Of a stretch of DNA of 64,000 nucleotides, positions 1 to 64,000 are shown piece by piece. Numbering within the stretch: the stretch's first letter is position 1; each line of letters starts with the position of its first letter. Made by a program: the position numbers and the translations under genes. Below the pieces are notes generated by a model that saw only the letters and a list, made by a program, of their open reading frames with translations, had not been told where the DNA came from and did not search any database. Source of the DNA: Mobula birostris (Eukaryota); assembly GCF_030028105.1 (NCBI RefSeq), contig NC_092373.1, forward strand, positions 188,015,998 through 188,079,997, written 5' to 3'.

Positions 1-1164
1 CTTTGAAAGTTCTTCCGCATTCAGGACAGGTAGTTCCAGATGGCAGATCGGGCTTTGGTTGTTGCTGCCTCTCTTTCCATTTTCTTCTCTTTTCTTCTAA
101 CTCTGCACATCTATTGGTTTCGAAAGTTGCTGTTTCTTCTCGGGTGATGGCTTGCTAGAGTTTCCTGTCCTTGGCATTAGTTTCCCAATTGTTGATGTCG
201 ATGTCACATTTCTTCATGTTGGCTTTTAAGACATCTTTGAATCTCTTCTGTTGTCCGCCTCTTTTACGTTTGCCTTCTTTAAGCTGGGAGTAGAAGATTT
301 GTTTCGGCAGATGTTCCTCTTTCATCCGAACAACATGACCGCTCTATCTTAGTTGGTTCTTGATGACGTAGGCTTCAATGCTTGTTATTTTTGCTTCATT
401 TAGCACGCTGATGTTGGTTCTTCTATCTTCCCAGCTGATATTTAAGATGTTTCGAAGACAGCATTGATGGAACTTTTCAAGATGTTGTCGGTATGTTGTC
501 CAGGTTTCTGATACGTACAGGAGCGTTGGGATTACCACTGCTTTGTACACTAACATTTTGGTGTCTGTTCGGATGTCACGATCATGAAAGACACTTGTTT
601 GGAGACGTCCAAAAGCTGTTCCAACGCACTTAAGACGATGTTGGATCTCGTCATTAAGGTCGACATTGGAGGAGAGGTGACTTCCAAGATACAGAAAGTG
701 ATCCACGTTTTCTAGGGTTGTTTTGCCAAGTTGAAATGATGGTTCTATCCAATTTGTCTCAATTGGTGACGGTTGATAGATGATCTGAGTCTTCATGTAA
801 TTGATGGTAAGTTCAAGTTTCGTGTATGCATGGTTGAAGGCAGTCAGAATCTGTTGTAGGTGGTTTTCTGAAAGAGCTGCAACAGTGTTGTCATCTGCTT
901 ATTGGAACTCGATGAGGGAACTCGTGGATGTCTTCGTTTTGGATCTGAGACGGGCAAGATTGAAAAGTCTGCCATCTGTTCTGCAGACAATTTCAATTCC
1001 TGGGCATAGGTCGTCCCTGATAATGTGGATGATTGTCGCAATGAAAATGGTGAACAAAGTTGGGGTGATCACACATCCCTGTTTTACTCCTGATCTAACT
1101 TGAAAAGACTCACAGTTACTGTTGCTGACCATGACTGTGGCAAGCATGCCATCGTGGAGGAGTG
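1..1164 (-). mobile_element. RTE-clade LINE, 5'-truncated RT and C-terminal region; 3' end runs off the window start
   Basis: Minus-strand ORFs 899-1147 (GVKQGCVITPTLF...RTDGRLFNL) and 344-796 (FLYLGS...LLYVSETWTTY...WEDRRTN). The YADD motif is broken by a stop (EFQ*ADD). Confidence 0.9.
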
Positions 1165-1580
1165 TCAGGATTCAAATGATGTTGGACAAATTTGATATGG
1201 AGTACTTTTGAAGAGATGACCAAGAGGATTGATGAGAGCAGGGCAGTACACATTGTCTACATGAACTATAACGAGGTTTTTGAGATAATCCCAGATGGAA
1301 TGCTGATTCACAAAGTTAGAATACATGGGATTTAGAGTAAGATTGCAAATTAAATATAAACTTGCCTTGGTGATAGGAAGCAAAGGATGGCAGTGGAGAG
1401 TTGTTTTTCAGATTGGAGATAGGTAACTCATGGAATGCTGCAGGGATTTAGGCTGGGTCCTATTTTCTTTGACTTATCTATTAATGACTTGAATGAGGAT
1501 AGAGGTGGCATGATTAGTACGTCTGCATACAGTATAACATCAAAATTGGTATTATAGTGGAGAGTGAGGGTGAAACTCTA
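1165..1580 (+). mobile_element. Old CR1 LINE RT fragment
   Basis: Degenerate match to the CR1 RT segment (V.SG..QG..LGP..F..YINDL, then a FADD-like relic); many stops. Confidence 0.6.
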
Positions 1581-2054
1581 TCAGCTGTACCACTAGTAAA
1601 ACTTGGAAGGTCCTTCAACTGTCCAACCAGTGTTGTACTCTGCAGTTTGATACTCCATCAGTCTTCTCTACACTGATCTCCTTGTTTATTTTAATCCAGT
1701 CCCCAGCATATTACCAGTTCCCTTACTACACTTCTATTGACTTCCCACTTACTTTGGTCTATGGAATTCCCTCTCCAATATACTCAATCCCACTTCAGCT
1801 CTTCACAGCCTTCTCCATCTATGGGACCTTTTTGAATCCCCACTTCTCTGATCGATCCTGTGATCATTCTGTATCAGTTCTTCCTTCAGTTCCCTTCACT
1901 CCTCTGTAAACTCGTATGATGCATATCTTAGAGAAAGAAACACTACATATAAATTCTTGTTGACTGCTTGCAAGACCACGAGATGTACACAACAAACAGA
2001 AGTATAGAAACAAATGTTTAGATTGCTTACAATCGGATAAGGCCTTTATATAAT

Positions 2055-2575
2055 AAAAGATGTGATGACATTGGAGAGGGTCCAGTGGAAGGTTATGATA
2101 ATTATTCTTGGAATGACAAGGTTAACATATGAGGAGTATTTGATTTCTCTAGGCCTGTACTCACTGAGGTTTCGAAGAATGAGTGAAGATCTTGTTGAAA
2201 TCTATCAAATATTGAAAGGTCCAGATAGAGTGGATCTGGAGACGATGTTTCCTACAGTGGGAGAGGAGGGGTGTCGAGGATAAGAGGGCACTGCTTCAGA
2301 ACAGAGGGACGTCCCTTTAGAACAGAGATGAGGAAAAAATTAATTAGCCAGTGGGTGTTGTATCTGCGGAATTCACTGCCACAGGCAACAGTGAAGGTCG
2401 TTGGTGTATTTAAAGAGGTGGCCGATAGGTTCTTGATTAGTCAGGGTGTCCAAGATTACTGGGAGAAGTTAGGAGAATGGGATTGAGAGGGATAATAAAT
2501 CAGCCTTGATAGAATGGCAGAGCAGATTCAATGGGCCAAATGGCCAAATTATGCTTCTATGTCTTATGGTCTACT
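2055..2575 (+). mobile_element. CR1 LINE 3' end
   Basis: LERVQ...LGLYSL.FRRM..DL.E.Y.ILKG.DRVD; RGH..R..GRPFRTEMR; 3' UTR gggccaaatggcc...tcttatggtct. Confidence 0.85.
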
Positions 2576-2651
2576 ACACACATTAAGATTGCTATGTTCA
2601 TTGGTATCTTAATAAAAGAAAAAGCAAAGCTTTCAAAATGATTGAAGAACT

Positions 2652-2735
2652 TAGCTTGCCTGACTTGCTGATTACCTCCAGCATTTTGTGTGTTGTGTTC
2701 AACATTCCCAGGATCTGCAGGATCTCTTGTGTTTA
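2652..2735 (+). repeat. Penelope-like terminal-repeat fragment
   Basis: tgcctgacttgctga...ctccagcattttgtgtg...atctgcag; same family as the arms of the 45843-47189 element. Confidence 0.75.
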
Positions 2736-3459
2736 AATTGTCAGTGTTATAGTCTTTCATAATCCCAAAGTGGAGGGTGGGGGGGGTGTAACAGTCAATA
2801 ATGCACTTGTGAAATACTTTCGCTATTTGAATGGACAATACCCCAGGCACAGATTGGTCATAAAAATGCAGACATATGAAATTTATTGGATTAAAACATT
2901 CATCACTGCAACAAAACTTGCTAAGAAACAGTCATGTTTTCTTTCTTCCAAAATAACCTTAAATATTATTGATTGCAAGTAAGCTGTGTGATGCACAGTT
3001 TATGATCAGCAAGTGTTTTATTAATGAAAGAGTGGCACAAATGTAGTGTCTTTCACGAGCTAGGATCATCGTAAAGGCCTCTGTAGTCAGTGATATCATG
3101 TTTCGGGCAAAGCTGCTCCTTCTAAGAATCCAATAGCAGTGCTCTTGAGCATTTTCAAGATTTTAGAGAGGTGACTAGGGGGAAATCAACTGTAATATTT
3201 ATTTGACTAACTACCAGAAAAGTACTATCTAAATATTTAATGTGCAGACTGCTTCAGGAAGTTGGTGTGGCTTGACATATGCTAAATCACATATTAGTTT
3301 TACTTAGAAAAGACTGAACATATGTCAGCATTTAAGTTTACTGATAGAAAATGATTATGCTGCATTTCTTTCCATTTGTAATTCCTGCTTCTGTAACCAC
3401 TGGTGTATAATTCTCATAAAGTCTTTTTGCCTCAAGACAGATTAAAACATAGCGAGTTT

Positions 3460-3730
3460 AGGGATGACACAGTGGTGCAGCTAGTAGAATTGCTTCCACA
3501 TATCTTAAGCAAACCAAGGTTCACTTCTGACCACCAGTGTGTGCATACATTTTGCATGTTCTCCCCGTGATATGTCCTTGGTACTCCGCTTGCCTTCTGC
3601 ATCTCAAAGATATTAAGAGACAATAAATTAATTGTGACAGAAAATCACCCAGAGGGTAGGTGGGTTGAGAGTGAAAATGCAGAATACTGGGAAATGTGGG
3701 GAAATAGGATTGCTCTCAGTGCTGGTATAG
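3460..3730 (+). mobile_element. tRNA-derived V-domain SINE (HE1-like), degenerate
   Basis: tRNA-like head (cagtggtgcagctagtaga...ggttca) followed by the V-domain core tttgcatgttctccccgtg. Confidence 0.65.
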
Positions 3731-3769
3731 ATTTGATCTGTGAATCATCTCCTCTTCCATTATGAAATA

Positions 3770-4324
3770 CACTCAGTTACCACTTTATTAGGTACACCTG
3801 GAAACTTGCTTGTTAATGCAAATATTCTAATCAACCAATCATGTGGCAGCAAATCTATGCATAAAAGCATGCAGACATGGTCGAGAGATTCAGTTATTAT
3901 TCAGATCAAACATTAGAATGGGGAAAAAATTTGATCTAAGTAACTTTGACCATGGAATGATTGCTGGTGCCAGACAGGGTGGTTTGAGTATCTTAGAAAC
4001 TGTTGATCTGGGATTATCACGCACAAGAGACTCTAGAGTGTATAGAAAATGGTGAGAAAAACAAAAAAAAACATTCAATGAGTGTCAGTTCTGTGGGCAA
4101 AAATGTCTTGTTAATGAGATAGGTCAGAGAAGAATGGCCAGTCTGGTGCAAGTTGACAGGAAGGCAATATTAACTCAAATAACCACACATTACAACAGTG
4201 GTGTGCAGAAGGGCACGTATCTATAAATGCACAACACATCAAACCTTCATCAGAAGACCATAAATACACATTCCGTAGCCACTTTATAACGTAGGAGATA
4301 ACTAATAAATGTGACCAACAAGTG
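3770..4324 (+). mobile_element. Non-autonomous Tc1-like DNA transposon
   Basis: Left end TA|CACTCAGTTACCACTTTATTAGGTAC; right end ...CTAATAAATGTGACCAACAAGTG|TA. Carries a Tc1 transposase N-terminal HTH relic (MGKKFDLSNFDHGMIAGARQGGLSILET...SRVYRKW). Confidence 0.85.
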
Positions 4325-4374
4325 TATATAAAAACTTTACTTTTGTATTTCTTCATGAACAAAATGCAACAGAG

Positions 4375-4800
4375 AAAAGGATGAGTGAGCTCGAGCTTTT
4401 CCCTTTGGAGAGAAGGAGGCTGAGATGTGACTTGATATTGGGTTACAAAATGATAAGAGACATACATGGATCAAGTGGTTAGCCAAAGACTTTTTCCCAG
4501 GGCAGAAATGACAGATAAGAGGGAGCATCTTATAGTGATTGGAGGGAAGTGTAGGGGTGATGTCAGAGGCAAGTTTATTACACACTGAGTGGTGGATGCA
4601 TGGCATGCACTGCTAGGGATAATAGTATACGCAGATATATTAGGGACATTTAAAGTTTTCTTAGCAGACACACAGATAAAAGAAGAAACAGAGGACTATA
4701 CAGGAAGTAAGGATTATATAGATCATAGAGTAGTTAGAAGGTAGTATAACATCATGGGCTGAATGGCCTGTACTATCCACTAATGTTCCTTGTTTTGTGT
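4375..4800 (+). mobile_element. CR1 LINE 3' end, degenerate
   Basis: L.LFPLE.RRLR.DL..Y relic, gggaagtgtaggggtgatgtcagaggcaag, tail gggctgaatggcctgtact. Confidence 0.75.
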
Positions 4801-5679
4801 TTGATAATAGTCAGTTATAACAGAAATCAGCAGGGTATTACACTGTTTGTGACTTCAGACTAACTAATGTGGTTACCCCTTTATGGCTTCTCAGTTCAGG
4901 AGCAGTTAGGTTTGGAAAAGAAATGTTGGCTGTTTCAGTGTTACCCACATCCCATGAATGAATAAATAAAATAGAATGTATTTATTCCATTTAAATTACT
5001 CTACATATTCTTCCTTCCACAATGAATCATTCATATTTCTCTTGTTTTAAATTACAAACTTCCATTTCTCTGCCCAATTTCCTCATCTACATATGTCTTC
5101 CTGAAGCTTGTTATGGATTCCTCACTGCTAGCTGAGTTTTCCATGACTTTCTGAATTTGAAATCCTGCCCTTTATAACCAAGGCGAGGTCACTGATATTT
5201 ATTAAGTGGCTGTTCTTTGTGTTTTAATTTTGTTGATTGATGGCACAATGATTCATTTGTAGGTAAAATAATCTGCCTTTTCAGGGCTTTATCTTCAGTT
5301 TGAATCAAAGGTCCTAAGGAGGATGATTTGCTCTGCAAGAACTCACTGCAAAACAGTACTTTGAACAGTGACACAAGAATTTTGAATAATTTCATTACTG
5401 ACTTTTGTCTCGGGATGATCTGGAAGAATATTTACTGTTGTCTTCATGGAGCAAAGAAATGCTCAATAAATTTCTATGTCTTATTATCATTAAGTAGCTT
5501 CACTTTTTAAGTGTAGTGATGAAATGATGGTTCAGTTCACCAACAAAGTACCACAAAAAAAAAGAAATACCTTCTTATTGGCTTACTGATTGGCTCATTG
5601 ATGTAGAATTTAGCAGAAACACCCTGTATTGCACTCTCTAAAGGACAGTAGGACCTAAGTAGGCAATTTCAACAATTTA

Positions 5680-6125
5680 TGCTGTGCTTTTTTTGCTTAT
5701 TAATGGGATGCATGCATTATTGGTCAGGCTGGCATTTATATCACTTGAGCATATGGTAATGAATCCCTCCTGGAGCCACTTTTCTCCTGGGGAAGGTGCT
5801 TCCGCAGTGCTGTTGGAAAGGGAATACCAGGATTTAACCCTAATAATAATGAAGGAATGGCAATATATTTCTATGACAGGATGGCATGAGATGGTGCTGT
5901 TCCTTACACTGGCTGCCCTTGTTCTAAATTTGAACTTGAGGAGCGCTGTTAGAATGCCGTGCATCTTATCATGCAGATGATGCACACTGCAGCATTGACA
6001 TTAATAGTTAATGTTTAGGATGGAAAATGGGAGGTCATTCATGTAGTCTGATTGAGCCTGAATGGTAAGGAGCTTCTTTGGTGTTGTTGGAGCATTAGTT
6101 GTCAAGGCAAGTAGACAATATTCTT
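5680..6125 (-). mobile_element. Old L2/CR1-group LINE 3' end, of the tail type shared with Deu-domain SINEs
   Basis: Minus-strand ORF contains SF....KSWYSLSNS. Related tails occur at about 4830-4970, 17290-17455 and 32915-33170. Confidence 0.55.
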
Positions 6126-6714
6126 TATGTTTTAGAAAGAATAATGGAGTTATAGAGTCATAGAACATAGAAGCAGTTCTTTTAGACAACTGAGTCCACA
6201 CCAATTCTTTTACACAAATCCTATATTAAGCCCATTTTTCTTTTCCTCACGTTCACATCAGCGACCTCTCGACAGCCAACCCATGTATCTTTCAGATGTG
6301 AGAGGAAACCAAAGTGTCCAGAGGAAATCTAAGTGGTCAAATGTGGAACATGCAAAACTCCACACAGAGAGCCCCAGAGATCCAGTGATCAGGATTAATC
6401 CCCTGGATTTTGAATTGATTTGACTTTATTTCTTACATCCTTCACATACATGAGGAGTAAAAATCTTTACTTTGCATCTCCGTCTGAATGTGCAACGTGT
6501 AAATTATAGTAATTTGTAATAAATAGTATGTACAGTTAGATATACAACAAATCGGCATTCTGTGCCACTGCTGGAAGGGTCGAAAACTAAGGGAACATCA
6601 CAATCAGGTGAATTATCACTGACATGTTGTGAAATTGTTTTCAGTGAAATACATAAAAAATTACTGTAACTTAAAATAACAAATAGATAAGTAGTGTCTT
6701 CAGTCAGAGAAAGC

Positions 6715-6968
6715 AAAGGAAAGAAAAGCTCAAGGCTAAGTTTTTGTTTTCCTTCCCTTCTTTACATCTGCTCAGTTATGACAGTAGAGATGCTAGGCAG
6801 GATAGTGCAATGCTCCTCGTGTGGGATATGGGAAGGCAGGATGATATCCAGTGTCCCAGATGACTACAACTGAGAGAAGTGCATTCAGCTACTAACAATC
6901 TTCCCTAAAGAGTTGGAGCTGGAACTGGATGAACTCCAGATCATTCAGGAGGCTGAAGGGGTGATATA
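6715..6968 (+). mobile_element. CR1 ORF1 N-terminal fragment (Cys motif plus coiled coil)
   Basis: Reads VQCSSCGIWEGR...VPDDYN*EKCIQL...KELELELDELQIIQEAEGVI. Confidence 0.7.
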
Positions 6969-6969
6969 T

Positions 6970-7240
6970 AGATAGATGGTTACTTTATTGATCCCAAAGG
7001 AAATTACAGTGTCACAGTAGCATAACAAATGCACAGGTATACAAATATTAGAAGAGAAATAAGAAAGAATAACAACTTACCTCAAACAGTCTAACAGGAG
7101 GGATTATCAATTCCCCGACCGTGGCTTGACTCAGTATAGAACCTAATGGCTGAGGGTAAGAATAACCTCATATATTGCCCTTTGGAGCAGTACAGTTGTC
7201 TTAGTCTACTACTAAAAGTGCTCCTCTGTTCAGCCAAGGA
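6970..7240 (-). mobile_element. Rex1/Babar-type LINE 3' end
   Basis: Minus strand reads SFLPSAIRFY, then tttgggatcaataaagta and a ctat-type microsatellite tail. Confidence 0.65.
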
Positions 7241-7274
7241 TCCTGAAGAAATACTGGATTAATACCACCCACAA

Positions 7275-7592
7275 ACCCATAAGGCGATAGGATTGACTTC
7301 AAAGGCACAAAACTACTGTGCTGCGCCAGTGGCTTTTGGGACCACCTGGTGAAGAAAGCCATTGAAGTAAGACTAGAGAAAAAGAATTTTAACAAAGACG
7401 AAGAGAAACGGAATTCGATTGTAAACAAGGTGGGACAGTGCAAACCCGAGTGGATGAGGACTAACCAGTCAGGAGGGACAGATGACAGAGGTATATATAC
7501 CACTGGACTAGACATACCCAGGCATCATCCCTGATGAAGATGGCAGAGTCTGTCATCGAAACGTCAGCTAAAATTGATAACTGTACCCTGCT
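7275..7592 (+). mobile_element. Penelope-like element (Penelope/Poseidon type): GIY-YIG C-terminus plus terminal repeat
   Basis: RIDFKGTKLLCCASGFWDHLVKKAIEVRLEKKNFNKDE fits the PLE endonuclease tail H.IDF....L......RL.KEAIEI....N.N.D. It is followed by a hammerhead motif. A second copy of the terminal part lies at 61852-61963. Confidence 0.8.
7520..7585 (+). ncRNA. Minimal type-I hammerhead ribozyme motif with intact core
   Basis: CTGATGA (7531-7537), A, stem II GATGGCAG/CTGTCATC with loop AGT, GAAA (7558-7561), CGTC (GUC triplet ending 7565). Stem III is reduced to the palindrome ACGT. Stem I is only weakly paired in this copy. Confidence 0.65.
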
Positions 7593-7639
7593 TTGTTTGT
7601 CATATTTGCCAGGAAAGCACTAGATCCCTTTTCAGAGAG

Positions 7640-7995
7640 CAAAATAGTTTTCATGGCTTCATAAACTGTTCAGAAATCTGATGGTGAAGGGGAAGAAAGT
7701 GTTCCAAAAATACTGAGTGTGTGCCTTCAAGATCTTGTACCTCCTCCCTAATGGTAGTAATGAGAAGTAGGCATGAATTGGATAGCGGGCGTCCTCAATG
7801 ATGGATGCTGCCTTTTTGAGGCATCGTTTTTGGAGGGTATCCTTGATGGTTCCTATGATGGAGCTGGCTGAGATTACAACCCTCTGCAGTTTTTTTCCCA
7901 ATCCTGTGCTCTCCAAAGTAGATCTTCAGTAATTTGCTAAGAGTCTTTGGTGACATACCAAATCTCCTCAAACTCCGAAAGAAATATAGCTGCTG
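7640..7995 (-). mobile_element. Rex1/Babar LINE 3' fragment
   Basis: KKLQRVV..ASSIIGT...RCLKKAASII.D...P.HA.FSLLP.GRRY...KAHT..F.N.FFP..IRFLN. Confidence 0.85.
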
Positions 7996-8274
7996 GGAGT
8001 TTCTAGGCAGATTGAATGACTTAGATTCTGTGACTCTGGAGATTCTTGGTTAAATATCATCCAAAATAAGATTAAATCTAAATGGATAGCTGTATATCCC
8101 TCTTAATGAATTGACTTTAAAGCCGTGGTTTGAACAGGGAAGGACCATTTTGTTTATAACAGCCTGTAATACTGAATTACTTTTCGTATTTTCATTTCCA
8201 GCAATTAGTTTGCATCTGATTTCTCTCCTTTCCTGCTTCTCACCACTTTTCCACTTCCTTCTCACCTTGTTTTC

Positions 8275-9835
8275 AGAATCAGAATCAAGTTTAATGTCAC
8301 CCACATATGTCATAAAAGTTGTTGTTAAGTGGCAGCAGTATATTGCAGTACATAATAATAAAATCGGTAAATTACAGGTGTTATATACTGTATATAATAA
8401 AAAAAGTTAAACTAAATAAGTGCAAAAACAGAAATAAAAAAAGTAATGAGGTATAGTGTTCATGGGTTCAATGTCCATTCAGAAATCAGATGCCAGAGGG
8501 GAAAAAGCTATTCCTGAATCATTGTGTGTGTGCCTTCAGGCTCCTGTATCTCCTCCTTGATGAGGGCAATGAGAAGAGGGCATGTCCTGGGTGACGGAGG
8601 TCCTTATTGATGGATGCTGCCTTTTTGAGGCATCGCTCCTTGAAGATGCCCTGGATGCTGGAGAGGCTAGTACCCATGATGGAGCTGACTGAGTTTACAA
8701 CTTTCTGCAGTTTATTTTAATCTTGTGCAATGCCTCCCCCATACCAGATGGGAAAGCTCTCCGTGGTACATCTGTAGAAATTTGCGTGTGACTTTGGTAA
8801 CATACCAAATCTTTTCAAACTCCTAATGAAATATAGCCACTGTTGTGCCTTCTTTGTAACTGCATTGATATGTCGGTCCCAGGATAGATCCTCAGAAATG
8901 TTGACACCCAAGAAATTGAAATTGCTCAAACTTTCCACTCTGATCCCTTCGATGAGGACTAGTGTGTGTTCCTCTGTCTTACCCTTTCTGAAATCAACTA
9001 TCAATTCTTTGGTCTTACTGATGTTAAATGCAAGCTTATTGCTGCAACACCATTCCACCAGTTCATCTCTCTCGCTCTTGTATCCCGTCTCGTCACCATC
9101 TGAAATTCTACCAAAAATAGTTGTGTTGTCAGCAGATTTATAGATTGGCGTTTGAGCTGTGCCTAACCACGCAATCATGGGTGTAGAAAGAGTAGAGCAG
9201 TGGGCTAAGCACACATCCTTCAAGTGCACCAGTGTTGAATAGCAGCAAGCTGGAGATGTTATTTCTGATCCACACAGACTGTGGTCTTCCGGTGACAAGG
9301 TTGAGAATCCAGTTGCAGAGGGAGGTAAAGAGTCCCAGGTTTGGAGCTTCTTAATCAGAACTGTAGGAATGAGTGTGTTAAATCTAAGCTGGTTCAATAA
9401 ACAGCAGCCTGATGAACATACTAGTATTGTGCAAGTGATCTAAGGCCACATGAAGAGCCAATGAGATTGCATCTGCTGTAGACCTATTGTGGCGGTATTC
9501 AAATTACAGTGGGTCCAGGTCCTTGCTTAGGCAGGAGTTAATTCTAACTACAAACCACCTCTCAAAGCACTTCATTGCTGTAAATGTGAGTGCTAATGGA
9601 CGTTAAGGCAGCCAGCCCTACTGGTATGATTATTGTCCTTTTGAAGCAGCTGGAAACTTCCAACTGCAGCAGTGAATGACTGAAAATGTCTTTGAACACA
9701 CCCACCAGTTGGTTTGCACAGTTTTCAAAGTCCTACTGAGTACTGTATCCCTTCAGGACCTGTCAACTTGTGAAGGTTCACCCTCTTGAAAGACATTGTG
9801 ATGTCGGCCTCCATGACAGAGATCACAGGGTCACC
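8275..9835 (-). mobile_element. Rex1/Babar LINE, 5'-truncated, about 1.55 kb
   Basis: ORF 8717-9397 has [19 protein letters not shown]...LVEWC..NKLAFNISKTKELIVDFRKGK; (GATTCT)n tail near 8275. Confidence 0.9.
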
Positions 9836-10454
9836 CTCCCTTTCCTTTTTACACATTCCCTAACTTATTCATTCATCTTCTTCCTGTTTTTTTCTCTCTG
9901 TGTGAATGAGTAAGAACTCAAAAGCTGCCAACACCTTGCAACATTAACATTGATATCCCTTTTCAGGAGGGCATGTATTTGAAAGGATTATGCCACTTGT
10001 ACAATAAAGATGTTTCACTGAATTTGTTACAATATGATTGTGAGGTATTACAACAGAGTTTTGCTGAAAGACACAATAGAAAGTGAAAATGAAAGTACTC
10101 GAAACCTTTCAAGGGTAATAGATACTTATGGCAATGTCTTTAGTTAACTCTGAGAATCTGTGAATTATTTATGAACAATTTTCCTTCATGCTCTCTGATA
10201 ACAATGGATAATGCATGGCAGGAAGCAGTCCTTTCCTCAATGACAGATTAGCTTAAAATAAACATCAAACATTTGTATAAAATTAACAGAATGTTTTGTG
10301 ATGGAAAGCTACTTTTGTTATAAACAAAACCTAGGAATATCCTTTCACAATTCCAGTGGACTATTAAATAATGAGTATTTGACTATTAAGTTAAATAAGA
10401 TCATCATATGATCATTTGACCATGGTAAGATTTTGTCACCAGCACAGACGACAA

Positions 10455-10640
10455 ACCGCTGTTGTCTATAAGGAGTTTGTACGTTTCCACATGATCACAT
10501 GGATTTCCTCTGGGTGTTCCGGTTTCCTCACACATTCCAAAGACATAGAGATTAGTAGGTTAATTGGTTAATTGGCCGGTTGGACTCTTTGGGCTGGAAG
10601 GGCCTGTTACTGAGCTGTATCTCTAAAATTAAATTAAAAT
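10455..10640 (+). mobile_element. V-domain SINE fragment
   Basis: aggagtttgtacgtt...ggatttcctctgggtgttccggtttcctcacacattccaaagac. Confidence 0.75.
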
Positions 10641-10649
10641 TAATCATCA

Positions 10650-11147
10650 CTTGAATTGACTCCATTACTTACATCCTTCATATACATCAGGAGTAAAAAA
10701 AATCTTTAGTTTATGTGTCTGTCTAAATGTGCAATGTGCAATTTATAGTAATTTATAATAATATTATGTACAACAGGATAGTCAGTATAATATAGAAATA
10801 CAGTGTCAGCACGTGTTAAGCAGTCTGATGGCCTGGTGGAAGAAGCTGTCCTGGAGCCTGTTGGTTCTGGCATTTATGCTGCGATACCATTCCCCAGATG
10901 GTAGCAGCTGAAATAGTTTGTGGTTGGCGTGACTCAGGTCCCCAATGATCCTTCTGGCTCTTTTTACATACCTGTCTTTGTAAATGTCCTGATTAGTGGG
11001 AAGTTCACATCTACAGATGCGCTGGGCTGTCCACACCACTCTGCAGAGTCCTGCAATTAAGGGAGGTACAGTTCTCATACCAGGGAGTGATGCAGCCAGT
11101 CAGGATGCTCTCGATTGTGCTCCTATAGAAAGTTGTTAGGATTTGGA
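10650..11147 (-). mobile_element. Rex1-type LINE 3' end, subfamily with (TTCAA)n tail
   Basis: LFQLLPSG..YRSI.ARTNRL.DSFFHQAIRLLN. Same family as 27470-28020 and the tail at about 6410-6540. Confidence 0.85.
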
Positions 11148-11544
11148 GTAAACTTATTTTAATTTTGCAAACAGACCTTTAATCTAAACTATTTCATTAG
11201 CTCAACCCTGCATAAGTAAGATACAAAATAAAGTTGTTTCTTTGGGAGTGTTGGATTATTAAAGGTTTGGTGGTTATTTTTATTCTAATATACATATTTA
11301 TTGTTTTCCATTCACTGTTCCTTAAGTAAACACGGTACCATGCTAATATCTAACCAAAGAATGACGGATGATCTATTGTCTTATTAATGGGTAGACAAGG
11401 AGTGTTGAAAAATGGGAGGCAAAAAGGAGAAGGGTGGATTTTTTAAACTTTATGGCTAAACTTCCAATTCTTCTATATCCATATTTATCCCTAGAGAATG
11501 GTAGTAGGCTTTCTTATTGATCCATTGAACCATAGACCAACAGG

Positions 11545-13255
11545 CAGGTGTGTTTAAGGATATCTTCAATCTCTCATTGCTGTAGTCGGAGGTTCCCACC
11601 AGCTTCAAGAGGGTGCAATGTTCAAGAAGGGCAGAGTGAGCTGCTTAACAACCATCGCCCAATGGCACTCACATTTATTTGATGAACGAGGTGGTCTGAG
11701 AACTTGGTCATGGCTGGAATCAACTCCCGCCTAGGCAAGAACCTGGACCTGCTGCAATTTGCCTATTGCCACAATAGGCCTTCAGTGAGTGCAAACTCAT
11801 TGGCTCTCCAGTTGGCATTGGATCACCTGGACAACAGTAATACATAAATCATACTCCTGTTTATTGACTACAGCTCAGATTTCAACAGGATCATTCCACT
11901 GGTTCTAATCAACAAGTTCCAAACTCTGAGTCTTTGCACCTCCCTCTGCAATAGGATTCTTGACTTCCTCACCAGAAGACCACACTTTGTATGGATCAGA
12001 AATAACATCTCCTGACTGGCACACCTCAATGATGTGTACTCAGCCCACTGCTTCACACCACTGATTGTGTGGCTAGGCACAGCTCAAACACCATCTGTAG
12101 ATTTGCCGACAACACATCTATTGTTGGCAGATTTCAGATGGTGACAAGGAAGCCTACAGGAGCGAGATAGATCAGCAGGTTGAGTGGTGTCGCACTCAAC
12201 ATCAATCAGACCAAGGAATTGATTATGGACTTCATGAAGGGAGTATCAGTTCAGTGGTGTGTGCCCAGCCCACTGCTCTAGTTCTTTTATTCCCATGACT
12301 GTGTAGCTATGTGTAGCTCAAATGCCATCTATAAATTTGCTGATGATACAACCATTGTTGATAGACTGTCAGATAGAGATGAGAGGGTGTACAGGAGCAA
12401 AATATACCAGCTAGTTAAGTGGTGTCATAGCAGCAATCTTGCACTCAAAGTCAGTAAGATGAAAGAGTTGATTGTAGAATTCAAGAAGGGTAAGCCAGGG
12501 AACACAAACCAATCCTCAGAGAAGGATCAGAAGTGGAGAGAGTGAGCAATTTCAAGTTTGTGGGTGTCAAACTCTCTGAGGTTCTAACCTGGTCCCAACA
12601 TATCGCTGCAGTTATAAAGAAGGCATAACAGCAGCTATATCTTATTAGGAGTTTGAAGAGATTTGCTTTGTCACCTAAAACACTCAAAAACTTATATAGA
12701 TGTAACTTGGAGAACATTCTGACAGGCTGCATCACTGTCTGGTATTTGGGGGGGGGGGGGCTACTGCATAGGAATGAAAGAAGCCACAGAAAGTTGTGAA
12801 ATTAGTCAGCTCCATCTTGGGTACTAGCCTCCATAATGTCCAAGACGTCTTCAACGAGTGGTGCCTTAGAAAGTTGGCGATCATTATTAAGGACCCCCAT
12901 CACCCAGGACATGCCCTGCTCTCATTGTTACCAACAGGAAGGAGGTACAGAAGCTTGAGGGAACACACTCAGTGATTCAGGAACTGTTTCTTCCCCTCTG
13001 CCATAAAATTCCTAAATGGACATTGAACCCATGAACACTACCTCACTTTATATATAATTTCTATGTAAGGAAGCCTACTGTTGCTTTTCAGGGATAATCT
13101 AACTATTTAATATACATACATATATATTTATTGTAATTGATTTACTTATTTATTTTTTCTCTCTATATTATCATATATTGCATTGTACTACTGCTGCTAA
13201 GTTAATAAATTTCATGACACATGTTGGTGATTATAAACCTGATCCTAATTCTGAT
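11545..13255 (+). mobile_element. Rex1/Babar LINE, two tandem segments with a repeated RT region
   Basis: The RT motif (FAD.T...GR.SDGD) occurs twice, near 12100 and 12335 (IYKFADDTTIVDRLSD); (GATTCT)n tail. Confidence 0.85.
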
Positions 13256-13829
13256 TCTTTTATTAAAGCTGATTCAGATTCTGGTTCGGATTCTGATTAC
13301 TAACAACTAACAGTTAGGCAAGAAAGGTTGAGTCATAGAGTCATAGAACTATACAACATGAAAACAAGCCTTATGCCTAACTTATCCCCAACAATAACGG
13401 CGCCTTTCTGAGCTAATCCCATTTCCCTGTACTTAGTCTATATCTCTCTAAAGCTATCCTGTCTATCTGCCTCCCTGCTGAGATTCTTCTCCTGGACCTC
13501 TTCCCATCCGTATGGAAGCCATGTTATCACAAAAGGAACCTATTAGCTCATTCTGTAATTACAATCACAAAATTCAAAGCAATGCAAAATAACATTAATG
13601 AGACTAATTCAAACTAAGTTGCATTGATCATTGTTATTATCTCAGAATTATAATATTGTTTAATTGTGAACTGAAGGAGGGAGAAGGGTGGCAAATAGGT
13701 TAGGGTTGTCTTTGATAACTTCCCTTGTTAAGATGGAACAATACCCTTTTTCATTGAGGATAAGCAGAAAGATCTGGGTCATTTTGAAGAATAAGTTAAT
13801 AATATAAATGAAATAATCAAAAAATGGAG

Positions 13830-13992
13830 CTAAGAGGCTGTAGATGCTGGAATCTGGAGCAAAATTCAATCAGCAGGAGGAAGTCAATGGATGACCAGTC
13901 CTGATACAGGGTTTCGATTAGAAATATTGATCATTCCTCTACCTCCACAGATGCTACCTGACACACTCTATTACACCAGGACCTTCTTTTTT
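13830..13992. repeat. Fold-back Penelope terminal-repeat relic with degenerate hammerhead motif
   Basis: Left arm ctgtagatgctggaatctggagca...cagcaggaggaa. Right arm cagtc-CTGATAC-agggtttcgatta-GAAA-tatt...ccacagatgctacctga. Confidence 0.6.
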
Positions 13993-14109
13993 GAAAAGTA
14001 TAAATCATTGGTGGGGTGGGGTCAGGTGCTGATATGGTTCTGCAGGTAGCTGTTCAACTTGGAACCAGATTCGCCTCTTTAAAAATTGACAGTGAAGCAT
14101 GACTCGCAA

Positions 14110-15875
14110 ATACATCCAGGAACTAGTGGGAATATAGAGGAATGGGAAGCTTTTAAAAACCAACAGAAGGCAACTACAAAAGTCAGAAAGAGAGAAGAGA
14201 TTAAATATGAAGGGAAGCTAGCCAATAATATAAAAGAGGTTACAAAAGTTTTTTTTAGATATATAAAGAATAAAAAAAAGAGTGAATATCAGACCACTGG
14301 AAAATGACAGCAGAGAAGTAGTAATGGGGGACAAAGAAATGGCAGACAAACTTAATAAGTATTTTGTATCAGTCTTCACTGTGGCAAACACAAGCGGGGT
14401 GCTATTACTAAGGAGAAGGTGGTTGGGAAGCTGATAGGTCAGAATGACTACACACCAGGGTCCTGAAAGAGGGGACTGAAGAGATTGTGGAGGCATTAGT
14501 AATGATCTTTCAAGAATCACAAGATTCTGGAATAGTTCCGGAGGACTGTAAAATTGTAATTGTCACTCCACTCTTTAAGAAAGGAGTGGGACAGAAGAAA
14601 GAAAATTAGGCCAGTCGGCTGGACTTCAGTGGTTGGAAAGATGGTATATGTATTATTAAGGAAGTGGTTTCAGGGCTTGTAGGTACATGACAAAAATAGG
14701 CCAAAGTCAGCACGATTTTCTAAAGGGGAAATTTTGCCTGACAAATCTGTTGGAATTCGTTGAGCAAATAACAGGCAGGGTAGACAAAGAAGAGTCAGTG
14801 AATGTTCCTTACTTGGCCATACATGAGGCATTACAGAAAAGATACTAGAATGGACAGAGCACTGGCAAAGAGTGGGAATAAAGGGAGCCCTTTCTAATTG
14901 GCTTCCAATGACTAGTGGTATTCTTGGGTTAGTGTTTCATTTCACATTATATGTCAATTATTTGGATGAAAGAATTGATGATTTTGTGGCGATACAAAGA
15001 CGATACAAAGATGGGTGAGGGACAAGTAGTGTTAAGAAAGCAGGGTGTCAGCAGTAGGACATAGACTGAGAGAGAAGTGGCAGATGGAAATGAGCATAGG
15101 GAAGTGCACGATCATGCACATTGGTAGAAGGAATAAAGGCACGGACTATTTTCTAAATGGGGCGAAAACTCAAAAATCAGAGATGCAAAGGGATCTTGTG
15201 TGGGATTTCTCAAAGGTTAACTTGCAAATTGAGTCAGTGGTAAGGAAGGCAAATGCAACGTTTTGACGGGACTAGAATAAAACGCAACAATGTAATGCTG
15301 AGGCTTTTTTAGGCATTGGTCAGACTGTACTTGGACTATTATGAGCAGTTTTGGGCCCCTGATCTAAAAAAGGATGTGCTGGGTTTGGAGAGGGTCCAGC
15401 AGAGGTTCTCGAGAATGTTCCCAGGAATGAAAGGGTTAATGTATGAGGAGGATTTGTTGGTTCTAGGCTTGTACCTGCTGGAGTTTAGAAGAATGACAGG
15501 CTCTCATTGAAACCTATCGAATATTGAAAGGCATAGATAGAGTGGAAGTGGAGAGGATGTTTCCTCTAGTGTGGGAATCTAGGACCAGAGGGTACAGCCT
15601 CAGAATAGAGAAACATCTCTTTAGAACAAAGTTGAGGAGGAGCTTCTTTAGCCAGAATGTGGTGAATCTGAAGAATTCATTGCCACAGACATCCGTGCAG
15701 GCTAAGTCACTGGATATATTGAAGGCAGAGGTTGATAGGTTCCTGATTGATCAGGGTCTCAAACGTTATGGGGAGAAGACAGGAGAATGGATTGAGAGGG
15801 ATAATAAATCAGCCATGATGGAATGGTGGAACAGACTCAATGGGCTGAATGGCCTCATTCTACTCCTCTGCTAAA
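14110..15875 (+). mobile_element. CR1 LINE ORF2 relic with internal deletions
   Basis: KYEGKLANNIK...FFRYIK; SG.VPED....VTPLFKKG; LVRLYLDYYEQFWAP.LKKDVL.LERVQ; CR1 3' UTR. Confidence 0.9.
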
Positions 15876-16412
15876 TAACATGCCAGCCTTCAGAAAAGCT
15901 AACAGTATGAGCAAATGTGTGGCTCCTTCACACTTTTTTTCAATATTTTTCCGATGATTCTGTTAGAATTGCCACAGAAAAAATGATTCCACTGAAATAA
16001 ATGAGACCACTTTTCTTGGAGACGTCCAGATTCTGCAATTAAATGACCTCCAGCAGCAAGACTCATTAGATGAAGCAGAATTAGAAAGCAGTATGTCAGG
16101 CACTCATCGCCCCTGGAGGAGATGGATTTACAGTGCAATTCTACATGGGATTTTTATTGAAATTGGACTTGTTATTAATTAGAGCTCACTCAGAAATGTT
16201 CCAGTACAAAAGCTTGTCTAACAACACTGGGATTAGCACTGGTCTCAGTTCTACTTAAGAAAAATGACGACCCTGTGCAATTTTATAGCTGCAGTTCCGA
16301 TCAGTGGTTTAATGTTGTAGAATCTGAGGGCACATGTGCACTTAACAAAGAGGTTGGCAGTGCAAAAATGAGAGTAACCACCATGAATTCTTTATCTTTT
16401 GTTTCTATTCAG

Positions 16413-16526
16413 ACTCCAGAAGAGCTGGAGGATGACTCGGACTTCGAGCAAGAAGACTATGATGTGCGCAGCCGGACAAGTGTTCAGACCGAGGATGACC
16501 AGCTTATTGCGGGGCAAAGCGCAAGG
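16413..16526 (+). CDS. CTNNA2: Internal coding exon of alpha-N-catenin (catenin alpha-2); acidic phospho-linker region; 114 bp, phase 0/0
   Basis: Translates TPEELEDDSDFEQEDYDVRSRTSVQTEDDQLIAGQSAR. This matches CTNNA2 (EDDSDFEQEDY) rather than CTNNA1 (DDSDFETEDF). Acceptor tttatcttttgtttctattcAG ends at 16412; donor GTGAGT starts at 16527. Confidence 0.97.
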
Positions 16527-16632
16527 GTGAGTGTCAGAGCTGGTTTGCTTTTACATTTTGTCCTCGTCAAGTTGAATAAATGAAGATTTAAAAAATTCTA
16601 AATATTCTAGAAGTTTTAAATATTCTGGGAAA

Positions 16633-16793
16633 CAGACTCAAAATGCTGGAGAAACTCTGCAAGCCAGGCAGCACCTATGGAAAAGAGTAAACAGTCGGTG
16701 TTTCAGGCCGAGATGCTGCCTGGCCTGCTGAGCTCCTCCACCTTTTTGTGTGTGTAGCTTTGGATTTCCAGCATCTGCAGATTTTCTCATGTT
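16633..16793. repeat. Fold-back Penelope terminal-repeat relic about 105 bp downstream of the CTNNA2 exon donor
   Basis: caaaatgctggagaaactctgcaagccaggcagca pairs with tgctgcctggcctgctgagctcctccacctttttg. Confidence 0.85.
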
Positions 16794-17689
16794 CGTTAAA
16801 TGCTGGTGTCTTTCTCACAGAAATGACCATCTTTGAAGAAATAGATATCAATATTCATTAAGTAAGTCTTTAACTGCCTTGTTAAATAGCAGACTGATAT
16901 ATATTACAGATCAGCTCAAGTCAGTAAATGTGGGCTAATATTGCTGGTTGCAGACCACTCCATGAGAAGGCAAAACAGACCTGTAACCAGATCCTTTAAT
17001 GTAGAGATGAAGTTCTGTTCAATAGTATTCTGTTTATGCCTAGGATTTGGATCTTGATTTCATGCTTTTACTCACTTCCTGATTAAATTGCAATGAAAAT
17101 TAAACTTCTGTAATTTCAGGTATATTGTCTGCATTTTTCCTTTCAGGTGATCCCTGTATTTGTCAAATACATTGGCACAGAGGAAAACTAAGTCACATGT
17201 AGTATTTTATCTAAATCTTATTGCCCCACAATATTCAGTGATCAAAAATAAAAATTGACATTTGTTATTCTTTCACCTTTTGTGTTAAGTATGTCACCAG
17301 TCCTTCACTGTTGATAACACAATGTCCTGGAACTTCCTGCCTGACAACACTATGGGAGTGCTTTTAACTGCAAGACTGTAACATCTCACCACCACTTTAC
17401 CAATTAAAGATTGGATAACGTGTGTTGGCTTTGTAAAATATCCTTTGAATGACTGATTAAGTCCATCTAAAATGCTAAATATATTCATGAATGTAGCCAG
17501 ATCTCCTTGAACTGAAGAAAATAGTTTTTCAGTCAAATGGATTTCCTCTGCTTTTCACTGAAAAAAATACAGATGAATAGAGTTACCACAGTTAATATGT
17601 GATGCACCTTTAAGGGAATAACATGAACAGATAATGTACCAGCTGTCAATAGGAATGAGCCCCAACATGCAAATGCTTACAGAGTAACT

Positions 17690-18015
17690 TCATTGTCACA
17701 TGTACTTCAAAACATTGAAACATACAGTGAAATGTGTCGTTTTTGTGTCACTGACAAACACAATCCAAGAATTATGCTGGGGGTAACCCACAAGAGTTGC
17801 CATGCGTCGAGCGATAATGTAGCATGTCCACAATTTATTAACCTTAAACCGGACGTCTTTGGAATGTGGGAGAAAACCAGAGTACCTGGAGGAAACCCAT
17901 GCAGTCATGGGGAGAATGTACAAACTCTATACAGCCAAAGCTGAGAATCAAATGCCAAACAATGATTGCTGGTGCTGTAAAGAGATTGCACTAATCTTTA
18001 AACTACTATGATGCC
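17690..18015 (-). mobile_element. V-domain SINE with Rex1-like tail
   Basis: Reverse of ctttggaatgtgggagaaaaccagagtacctggaggaaacccatgcagtcatggggagaatgtacaaactc; tail catgtgacaatga. Confidence 0.8.
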
Positions 18016-19269
18016 CTTACTGTATCCTAGATTCCTGGAACTAAGAATATTCACCATGTCCAGTTTGAGTAAGCAAGGGATAATCCCTGTACTGTTATGC
18101 TGTTCCTCCAGGCAAGGGGAGACCAGCCATTCTACAGTAATCAAAACCAGAATCTGGAGAAGCCACAAGCCAATTGTAAATACCTCTCAGAATGGCATCA
18201 CCATTAGCCAGCACATCACCTTCCTCAGAACATCATTCAGATTCTTAAATATAAAACATGTTGGAACATAACCAGGTAATATCTACTGAAAGAGAAATGA
18301 AGTTAAATTTTCATTTCAGCTCAAATGGGAAGCCATAGATAGAACACATTAATCTTGTTGCTGTCACCATGGATACTGCCTGGTCTGCTGAGTATTTTCC
18401 AGCACATTCTCTACTTATTTCGAATTTACAACATCCATATAATTCACCTTTATATTTCATTTCTATTTTGTTTTCCTTTCTTTTCTCCTTTACCAGTGAC
18501 TGTGCATTAAGTCCATATCCCCCACTATCTCTATGAAATTGCCTCATATATTTCAACACTGATGTTCAGAATGATTTCTGTGGATGTCAGGTCTTCAGTG
18601 TGCCTCAGGCAGAATTAATGACAGTAACCTTTCAAACATTTGTTGACGCATTTATTCAGACAAAGGAAATTTTACTCATTTGAATCAAAGAAATAAATCT
18701 CTTTGCATCACAGGGGACGTGTTAGTCCAACAAAAATCAATGATATTTCTCATTGATTCCTGACTGCTGTACCTGATATCAGACAGACATTTCAATAATA
18801 TGGCAGATGGATGGAATTTGAACTGTATTGATAATTTTAGCTTGATGGCAGATTTCAAAGAAGTACTTACTTTGTGTATTCAAGTGAATTTCCAATTAAA
18901 ACTGACACAAGACAGACCTAGATACTGGAGATCTGGATCAACAAACATATAAAATGCTGGAAGAATTCAGCAAGTCGGGCAACCTTTTTTGGAGGGAAAT
19001 GTATAGTTGATTTTTTTGGGTTGAGACCCTGCATTGCCCTTCAATGTATATGTATTGTTTCAATTAAAACTGAATAGTTGCATTAACGTAAGGTCACATC
19101 TTTATTGCATTAAGTCCTTAAAGCAAGAATCTGTCAGTGCTGGAAATGTAGAATAAAAGGAAAAAATGCTGGAAATATTCTGCAGTTTAGGTATCATCTG
19201 TGGAGTAGAGTTCACAATTCACCTTGGTGGTGAAAGATCAATAACCAGAAATCCTAACTATTTTAAACT

Positions 19270-20380
19270 ATTCTGACTATCTACCCCAATTATGCCTCTC
19301 ATAATTTTATAAACCTCTTTTAGGAGTCCCCTCAGACTCTGACAGTCCAGAGAAAACAATCTAAATTTATCCAAGTGTGTCCAAGTTTATCTGACCTTTT
19401 CATATAACTAATACTCTCCAATTCAAGGGTCGTCCTGGTGGACCATATCTTCAGCTACTGCAAAGCCTGATATCTTCCTGTAATGCAGCAACCAGAACTG
19501 CACACTTGTCAACCTGTGTTGACTCTTACAGAGGGCTATGGACTTGCACCCCAAGATCCCTCTGTACACCAGTTTTTCTAAGGTTTTTCCCATTTACTCT
19601 GTTTTGCTTTACATTTGACCACTCAAGTGCAACAACTCACATTCGTCTGAATTATATTCCATCTGCCACTCTTCCATCCGTGCCTCCAGTTGATCTGTAT
19701 CCTGGTGTATCCTTTGACAAACATGCTCACACTCCACAACTCCACCAATTCACTGTCCACCTATGATGCTATGAGAAAGTTGCTGTCGCATAATTAAGAA
19801 TGAGAAAAAGCTGCAGAAAGCTGCAAACTCAGCCAGCTCCATCATGGGCACTAGACTCCCCAGCACTGAGGAATCTTTAAAAGGCGATGCCTCAAAAAGG
19901 TGGCATCGATCATTAAGGACCCCGATCACCCAGGACATGTCTTCTTCTCATCGCTACCATCAGGGAGAAGATACAGGAGCCTGAAGCCACACACTCAGCG
20001 TTTTAGGAACATCTTCTTCTCCTCCGCTATCTGATTTCTGAACGGACCATGAATCCATGTCCTCGACCTCATAATTATATTTATTTTATTTATTTGGTGA
20101 TACAGTGCAGAGCAGACCCTTCCAGCCCTTTGAGCCATTCTGTCCCAGCAACCCTCGACATTATTGCTTAACCCTAACCTAATTAAAGGACAACTTACAA
20201 TGATAATTAACCTACCTGGTATGTCTGTGGATTGTGGGGGGAAGCACAAGCACCCGGGGAAAACCCATGCATTCCACAGGGAGGACGTACAGGACTCCTT
20301 ACAGATGGTACTGGAATTGAACTGTGAACTCTGATGCCCCGAGCTATAATTGTGTCACGCTGACTGCTATGCTACCTGGA
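19270..20380. mobile_element. Mosaic: CR1 relic (-, about 19270-19760), Rex1 3' piece (+, about 19795-20060), V-SINE (-, about 20085-20380)
   Basis: Family motifs recognised as in other copies in the window. Confidence 0.7.
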
Positions 20381-20487
20381 TACCTACAGTATATACATAG
20401 CCATTTCACAAAACATTTCACACCATGTACCAGTGATATTAAAGCTGATTCCGATTCTGATTCTGAACAAGTATTTTATGTTAGAGA

Positions 20488-23212
20488 CATAGAAACATAA
20501 AAAACCTACAGCACAATACGGGCCCTTCAGCCCACAAAGCTGTGCTGAACACTTCCTTACCTTAGAAATTACCTATTTTTCTAAGCTCCATGTATCTGTC
20601 CAGGAGTCTCTTAAAAGACCCTATCGTACCCGCATCCACCACCGTCACTGGCACACACTCACCACTCTCTGCGTAAAAAAATTACACCTGACATCTCCTC
20701 TGTACCTACTTCCAAGCACCTTAAAACTGTGCCGTCTTATGCTAGCCACTTCAGCCCTGGGAAAAAGCCTCTGACTATCCACACGATCAATGCCTGTCAT
20801 CACCTTATACACCTCTATCAGGTCGCCTCTCATCCTCTGTCGCTCCAAGGGAAAAAGGCCAAGTTCACTCAACCCATTCTCATAAGGCATGCTCCCCAAT
20901 CCAGGCAACATCCTTGTAAATCTCCTGGGCACCCTTTCTATGGTTTCCACATCCTTCCTGTAGTGAGGCGACTAGAACTGAGCACAGTACTCCAAGTGGG
21001 GTCTGACCAGGGTTCTATATAGCTGCAACATTACCTATTGGTTCCTGAACTCAGTCCCACGACTGATGAAGGCCAATACACCTTATGCTTTCTTAACCAC
21101 AGAGTCAACCTGCACAGCAGCTTTGAGTGTCCTATGAACTCAGACCCCAAGGTCCCTCTGATCCTCCACACTGCCAAGAGTCTTACCATTAATACTATAT
21201 TGTGCCATCATATTTGACCTACCAAAATGAACCATCTCACACTTACTTGGAATGAACTCCATCAACCACTTCTCAGCTCAGTTTTGCATCCTGTCAATGT
21301 CCCACTGTAACCTCTGGCAGCCCTCCACACTATCCACAACACCCCCAACCTTTGTGTCATCAGCAAATTTAATAACCCATCCCTCCACTTCCTCATCCAG
21401 ATCATTTATAAAAATCACAAAGAGTAGGGGTCCCAGAACAGATCTCTGAGGCACACCGCTGGTCACCGACTTCTATGCAGAATATGACCCGTCTACAACT
21501 ATTCTTTGCCTTCTGTGGGCAAGCCAGTTCTGGATCCACAAAGCAATGTCCTCTTGGATCCCATGCCTCCTTACTTTCTCAATAAGCCTTGCATGGGGTA
21601 CGTTATCAAATGCTGTGCTGAAATCCATATACAATATATCTACTGCTCTACCTCCATCAATGTGTTTAGTCACATCCTCAAAAATTGAATCAGGCTCGTA
21701 AGGCATGACCTGCTTTTGAGCAAGCAATGCTGAGTATTCCTAGTCATATTATGCCTCTCCAAATGTTCATAAATCCTGCCTCTCAGGATCTTCTCCATCA
21801 ACTTACCAACCACTGAAGTAAGATTCACTGGTCTATAATTTCCTGGGTTATCTCTGCTGCCTTTCTTGAGAAATGAAACAACATCTGCAACCCTCCAATC
21901 CTCCGGAACCTCTCCCGTCCCCATTGATGATGCAAAGATCATTGCCAAAGGCTCAGCAAACTCCTCCCTCTCTTCACACAATAGCCAAGGGTACATCTTG
22001 TCCGGTCCCAGTGACTTATCCAACCTGATGCTTTCCAAAAGCTCCAGCACATCCTCTTTCTTAATATCTACAAGCTCAAGCTTTACAGTCTGCTGTAAGT
22101 CTTCTCTACAATCGCCAAGATCCTTTTCCATAGTGAATACTGAAGCGAAGTATTCATTAAGTAGCTCTGCTATCTCCTCCGGCTCCATACACATTTTTCC
22201 ACTGTCACACTTGATTGGTCCTATTCTCTCATGTCTTATCCTCTTGCTCTTCACATACTAGTAGCATGCCTTGGGGTTTTCCTTAATCCTGCTGCCAAGG
22301 CCTTCTCATGACCCTTTCTGGCCCTCCTAATTCCTTTCTTAAGCTCCTTCCTGCTAGCCTTATGATCTTCTAGATCTCTATCATTACCTAGTTTTTTGAA
22401 CCTTTCGTAAGCTCTTCTTTTCTTCTTGACTAGAATTACAACAGCTTTTGTACACCATGGGTCCTGAACCCTACCATCCGTTCTCTGTCTCACTGGAATG
22501 TACCTATGCAGAACTCCACGCAAATATCCCCTGAACATTTGTCACATTTCTTCCGTATATTTCCCAGAGAACATTTGTTTCCAATTTATGCTTCCAAGTT
22601 CCTGCCTGATAGCCTGATATTTACCCTTACTCAAATTAAACGCTTTCCTAACTTGTCTGTTTCTATCCCTCTCCAATACTATGGTAAAGGACATAGAATT
22701 GTAATCACTATCTCCAGAATACTCTCCCACTGAGAGACCTGACACCTGACCAGGTTCATTTCCCAATACCAGATCAAGTACAGCCTCTCCTCTTGTAGGT
22801 TTATCTACATATTGTGTTAAGAAATCTTCCTGAACACACCTAACAAACTCCATCCCATCTCAACTCCTCACTCTAGGGAGATGCCAATCAATATTTGGGA
22901 AATTAAAACCTCCCACAGTGACAACTCTGTTATTATTACACCTTTCCATAATCTGTCTCCCTATCTGCTCGTCAATGTCCCTGCTACTATTGGGTGGTCT
23001 ATAAAAAACAGCCAGTAGAGTTATTGACCCTTTCCTGTTTCTAACTGCCACCCACAGAGAGTCCGCAGACAAGCCCTCCATGACTTCCTCCTTTTCTGCA
23101 GCCGTGACACTATCTCTGATCAACAGTGCCATGCCCCCACCTCTTTTGCCTCCCTCCCTGTCCTTTCTGAAACATCTAAAGCCTGGCACTCAAAGTAACC
23201 ATTCCTATCCCT
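20488..23212 (-). mobile_element. CR1 LINE ORF2 (AP endonuclease plus RT), 5'-truncated, about 2.7 kb, frameshifted
   Basis: ORFs 22860-23189 (FRKDREGGKRGGG.AL, FYRPPNS, GGFNFPNIDW), 22542-22853 (PTRGEAVLDLVL, SDYN), 21670-22254 (GEVPEDWRVADV, NYRPVNLTSVVGK), 21278-21466 (SGVPQRSVLGP, KFADDTK). (TTTCTATG)-like tail at about 20488. Confidence 0.95.
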
Positions 23213-23329
23213 GAGATTGAGATTATACAAGGAGTATGCGCACTTTAAAGAGTAGTTAAGACAGATATATGAAAAGTGTATCAAGCATTTGATGCACCCA
23301 GACATACAAAGCGATACACGAAGATGACA

Positions 23330-23945
23330 AGGCAGCACAGTAGCATAGTGATTAGCATAACGCTTTAAACCTCCCATGATTGGAGTTCGATTCCTGCCAC
23401 TGTCTGTAAGGAGTTTGTATGTTCTCCCATGAACGCGTGAGTTTCCCTGGGTGCTCCGGTTTCTTCCTACATGCCAGCAAACTGTATTGATTAGGGTTAG
23501 TAAATTGAGGGCATGCTATGTTGGCACCTGAAGTGTGCCAACGCTTGCAGATAGCCCCCAGCACGTACAAGGGATAATTGATATGTTCGTGGCCTAAGGT
23601 AGAAGGAGGTGAGTATTAACTTCAAACTTTCTGCATAATCACTCAAAGAGTTGAAATGCATGTGCATGTAACGAGAGCTGTTTAACTCATCTCCGTCTAC
23701 CTTAGGCCACAAACTTATCAATCACCCTGCTATGGGCACTTTCTGGAGGTCCAAGATCCGTATGCTCCATGACCGCTGGACTAAGTGTGTAAATGTAGGA
23801 GGGGACTATGTGCTAGGTTTTCTAAAATTGACTCCGTCTACTTTAGGCCATGAACTTATCAATCACCCCTCGTATTTGACTGAGTTGGTCATTAATGCAA
23901 ACTCTGTATGTTTTGATGTTTCGATGTACATGTGACAAAGCTAAT
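23330..23945 (+). mobile_element. V-domain SINE interrupted by a mariner-derived element
   Basis: tRNA-like head (tagcatagtg...gagttcgattcc), V core, and tail gatgtacatgtgacaaagctaat resuming after 23874. Confidence 0.8.
23568..23872 (+). mobile_element. Non-autonomous mariner element with TA TSD
   Basis: Left end TA|CAAGGGATAATTGATATGTTCGTGGCCTAAGGTAGAAGGAG; right end CTCCGTCTACTTTAGGCCATGAACTTATCAATCACCCCTCG|TA. Mariner transposase C-terminal relic IRMLHDRWTKCVNVGGDYV. Confidence 0.88.
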
Positions 23946-24906
23946 TTTTAAAGAAAGTTTGATCACTCTCTTTGATTAATGGATTTGAACAAATGCACTC
24001 CATCCAGCCAAATAGTTCAAAAATTAGGTGGATGAGCGAGCTTTCCAAGGTGGTGTGACACAGCACCTTGAGAAAAGTGCAGTGTGGCGGTTCTCTTTCA
24101 ACTCTTTTAATCCAATAAGCTGCATGAGCAGAGCTGGTTCTGCATAATCGCAGCAATGATCTGATAGTCAGAGAATGTTTGAGAGGCAATGATGGTAAAA
24201 TAATTAGCTTCAGCATAAGATCAGAGATAGTAAAATCAAAGACATGTCAATAACCAGAGGGCATAGATTTAAGGCTGCTGGCGAAAGAACAAGAGGTGAG
24301 AAGAGGAAATAAAAATTCTTCATTTTCATGCAAGACCGTTTGGCAGCACCAATTGATATGGTGGCAGAAATAGGTGCAGTGAAGGATGTCAGAGGTGAAA
24401 TGAATAGGTACTTTAATGGGCTAAAATAAAAGCAGAGATATTAGTTGAACTTCAAAAGAACTGCAGGTGTACTATAGACCAAGCATTCAACTCTTGTGAT
24501 GGACTACTTCTTCATTCCATGTTAGGCTGAAAACGTATAACATGGTTATACATAGAAAATGACTTGGTCAAGATTCAATAGAAGGAAAAGCTGACAAACA
24601 GACTTTTGATGAGCAGCAAGAGATTGTTAGTGAGAAAAAGTATGGAATAAAATAACAAATGTATTCTAGAAGAGCATTGATTTAATTTCCCAGGCTATAA
24701 TGGAAAGAGAGAGAACTGAACTTTGCTAAATATTAATCTAAAAGAAATGGAGCAAGCACATTTTTGGAAATTATTCAGCATAGATTTTTCAAAACACTAC
24801 CTTCATATTTTCAGAACGCACAGACTGAGTGCTTTGCTCCTATCTATTCCATTTCAGGGGCACATCTACTGACAATGTTCTCTCAGCAATTTAGATGTCT
24901 GGATAA

Positions 24907-25585
24907 TTCAAATCAAATTAAATCAAGTTTAATTGTCATTCAAACCATACATGGATACAGCCAAACAAGACAATCTTTCTCTGGGGCCAAGGTGCAAAAA
25001 CATACACAAACATTCAAAATACTGAGAAAGAAAAAAAATTGTCATGTAAGAAAAAACAGTTTTTAGTCAGAGACCTTGAGGGACAAGTCCTACAAATTGA
25101 TGGTTCCTGGCAATCCAGCCTGTCATTCCACTGATCAAACACCTGAGGGCAGCGACAACAGGAGAGGCCACCCCTCCAACCGAGCATTCTACACTGGCCT
25201 CTGGCATCTCCTCATCTGGGCTGCAGCAGCATGCATGTCCGCAGCTTGGGGCCTACTTCGCGCCACAACCAAGGCTACGCTGCTGCCTCTCCGTCTATCT
25301 CCCCACCAAAAGTGGGAAACAGGCCTAAAGCAATCAATGTCCAACATGGTTTTGCGATTGCAAGAGAAATGTCCAAGACAGTCACTCACAGTTTCACTGC
25401 ACGCCGCCTTCGCATACCAACTCCGGTGCCTTCGAGTGGCAGGCAGCAGCATGGTTTGCATCCTGGTCAGCAACGCTGAACCCAATCCGGCTCCTCCGGT
25501 GGCCCGACCAGCCCGCACTCTCCTCCGGCAGCCTGATGGGCCTGCACTCTTGTCTGGCACAGTGCATTGGTGGCAGCAGCTGGCA
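24907..25585 (-). mobile_element. Non-coding retroposon with Rex1-like 3' tail and GC-rich body
   Basis: Minus-strand end atgacaattaaacttgatttaatttgatttgaa; related tail at about 43710-43890; no recognisable protein motif. Confidence 0.5.
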
Positions 25586-25874
25586 AACAATGTTCTACAT
25601 CAAGACAGGCATTTCAAAAGTCAGACCATTAGAATTAATATTACAAAATTTAATCAACAGTAAGTAAGCAAACAGCAGGATAATGAGATCCAACTTGTTA
25701 GCAGTTGTTATCAATACACTGTGCATTAACTCTGCAAAATAATCCATACCTTTAAATTAGACTGGAAAAATTTAATCAATCTCATAGAGTTCGAAACAGC
25801 ACAGAAATAGGCCTCCAGCCCACTTGGCCAATGCAGGCTATCAAACACCCACTTAAGTTACTCCTTCTTTTTAA

Positions 25875-26360
25875 CAAACTCAACTTTATTGATAATAAAA
25901 CATATTTACAAGAATAAAATGTGAATATATTCATAGTCAATGCTTTCCTACTGTTTTATTACATTTCTACACATCAACAGCACTGCTACCACTCATGTGG
26001 CACTCTGGGGTCTTCCTCAGTCAACCCAGCCCCCCCCCACCCCCCAGTAGCAATAGAAACCTACACTGTGGTCCTTCTCCATCAAGCCCTTGCGGTGGCT
26101 GCACGTACTCTGAGCTTAGAATGTGCCAGTCTGCAGCATTTCCCTCTGGACATCTCAATGTGCTGACAGACCGTGAAGTTTTGGGCAGACCAAAGGACAT
26201 CTTTCACTGAGTTCATGGTCTTCCAGCAGCACCTGATGTCCATTTCTCTGTGAGTCCCTGGGAACAGCCTGTAGATCATAGATTCCTCTTATCACACATC
26301 TGCTTTGGTTGAACTGCAACAAAAGCCCTTGCATCTTTCTCCAGAACCCCTTCATAAGCA
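25875..26360 (-). mobile_element. Tx1/L1-clade LINE 3' end
   Basis: IYRLFPGTHREMDIRCCWKTMNSVKDVLWSAQN...EMS..KCCRLAHSKL, followed by a G-rich 3' UTR and AATAAA. Confidence 0.7.
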
Positions 26361-26404
26361 TATAGTCCGTAATTCTCCCCACATTGACATCCTCTACCTC
26401 CAGA

Positions 26405-27303
26405 CACTCTGGCACCCTATAATCGTCCTTGATTACGCTCTACGTCAAGCTACGAAAGATCATGACAAGCCTGGTTTTACCATAAAACCAGGACGAACTA
26501 AAAGGGTCAGACCAGTTATGCTCACAGATCTCAATTTTACAGATGACATAGTCCTGCTGTCTGACCAGATGGAGGAAGCACAGCAGCTACTGACAAAAGT
26601 GGAAATTGAGTGCAATAAAGTTGGACTTCACCTAAACGCTAAAAAGACAGAGTACATGGAGTTTAACTGCGACGAAGGTACTCTCAAGACCGTAGAGAAT
26701 GATACCATTAATCAAGTCTTTGACTGCAAGTACCTTGGGTCAAGAATGATGAGTTCGGAGAAGGACATAAAGATACGGAAGGCGCTGGCGTGGAGGGCTA
26801 TGAACGACATGAAGGAAATATGGAAGTCGAACCTGACCAGAGGGCTTAAAAAGAGGATCTACATAGCAGTCATAGAGTCCATTCTCACATACGGATGCGA
26901 GACGTGGACACTCACCAAGGCTATTCAAAAGTCTCTAGATGGTTGCTATACATGAATGCTCTGGATGGCTCTTGACGTGAGTTGGCAACAGCACATGACG
27001 AATGTCGAGCTCTATGACAACATACCGATGCTCACCACTAAAATCGAGGCAAGAAGACTGCAACTAGCGGGGCACTGTCTACGCCACCCTGAGCTACCTG
27101 CCAGCCTAGTCATCATATGGGAGCCCAAGCACGGGAGGGTGAACCCTGGGCGTCCTCCCAAGACTATAGTCAACACGCTCCTAGAAGACAGCGGCGCGAC
27201 TAATGTAGATGAACTGAACACACTGATGAGGGAGAGGGAAAAGTGGAGAGTCCGTCATTGTGCCCGACGCCAGCCCCCTAGGCCTGGGTTGACGTAGTAG
27301 TAG
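26405..27303 (+). mobile_element. RTE-clade LINE, 5'-truncated, well preserved, with 10-bp TSD
   Basis: TSD TACCTCCAGA at 26395-26404 and 27304-27313. Reads TLAPY..IVLDY...DLNFTDDIVLL...GLHLNAKKT...KYLGS...YGCETWT...LDGCYT*ML...AGHCLRH. (TAG)n tail. Confidence 0.92.
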
Positions 27304-27469
27304 TACCTCCAGATTACGCATTCATGGTAACTTCCAGTTGCCAGTTAATATACCAACACACATACCTTTGGGATGTGGGAGAATTCTGGGACTGTGAGGC
27401 ACTAGCTCTATTTGATAAATTGGGATCCACATCACCGAGGACCTCACGTGGTCTGTACGCACCAGTTGT

Positions 27470-28020
27470 GTGGTGAAACAGGCACGACAGTGCCTCTTTC
27501 ACCTCAGACATTTGAGGAAGTTTGGTATTGGCCCCCTAAACATAAGAACATTCTATAGGGGCACAATTGAGAGCATCCTGACTGGCTGCATCTCTGCCTG
27601 GTATAGAAGTATAGGAACTGTACCTCCCTTAATCGCAGGACTCTGCAGAGAGTGGTGCGGACAGCCCAGCACATCTGTAGTTGTGAACTTCCCATTATTC
27701 AGGACATTTACAAAGACAGGTGTGAGAGAAGGTCCTGAAGGATCATTGGGGACCCGAGTCACACCAATTAAAATCTATTCCGGCTGCTGCTATCCAGGAA
27801 ACGGTACTGAAGCATAAAAGCCAGGACCAACAGGCTCCGGGATAGCTTCTTCCACCAGGCTATCAGACTGATTAACTCACGCTGATTTGAGTGTTACATC
27901 GACTGTAGTATTTATTATAAATTACTATGATTGCACATTTAGATGGAGACATAGCGTGAAGATTTTTATTCCTCATGTACAGTATATGAAGGATGTAGGA
28001 AATAAAGTCAATTCAATTCA
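27470..28020 (+). mobile_element. Rex1-type LINE 3' end with (TTCAA)n tail
   Basis: VKQARQCLFHLRHLRKFG...TFYRGTIESILTGCISAWY; ends aataaagtcaattcaattca. Confidence 0.88.
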
Positions 28021-28429
28021 GTTACTGTGCCAAACACCAATCCATGAGTAGTTATTGGAAATTCACTTGATTTCAAAACTCTTTAAACTCAAACTGGATA
28101 TAGTTAAAATTTCTGTCCCCCCCCACTCCCCCGATAAACTCAAGTTATGCAAATGTGAAAGTCTTTGAGAACAACCAGCAAAGAGGCTCGACCAGTTTTA
28201 AAGCCCCTGAACATCTGCCTCTGCCTTTATCAATGTATCCTTGAAATTAACATTTAATAAGGGGCTAATTCAAATCCATTAGATTACTGGGATATAGTGC
28301 AGCGGGCAGGGACTGATAGAAGGTGACCCCGAACAGCTGCATGAACTGTTAAAAATATTTATTTGACATGGCTTACATAACACCTTTGTACTTAAAGCTT
28401 TCAGTGAAAAGAAAACTAAATACTTATTA

Positions 28430-28625
28430 CTATATAGTTCTTCCATGACTTTCAGTATTTCAAAATGCTTTATAGCAAATGGAATACTTTCACGTGTAAC
28501 TTGTGTTGCAATTTGGGAAAAGTAGTATGAAGTTAGCTGAGCAATCTGTCAAAAGGAACTGGCCTGATAATATCATTGTAGTGAAGTTAATTGAAGGATA
28601 AACGTTAGCCATGATATCAGGCCAG
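28430..28625 (-). mobile_element. Deu-domain SINE relic (SacSINE1/AmnSINE1 superfamily)
   Basis: Resembles the Deu-domain reverse strand as I recall it (atatag...caaaatgctttatagcaaatggaatacttt...tgaaggataaacgttagcca); highly diverged. Confidence 0.5.
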
Positions 28626-28867
28626 AATAATGCATCTGAGGCTTAGGCCATTCAGCCCATTCTTCAATTACCAAATAAAGCCACTGTCCTGTCCCTTACC
28701 CTAAAAATTCTTTATTCATTCCTACAATGGGGTTAGTCATTTGAAATTGAAACGTGAAAATTTGTTTTAGCAGAGGGTGGTGAATCTCCGGAATTTTCTG
28801 CCCAGTCAGGAAGTAGAACCTGAATCATAGGAAGTATCAGAGGTATTTAATGTGGAGGTAGATAAAT

Positions 28868-29222
28868 CATAGAATCAGAAATCTGCAGCACATTACAGGC
28901 CCTTCACCTACAATGTTTTGCCAACCATGTAACCTAATTTAGAAACTGCCCAGGATTACACTACTGCATAGCCCTCTATTTTTCTAAGCTCCATGTATCT
29001 ATCTAAGAGTTTCTTAAAAGACCCTATTGTATCCACCTTTACCACCTTCACTGGCAGTGCATTCCACACACTCACCACTCTCTGTGTAAAAAACTTACCT
29101 CCGACATCCCCCTTGTACTGACTTCCAAGCACCTTAAAGCTATGCCCTCTTACGTTAGCCATTTCACCCCTCTAAAGCTCTGGCTACCCACACGACCAAT
29201 GCCTCGCATCATCTTATATGTC
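28868..29222 (-). mobile_element. CR1 3' end, same subfamily as 20488-23212
   Basis: RGHSFKVLGSQYKGDVGGKFFTQRVVSVWNALP...SFKKLLDRYM. Confidence 0.88.
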
Positions 29223-30271
29223 ATCTTATAATACGTGATGGATCGAGAAATCAAGGGGTGTGGAGAAATAGCACAGATGAAGAGTTGAGGCCAATAAAAA
29301 CCAGAAATGATCATGTTAAAGTGTAAGAAAGGTTTCAAGGGTCTGATGGCCTACTCCTGCTCCTATTTTCTTGTGGTCCTGTGTAAGCAGAGTGGAAGTA
29401 AAACTTTGCTCTTGGGTGGGTAGTGGTGTATCACAAGGATCTGTGCTCGGTTGTTCATACATCACATTAATAATTCATCAAGTTGTACAGCACTGAAACA
29501 GACCCTTCTGCCCACCGCACTTGTGCCAGCCATTATGCAAATCTATACTAATCCCACTTGCCTGGACCGATTCCATTTCCCATTGTCTTGGCCATTCATG
29601 TATTGGTTGAGATGCCCTGTGAATGTTGCTCCTATTCCTATCTCCACCACGTCCTCTGGCAACTTACTGCAATTCAGCAAAATTTCTGAATTTGTGGATG
29701 GCATGAAGCTGGGATAAAAGCTGATACTAAGGTCTGCAACAAGATACAAGAGCATAGAAATAAATCTAGTACGAGCAAATAATGGACAGACAGCTTTCAG
29801 TGTAGGTCAGTGAAGATGGGAAAAATAGGAAGGTACAATTCTTGGTGGAAAGGGGACGAGATATACCTATACAAGTCATTAAAAATTACACCATAGGTTA
29901 GCAAGGCTATAAATAAAGCAAGCTAAGTACTTTATTTCCAGAGAAATAGAATGGAAATGTGGGGAAATTATCATAAACTATATTGAATCTTGGTTAAGTC
30001 ATAATGTGGCCACCATTGATAGAAAAGAGATGAGGAGGCAATGGAAAGCATGCAAGAACGATAACAAGGGTAAACCAGGGAATGATGAGCAGACACTTTT
30101 AAAAATAGATAATGAGAAGTGATGAAGTGGAGGTCCTCAAAGTGATCAAAAATTCAGTGAAGTAGATACATAGATTATATTCCAACTTGTAGCTAACAGG
30201 AAAATTGTAGGCTTGTAATAAGGTCAGTCAACAAGAAATACAATCAAGAATTATGAAAAAAATGGTGTTTT

Positions 30272-30550
30272 CATTATTTATTTGTTTATTTATTGTGATA
30301 CAGTACGGAATAGGCCCTTCTGGCCCTTCGAGCTGTGCCACCAAGCAACCCAACTTTAACACTCGCCTAATCACGGGACAATTTACAGTGACCAAATAAT
30401 CTGTCGTTGGACTGTGGGGGAAACCTGGAGCATCTGGAGAAAACCCATACGGTCACATGGAGGGTTTGCAAACACCTTACAGACAGTGGCAGGAATGGAA
30501 TGTCACTGGGAACGTAAAGCATTGTGCTAACCACTGCACTACCATGCCAT
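30272..30550 (-). mobile_element. V-domain SINE
   Basis: Reverse strand begins atggcatggtagtgcagtggttagcacaatgcttta; V core; (AATA)n tail. Similar copies at 20085-20380 and 59880-60170. Confidence 0.8.
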
Positions 30551-30744
30551 AGCACTCTGTGACTAGAATGTGGAAAATACTACACAGGAATGCTGAAATA
30601 AGTGGTATAGGTATATCTGAGCAGTGTAGATGAGCCGATGGTAACACTGATAGAGTTAATTAAGGAAAGATAAGCAATGAACATAAATAGAATATAAACC
30701 TTGTCATGGAATGGTTGGGCTGAATGGCCTATATTTCTGAGCAA

Positions 30745-30933
30745 CAGTGTTCCCTCTAAGCTGCATGGGTAACTGAGCTGCTCCTGCACACATAGCCTTT
30801 GTTACCACACAGCTAGAATTTTCTTTTATATAATGTTAAAATAAAGTGCCATGCAGTTTCCAGGCCCTGTAAAAATTTTGTGCTCACAGCATTGATTGAT
30901 CCGCTCTGCTGTAAAAAATTAGAGGGAGTTCTG
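30745..30933. mobile_element. Possible hAT-type MITE
   Basis: Imperfect TIRs CAGTGTTCCCTCTAA / TTAGAGGGAGTTCTG; no clear 8-bp TSD. Confidence 0.45.
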
Positions 30934-31074
30934 TTGTGGTGTATATCTTATCCAATCCCAAGCAAAGCTGGGACCATCTCTGAGATAGCAAGGTCTGTAA
31001 AATTTCCTCACACTCCCTTCCTTGTTAAGTTCTGCTCTGGATATGAATGTGAAGTTTCTGTCCACACTTAAACA

Positions 31075-32100
31075 AGACCAGAAGATATAGGAGCAGAATT
31101 AGGCCATTTGGCCCATCAGGTCTGCTCCACTATTTGATCATGGCTGATCCAATTTTCCTCTTGGCCCCAATGTCCTGCCTTCTCCCCGTATTCCTTCATA
31201 CCCTGACCAATCACGGATTTATCAACCTCTGCCTTAAGTAATCATAAAGACTTGGCCTCCACAGCTATCTGTAGCAAAGAATGCCACCCGTTCATCACTG
31301 TCTGACTAAAGAAATTCCTCCTCATTCTAAACAGCTATGCTGATTTTCATTTCTTAGCTAATACAAATGGCATTGTTGATGAACTGTCTACCTTTGAGAG
31401 CAGGAGAGTCTTCTTTAATATTCCACCTTAAAACAGCAAACCCTTCAGGACAGCATGCACTGAGAATGTGACTGAGATACTATGACAGGCATAGTCAGGG
31501 TGAATAGTCTCAGAGTGGAAATCTCAACCACTGGAGGTCATAGGTTTAAGGTGAGAGGGGAAAGTTTCAGCATGTGCAAGTTATTTCACACAGAGGGTGG
31601 TAGGTGCTTAGTATACACAGACAGGAGCAGTGATAGAAGCAGACATGATAATGGGGCTTAAGAAATATTTAGACAGGAACATGAAATTTGATTAGTATGC
31701 CATAGAAACAGGCCTTTCAGCCCACAATGTCTCTGCCAAACACAATGCCAAATTAAATTCTCTTCTGCTTTCACACAATCCATATCCTCCACTCCCTGCA
31801 TATCTCCAGCCTCTTGGCCACAATTGCATCTGCTTCCATCACTACCCTGACAGCCTGTTTCAGACACCAATGACAGACTACATAAAATTCTCCATTAAAC
31901 TTGCCCTCTCGCACCTGAAATGCATGCCCTCTAGTATCTGACATTTCTCCCTGAGGAAAAAGACACAGTGGCCACCATATCTGTGCCTCCCATAATTCTC
32001 TAAACTTCTATGAGGTCTCATTTCAGCTTCTGAGGCTCCAGAGAAAATAACCAGTTTGTTCAATTTCTTCTTTAGTTTGCGCTCTGTATTCTGGTAAACC
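31075..32100 (-). mobile_element. Cluster of CR1 3'-end relics (31075-31330 and 31695-32100 minus; about 31480-31690 plus)
   Basis: CR1 3' UTR motifs (ggagcagaattaggccatttggcccatc; caggcctttcagcccacaatgt). Confidence 0.7.
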
Positions 32101-33189
32101 TCTGCTGTGCTCCCATTTCAGCTTTTACTGCTTTCCAAAAATAGGGCAAGCAGATTTGCTTATCATAATCCAAGTGCAGCCCAATCAAAGATTAACATGC
32201 AGGGAATGGAGGGATACAGATCACGTTCATGGCATCAAGTACCTGTCCCTGTGCTGCCTTCTCCTGTGTTCTATTATGATCAATCTTCTATCTGGATAAT
32301 GTGATTCTGACATAGTGGAAAATTCTCAGCATCACTTGCCACAAATAGGCAGCTGTACAAGATGGGAATGGAACAAGCAATGGGGACTATAGGTAATAGT
32401 AAAAGATAAATATTAAGCAAAATGAGTTTTGAGCAGACCAATACAATTGGACAAGGAATAGCTGTTATTAAAACCACATTTAATGAATCAAATAGCCAGC
32501 ACATATATACATATGATTGATTCTCACTTTTTGGTGGAGTACTTATTCAATAGGTTTACCCTGCCTTTGTGTTATATTTGCATATGAGAAGTTTTGTCCA
32601 AAATAAACTATCAGTATGATCAACAAAAAAAAATCATAAAATCAGCTGTTCACGGAAGACAGAGAAAATAATAAAAGTGAAGTCAGAAGTAAGAGACATG
32701 TCTCATTTAATTTAATGCAGTAATCCCAGCTCCACGGCAGGAGTCTGAATATTTGGTACATTTTGTTATGCTAAGTATACACAGCAAGAATAATTCAGTG
32801 AAAATCAGCAGTGATGAATGTTGTCTCAGAGACTGAGCAAGTATAAATTATACACTGTACATACAATATTCAACTACAATCTGAATTTGTAAAGTGCTCT
32901 GAAAGCAAGAAGTGTTTCTTTATTCATTCCGGCATGTGGGTGTTGCTGAACAGACTAAGTGACCCTGAGTTGCTGGATGGTGAACCACCTTTTTGTAATG
33001 CTGGAGTCCTCTTGAAGGTTGTTAGCAAGTGAGTTCCAGTAGTTAGATTCAGTGGCAATGAAGGTTAGTAAGATAGTTCCAAGACAGGAAGTGTGTGGCT
33101 TAGAGGAACTTGTTAGTGGAGTTACTCTCTTCACTTGCTGGTCTTGTCCATCAGATGGTAAAACATTAGACAAGAATGTTGGTAGAATA

Positions 33190-33392
33190 AACTACAGATG
33201 TTAGAAACTGGATCGACACTCAAAATGCTGGAGGATCGTAATAGGGCAGGTGGCATTTATGGAGGGAAATGGATAGTTGACATTTCAGAGCATTGAGTCC
33301 TGGCGAAGGGTCTCGACCTGGAACATCAACTGTCCATTTCCCTCCTTAGGTGCTGCCTGACTTGCTGAGTGTCTCCAGCGCTTTATGTGTTA
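33190..33392. repeat. Fold-back Penelope terminal-repeat relic with degenerate hammerhead motif
   Basis: Arms caaaatgctggag...ggagggaaatggatagttga and tcaactgtccatttccctcc...ctccagcgcttt. Motif gagtc-CTGGCGA-agggtctcgacct-GGAA-catc-aactg at 33295-33332. Confidence 0.8.
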
Positions 33393-34530
33393 CTTCACAA
33401 GGATGTTACCTGGTTTGGAGCGATTGAATGGGCTGGGGCTGCTTTCCCTCTGGTAAAGGAAGCTGAAGTGTGGGCTTATAGAAGTATATGAGATTGATAG
33501 GGGAGATAATCAATATCTTTTGCCTATGGTAAACATGTTTAAACCTAGAGAGCATAGGTTTAAAATAGGGGAAGGAGGTTTAAGGGGTACATTTTTCACA
33601 CAGTGAGTAACTGGGATCTGGAAGAGATGGTGGAGGTAGGAACAACAATTACATTCAAGAGGCATTTAGATGATGTAAAGGGATTTGGAAGTTTGGAAGT
33701 GGAATTTGAATATATAGTCATGAGTGATCAGCATAACCACAGTGAGCCAAAAGGCCTTTTTCTATGCTGCCTAATTCTGCCTGAATGTGTCTAGGTTTTG
33801 CTATATGTAGGCATAGAATAGTTCATTTTTGTGAAAGGAATTAAGTATCACATGCAGTCATAGTAAATGTTCCTTATCTCAAACCTTATAGTGAAAGGAA
33901 GCTTATTAATAAAGTGGATGAAAATAGGACACTGCTCTGAAGAGCTCATTCAGTGCTGTTCTTTGACTGAGATGACAAGCATATGACAAACTTCTGCAAA
34001 GTTTGACTCTATCCAGGGTATTTACCCTTTGATTTCCAATGAACAGATTTACTAGCATTCATTAAGCCCACATTCAGTCAACTGATCTGATGTTGAGAAC
34101 AACTTCCATCGCTTTACCTCTTGAATTAAGCTTTTTAATTTGTATTTGGATAAAGGCTGGGTTGAAGTCTGGAGCCAAATGGTCCTTGCAAAACCCAGAT
34201 TGAGCAGGTAATAGGTGAAGTGGCTGTTATATAAAGTAGTGACAATACCCACCCTGGTCACTTTGCTGATGATGCAGAGTGATTTGATAAAGCAGTATTG
34301 AGTAGATTTGACTGGGAGCTTAATGCATTGCACACCAAGGAGATAAACTTTGGTGAAAGTAGTCAGATTTATGAAGGATATGCATGGAGAATTGAAAGTG
34401 ACAGAAGATTTTGGACAGGAGTGGGAAAATGGGGTTATTGCACTGTGAGATTAAAAAAGAAGGAATGACAAGTGTGAGATCCCAGGAGTGAAGCATTCAA
34501 CATAATGGTTCTAAACTGTAGCCGAATATA

Positions 34531-35058
34531 CTCTCAGTCGCCATTTTATTAGGTACACCTGTACAAGTGTACACCAGCTCATTAATGTAAATGTATAATC
34601 AGCTAATCATAAAAGCATGCAGATGTGGTCAAGAAGTTCAGTTGATATTCAGCCTAAACATCAAAATGAGGAAGAAATGTGACTAAGCGACTTTGACCGT
34701 GGAATGATTGTTGGTGCCAGAATGGGTGGTTTGAGTAACTCAGAAACCATGGATACCCCAGGATTTTTGCGCACATTGTCTCTAGAGTTTAGAGAGAATG
34801 GTGCAGATTAAAATAAAAACATCCAGTGAGCAGCATTTCTGTGAATGAAAACACCTTGAGGGAGGTCAGAGGAGAATGGCCAGACTGGTTCATGCTGACA
34901 GAAAGACGACGATAACTCAATAACTATGTGTGACAACAGTGGTGGGCCAAAGAGCATCTCTGAATGCAATATATGTCGAACCTTGAAGTGGATGGGCTGT
35001 AGCAGTAGAAGAACGCACTGAGATCTACTCCTGTACCTAATAAAGTGGCCACCGAGTG
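34531..35058 (+). mobile_element. Non-autonomous Tc1-like element, second copy of the 3770-4324 family
   Basis: TA|CTCTCAGTCGCCATTTTATTAGGTAC ... GTACCTAATAAAGTGGCCACCGAGTG|TA; same HTH relic. Confidence 0.9.
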
Positions 35059-36426
35059 TATTCTTAGAGATTTTATACATTCAAGCACCTGGATTGAATC
35101 ATTGTGCCTTAATAGAATTTTTAGTCCATCTCGAGTGTTTTTATCTCCAATGCCTGCACATGTTAAAAGGAATGAAAAGCGCTCCCAGTTCATTTTAATT
35201 CATTGACACTTTTCACAATGGGTGTTTGCCAAAATTTCACGGAAATTAATCTTCAGTTTCTGGAGACTGCAGATTAACCCGGCAGTGCTAACCCAAACCC
35301 AAAGCAGTTGGGGTGGAGGGTTTCCAGAACAGAAGAAAGTCACAGAAGTCAGATGTCAAGACCATGGAGAACGGATGGAAATTTCAAATTTGAGGCACCT
35401 GAGCCTTAGGAACCAATGTAGGTCAGAGAGGACCAGAATGATGGGTGAGTGTGACATTGAAAAAGTAAGCCTCAGATGTCAGTGAATCCCATTATAGCTC
35501 TTCTCACATCTGCTGCAGAAAACGCCATGGCCTGGGACTGGCTGTTCACAGTATTAATGGATGAAGGCTGACACCTTCATATGACATTCTCTTTCTGTGA
35601 CGTTAGCAGACCTTAACCTATTTTAAAAAATTGAATTAATGTCCATATTAAAATTGGCAAGAAAGCTACCTCAAACTGACCTCACAACTTTCTACAAAAG
35701 AATAATCTTTAAACTTTACAAAAAAATTTGAATTTATTGGTTATGATTATGTTTAAGACTGTATACTGCCTACTGAAATTATTATCAGCCTGATTGACAT
35801 TCATCAGTTATAAGTTTACATTTATTTGTAAAGCTTTCACAACAAAATAGCCGAGAAATTAGTTCACACACTTGAAAAAAATTAGTGTGAAATGGTCCAT
35901 TTTGATTTTTACCTGAAGTAAACAGGTGACACATTTCACAGTATGTTTCGATGTACATGTGACAAATAAAACTAATCTTATTTTAATCTTAATCCAATTA
36001 TCAATTCCATGTAAAAATTGAGTAAAGCACCTTTGTTTAAATTTATGACCGTTACCTTATGTCAGACATGCACCAAACGATGCAATTAATTGAGCAACCC
36101 TATTTCCACATTCATCAACAGTAACTGGTCAAAAATCCGTTCAACAATCACTGCAGAATGGTTTCATTCCATGCCATGTTTGTTCGTTGTCTTGTAGCTT
36201 CAAAGGGTGCTCTGCTGATGTCAGGAGATCTAGCTTCAATACTTACTCAAACACCCTCACGAAGTCCGCAGAGTGCTACAATTATGACTGAGAGTTTTTC
36301 TCAGACTTATTGGATCGATGATTACGGTCATATTTATTGATACAGGATGGATCAGTGATTGGGAAAGAGCTTATTCCCAGGTTACTTGAAGGCGCCACGT
36401 CTTACCTCAAATTGTCAGATGATTAA

Positions 36427-36527
36427 GCAACACACAAAAAATGTTGGAGGATCTCAACAAATCAGGCAGAATCTATGAAGGGGAATAAATAGTTGATGAT
36501 TTGGGCCAAGACCCTTCATCAGGACCC
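36427..36527 (-). repeat. Penelope terminal-repeat fragment with half-intact hammerhead motif
   Basis: Minus strand gtc-CTGATGA-agggtcttggccc-AAAT-catc-aact; GAAA is lost. Confidence 0.75.
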
Positions 36528-37082
36528 AGATGACTAATATATTTGCTCAAGTTTTCCAAGCCTATCACATCTGGAATCTGTGAAATTCTGCAGGATAATC
36601 TTCAGTCATGCTCTCGTGCCTGGACTGTCTGCTTGTGAATGTCAAGGTCACATTGACTCTAAGACCAAAATCCTAACAAATTGCTGCAGCATATTCCACC
36701 ATCTTTCCCAATTTGCTAATCACTGCAGTATCAAAAGCAATGATTTACAGATAAATGATTTCACCTATTTCAGTTTCATTGTGTTCTCTAAGAACAGAAT
36801 GTGTCAAACACAAGCACTGGGAGTTGACAGCATTGCCAACTTCCCACACGTACAGTCATTTACTGCACCCACACAACAAAAGAGCCTGCTTGACTAACCC
36901 AGATCTTTTATCACTTCCTTGGTGGTCTGGGGGCCACTATTGACCACAATAAGAACTTTACGATGTTTCCAAGCATCACATTTCCTGAGTGAGTTTTCAT
37001 GGATGGTCATTTTCAACAGCCAGTCTTGATCAAAAATCATTGACCTGAGTCATGAACAATGTTTTTTCTGTCCACACATAAA

Positions 37083-37329
37083 TGCAAAAGGTTCTGCTGA
37101 TGTTGGAAATTTTGAGCAACACACCCAAGGGAATAAACATTTGATGTTTCAGGCCGAGAACCTTCATCAGGACTGGCCGTCTTGTGCTGACCAGTCTTGA
37201 TTATGAGTCTCACTCCAAAATGTAGACTGTTTATTCCCCTCCACAGATTTTGCCTGACTTGCTGAGTTCCTCCAGCATTCTGTATGTGTTGCTCAAGATT
37301 TCCAGCATCTGCTGAATTTCTTGGGCTTA
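37083..37329. repeat. Fold-back Penelope terminal-repeat element with head-to-head hammerhead motifs
   Basis: Inverted arms around the 14-bp spacer ccgtcttgtgctga; possible TSD ACATAAA at 37076-37082 and 37330-37336. Confidence 0.85.
37141..37176 (-). ncRNA. Minimal hammerhead motif; catalytic core intact, stems I and III decayed
   Basis: Minus strand ccagtc-CTGATGA-aggttctcggcct-GAAA-cATC-aa. Confidence 0.5.
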
Positions 37330-37870
37330 ACATAAAACCAATATTTCATTTCACCATGTTATCTTGTTCTTGTTCCTCAGCCTCACAGGTTACCATTACC
37401 TGTATTCCAAATTCAGAACGAACAGGGAAGATGCTCAAGATAGGAATCAACTTCACATTGGATACAAGGCCTATTGTCACAAAAGTGTCAGCCATGGCAT
37501 CGGTCACATTAATTCAAAACAATCTGCTCTGCTGCAGTGAGGTGTACCTTCCCATTGGAAAGGTATCCCTCATAGCATTACAGTAAATCACATTTGTCCT
37601 GGAGTTAACTGATCAAAAATGCACAATGTCGTTGTTCACTGAATGAGGCGTCTCAGGATCTGTAGCAGTGCCACAGTTTTCCAATCAGTGAGAATTGAAA
37701 GGTGTTAGTTTCCAGCATTTGATGGTGAATCTGTGGAATTGATTGCCACAGATGGCTGTGGAGGCCAAGTCATTGGGTATATTTAAAGCAGGCTGACGAG
37801 GTAAAGGCAGAAAATTGGGGTTGTGAGGATAATAAATCAGCCATGATAGAATGGCAGAGCAGACTCAATG

Positions 37871-40043
37871 GGCTATTTCAAGGGCAAAGAGACAATTTCG
37901 AAAGAGGTTAGAGGCAACATCGGATGCACGGCAACTCTGGCGGGGTCTGCAAGACATTACTTTCTGCAAAGCGAAACCCAATAACATGAATGGCAGCGAA
38001 GCTTTACTACCAGATGAACTCAACGCCTCCTATGCACACTTTGAAAGGGAGAACACAACCACAGTTGTGAAGATCCCTGCTGCACCTGATGACCATGTGA
38101 TCTCCGTCTCAGAGGCCGATATTATGCTGTCTTTAAAGAGAGTGAACTGGTAAGGCTCTGAGAACCCGTACCAACCAACTAGCAGGAGTATTCAAGGACA
38201 TTTTCAACCTCTCACTGCTAGGGCAGAAGTTCCCACTAGCTTCAAAAAGGCAACAATTATACCAGTGCCTAAAAAGAATAATGTAGGCTGCCTTAATGAC
38301 TATCGCCCAGTAGCACTCACATCAACAGTGATGAAATGCTTTGAGGCATTGGTCATGACTCAACTGAACTCCTGCCTCAGCAATGACCTGGACCCATGGC
38401 AATTTGCCTATCGCCACAATAGGTCAATGACAGATACAATCTTAATGGCTCTCCACACAGCTTTAGACCAGCTGGACAACACATTTTATACCATCATTCC
38501 CACAATCTTGATTGAGAAGTTGTAAAACCTGGGCCTCTGTATCTCTCTCTGCAATTGGATCCTCGACTTCCTAACCGGAAAACCACAATCTGTGCGGATT
38601 GGTGATAACATATCCTCCTCACTGACGATCAACACCTCAGGGGTGTTCTTAGCCCACTGCTCTACTCTCTATATACACATGACTGTGTGACTAGGCATAG
38701 CTCAAATGCCATCTATAAATTTGCTGACAATATAACCACTGCTGGTAGAATCTCAGGTGGTGACGAGAGGGCATACAGGAGTGAGATATGCCAACTAGTG
38801 GAGTGGTGCCGCAGCAACAACCTGGCACTCAATGTCAGTAAGATGAAAGAGCTGATTGTGGACTTCAGGAAGGGTAAGACGAAGGAACACATACCAATCC
38901 TCATAGAGGGATCAGAAGTGGAGTGAGTGAGTGGCTTCAAGTTCCTGGGTGTCAAGATCTCTGAGGATCTAACCTGGTCCCAACATATCGATATAGTTAT
39001 AAAAAAGGCAAGACAGCGGCTATACTTTATTAGGAGTTTGAAGAGATTTGGCTTGTCAACAAATACACTCAAAAACTTCTATAGCTGTGCTGTGGAATGC
39101 ATTCTGACAGGCTGCATCACTGTCTGGTGTGGAGGGGCTATTGCACGGGACTGAAAGAAGCTGCGGAAGGTTGTAAATCTAGTCATCTCCATCTTACCTA
39201 CAAAGTCCTCTCCATGGATCGTCACCTTGTTGTGGTGGAGAAGCTTGTGTGGTCCTGTGATCCCGAGAGCAATGCTGTCTGGAGCTATGCTCCTGGTAGT
39301 GTCACCCGTGGCGGTAAGGTCGAGGATGAGGTCCCTGACAAAGAACAATCCAACCAAGACCTCAACGGTGGAACAGGCGATGAAGTTACTTCGAACTCAA
39401 CGGCTGTGAAGACAGATGAAGGGTGCAACAAATCCATCAGCTCCAATCATCGTGGTTTCCATGCCATTGGAATCATTTGGTTGATTTGTGAAGTATCGTG
39501 TGCTTCTTGGAGTGCAACATCAGGTACACGTTAAACAAATACACGCACAGGCATCTTCACTCTATGGGCCACTTCTTCAGAATGGAGACCATCATCTTCA
39601 ACCTCGAGGGATAGCCACGACGACGATGACCTACGAAGTACCAAGGGCATCTTCAAGGAGAGGGTCTCAGAAAGTCAGCTTCTGTTATTAAGGACCTCCG
39701 GCACCCAGGGCATGCCCTTTTCTCACTGTTACCATCAGGTAGAAGGTACAGAAGCCTGAAGGCACACACTCGGCGATTCAGGGACAGCTTCTTCCCCTCT
39801 GCTGTCCGATTCCTAAATGGACATTGAATCTTTGGACATTACCTCACTTTTTTTTAATATTCAATATTTCTGATATGGCACATTTTAAAATCTATTCAAT
39901 GTACATATACCGTAATTGATTTACTTTATTTTAAAAAAAATTCTCTCTGCTAGATTATGTATTGCATTAAACTGCTGCTGCTAAGTTAACAAATTTCACG
40001 TCACATGCCGATGATAATAAACCTGATTCTGATTCTGATTCTG
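37871..40043 (+). mobile_element. Rex1/Babar LINE, 5'-truncated, interrupted at 39207-39628
   Basis: LPDELNASYAHFE; [19 protein letters not shown]; [13 protein letters not shown]; IYKFADN.T..GRISGGDE; FKFLGVKISEDLTW; (GATTCT)3 tail. Confidence 0.93.
39207..39628 (+). mobile_element. Non-autonomous RTE-derived retroposon (RTE/Rex3-like 5' UTR head, GAC-repeat tail) nested in Rex1
   Basis: TSD ACCTACAAAGT (39196-39206) / ACCTACGAAGT (39629-39639). Head gtcaccttgttgtggtggagaagcttgtgtggtcc...ctatgctcctggtagtgtcacccgtggc...cctgacaaag resembles RTE 5' UTRs. Tail cacgacgacgatg. Confidence 0.75.
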
Positions 40044-40392
40044 AAATTAGATTGTTGTAGCAAGGGTTGGGCACTTAGGTAGTGTGGACGGAATAGGTGC
40101 TTGCGTAAGTCTCAGAGTGTGTATGCGTGTATGAGAGCCGTGTGTCACAAGCTAGACATGTCCAGTGAAGAAATGACACTTTTTTTCTTCAGTGCTCTAT
40201 CGTAGGGATTTTGTTATTCGTCTGTCAAGTGGTTCAGGTAGAACTCTAACAGGTCTGCCAGTCACCTGGACAAAATGGATTTGACTTTAGACATGTCACT
40301 GAAATTCATATGCTTTTGTTTGAAATGAGTTTTCTCCCTCCCTCTTCTATTCCCTCTCTATTGTGGCACTCAAACAACAGCAACCTATATAA

Positions 40393-40475
40393 GCAACACA
40401 CATCAAAGTTGCTGGTGAACGCAGCAGGCCAGGCAGCATCTCTAGGAAGAGGTACAGTCGACGTTTCAGGCCGAG
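40393..40475 (-). mobile_element. 83-bp Penelope terminal-repeat insertion with 10-bp TSD
   Basis: TSD ACCTATATAA at 40383-40392 and 40476-40485; carries the 3' half of the hammerhead motif (minus strand GAAACGTCGACTG). Confidence 0.85.
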
Positions 40476-41483
40476 ACCTATATAATACCTGCCATGGAGA
40501 ATGTGTTTTGAATGGCGAACACACAACTATAATAAATGCACAATAGGAAGCAGCATCAGTGTGCACATGGAAACTGACTACGTGCCTGTAAGCCTAACAG
40601 AAGAGAGAGGAAGAGGTTCCTTCTCTGGATTTTGGGAGTGGTAGTATGAATGGAAACCATTGTTAAAGATACTTGGGTTAAAACAAAGCCAAAGTCCCAC
40701 CTATAATATTTCTTTCTGAGTGAACTGCTATTCAAGCTTCATTTGACCAAATTCATGATTTTTTGAGAAGAACCCCAATTCAATGTTACTAATAAACACA
40801 ACAATGTTTTAACACACCTAAAAATGATCCATTCTGATTTCAAGATGTTATATTGTTAACTAACTTTTAGTAGTAATTCATGGACACATTTAATATTTAC
40901 TTACTGACCTAGAAAATTTGTATTTACAAGCTGACCTAGCCAACTGCTTGATACACAATGAAATGTGAAATAAGTAATTCAATATGTCCTGACCCTTTTT
41001 CCTTGGCTATGTTTCATTCAGGGCAAGACTTTGCCCAAATCTCACTTAAGCAATCTCAGTCAGCAATTCATTTTTGCTTGCACATAATTGTACCAAACCA
41101 CTGAAATTCTTAATGGCTCAAGAATGAGCATCAATCATATACCATAAGCAAGGCCACCCAAGGTAATAGAAGCCAAGGGCAGATGCTTAAAAATTAGACT
41201 TGAAAGGCATCCTGAGATGAAATTGAGTTATAAATCACATGGATCTGAACAAGATGCGACTACAGTATGATTGAAACAAAAATATAAAAATCTTGAATTT
41301 GATTTAATTTGATAATATGCAATTTAACAAGCAGAGGAGTTTTGCATAAGAAGGGTGAAGGGTGAAGTATGAGAAAGCAGCCAAGAGTGATTTTTTTCTC
41401 GTCTGGACGCAAGGACACAAATGAACTGATACAAGGATGTGATGTTTCAGAGATGAAATTCAATTTTTATCATTAAGGGAATA

Positions 41484-42167
41484 TTAGATTAGATTATGAA
41501 GACACTCAGTCCTCGTTTATTGTCATTTAGAAATACATGCATTAAAAAATGATACAATGTTCCTCCGGTATGATATCACAGAAACACAAGACAGACCAAG
41601 ACTAAAACTGACAAAAACCACATAATTATAACATATAGTTACAACAGTGCAAAGCAATACCATAATTTGATAAGAGCAGACCATGGGCATGGTAAAAAAA
41701 AAGTCTCAAAGTCCCAATAGCCCATCATCTCACGTAGACGGTTGAAGGGAGAAACTCTGCCTGCCATGAGCTTCCAGCGCTGCAAACTTGCCAATGCAGC
41801 ATCCTGGGAGCACCCGACCACAGTCCAACTCTGAGTCCGTCCGAAAACTTTGAGCCTCCGACCAGCCCTCTGACACCGAGCACCAAGCACCATCTCTGCC
41901 GAGCGCTTCGACCCCAGCCTCGGCCGCCAAGCCACAGGCAAAGCTGAGGATTCAGGGCCTTCCCTTCCACAGATTTTGGATCACACAGTAGCAGTGGCAG
42001 CGAAGCAGGCATTTCAGAAGTTTCACCAGATGTTCCTCCGTGCTCTCATGTCTTCCTCCATCAAATCAGAATTGTGCACGTCCTCCTACTTGACAGATTA
42101 CAGATATTCATCACCAGAGAGGCCGCGCGAGCTGCGTCGCGCCGCTATCTTCTCCTCCTACTCCTCC
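41484..42167 (-). mobile_element. Non-coding retroposon with Rex1-like ends
   Basis: Minus strand starts ggaggagaAGATAGCGGCGcgacgcagc and ends aatgacaataaacgaggactgagtgtcttcataatctaatctaa; CpG-rich, no RT motifs. Confidence 0.6.
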
Positions 42168-42484
42168 TATTGAATTGGAAGATTTGGCTGAAATAAAATT
42201 CTGGGCAAGGGTGTGAAATGGTTACAATATAGGACTTAAAAATTAGAAGGTGAAGTAACTATTTTAAGGCTTCCCAAATGTCAGCTGAAAATTGTTGCTT
42301 ATTTGTTCTAGATGACAGACGAGCAATAATAAAATTGGGCAGTCAGACTGAATCATCAATGTGTATCTTGAACTGACTACCTGTTCCTGGTAAAAGAGAG
42401 GAATGATGGTATGAAGAGAAAGCATTTTTAGAGGTGCTTTGCTTACAGATAAGACTAGAAAAATACAAGGACTGCATTGTGCTG

Positions 42485-42965
42485 GCATTGGAGAGGGTCC
42501 AAAGGTGGTCCACAAGGATGATGCCAAGAATGAAAGGGTTAACATTAGAAAAGTGTCTGATGACACTGGGATGTATATACTGGATTTTAGAATAACTGGA
42601 GGGGATCTCATTGAAACGTATCAAATATGGAAAGGCCTACACAGAGTGGACATGGAGAGGATATTTCCAATAGTGGGGGAGACTAGGATCAGAGGGCACC
42701 TCAGAATACAAGGACATCACTTTAGCACAGAGAAGAGGAGAAATTTCTTTAGCCAGACAGTGGTGAATCTGTGAAATTCATTCACTGTGGAGACCAAGTC
42801 TCTGGGTATATTTAAAGTGGAGGTTGATAGGTTTTTGATTAGTAAGGACATCAACGGTTGCGGGGAGAATATAGGAGAATGGGGTTAAGAGGGATAATAA
42901 ATCAGTGTTGATGGAATGGCGGAACAAACTTGATGGGTCAAATGACTGAATTTTGCTCCTATGTT
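42485..42965 (+). mobile_element. CR1 3' end
   Basis: GDLIETYQIWKGLHRVDMERIFPIVGETRIRGHL...RRNFFSQ.VVNL. Confidence 0.85.
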
Positions 42966-44249
42966 TGAGGTTAATGAGGAGTAATTTTGCATGTCAGTCA
43001 CATTCAAGGACTTGGGACATTAGAGCCATCTAGGTACAATAGCCAGCGAGAACGCCTGATTTGGAATGTTTCAGATTGATAATTAAAGAAGAGATTGCCA
43101 CTAAAGAATTAAAATCGGCAAGCTGGTTGATTCATTCATTTACCATTGTAAGCTTGGGATGAAGCTGAAATGTCAGCAGGCAAGGACATCAGAGAGGTCT
43201 CAGTCGGATGTGGTGATAGGCCAAATGACACCCTTACGCAATTGTTACAACATACAGTAGAAGAACATTGATTCCCTGCCAGTTCCAAAGACAGCAATCA
43301 CATCAGTCAGATTCCCCTGTCATCCTGCAACTTCACTCGCTCACAACTTTCTCTTTCTTGTGATTCTTTTGTCACTTACCTTCACTGAATGCAATTAGTA
43401 GCACATCATTGGGATGTGGGAGGAAACCAGAGCACATCTTGTTGTCAGGGGGAGAACCTGCAAACTTTATAGAGAAATGTCAGAATCAATGCTGGGTCAC
43501 TGCAGCTGTGAGGCAGCAATGTTGACAGTTGCACCGTACCGCTACAATGCATGTCTTTACAATTTTCAAGGGGCTTGTACATGGGAGGCTGGTGGAAACT
43601 GCGGTTAGGAGCACGTTCAAAAATCTTTAATAAATTCTTTCATCATTTTAATGTTCTCCAGATTGCATGATGTGAGTAAGAGCTCAAAATAATTTCAAAG
43701 CAAATACATTCAAGCTCATGTTTATTGCCATTTAACCGTACACATATATACGGCTGAATGAAACGTTATTCTTTGGCAGCCAATCTGCAAAGCACAGTAC
43801 ACGTAGTCATACACAGGACACATAGTTACGATCCAGCACATACAGTCACAAGATAATATTAGCACGTCCCAAAGTGGCATGGCCTGAAGATTGACAGGTT
43901 GATGTAAAGTGTGAAATGAATGTTTATGTGAACAGTATAATGTTACTTTAATTATTATAACAAAAACGAGCAGTATGTGAAGCAGCATCAATAAAATGTG
44001 AGAAGTGACCAGTGCAGGATGAGTGTGTGTCCGTGAGTTAGGGAGGGGGATGATCAGCAGGGTATTTAGAGAGGGTACGTATACGTGAATCTTAAATAAT
44101 TTTATCCATGAATTTCCTTCTTCATCCATTGCCAACACTGCTGTGGTGTTAAGTGAGGTTTTGAGTCTAGTGCCCTTTCATATTAATGATACACTGTGTA
44201 TGCAGAAATAGCCTTTCTGTGACCTACTGCTTTCTCTTGGTATAGAGTC

Positions 44250-44830
44250 AGAGATTTATGGAGCACAGCAGCATGGCATTTCACCCACCACACCTACCTG
44301 TACTAATCTCATTTACCTACTTTTGAACCATAACTTTCTATGCCCTGATCGCTCAAGTGCTTACCTGCATACTTCATCCCACCAAATTCCCTCCTCTGAC
44401 CTGAGCAGTGATGCACTTGGGTATGTATATGATAATAAACACAATGTTGACTTTGACTTTGAACTTGGCATTCTAGAATCCATCCACCTGTGAGGTGAGA
44501 ATGTTCTTTCTGAGGTGTCCTTTAATAATCTTACCCACTACCCTAAACCTATGTCCTCTACTTTTACATATCTCTGTTATGGGGAAAAGTTTGCTACTAT
44601 TTACCCTATCCATGACCCTCGTAATTTTGTATGCCTCTATCAGATCCTCCCTCATTCTTTTCTACTCCAATAGAAACTAACTCAACTTTTCCAGTCTCTC
44701 CCCATAACTGAAATCCTAAGTGACATCCTGGTGAATCTTCTTTGCACCTTCCCAAGTGCAATTATGACCTCCAAACGCAATGATGGGTAGAACTCTACAC
44801 AGTGTGCCAGCTTTATCCTAACCAATGTTT
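44250..44830 (-). mobile_element. Old CR1 3' end
   Basis: MREDLIEAYKI.R.MDRV...LFP...SRGHRFRV. Confidence 0.75.
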
Positions 44831-45119
44831 TACAGCATTGAATCACAACTTCCAAGCATATTTCAGTTCTCACACGATCCACCACTATTCTATTTGTCAG
44901 CCCAGAAATCCAATTTTGCCATCCCTGCTATTAACAGATCCTCTATCATTTTCAGGCACGGAACTCAGAATCGTAAATTGAGAAATTTAATGTTTCTTTC
45001 AAAGACCTACAAAGATAACTATGTGGAGATAAATTGTGAATGCAGACAGCCACACTATACTGCACCAGTGAAGTATGATTTGAAAGCTGTCAGTACTGAA
45101 CATCTGTCTTTCTTTACAG

Positions 45120-45301
45120 GCCATCATGGCCCAGCTGCCCCAAGAGGAAAAGGCAAAGATTGCTGAGCAAGTGGAGAGCTTCCACCAGGAGAAGAACAAG
45201 TTGGACGCCGAAGTGGCAAAGTGGGACGACAGCGGCAATGACATAATTGTGCTGGCAAAACAGATGTGTATGATAATGATGGAAATGACTGACTTTACCA
45301 G
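45120..45301 (+). CDS. CTNNA2: Next internal coding exon of alpha-N-catenin; start of the actin-binding (VH3) domain; 182 bp, phase 0/2
   Basis: Translates AIMAQLPQEEKAKIAEQVESFHQEKNKLDAEVAKWDDSGNDIIVLAKQMCMIMMEMTDFT plus AG (split R codon). Acceptor ctgtctttctttacAG ends at 45119; donor GTAAGA starts at 45302. In frame with the previous exon. Confidence 0.97.
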
Positions 45302-45842
45302 GTAAGAGAATGTAGACGATGTGTTAATTGCATTTGATGATATGACTATAACCACCACACACTAAACTGAGCAAATTGCTGTAATTTTGGGACAGGGAGC
45401 TCAAGAAACCTCTTCTTCCTGCTCAGTATTTTCATGCAAATACCAGCCTGTAACTAATATTTTTCTTTATCTGTCCATAGTATCTTTGTAATGTTGGAGC
45501 ATAATCAGTATTTACTGCTCATTTCAAATTGTCCTTAAATTGGGAAGATTGTTTGGAGATTTCAGAATACATTTCATACTATGGCGATCGAGTTATTTTG
45601 GGCTAGACTAGTGAAATTAATGGTGTGTTTTCAACTCCCACGGTCATTTGTAAGCCAAGTGTTTTGTACAGACATTTCATACTTTCAGAGTGAATTCCAG
45701 GTTTTTCAACTTAAATGGCAAATTTTTTTTCAGGCTTCTGAATTGTTCTTTAAATTAGCCACTAAAAGTTTAAAAGCTGCTTTCAAGAAGTAAATAACAT
45801 GAATGCATCCACCTTAAACAAAACTAAAAGGATGATACTTAA

Positions 45843-47189
45843 CACAAACAAGAGAAAATCTGCAGATGCTGGAAATCCGAGCAACACACACAAAATGCTT
45901 GAGGAACTCAGCAAGCCGGGCAGCATCTAGGAAAAGAGTACAGTCGATGTTCTGGGCTGAAACCCTTCGGCAGGACTAGAGGAAAAACTGAGGAGTAGAT
46001 TTAAAAGGTGAGGGGAGGGGAGAGAGAAGCACAAGATGTTACTTGTAAAAACACCATCCTCTTCTCTCCATTCTTCTGTCTCGGTCTTATCTGCTCTCAG
46101 GTTGAGACTTCTCATTCTAGAACGAAAGAAAGGTCTTCCTTTTTCAAAGAAAGGGGCTTCCCTTCTTCTACCATCAACACTGCCCTCAACCACATCTCTT
46201 CCATTTCACGCACGTCTGCTCTTACCCTATCCTCCCACCACCCCACAAGGGATAGGGTTCCTCTTGTCCTCGACTACCACCCCACCAACCTCTGTGTCCA
46301 GCACATAATTCTCTGAAACTTCCGCCATCTCCAACAGAATCCCACCACCAAGCACACCTTTCCTTCCCCACCCCCCCCAAATTACAGCTTTCCGCTGGAA
46401 TCACTTCCTACACGGCTCCCTGCTCCATTCATCCCTCCCCACTGATCTCCCTTCTGGCACTTATCCTTGCAAGTGGAACAAGTGCTTCACCAGTCCCTAC
46501 GCCTCCTCCCTCACTACCATTCAGGGCCCTAAATAGTCCTCCCAGGTGAGGCGACACTTTACCTGTGAGTCTGTTGGGGTCATATACTGTGTTCAGTGCT
46601 CTTGGCCTCCTGTATATCAGTGAGACCCAACGCAGATTGGGAGACTGCTTCATCGAGCACCTACACTCCATCCACCAGAAAAAGCGAGATCTCCCGGTGT
46701 CCACCAATTTTAATTCCACTTCCCATTCCCATTCCGATATGTATATCCATGGCCTCCTCCACTTTTGTGATGAAGCCACACTTAGGTTGGAGGAACAGTA
46801 CCTTATATTCCATTTGGTTAGCCTCCAACCAGATAGCATGAACATCAATTTCTCAAACTTCCAGTGATACCCCCCACTCACCCCCGCCCCCTTCACCATT
46901 TCCCATCCCCTTTTCCCTCTCTTACCTTATTTCCTTGCCCAGACATCTCCTCCCTCTGGTGCTCCTCCCCCCTTTTCTTTCTTCCATGGCCGTCTGTTTC
47001 TTTCAGCAATCAACTTCCCAGCTCTTTACTTCATCCCTCCCCTCCTAGGTTTCACCTATCATCTTGTGATTCTCTCTCCCCTCCCTCCACCTTTTAAATC
47101 TACTCCTCAGCTTGTTCTCCAGTCCCTCTGAAGGGTTTCAGCCCGAAACGTCGACTGTACTCTTTTCCTACATGCTGCCTGGCCTGCTG
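45843..47189 (+). mobile_element. Penelope-like element (Neptune type) with inverted terminal repeats and 14-bp TSD
   Basis: TSD AGGATGATACTTAA at 45829-45842 and 47190-47203. The inner part of the left arm 45843-46038 is the reverse complement of 47060-47189. Interior encodes RT thumb/linker (LICSQ.E..HSRTKE.SSFFKERGFP; RVPLVL.YHP), a Cys linker (TYPCKWNKCF) and GIY-YIG (GVIYC...LLYISETQRRLGDCFIEHL...EEQYLIF.L.SLQP.SMN). Confidence 0.93.
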
Positions 47190-48929
47190 AGGATGATACT
47201 TAATTTTATAAAAACATCCCATTTCTATGTCTAACCCACTGACTGGTACATAATGAAACTATAGGGGCTGGGGGGGGGGGGGGGGTTGATACATTCTATT
47301 CCCAGAAGCAAAATTTACAACTTAGGCAGTTACGAAGCTAGACTCCTCACATTAACACGACCGATTGAGGATTGATCCTAAATTTAAGTATCTACCTGCT
47401 TTCCACTAGATTCATTTCTGGATACCATGGAGGTACAAACAGAAGGGAAGAGCAAATTTTCTGAAGCTGGAGAATTCAATATTGTGCCCAAAGGAAAATT
47501 GTTGTTCCTTGAAGCTTATATTGGGCCTTACTGTAACAATGCAGGAGGCTACAGACAAAAATAGCAGGTTATCAGAAGTTCAGGGTCACAAGTGCAGAGT
47601 AACTGCAGGAGTGATTCTTTACTTAATTTCACTTCTTTTTCCATTTGGGCACACAGAAAATTGTTCATTTACTCGCATGGCTGCCAGAAAAATAACAATG
47701 TTGCCGTCGCACAAACAAAGATAGTTTATATAGTTACAACTACAGATATCTCAAGAAGTGCAGGATCAAAAATCACAGGAATATACTGTATGGCCTTTCA
47801 CACTACAATAGCAGGAGTCATCAGATAAGCTAAATACCCACAAGGTGGATCAAGTAGATGGACAGATCATTCTTCTCTGTTGCACGAGAGAACAGCTTGG
47901 ATGGGATTGAGGTTCACAATAACAATATTGAAAATGTCTTTTAGCTGATGTAGTTGCTGTTTTCAGAAGTAGCCACGGGAGTTCATCTTAATTTAAATAT
48001 GGTTACTCATAAAATCTGTGCTTTCCAAAATTAAATGTTAGCCCCCTTTCCGTATTTGTTGCTTTTAAGAAAGGAATATTAAATGTTTAAAAATAGATGA
48101 ATGGGAAATTTTTACCACAATAATTCTGCATTTTCATTTATATCAGAAAATACCAGTCACATCGAAAGCAATTTAAATGAATTTTATAATGAAGGTATCG
48201 TACGTTAATCCATGTAAAATTAATATAAGAGGGACCTTTCTTTTAGACTAGTTGAAATCTGGAATCTACTACTTGCAGATGTGGTGGAACTGGGATCAAT
48301 TGTTTTCATCAAGGAATTGGATCAAAATATGAGGTTAAAAACTGACTGACAAGACATCAGAATTAGGGCTATAGGGTGGAAAGGCGAGACCATTATAGAG
48401 AGTCAGCACGGTCTTGATAGGTCAATTGGTCTCCATTCTACGATCCCTAACCAATTTGTAGCCATCCAATGGTTCAATAAAGACATGGTTTTGTAATGAA
48501 TATACAGTGCTAGTTATACCTGCCCATTGTGTGGTTTTGTTATTGGAAAGGTAATGAGAATTTAATTTATGGTATTTTGATTGGTAGATATCCATGGCTC
48601 GTGGGTTTTGTGTAGTCTTTCATCTTGTAGGAAACAGGGATGAGGGGATTAAAGGCATGCATGTTCACTCAGCTTCTATTTGACACCAGAGAAATACACC
48701 TGCCTTTGAAGGTCCATTTGTCTTAGCCCTTCTAGTGGGTATGTCAAAATATTTCAGTTTTCAGTGCCACAAACAGAAATGTAAAATAAAAAGGTCCAGA
48801 TCAGACAACAGCTAGGGAGCAAAAACAGGGTCAACGTTTTAAGCTCTTTGTCAATACTTTGAATTTATTCTCCTTAGGTCTTCATAATACTGTTGTTGCT
48901 TTGTCAACATTTATGTAATTGTTTCATGA

Positions 48930-49730
48930 AGAGATCAAACAGATTGACGCCACGTTCACTGATGAGACAAAGATACGTGAGGAAGATGCAAGAGTCAATG
49001 AAGGGATGTAGATAGGTTATGCAAGCAGGCAAACATTCAGCAGGTGGGGTATCAATATGGAGGAAAGTAAGATTATCACTTTGGATAACAAATGAAAAAG
49101 CGAAAAAAGATGTTCAAATGGACGAGTAAAAAATGCCATAGGACAGAGGTCTCTGGGTGCCCTTGAATGAAACTACAGCAGTAGGTCAGGAGGGTTGTAG
49201 AATGCAGGACACGGGACAGCTGATGCTGGAATCTAGAGCAAGAAACAACCTGCTGGGCAAAAAAAAACAATCTGAGGAACTTAGCAGGTCGAACAACATC
49301 TGTGAGAAGTAAGGAATTGCCATCAGCGTCTCAGGATTTATGTGTAGAATATCAGCCTTTAGTACAAAGGGGATGTATGATTTAAGTAGAGAAGGTTTGC
49401 TATAACTGTAAACAGCATGGTGAGATTACATCTTGAATGCCATGTTTTGTTTGTTATCTTGACTGAAGAAAATACTTCACAGGATGCAGTTCAGAGAAAT
49501 TTATGAGGTTGATTCCTGGATGAAGAGGTTAGCATAATGGTGAGCAGATTCAACTGATACTCATTGATTTTCAGAAGAATGAGAAATGATTCTAAGGTAA
49601 TTGACAGGATTGGTTTTGGTAGGATGTTTTCCTCCGAGAGGAATCCAGCAATCAGAGTTTCAGAGTAAGCAAAACCCTATTTAAGGTAGAGAAGAGGAGG
49701 AATTTCTTCACAAAGATGGTTTGATGCAGT
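48930..49730 (+). mobile_element. Old CR1 relic interrupted by a Penelope terminal-repeat piece (about 49215-49335)
   Basis: FTDETK (FADDTK) relic; ...LVRLHLE; RRNFF. Confidence 0.6.
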
Positions 49731-49894
49731 CCTAAAGGACAGAATGAGACAATTAGTCCACATCAATCATCAAGTGCTATTAAGACTAATTCCATCTCCT
49801 TCTCCTTCTACCTGTCAATTCCTCTCAGATTCTACTATTTACATGTGTAACACTCAGCTATATCAGCTCGTATTTATCTAGGGGAAACCCCGTC

Positions 49895-50787
49895 CGCCGC
49901 CGGAGACTCCAAGCCACCTTGTCCTCCCCCAGGGAACCACCAAATATCTGACTTATCCTCAACCTCGCCACCTCGTCCGCCTTCACTACCCCTCGGCGCT
50001 GCAACCCAGTAAGCATTCTCTCCAGCCGAAAAATGTATTCTGAGAGCTTTTCCCCTCTTCCCTGCCGCATGTGATGAAACTCCACTAAAAACTCCCAGGA
50101 ACCTCCCGACATTCCAAACGCTCCCTCCAAAGCTTCCAGATACTCCGCCAGGGAAGCCGAAGGCTGTTCAGCTTTCAGCTCCCGGACGACACCGGCCACC
50201 CCTTCCTGCAAACTTTCCACCAATCACTGTCGCTTTTCCTCATCTAAGCCTGGCCACGCCTCTAACAACTGGGTCGTATTTTTGATCCATGTGTCATAAT
50301 CGTCCTCCCCTTCCAGGGTGGGCGTGGCTCCTGAGAAAATTCTCAGCTTTGGGCGGGGCCCCTCGGCCCTTCTCACCTGGGAGGTAATGGCGGCTGCTAA
50401 CTCAGAGGTCTCACCTCTAGCGTGGGTTGGGGCCTGGCCAAGCCTTCCCATTCTGACCCTCCACCACTGGCTACTGGCACCTCCCCTGGGGTCTCATCTA
50501 GCTCCCCGAGGCCCCACAGCCCCGCCTTCCCCTGGACGCTGACTATCGCTGGTAGTTGAATGTCATGACGTCAGCACTCGTACAAACCAACACCCAGCTG
50601 GATTCCACTTCTTTACCGCACCTTCCAGCTATCAGTTCTACCTGTACCATCTTTGATACCTTTGATCAAACTCAACCCTCGCACTGGTACTTCTGCCGGT
50701 GCGGAAATCCACCCCACTTAACACGCATGCATGATTCACCGGTACGTCCTCTAACTCACACCAGCTTACAATCTTATCTCGATCCAT
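49895..50787 (-). pseudogene. Disrupted PNMA (paraneoplastic Ma)-like Gypsy gag
   Basis: MDRDKIVSWCELEDVPVNHACVLSGV (N-domain, then frameshifts); capsid part KLRIFSG.TP..EGEDDYDTW...EEKRQ*LVESL...YLEALEGAFG...Q..GEKLSEYIFRLE. The stop at 50224-50226 is likely CGA>TGA. Confidence 0.85.
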
Positions 50788-50837
50788 CTCCGCACTACTT
50801 AACGTGGCGATTTATACAGCTTTACCGAAAATTCAAA

Positions 50838-50856
50838 CCCGGACGCTGCCCCCTCA
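50838..50856 (-). promoter_or_regulatory. Primer-binding-site-like sequence of the Gypsy element (tRNA-Pro-like)
   Basis: Minus strand LTR end ...TTACA, TA, then TGAGGGGGCAGCGTCCGGG; similar to PBS-Pro TGGGGGCTCGTCCGGG. Confidence 0.6.
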
Positions 50857-52786
50857 TATGTAACGCTCAGCTATATCGGCTATGTCTCCCGGTTGCGTTG
50901 GTTGCTATGCAATGCCACCTGGTACGACCTCAAACATCAAACATCAGACAGCACAGAATGTACACTTTACAGATTACACTTTATAATCTTACTGGGACTA
51001 TGAGATTAATAGAGATACAATATGAAAGAAAAAAGAAAAAAACGCCAGAATTATCAAAGTTCAATTTCTTCATGCACACAGTTGGAGCTCAAATACCCGG
51101 GGTCTTCTCTCTTCACCCTGCGATCCACTCTGACCCCCTCGACTCGCCACTCAGGACCACCCAAGGCGATCGAACAGAGCGCTTCCAGCATGCCCGTCTT
51201 ACTCCCGGTCTCTCCTCTCAAGCCCGCCAAACACACCGGTTCCCAGCCATATGAGACAAATATCACCTCAAAAAAGAATAACATGGACACCCATTGGTTC
51301 ATTCCCTCCTTATCATTAGTGATAACCGAAATAAACTGCTAGCTGCTAGAAAAAGAATCACTGTCTCAGCAGTTAACATCACAGAGAAACCATTTTAATT
51401 ATAACATAACAAAGAAGCCATTTTGATTAGCATATGCAGTAACATAAAAGAAGAAACCCCTTACACATGCACCAAGAGTAATATATTGTGGACAATTACC
51501 ATGTCAATTCACGTTGTTTGGATCTGGCAGGGATGCGGATACTGGAATGAAATCCACATGATCACAGGGAAAATATCCAAACTCTGCACAGAAATCAGGA
51601 CTGAATCCTTGTGGATGGAGAAGTAAGGCACCACTGGGCCACTACTTCATCAGGGCTGATGGCTGCAAACCTTCACATTTTCTGCTCCAGAGTGATAGCA
51701 ACAAGTACCCTATTGCACTTCAAGAACACATTGCACGGACAAAAGGGCTCCAGTTATTATCTTATCCTGTAATAGACATTCCCTTTGTTCCAGCCCTTGC
51801 CCATTCCATCTCCTCCACTACTCAAATTAACTTGATTTCTCACTTTATTTTTTAGTTCTGATGAAGGACCTTTAACCAGAACATTAACTGGTCTTCTTTC
51901 CACATTTGCAGAGTGATTGGCTGAGTTCTAGCATTTCTGCATTTGGTACAGTTCAAAATGACAACTAAATTGCCTAGATTCCCAAGATTGGTACCCAGAA
52001 TCCTTGAAATCCACAGTATTAAAAAGGGCCACACTTGTTCAATTCACGTTTCAATCTGCCTGTTGCTCTATAACCCTCTCCCACCACTTATGAGAAGGCA
52101 TGGCTTCTGGGGATAAAAATCTGTTCAAAATCACTCTTAAGCAGAAACACACAATTGTATCATCTTGCTTATGTTACACCTTTAATGGAACAATCTATTT
52201 AGTCCCTGCTCTTCCTAAAGCCATTTAAGTAATTTTCAAATATTTGTCTACTTCCATTTTAAAAAGCATACACAAATCATACTTCCTCCACTGTTTCTTC
52301 TAAACCATTTCATCACCTAGCAACGCACTGCATAATTTTTTTAAATAATCTCTGAATCACTCTCTTCCAGAACAGTGAAGCATTTCAATAGAGGTAATAT
52401 TAAGTCTTTGAAAAAAGAAAAGATTTGATTTTGTTCCGTGCTTTAGCATTTATGAGGAGCTTCACACTCAGTGAATTACTCAGAATTATATGAATGTACG
52501 ACACTGTAGCATCTGATTTGGTTCAAGTTGTCCAGGATGATGTTTGTGCTCTGTATGAGCCTGCTTTCACCCTTCTTCCCCTGCTGTTAGAGTAACTGTA
52601 CCATAGATAGAAGAGTCAAGAGCAAGAGGACAGAGATTTAATGTGATTACCAAAAGAACTAAAGGTAATATGCAAATGATCTATTTTTAACAGACCGAAT
52701 GGCTCACATCTGAATGGTGCTGGAGACAGACTAATTTGTAGCTTTCAAAAAGAGAATGGTGTCAATACTTTAAATAAAATGATTAT

Positions 52787-53530
52787 ATAGAAAGAACAGT
52801 ACGGCACAGGAACAAGCCCTTCGGCCCTCAATGATGCGCCAAACCAAATAAATTAATAATCAAATGGTCAACTAAGTTAGTCCCTTATGCTTACACAATG
52901 TCCATAGCCTTCCATTTTCCTCACATTCATGTGCCTATCTGAATGTCTCTTAAAAGTACTTAATGTATCTGCACTTATCATCACCCCAGGCCATACATTC
53001 CAAGCACACACCTTCTCTGTGTAAGAGAGAGAGTGGTGGGTGCCCCTCACATCTCCTTTGAGATTACTTCCTCTACCTTAAATGCATGCCCTTTGACTTT
53101 AGATATTTTGACCCTGGGAAAAAGATGCTGTCTGTTTACCCTATCATAATCTTATAAACCTTTATCAGATTTCCTCTCAGCCCCTGTTGCTCCAGAGAAA
53201 ACAACCCAAGTTTGTTTAACCTCTTGTTATAGCACATTCCCTCTAATCCAGGCAGCATCCTTTTCAAAGCCTCAACATCCTTTCCACAGTAGGGCAACCA
53301 GAACTGTATGCAATACTCCAGATGCGGCCTAACTGGAGTTTTATGAAGTTGCAAAATAACCTCCTGACTTTAGAGCTCAATGCCTTGACTATTAAAGGCA
53401 AGAATGCCATATGCCTTCTTAACCACCCTATCAACCTGTGTAGCCACTTTCAGAGAGCTGTGAACTTGGATCCCAAGGTCTCTCTTCAAATTCCTACAAA
53501 AAAGGTAAGGTCTTTAACAGCACTGCCTTT
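52787..53530 (-). mobile_element. CR1 3' end
   Basis: VRPHLEYCIQFWLP...KDVEAL...LGLFSLEQQ.LRG.LI.VYKIM. Confidence 0.88.
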
Positions 53531-54293
53531 TTTGAAGGAATTTGTGTGAGGTGAGGAATGTAACTAGCTGAATTGGTCTTGCAAGAAGCTTTAGCATATT
53601 CAGTAGAACATGGACCATTACAGCACAGTACAGACCCCTTCAGCCCACAATATTCTGTGGACCCCTTAACCTGTTCTACTCTTTTCAAATAAGGACTGTA
53701 CTCTGCCAGAATAGCAACAGGGAGGCATCTTATCTCAGGATGTAGTAAGAGCTAGCCATAGTGGATCTGAAACATTAAGTCATTTATAACCTTCATGCTG
53801 AATTGTCACACAGCAAAGACCATCAATGTCAAGAATAATACCTTCCTTGACATTAGCATTGTCATTACCTATTGCACCATTAATATCTTGCTGACTGACA
53901 GTGACCAGGAAGTGGCTCAGACCAGGAACTGGATTAATACTTTACTTTATGAAGTCTTGCCACCATGTTCAAGACAAATCAACAAAAGCAGATCCCCTAT
54001 TACCCAACCTGACCTTCACTACAGTCCACCACTGCTGAAATAACTGCACTGTGCCACCATGAACAAAATGGATGCCTGCAACAGAATACAAAAGAAACCC
54101 TGTATTCCTAGCACGGAGTTCATTGCTTTCCTCTCCGTAGTGATCACTCCAGCATCCTTTCTCATTTCAAATCATGACAACCATAAATAAACAAATTGAC
54201 TTGCTCAGTAAGCATTTGGTGCATTCAGTTAATATCATACTGTTGTGACCATTCATATTTATGGATTCACTTAGTGCCTGATTTATTCTATGG

Positions 54294-55092
54294 TCAAATG
54301 GTTCAATTTTATATCAGAGAATGTATATAGTGTACAACCTGAAGTTCTTACTCTCTGCAGACAAAATCAATAAAAAAACAAAGAATAAATGACAGAAAAT
54401 GTTAGAACCGCAAAGCCTCATCCCTCTCCCACACACAAGCAGCAGTAAAAGCATCCATCCCCCACCCCACCACAAGCGATAACAAAGCTCCCAAAGAGAG
54501 CATGATCCAGAGTAAATCAAGAACTACTGTCCATTCCAACACTTCAACGTCTCAGACACATTCTCTCACATTAATGAGGAAGAGAGAGATCGCTCCTACA
54601 ATAGTGAGAGCGGACGCCAACAGCTAGCTGTTTTGATGTTACAGTCTTCTGTGTCGCTTATCCGAGCCCCTGAATCAAGGACCAACAGACTCTCACTCAC
54701 CATCAAGAGAGAGACGGAGAGTGAGAGAGAGTGCAGGAGCCTTCTGACAACAGTGCATACCACCTTCTATCTCAATGTTTCAATCTCCTATGACGACATC
54801 AGTGAGGAACTGGGTTGCCCAAGGACCGCACCCCGAAGGCGCACGTCTTCCAGGCCGCACCTGGAGATACCAAAACATCAGACTACATGATGAGTCCAAG
54901 AATGGGAACCCACCACCCGTGGAGAACCATTGTTTGAGCTGCAGCTGTAGATCGCGGACTCCAACAGGCCCCCAGCCACTTTGAAAAGAAAAGAAAGAAA
55001 TGAAAAAAAAAAGAAGAAGAATCTGTTTGGCGGACTGTTTGCGTATTTTTGTACTTCTGCGTAATGCATACCTTGTGGCTGCAGCCATGCTG
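54294..55092 (-). mobile_element. Non-coding retroposon with Rex1-like tail
   Basis: Minus strand ends ttcaggttgtacactatatacattctctgatataaaattgaa; 5' end near cagcatggctgcagcc; no RT motifs. Confidence 0.5.
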
Positions 55093-56129
55093 CAGGAGTT
55101 GTGGCTCCCTTGGAGTGGAGGAAGTAATAGATTGAAATGTCCTAACTTCAGAGTATGTGTCATTGCCAAGAGAGGCTGCAGATTAGGTATTACCAAAATG
55201 GCAGTGCTAGGAACATGAATGCAACATCCTGAAAGATGACAGATAATACAAAACCCCTCAGAGTTTGCATAGTCCACCTGCAAGATAGAACATGTTTACT
55301 CCCACTTGATTATAGTCATGGAGTTGGCATTGTGATTGCTGCCTCCTAAGCATGTAGTGAAATCAGGAACTAGAGTGACATAAACTATTTCAGGATCCCC
55401 ACGCAGATTCATTTTATGGCTGATGAATTCCTAGGTCAATATTTCCAGTCTTAAGTGCTTATTTATGTTACTGTGACAGAATGTGTTGTGTTATTATTTC
55501 CGCAGTACCATGCAATAAGTACAGGCTTAAGTACTAATTAGAATGGTTAGAAATTGATATGATACAGATTTAAATTGTGGCTCAAGAATTTATAATATTC
55601 ATTGCTTAAAAGTCACCTAATAAAGTATTCAGTTTATTTTTTTTTCTAAATCACCATAAACCTTAGCAGTTAATAGCTAATGTTGCAAAATTATTCAATG
55701 TAATTGCTCAGTTAGATGTTAGTATAGCACAGTCTGTACATATGTTTTCTTTCTCAGCAATTTAATTCCTCATCTGTAGAAGAAACTGATCCCGAGGCTG
55801 AATTATTGGAAGTTTCCAATAACTTGATGTGGATACATAGTTCCCCTTGGCTATGGAGGGGTCACATGGGGTTTCAGAGTGACCCTGGCTATTTGGCACT
55901 GAACAAGTCCATTAGTGACTGTCTACTCTGGCAACTAAAACATTGGAAAGGTCTGAGTTGCGGAAAATATTATTTTTACTACAGAATGATGCATCATTGA
56001 AGGAACCATTCATCTCAATTTAAAGTTCTTCTGGAAGAGCAATCCAATTAATACATTCTCTTGCCCTCATTACAAAAAACTACACTGGCTGCACAAAGAG
56101 CGGATAGCTTTGCAATCGAGGTACTTTAG

Positions 56130-56430
56130 ATTCCAAATCAGAATTAGATTTATTATCTCTGACATATGTTGTGAAATTTGTTGTTTTGCGGCAGCGGTGC
56201 CATGTAATACGTAAATATGCTATAGATTGTAATAAGACATATACTGTATATATAAAAACTAAGTAGTGCAAAAAGAGAGCAAATAAAATGTGAAGTAGTG
56301 TTCATGTGTTTATTTTCTGTTCCGAAATATGATGGTGAAGGGGAAGGTGCTGGTCCTAAAACATTGAGTGGGTGGCTTCAGGCTCCTGTAGCTTCTTCCT
56401 GATGGTAATAATGAGAAAAGGGCCTCACCC
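56130..56430 (-). mobile_element. Rex1 3' end
   Basis: Same 3' UTR as 8275-8600 (aatcagaattagatttattatc...catatgttgtgaaatttgttg). Confidence 0.8.
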
Positions 56431-56994
56431 AGATTGTGCTCAGTTTATCTGCTATCCCAACCAGGTTGACTGTCCACTGTAAGAAGGTAAGAAATAGAAG
56501 CAGGAAGAAACAACTGGGCCCTTCATAAAAGCTTCACCATTCAACAAGTTCATTATATCAACTACTTTCTGGTATTGATCTCACATTTCTTGACTCCTTT
56601 ATATCTAAGAATCAGAACTCTTGTCTTGATAGGCTGAATGACTGAGCCTCCCCAAACCGCTGGATAGAAAATGTTAGGGATTCACTTCCCTGTATATGGC
56701 AAAATGTCTTGTTTAACTATCCTAAATAACCAGTCACTTTTTTGAGATTGTGACTCTATTTCTAGACAATGCAATCAAGGAAAATGTCATCCCCAAATCT
56801 ACTCAACCTATCTCTTAATGAACTTAGTTCATTTCAATGAAATTGTCCTTATTCCTTCTCGTCTGATGGGAGTATGGGGACAGTCTGCTTAATCTCACCT
56901 CTCGTAACAGCCAAAGTAAACAAATCAATCAGTGCATTATTAGTCAGAAAAAAAATTAACAACTTTGGGAAGCAATATAATAGAATATAAAATG

Positions 56995-57535
56995 ATTGGA
57001 ATATAAAAGCAAGGATGCAATGTTGAGGCTTTATAAAGCACTGGTGAGGCCTCACTTGAAGTATTGTGAGCAGATTTGGGCCCCTTATCCGCGAAAGGAT
57101 GTCTCTGGGCATGTACTCACTAAAGTTCAGAAGAATGTTGTGGGGCGGGGGGGGATCTCATTGAAACCTATCGAATGTTGAAAGGCCTTGACAGAATGGA
57201 TGTGGAGGGCATGTTTCCTATAGTGGGAGGATCTTGGACCAGAGGGCACAGCCGCAGAATAGAGGGCCTACCATTTAGAACGGAGAAGAGGAGGAATTTC
57301 CTTAGCCAGAGGTGAACCTGTGTAATTTGTTGCTACAGGCAGCCGTGGAGGCCAAGTCTTTTATGTATACTAAGGCAGAGGTTGATAGATACTTGATTAG
57401 TCAGGGCATGAAGGGATATAGGGGAAGGCAGAAGATTGGGGATGAGAAGGGAAAATGGATCAGCTATAACAAAATGGTGGAGCAGACTTGATGGGCCAAA
57501 TGGCCTAATTCTGCTCCTATATCTTATGGTCTTAT
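56995..57535 (+). mobile_element. CR1 3' end
   Basis: EYKSKDAMLRLYKALVRPHLKYCEQIWAPY.RKDV; CR1 tail tcttatggtctt. Confidence 0.88.
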
Positions 57536-58528
57536 TATTGGTCAGAAAAAAAATGACCAACTTTGGGAGACAATTATGTTCATCACAGTTACTGATGGTC
57601 CAAGGAGAACAAGGGCAGGTCTTTATTATTGCCTTCTGATGTTATACTACTTTAAAGAAGCCAATAAATAGGTAATTCTTCCTGAAGTTTGAAAGAATGT
57701 GGACGAAACAAAATATTTGGTGTCTCCCCATATGACAAACTCCTTTTTGAATTTTAAATTGCCTCATGTAAATCTGATTAAGTAATTACAAAAGTACCAA
57801 AACTCATCCTATTGCTGACACACTGATCATCAAATGCTGGGCGTTAATCTGTCATAACAGCTTTTGAAGCATTTCTATTAGCAAGCAGTGTCTAGCAATA
57901 GGGAAAGCAACATAACTGTAGTTTTGTTAAGCTGCCACAATTCCAGTGGTTTAGTTAAGGGTTTTAATTAGACCATCAATGGCACTTGGTGTTGCCATCA
58001 AATTGTATGAAGGGGCGGCAAGAAATTCAGTATTTTGGGAATTTACGCCTAAAATAGCAACCATTGCCTTAGTTTAGTTATTTTCCAAGCCTTTTTATGA
58101 ACACTTGGTATTTCATTGAACTTCCAAAGTGGCTGTCAAACCTGATGTGGCTGATTTTCACAGTGGGATGTTATATTTTGCAGGAAGCACTATAACAGCA
58201 GGATGTAAGAAATGTTACCATGAGAAAAAGCTAATTCAAGTTCATTCATCCTTTTTTTCCTCACATTTACCATCTGACTGCATTTCATTTTTGCCTCTGC
58301 TTTCATACAGTATATCACTCGGAACGAAGAAAATCTTTCTCATATCTGCACGTTTTGCCCTGCTTGATTTTTGATTACTCGAAGTGCGGTTTGCTATTCT
58401 GGTGGATGTTACATTTCTCAGGGAGCAATTGGAACAAAAGATGAGAATACCTGTGGTGCCATCTTTATATTCCTTATCAACCTATACGGATCAAACTCAA
58501 ATACAAAAGCACCATGAGTTACAAATAA

Positions 58529-59571
58529 CACTAGACAACAAATATGTTGTTTCCTGAACTTTTTTGAGTGTATTTTAGGCTGCTGATCATGCCAATCACC
58601 ATGAAATTTCTCTATCATGCACCATTTTTTAAAAATTGCCTATATTTGTTATTTCAGTTCATAATTCAAGCCAATTAAAATGTTGCCCACAATGTAAGCT
58701 GAAAAGTTTCTTGTCTCATCCAGACATGCCTGGGCATGCTTAAGCAGGACCGATGCTGCATGACAGGACAGGTTTTAGAAAAACAAGATATAGAGTCTAG
58801 AGGAGGCAGACAAACTGGGGTTGGAAAACGACACTGATATGATACAGATTTTGAACCCTTTGTCTATTGAGCCTCATCTGATAACTCAATCTGAGTTAAA
58901 TGACCTGGTCAGAGACTTGGGTTGTCAAAGGCAAAAGCAGAATTCCTGGGTTCAAGACTGCAAGGATGGAATCTGTTGTCACGAGACACAAAAATGCCCA
59001 TAAAGGATTTAGATATTTGAGACAGATATTTCCCAAAATAACTAGTGCCAAGATTAAGGAAGGCATTTTTGTTGGTCCACAAATCAAACAGGTCGGCAAT
59101 GACAGGCAATTTGAAGAACTTCTAGTGAGACTGGAAAAAAGGATGTTGAAAATTTTCTTGGCTACTACGGAGCACTAAGCCAATGCTCAAGCATACAAAA
59201 CCATGAAGTGCAACAAGTCACTAAGGATTCATTTTCTGCATTCCCATTTGACTGCTTCCCTGCAAACCATGGCACTGTCAGTGATGAGCATGGTGAAAGA
59301 TTTCACCAGGATATTGCGGTGATGGAGAAGCGGTATTGGGGAAACTGGAATCCATCAATACTGAATTGCAAACTATTGTAAAGTGTCAGCACCGTTATGC
59401 AATTAAATGCATTATATTCAATAAAAGTTATTTTCTTGTTTCTCCAAATTCCTATGTGATACGAGTAATCTGAAATTATATTTTTGTTCAGTTTCAAGCA
59501 GTCTACAGTTTATAATAAAGAAAATAAATTTCTGAGGAAGCAACAGTTTTGAAAAAAATTGTTGTCCAGTG
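58529..59571 (+). mobile_element. Chapaev3 (CMC superfamily) DNA transposon, internally deleted
   Basis: TAA|CACTAGACAACAA...TTGTTGTCCAGTG|TAA (CAC..GTG ends, 3-bp TWA TSD). Transposase relics EPHLITQSELNDLVRDLGLSK.KAEFLGSRLQGWNLL, FRYLRQIFPKITSAKIKEGIFVGPQIK, SLRIHFLHSH, VSDEHGERFHQDIAVMEKRY.G.W. Confidence 0.9.
58722..58741. promoter_or_regulatory. Perfect p53-family response element consensus, zero spacer
   Basis: AGACATGCCT GGGCATGCTT = RRRCWWGYYY twice, 20/20 match; function untested. Confidence 0.5.
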
Positions 59572-59879
59572 TAACCAGACTTACTGAACTCTGACTTCAC
59601 ACAAGTTCTTACATTAAAAGCATTTTCCAGCTTCATGGTATTCATTAATGATTGGATACAGTGCGTATTTCTTTTGTTTCATTATGGGTTAATCATTCAA
59701 TGAAATGAAATGTATATGATTTGGGCAGCTATAGCAATCAGATGTTACTCACTTAAGGAGAAACTGGCTAACAGAAATCTCTCAGGAACAAAGTCCTTAC
59801 ATAACTACTGGATTGCTTGCAATTGGTCACTCATCATGGTGCACAGTGCATACATTGAGTAACATAAACAAAATTCATT

Positions 59880-60170
59880 TTATTTGTTTTCATTTTATTT
59901 TATTCAAAAGTAAGCCTTCTGGCCCTTTGAGGCATACTGCCCCAGCCAGCCCACAACCCTGATTAACCTTGACCTAATCACAGGACAATTTGCAATGACT
60001 AGTTAACCCACCCAGTACATCTTTGGACTGTGGGAGGAAACAATAACGTGCGGGGAGATGTACAGAGACTCCTTACAGAACGAAGCCAGATGTGAACCCT
60101 GAACTCTGAACTCTGGAACGCCTCAGATTGCAATAGCATTGCATGACTACAATGCTACCGTGTCACACGG
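59880..60170 (-). mobile_element. V-domain SINE
   Basis: Same family as 20085-20380 (cctaatcacaggacaattt...ctttggactgtgggaggaaac...gactccttacaga). Confidence 0.75.
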
Positions 60171-60515
60171 AATTTTCTGGATTTCCTCACCCAGGCCACG
60201 CCTATTTCTTGACACATCTGCTCTTGAAGTTCACGCTGACTATTGACGGGGGCGGGTGGTGGAGGAGGTTCTGCATAATAAACCCACTCGGGTAACCATG
60301 CCCTTATATCTAGATGCTTCCCAAATGGCCTCATTAGATAATCCCTCAGGTTTATCCATTCCAAGCACTGTTTTTATTTGTTTTTTTTTATCAAAAAGAC
60401 AACATCCCTTCCACTCTTGTTCACCTGACTTGCCTGAAGTATTGGTTTCCTAGAACATTGAGCTGCCAATCCTGGTCTTCTCTCAGCCACTTTTCTGTTA
60501 TCCCATTCCTTAGAG

Positions 60516-60598
60516 CAGGGGTTCCCAAACTTTTTTTTTATGCCATGGACCCCTACTATTAACCGAGGAGTCTGAGTACCACAGGTTGGAAATCCCTG
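60516..60598. mobile_element. hAT-Charlie-type MITE, 83 bp
   Basis: TIRs CAGGGGTTCCCAA / TTGGAAATCCCTG; 8-bp flanks CCTTAGAG / CCCTGGAG (6/8 match). Confidence 0.7.
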
Positions 60599-61851
60599 CC
60601 CTGGAGGCAACTCATACACTCAGTCCGTCTTTCTTAACTGTTAGGCTACGTACGTGTATTGAAAGAGATGCAATTTAAACAAGATTTACGTCTAGTGCAG
60701 GCTGAGGGATGGGATGGGTTCATCTGTCACCAGAAACTATATTGTTAAATTACTTTGGATTCATTTGTTTGTGTTCCATGGACAAAAATGCTCGTAGTTC
60801 GTAACATAATGAGCAATTTTTATACATCTCGATTGCTAACATAAGAAGTGGAAAATTCTGGCAAGTATGAAATTAAGGCTGCATAAGAAATGTGTATTTT
60901 GAACTTTACCCTGTATTTGGCCTGACAGTATTGGTGCTGCACCATTATTATCTGCCTGTCCCTTGTCAGCACTGGCAGACCCTTTAGGGGAGAGGTGGAA
61001 TTAAAAGCAAGGCTTAAGATTTCCAGCACCTGTCATTTAGTAATTTCCCTTTTATTCTGTCTTTATTCAGATTTCAATTATGCTAAGCTCATCTAAATTA
61101 ACCCACAATTAACTCGCTCCAGTTGTGTAAAAATATTGGCCTCTTATTCTGAAAAGCACTTGCCATTTGTCACTAAGTTGCTGCTGGCAAAGAGAGGATT
61201 GGAGCAATTTTTTACAACCATGCAGTGACTTTCTTCTCATTAAAATAGTTATCTGCATAATTATAACTGCATAAGAAAGTAATTTAGGAATAAAAACAAG
61301 CTATTAGGCCCAGCATGTCCATTCAATGCCAGGGTGCAATCGACAGTTGTCGATGTTTGTCCTATAAACCCCCTAGCCTCAGCATCTTATACCATTGTAT
61401 GAAATAGATGCAAAAGGAAACTTTTCAGCAACCACCCCCCCACCCCATGACTGTCTGGGTATCCAATAACATCATACCTGATCTATTTTCTAAGGGTCAA
61501 TATTCCTATCCAAAATATCGAATAATGTCCTGTCTTGAATATGTTAAGTGACTGACCTCGAGTTGGTTAAGAATTGCAAAGATTCAGCATACTTTAAGTG
61601 AAGTGAAGTCTTTCCACCTCAGTGCAGAATGACTTATCCCCTCATCTGAGACTGTGGCTCTGAGTTTAAAACAAGCCATTCAGCAGAAAGATCACCCCTG
61701 AATGTACTCCCTTCAGCCTGGTGAGAGTATTTCATTGAGAACATTTCTCACTTGTTTAAACTCTGAAGAATATTAAATTCAAATCCTTTCTCGAAAAAAG
61801 AGCTAACATATTGAAAAAGGATCTAGTACTTTCCTGGCATATTTGATGAAT

Positions 61852-61963
61852 AACGATGGGGGTATAAATGCCATCGGACTAGAAATTCCTGATGAAGCTG
61901 GCAGAGTTTGTCACCGAAATGCCGGTTAAAATCAATACCTGTACCCGGCTGGAAGCCCAAGAG
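61852..61963 (+). mobile_element. Penelope/Poseidon terminal-repeat fragment with hammerhead motif; second copy of the 7480-7592 sequence
   Basis: ggtataaatgccatcggactaga...CTGATGA (61889-61895), agctggcagagtttgtcacc, GAAA (61916-61919), tgcc, ggttaaaatcaatacctgtaccc. Confidence 0.75.
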
Positions 61964-62408
61964 TATAAACTCTTATAATATCCAACATATTATTTGCCTT
62001 GCCAACTTCTTGCTATACCTATCCATTTACTTTCAGTGATTCATGTACTAGAGTACTTGCTGTTCTCCAGAAACATAGTTGTACTAAATGTTAATATGTA
62101 GCAGCAGTTAAGACATATGTATATGTTTTACTGCACATATAGGCAATTTCAGTGAAACTTTTAAAAAGGTTGGATACATCTCAGATTCTTTATTTTACAA
62201 ATTCTACAAAGAAAGTTCTCAAACGTTAAAAACTGACTGTGTGCATCAAGTTTACACTGGCAATGATGATTTGGATGAGAATGGACAAGGCATTGTTACT
62301 AAGTTTGTAGATACCATCAAGAACGGTCAAGAATTGCCGTAGGATCTTTATCATCGATGTAAGTGTGCAGATGAATGAAAAATGGAGTTTAATTCAGTTT
62401 TAATTCAG

Positions 62409-62746
62409 AAAGGTGGCGTCCCATCACCCATCATGCAGGACGTGCCCTCTACTCATTGTTACCATCAGGAAGGAGGTACAGAAGTCTGAAGGCACTCAGT
62501 GATTCTGGAACAACTTCTTCCCCTCTGCCATCCAATTTCTAAATGGACATTGAACCTATGAACACTACCTCACTTTTTAAAAATTGTTTGTTTTTGCACC
62601 ATTTTTAATTTAATTATGTAATATATATATATTTATAATTGAATTACTTATTAATTTTTTTCTATATTATCATATATTGCATTGTGCTGCTGCCGCTAAG
62701 TTAACAAATTTCATGCTAGTGATGTTAAACCTGATCCTGATTCTGA
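62409..62746 (+). mobile_element. Rex1 3' end inserted into an old CR1, 9-bp TSD
   Basis: TTAATTCAG at 62400-62408 (also 62389-62397) and 62747-62755; CR1 RT sequence resumes after it. Confidence 0.8.
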
Positions 62747-62959
62747 TTAATTCAGGTAAGTGATACATTTGGAAGGTCCAATTAAAGTAGGATTTTCACA
62801 GTATTGTTTACTGCTCGGGGAGTGCTGTGGAACAGAGGGACTTTGGAATGAAGGTCCAAGTTCACCACCAAGATAGGACTGATGAGCCTTTTAAAGGGTG
62901 GTGGAGTATGCTTCATGATTAATTCCTTGTGATGTACAAATGTGGTGGTGCTGTCACCA

Positions 62960-64000
62960 AAGACAATACAAATACCGACGTCAGGATGCTGTTTATTGAC
63001 TATTGCTCAATGTTTAATACCTTCATTCCTAAAGGTCTGATTGAAAAGCTACAGAACGTAGGCCTCTATACCTCCCTCGGCAACTGGATCCTTGACTTCA
63101 TAACCAGAAGACACAATCTGTGTGGATTGGTAATAGTATCTCCTCACTGACAATCAACACTGGTGCATCTCAGGGATGTGTGTTTAACCTACTGCTCCAC
63201 TCTCTCTACACCCATGACTCTGTGGATAAGCATAGCTCAAATACCATCTATAAACTTACTAATAATACAACTATTGTTGGCAGAGTCTCAGATGGTGACA
63301 AATAGACATACAGGAGCGAGATATACCAGCTAGTTGAGTGGTGTCACAGCAACAACATTGCAGTTAACGTCAATAAGACCTGAGACTTCAGAAAAGGTAA
63401 GATGATGGAGCACACACCAATCCTCATAGAGTGATCAGAAATGGAGAAAGTAGGCAATTTCAAGTTCCTGGGTGTTAATAACTCCGAGGACCTAACTTGA
63501 TCCCAAGATATTGATACAGCTATAAAGAAAGCAAGACAACAGCTATATTTCATTAGGAGTTTGAGCAGATTTGTTCTGTCACCTAAAACTCTTGAAAATT
63601 TCTACAGATGTTCCATGGAGAGCATTCTACTGGCTGCATCACCATCCGCTATAGGGGTCAGGGAATGGTATTGCACACGATCAATGTAAACTGCAGAGAG
63701 TCATGAAATTAGTCAGCTCCATCATGGGTACTAGTCTTCGTAGTATCCAAGATATCTTCAAGGATTGATGCCTCAAAAAGGTGGCATTCATCATTAAGGA
63801 TCCCCACCACCCAGGACATGCCCTCTTCACTTTGGTACAATGAGGAAGGAGGTACAGAAGCCTGAAGGCACACACTCAGCGATTCATGAACAGTTTCTTC
63901 ACCTCTGCCATCTGATTTCTGAATGGACATACAAACCACGAACACAACCTCACTACTGTTTTTTATTTCTGATTTTTTGCAATACTTATTTAATTTAACT
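62960..64000 (+). mobile_element. Rex1/Babar LINE, 5'-truncated, running off the window end
   Basis: [22 protein letters not shown]; INTGASQGCV..LL.SLYTHD; IYKLTNNTTIVGRVSDGD. Confidence 0.9.

Follow-up and report, generated by a model that had tools for sequence, protein, structure and literature searches.

Probable 3′-end insertions of a Penelope-like element with a minimal hammerhead motif in an alpha-catenin gene of Mobula birostris

The 64,000-nucleotide stretch of Mobula birostris DNA analysed here, referred to as the window, contains a family of related repeat pieces (family A). These pieces are probably independent, decaying 3′-end insertions of an endonuclease-bearing Penelope-like element (PLE) with a known minimal hammerhead, and the fold-backs among them likely arose from two-strand cutting combined with double priming. 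This agrees with one of two options offered in a preliminary description of the window, namely recurrent integration products of a Neptune-type element: junctions are unique and the insertions carry their own duplications of about 14 bp. The route of inverted insertion and the role of the hammerhead in PLEs are stated as open questions in the available text of PMC8557442 and PMC11167929, and the numbers obtained for this family separate two published ideas, self-priming and priming from both strands.

A profile HMM trained on young genomic copies was applied to the window and to 814 kb of the host gene. In the window it gave 16 family A matches, corresponding to about 12 insertions, and each of the about a dozen places reported before was matched. 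Two further stubs (18367 and 19125) came in addition. The reversed 814-kb control gave no family A match. The pieces are given below together with those of a second family (family B) and two host exons. Plus and minus offsets in family A denote positions relative to the predicted cut site, and fold-backs are given without strand.

2657..2737, plus strand: family A stub, tail region only (+25 to +105), without ribozyme
7283..7592, plus strand: family B (Poseidon-like) 3′ end, with the end of the endonuclease frame and a minimal hammerhead at about 7526-7570
13826..13985: probable decayed fold-back, core broken; right arm clear (13896-13985, plus strand), left arm marginal
16413..16526, plus strand: alpha-catenin exon of the host gene
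16631..16799: short fold-back, junction -16/+18, without CUGANGA; weak hairpin (z -2.4)
18367..18405, plus strand: family A stub, newly listed
18906..19032, minus strand: single decayed family A copy, start at about -22
19125..19208, minus strand: decayed family A stub, newly listed
33188..33394: fold-back, left end long, right end short, core broken; 11-bp duplication (33170/33397)
36427..36526, minus strand: single family A copy, CUGAUGA kept, GAAA broken; 11-bp duplication
37077..37330: fold-back, both ends long; core bases kept in the minus arm, its palindrome and stem I broken
40391..40478, minus strand: young single family A copy, +68 to -18, without CUGANGA; 10-bp duplication
45120..45301, plus strand: alpha-catenin exon of the host gene
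45843..46041, minus strand: inverted terminal arm of the 45843 insertion, long tail; core reads CUGCCGA (A6-to-C lineage)
46042..47190, plus strand: 5′-truncated body of the 45843 insertion, with broken RT thumb, Cys linker, GIY-YIG remnant, 3′ UTR and decayed ribozyme
49217..49334, minus strand: single family A copy, very decayed
51853..51933, plus strand: single family A copy, very decayed; CUGAUGA kept, GAAA broken
61885..61962, plus strand: family B stub, U16.1 changed and the core therefore broken

The window copies had been described as hammerhead-bearing, yet none of the 16 family A pieces keeps an intact ribozyme with both CUGANGA and GAAACGUH. The insertion at 45843 had been regarded as the parent element and is instead a dead, 5′-truncated inverted insertion, bounded as a whole by a 14-bp duplication (45829/47190). 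At least four fold-backs had been claimed; those at 16633, 33190 and 37083 are clear, while at 13830 the left arm reached a shuffle p of 0.044 and hairpin folding is gone (z 0.27). The young copy at 40391..40478 matches an intact element at 96.6%. The window copies are ordinary junk.

Judged by its sequence, family A represents the 3′ pseudo-LTR ends of a Neptune-type PLE encoding RT plus GIY-YIG. The parent unit is 3,515 nt long, and more than 19,000 exact ribozyme copies are present genome-wide. Natural copies have open frames of 895 and 922 aa with a YIDD RT motif, a CX4CX2C linker and a GIY-YIG motif (GVIY..LYIG), and the ribozyme lies about 300 nt downstream of the ORF stop. Such a single ORF, in which a GIY-YIG endonuclease comes after the RT, is the arrangement of EN+ PLEs, and the insertions also have the EN+ traits of partial-tandem pLTRs, an inverted 5′ copy, a one-sided tail and a target site duplication. 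Of 30 loci that contain the ORF start, 17 have a ribozyme upstream of it (partial tandems), and 17 of 17 loci reaching past +112 continue across the cut site. The CX4CX2C linker, present in 5/5 long frames, fits the Neptune clade, for which a CX2-5CxxC linker between RT and EN is described in the available part of PMC8557442, as it is for Nematis. Atlas matches at 0.98 were to RT/GIY-YIG clusters, and Pfam RVT_1 was matched weakly (E 0.001, below the cut-off). For the decayed pieces of the endonuclease Pfam yielded no match, and a PDB sequence search with the full frame returned nothing. Apart from the papers cited here, the literature searched held no published two-strand model and no cartilaginous-fish copies; subscription journals, Repbase and supplements may hold the family.

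The majority reading of 99 older, gap-free copies gives exactly the hammerhead consensus reconstructed in the preliminary description, with a 5-bp stem I, CUGAUGA, an additional A, a tetraloop-capped 4-bp stem II, GAAA and the ACGU palindrome. The 38-mer of this motif has 79 exact copies in the genome and none in the reversed control. Majority and young haplotypes have the features of minimal type I PLE hammerheads (core, extra base after A9, helices I and II, palindrome), and the earlier assignment to this type is in agreement with the motif published in the accessible part of PMC4209133. Rfam hammerhead models remained unmatched at E up to 5. Among 259 family A copies, double changes in the stems were not above chance; only one-sided, pair-keeping changes occurred (C-G to U.G and G-C to G.U). 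Conservation of old copies (core 0.886, stems 0.902) gave no sign that the core was under selection once inserted. Folding prediction places the lone young motif in an inactive hairpin, with a probability of 0.0006 for an active-like fold, and favours its GUCGAC self-duplex (-10.3) over the ACGU helix (-3.1). Lone minimal PLE hammerheads did not cleave in the test published in PMC4209133.

Insertion structure was analysed in a young sample of 96 of the first 100 listed of 11,950 matches, which represent 90 insertions. Left out were the duplicate loci L137 and L139, 4 of the 100 listed matches and 8 multi-piece chains, which stayed unclassified; flanks of L111-L140 measured only 1.5 kb. The sample contains 46 inverted copies, 43 of which combine one long end (+101) with one short end (+68; p 2e-10), in both orders (22 vs 21). 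Target duplications with a mode of 14 bp were found for 41 of the 46, compared to 0 of 138 swapped controls. With a cut between short and long arms at -60, chosen post hoc with the data already seen, both arms were short in 29 of the 43, both long in 12 and mixed in 2. Arm lengths of the 12 long-long insertions are uncorrelated (rho 0.15), and the window copy at 37083 has two long ends; both observations count against the mechanism proposed below.

Inner ends cluster at the front edge of the ribozyme, not at the cut site. The end hazard was 0.021 per base at -17 to -37 vs 0.0015-0.002 at -61 to -400, and genome-wide 7.9% of copies stop at -30, 8.2% at -31 and 2.9% at -32; 27 of 30 loci with ends at this edge are true junctions. 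Near the cut site (-10 to +8) 9 of 128 ends were located, though on palindromes. Cut-site-defined 5′ ends were rejected as the main class. Counts by eye revealed no cap-derived extra G at the -31 edge (G 29, A 25, C 46 of 100) or at the -30 edge (G 36, T 38, C 26), and about nine out of ten copies intact to -30 continue upstream, so that a transcription start at this edge is no more than possible. A spliced template was also considered and rejected: a branch-point/polypyrimidine/AG pattern lies just before stem I, yet young singles and 30 loci ending at -31 have no common upstream exon.

In the mechanism we favour, the element would cut both DNA strands with a stagger of about 14 bases, and reverse transcription would be primed twice, from two start points on uncut RNA. 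The long and short ends would correspond to the pair of internal RT start sites that the anole element showed in vitro, and microhomology or the addition of a few bases may join the two cDNAs at their 3′ ends. Short-short copies could derive from RNA beginning just before the ribozyme or from release of RT there. Alternatively, one cDNA or antisense template might snap back on the palindrome or stem I and copy itself, as proposed with an antisense template for rotifer Penelope in the available text of PMC3846280. Such self-priming is consistent with the arms mostly agreeing at lineage sites (33 of 38 at +6, permutation mean 22.8, in a comparison whose power to detect discordance was lowered by the anchor pattern); this agreement is also predicted by fold-back copying of one cDNA and counts against double priming. 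It also fits the overlap of at least two bases at 11 of 43 junctions, which in some cases coincides exactly with stem I or with the GUCGAC palindrome. However, extra bases were inserted at 23 of the 43 junctions, and a further 9 are either blunt or share a single base. The two arms disagree at +6 in 5 of 38 pairs, and of 91 rare variants only 2 occur in both arms. The strict long/short pairing in both orders with a 14-bp duplication also argues against self-priming, as does the anole protein, which cleaves and extends both strands using two start sites (PMC11167929, available part). Altogether we consider self-priming unlikely.

The preliminary description had also offered a non-autonomous, ribozyme-defined family, retrozyme- or MITE-like, whose short fold-backs would be transcribed, cut and reinserted as a unit. 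Indeed, 30 of the 43 mixed-end inverted copies are 138-285 bp long and without ORF, two junction pairs recur, a few more do so among loci with -30/-31 ends, and an origin of animal retrozymes from PLE ends is reported in the accessible part of bioRxiv 10.64898/2026.07.22.740005. Nevertheless, 44 of 46 junction pairs were distinct, the outcome named beforehand as speaking against an independent family, so that junctions and ends shared by unlinked copies were not found. The recurrent junctions coincide with microhomologies within the ribozyme, arm lengths extend gradually into the ORF, 41 of 46 copies have their own duplication, and many stubs lack part of the core. A fold-back, moreover, pairs the ribozyme with its own antisense. 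Tandem arrays were not seen: same-strand pairs less than 1 kb apart numbered only 5 among 98 ribozyme matches, and of three such regions examined two have neighbours 73-74% alike and the third gave no alignment. Neither the window nor the 814 kb of the gene holds head-to-tail units of the retrozyme type, each with a ribozyme. This reading is already largely refuted, and we give it hardly any credence.

The double-priming reading can be extended, in a form that is possible but that we hold only tentatively. The tens of thousands of stubs may be a fossil record of a dimeric enzyme that makes a 14-base staggered cut, primes one strand per internal start site on uncut RNA of one and the same class, and links the cDNAs in head-to-head orientation, with the hammerhead kept as a structural or RNA-start element and not as a catalyst. 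If so, the non-catalytic role would explain how the A6-to-C lineage could expand to thousands of copies. The lineage of the 45843 insertion carries this change in the catalytic core, yet it was amplified: among loci picked by the 45843 body, 27 of 31 gap-free ribozymes have a non-A base at position 6, and C occurs there in 7 of 38 in the gene sample and in 30 of 100 among the older-type matches listed, of 7,535. The change likely cripples cutting. It is not a null, since another hammerhead with A6-to-C, the natural one of phage Bcep176, cut well in Mn2+ or 1-10 mM Mg2+ (PMC7151607, available part). Because templates cross the cut site and this lineage was amplified, ribozyme cleavage is probably unnecessary for insertion, and the lineage forms a natural experiment on the need for cleavage in vivo.

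The window had been placed inside CTNNA2. An alpha-catenin gene on the plus strand, with two exons in the window, was confirmed, and gene size, a 527-kb intron and known residues make CTNNA2 itself likely. In mammals the giant intron of this gene presumably holds an antisense LRRTM gene; part of the 814-kb sample in which strand bias was assessed lies there. Family B at 7520 and 61870, also reported before, proved real and is a separate, Poseidon-like element with an 8-bp stem II; the two families have core and palindrome in common, and their stems are unrelated. The hammerhead at about 7526-7570 has a mismatched stem I; its core, stem II and ACGU palindrome are intact.

The relics might act on the host pre-mRNA, as cleavage sites or as dsRNA hairpins for editing or splicing control. 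Hairpins at 33190 (z -9.4, 20-bp helix) and 37083 (z -7.6, 25-bp helix) are indeed predicted to fold strongly, as claimed before, the family B copy at 7531 is in sense orientation and has intact core bases, and two intact family A ribozymes are on the sense strand elsewhere in the gene. An effect of the hairpins on the gene is unsupported, though, and the idea of latent cleavage sites fails because the window has no intact family A ribozyme and the 814 kb show neither strand bias nor depletion. Single copies there divide into 49 sense vs 51 antisense, young-copy density equals the genome average, and intact ribozymes number 2 sense vs 6 antisense (p 0.28), a comparison of low power with which mild selection is still compatible. 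The predicted inactivity of the lone motif and the uncleaved single motifs of PMC4209133 likewise speak against it. We therefore regard an effect on the pre-mRNA as very unlikely; the family gives no sign of one on this neuronal gene, and its copies there are in all likelihood inert passengers.

In the accessible parts of the reports compared here, PLE pLTR hammerheads (PMC4209133) resemble family A in the core, the extra base between 9 and 10.1, the missing helix III, the palindromic 15.2-16.2, the location in terminal repeats and mostly dispersed single copies, and opposite-strand pairs 100-700 bp apart were already noted in metazoan PLEs. Family A differs in its short, 4-bp helix II, in G.U in place of G10.1-C11.1 in the youngest lineage, in A6 to C in another, and in more than 19,000 exact copies, above the 2,000-9,000 reported there. 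The phage Bcep176 hammerhead has the same core substitution, but is a single ribozyme with a Mn2+ preference, whereas the motif here is minimal, belongs to a multi-copy retroelement lineage and has putative activity (PMC7151607). Non-LTR retrozymes (PMC7229834; bioRxiv 10.64898/2026.07.22.740005) are likewise non-coding, PLE-related and equipped with type I hammerheads, but form head-to-tail tandems with mostly canonical ribozymes, in contrast to the single or head-to-head stubs with a minimal motif in family A. The anole Poseidon element PAc (PMC11167929) shares in vitro two internal RT start sites bounding the tail, cutting and extension of both strands and use of uncleaved RNA, and its ribozyme mutants still insert. 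It belongs to another clade and its ORF starts inside stem II, whereas family A, seen through genomic evidence, has its ORF start 139 nt past the cut site. EN+ PLE insertions (PMC8557442, PMC3846280) share partial tandems, a head-to-head inverted, 5′-truncated copy with its pLTR, a one-sided tail of 30-40 bp and duplications of 9-10 bp or longer. Here the pattern is quantified, with 43/46 long plus short ends, coupled arm class and inner ends at the ribozyme front edge, and it points to two priming events, not to the 2013 self-priming proposal (PMC3846280). The minimal self-cutting motif itself is thus already described, and the additions made here are the amplification of an A6-to-C lineage and a likely record of two-strand copying.

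The family A profile (Neptune-type Penelope-like element, PLE, with a minimal hammerhead) was made from 236 genomic copies and matched 16 pieces in the window, at the places named in the preliminary description, while a reversed control gave 0 matches. The hammerhead motif reconstructed there is the majority sequence of 99 older copies. The window copies themselves had been described as hammerhead-bearing, but the full core is kept in none of the 16 pieces. Of the short fold-backs, those at 16633, 33190 and 37083 are clear and that at 13830 is only marginal. The suspected second family was confirmed as a distinct Poseidon-like element (family B), whose relatives carry RT and GIY-YIG frames and lack the Cys linker; their ribozyme has an 8-bp stem II and shares the ACGU palindrome with family A. 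The window repeats are real yet ordinary Penelope-like insertion stubs. Within the 4.0-Gb genome a Vinculin-family search placed the window in a + strand alpha-catenin gene that extends over about 187.08-188.24 Mb and includes a 527-kb intron; it is likely CTNNA2 as judged by gene size and by residues that we take to be typical of this paralogue.

7283-7592: family B piece, Poseidon-like element
61885-61962: family B piece, Poseidon-like element
16413-16526, + strand: exon, translation reads as alpha-catenin
45120-45301, + strand: exon, translation reads as alpha-catenin

An element with inverted ends of about 43 bp and an internal end repeat lies at 23566-23874 and has relatives elsewhere in the gene sample; it is presumably a mariner-type MITE unrelated to the hammerhead pieces. 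Fragments at 344-898, 8717-9439, 15497-15874, 21670-22257, 26275-26955 and 38154-39078 are taken to be decayed LINE (CR1/L2/RTE-like) RT, and several young Penelope copies elsewhere sit within LINE-like repeats of that sort. An open frame at 49858-50223 (- strand) presumably resembles a fragment of a Gag-derived PNMA-like protein.

The insertion at 45843, previously proposed as parent, contains a broken endonuclease remnant. Searching with this remnant gave 154,776 first-look candidates and led to natural frames 895 and 922 aa long that encode RT, a CX4CX2C linker and GIY-YIG; a sense-orientation ribozyme lies about 300 nt further downstream. Partial tandems of this element have a unit of 3,515 nt with the ATG at +139 (positions relative to the predicted cut site, C17 = 0). 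An upstream ribozyme is present at 17 of 30 loci containing the ORF start; all 17 traverse the cut site, and the remaining 13 end at +113 or later. At 75% identity to the young element and bounded by a perfect 14-bp duplication, 45843 is thus a dead insertion product and not the source. Exact genome matches number 11,950 for one 61-nt stretch of the window and 19,046 for one 34-nt ribozyme variant.

From the first 100 listed of these 11,950 matches 96 were used, yielding 90 young insertions after two duplicates were taken out (46 inverted, 36 single, 8 unclassified). The 46 inverted copies have 44 distinct junction pairs, with microhomologies inside the ribozyme underlying the recurrent junctions, and arms from <60 to about 1,400 nt that run into UTR and ORF. 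Own target duplications (mode 14 bp) flank 41/46 inverted and 17/36 single copies, compared to 0/138 controls. Because junctions are distinct, arms graded, duplications individual and recurrences based on microhomology, the idea of an independent, ribozyme-defined family fails. Tandem arrays were not seen in 814 kb of the host gene.

One long (about +101) and one short (about +68) outer end were found in 43 of the 46 inverted copies, in either order (22 vs 21), and all three copies deviating from this pairing lack a target duplication. PMC8557442 and PMC3846280 describe a one-sided tail of 30-40 bp for PLE insertions, and for an anole PLE protein PMC11167929 reports cutting and extension of both strands, with two internal start sites bounding the tail. 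Probably one RT start site serves each DNA strand. Self-priming, proposed in PMC3846280, would also form fold-backs, and lineage markers common to both arms in 33/38 inverted copies are in line with it; beside the paired unequal ends this explanation appears weakened, and we favour priming at two start sites. The window copy at 37077-37330 has two long ends and a private change common to both arms, unlike the young pattern, and may derive from conversion or true self-priming.

Inner ends in the young sample cluster at -17 to -37 (48/110 at risk, about 10x background), and few lie near the cut site (9/123 between -10 and +8). Genome-wide, an edge lies between -31 (1,709/20,755) and -32 (544/19,046), with 1,772/22,527 at -30. 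Arm lengths are coupled in 41/43 inverted copies (both short 29, both long 12; boundary at -60 set post hoc). Short arms could stem from an RNA class starting just before stem I, or from RT release at the ribozyme. The sequence preceding stem I resembles what we take to be the initiator consensus; no cap-derived G was seen at listed loci ending at -31/-30, and no spliced leader was found upstream of front-edge ends at the loci examined. A second, weaker edge of inner ends in the young sample (-58 to -60) lies on another initiator-like sequence, where two full-length copies begin. Two genomic loci, L203 and L092, carry a branch-point-like sequence, pyrimidine tract and AG at -52 to -30, ending at stem I; a similar pattern is reportedly attributed to a Drosophila virilis Penelope intron. 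Correspondingly spliced copies were absent among those examined.

The 814-kb gene sample (about 70% of the coding span) contains 128 family A insertions, with young-copy counts agreeing with genome averages. Single insertions are balanced (sense 49 vs antisense 51), and the intact ribozymes (sense 2 vs antisense 6, p 0.28) give no significant depletion on the sense strand. In old copies the core is not conserved above the rest, and compensatory changes supporting stem covariation were sought without success. By itself the young motif would, by prediction, fold into an inactive hairpin, and a stronger competing palindrome spans the cut site. In the commonest young lineage, G.U stands at position -8 where a G10.1-C11.1 pair is normally conserved, and its C7 allows core-cut site pairing. 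Lone minimal hammerhead motifs failed to cleave in PMC4209133. Among the postulated dsRNA hairpins 33190 and 37083 are real by prediction, though such folding is expected of any inverted repeat.

Position 6 is non-A in 27/31 gap-free ribozymes (23 C, 4 T) from loci picked by similarity to the 45843 body, the four A6 ribozymes being located in flanks. C6 occurs in 7/38 ribozymes of the unbiased gene sample and, counted by eye, in 30 of the first 100 listed among 7,535 older-type matches, which extrapolates to roughly 2,000 C6 copies of this tight pattern genome-wide. Inverted arms and duplications are still present in C6 copies. PMC7151607 describes the A6C change in another hammerhead: at 0.3 mM Mg2+ the cleavage rate dropped from 0.30 per minute to 3.6e-6 per minute, but activity persisted in Mn2+ and at 1-10 mM Mg2+. 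The amplified C6 copies together with the uncut templates suggest that ribozyme cleavage is dispensable for insertion. Questions of PLE integration and ribozyme function become easier to test through the coupled arm lengths and the putative A6-to-C lineage. A dispensable cleavage step agrees with the in vitro result for the anole PLE (PMC11167929).
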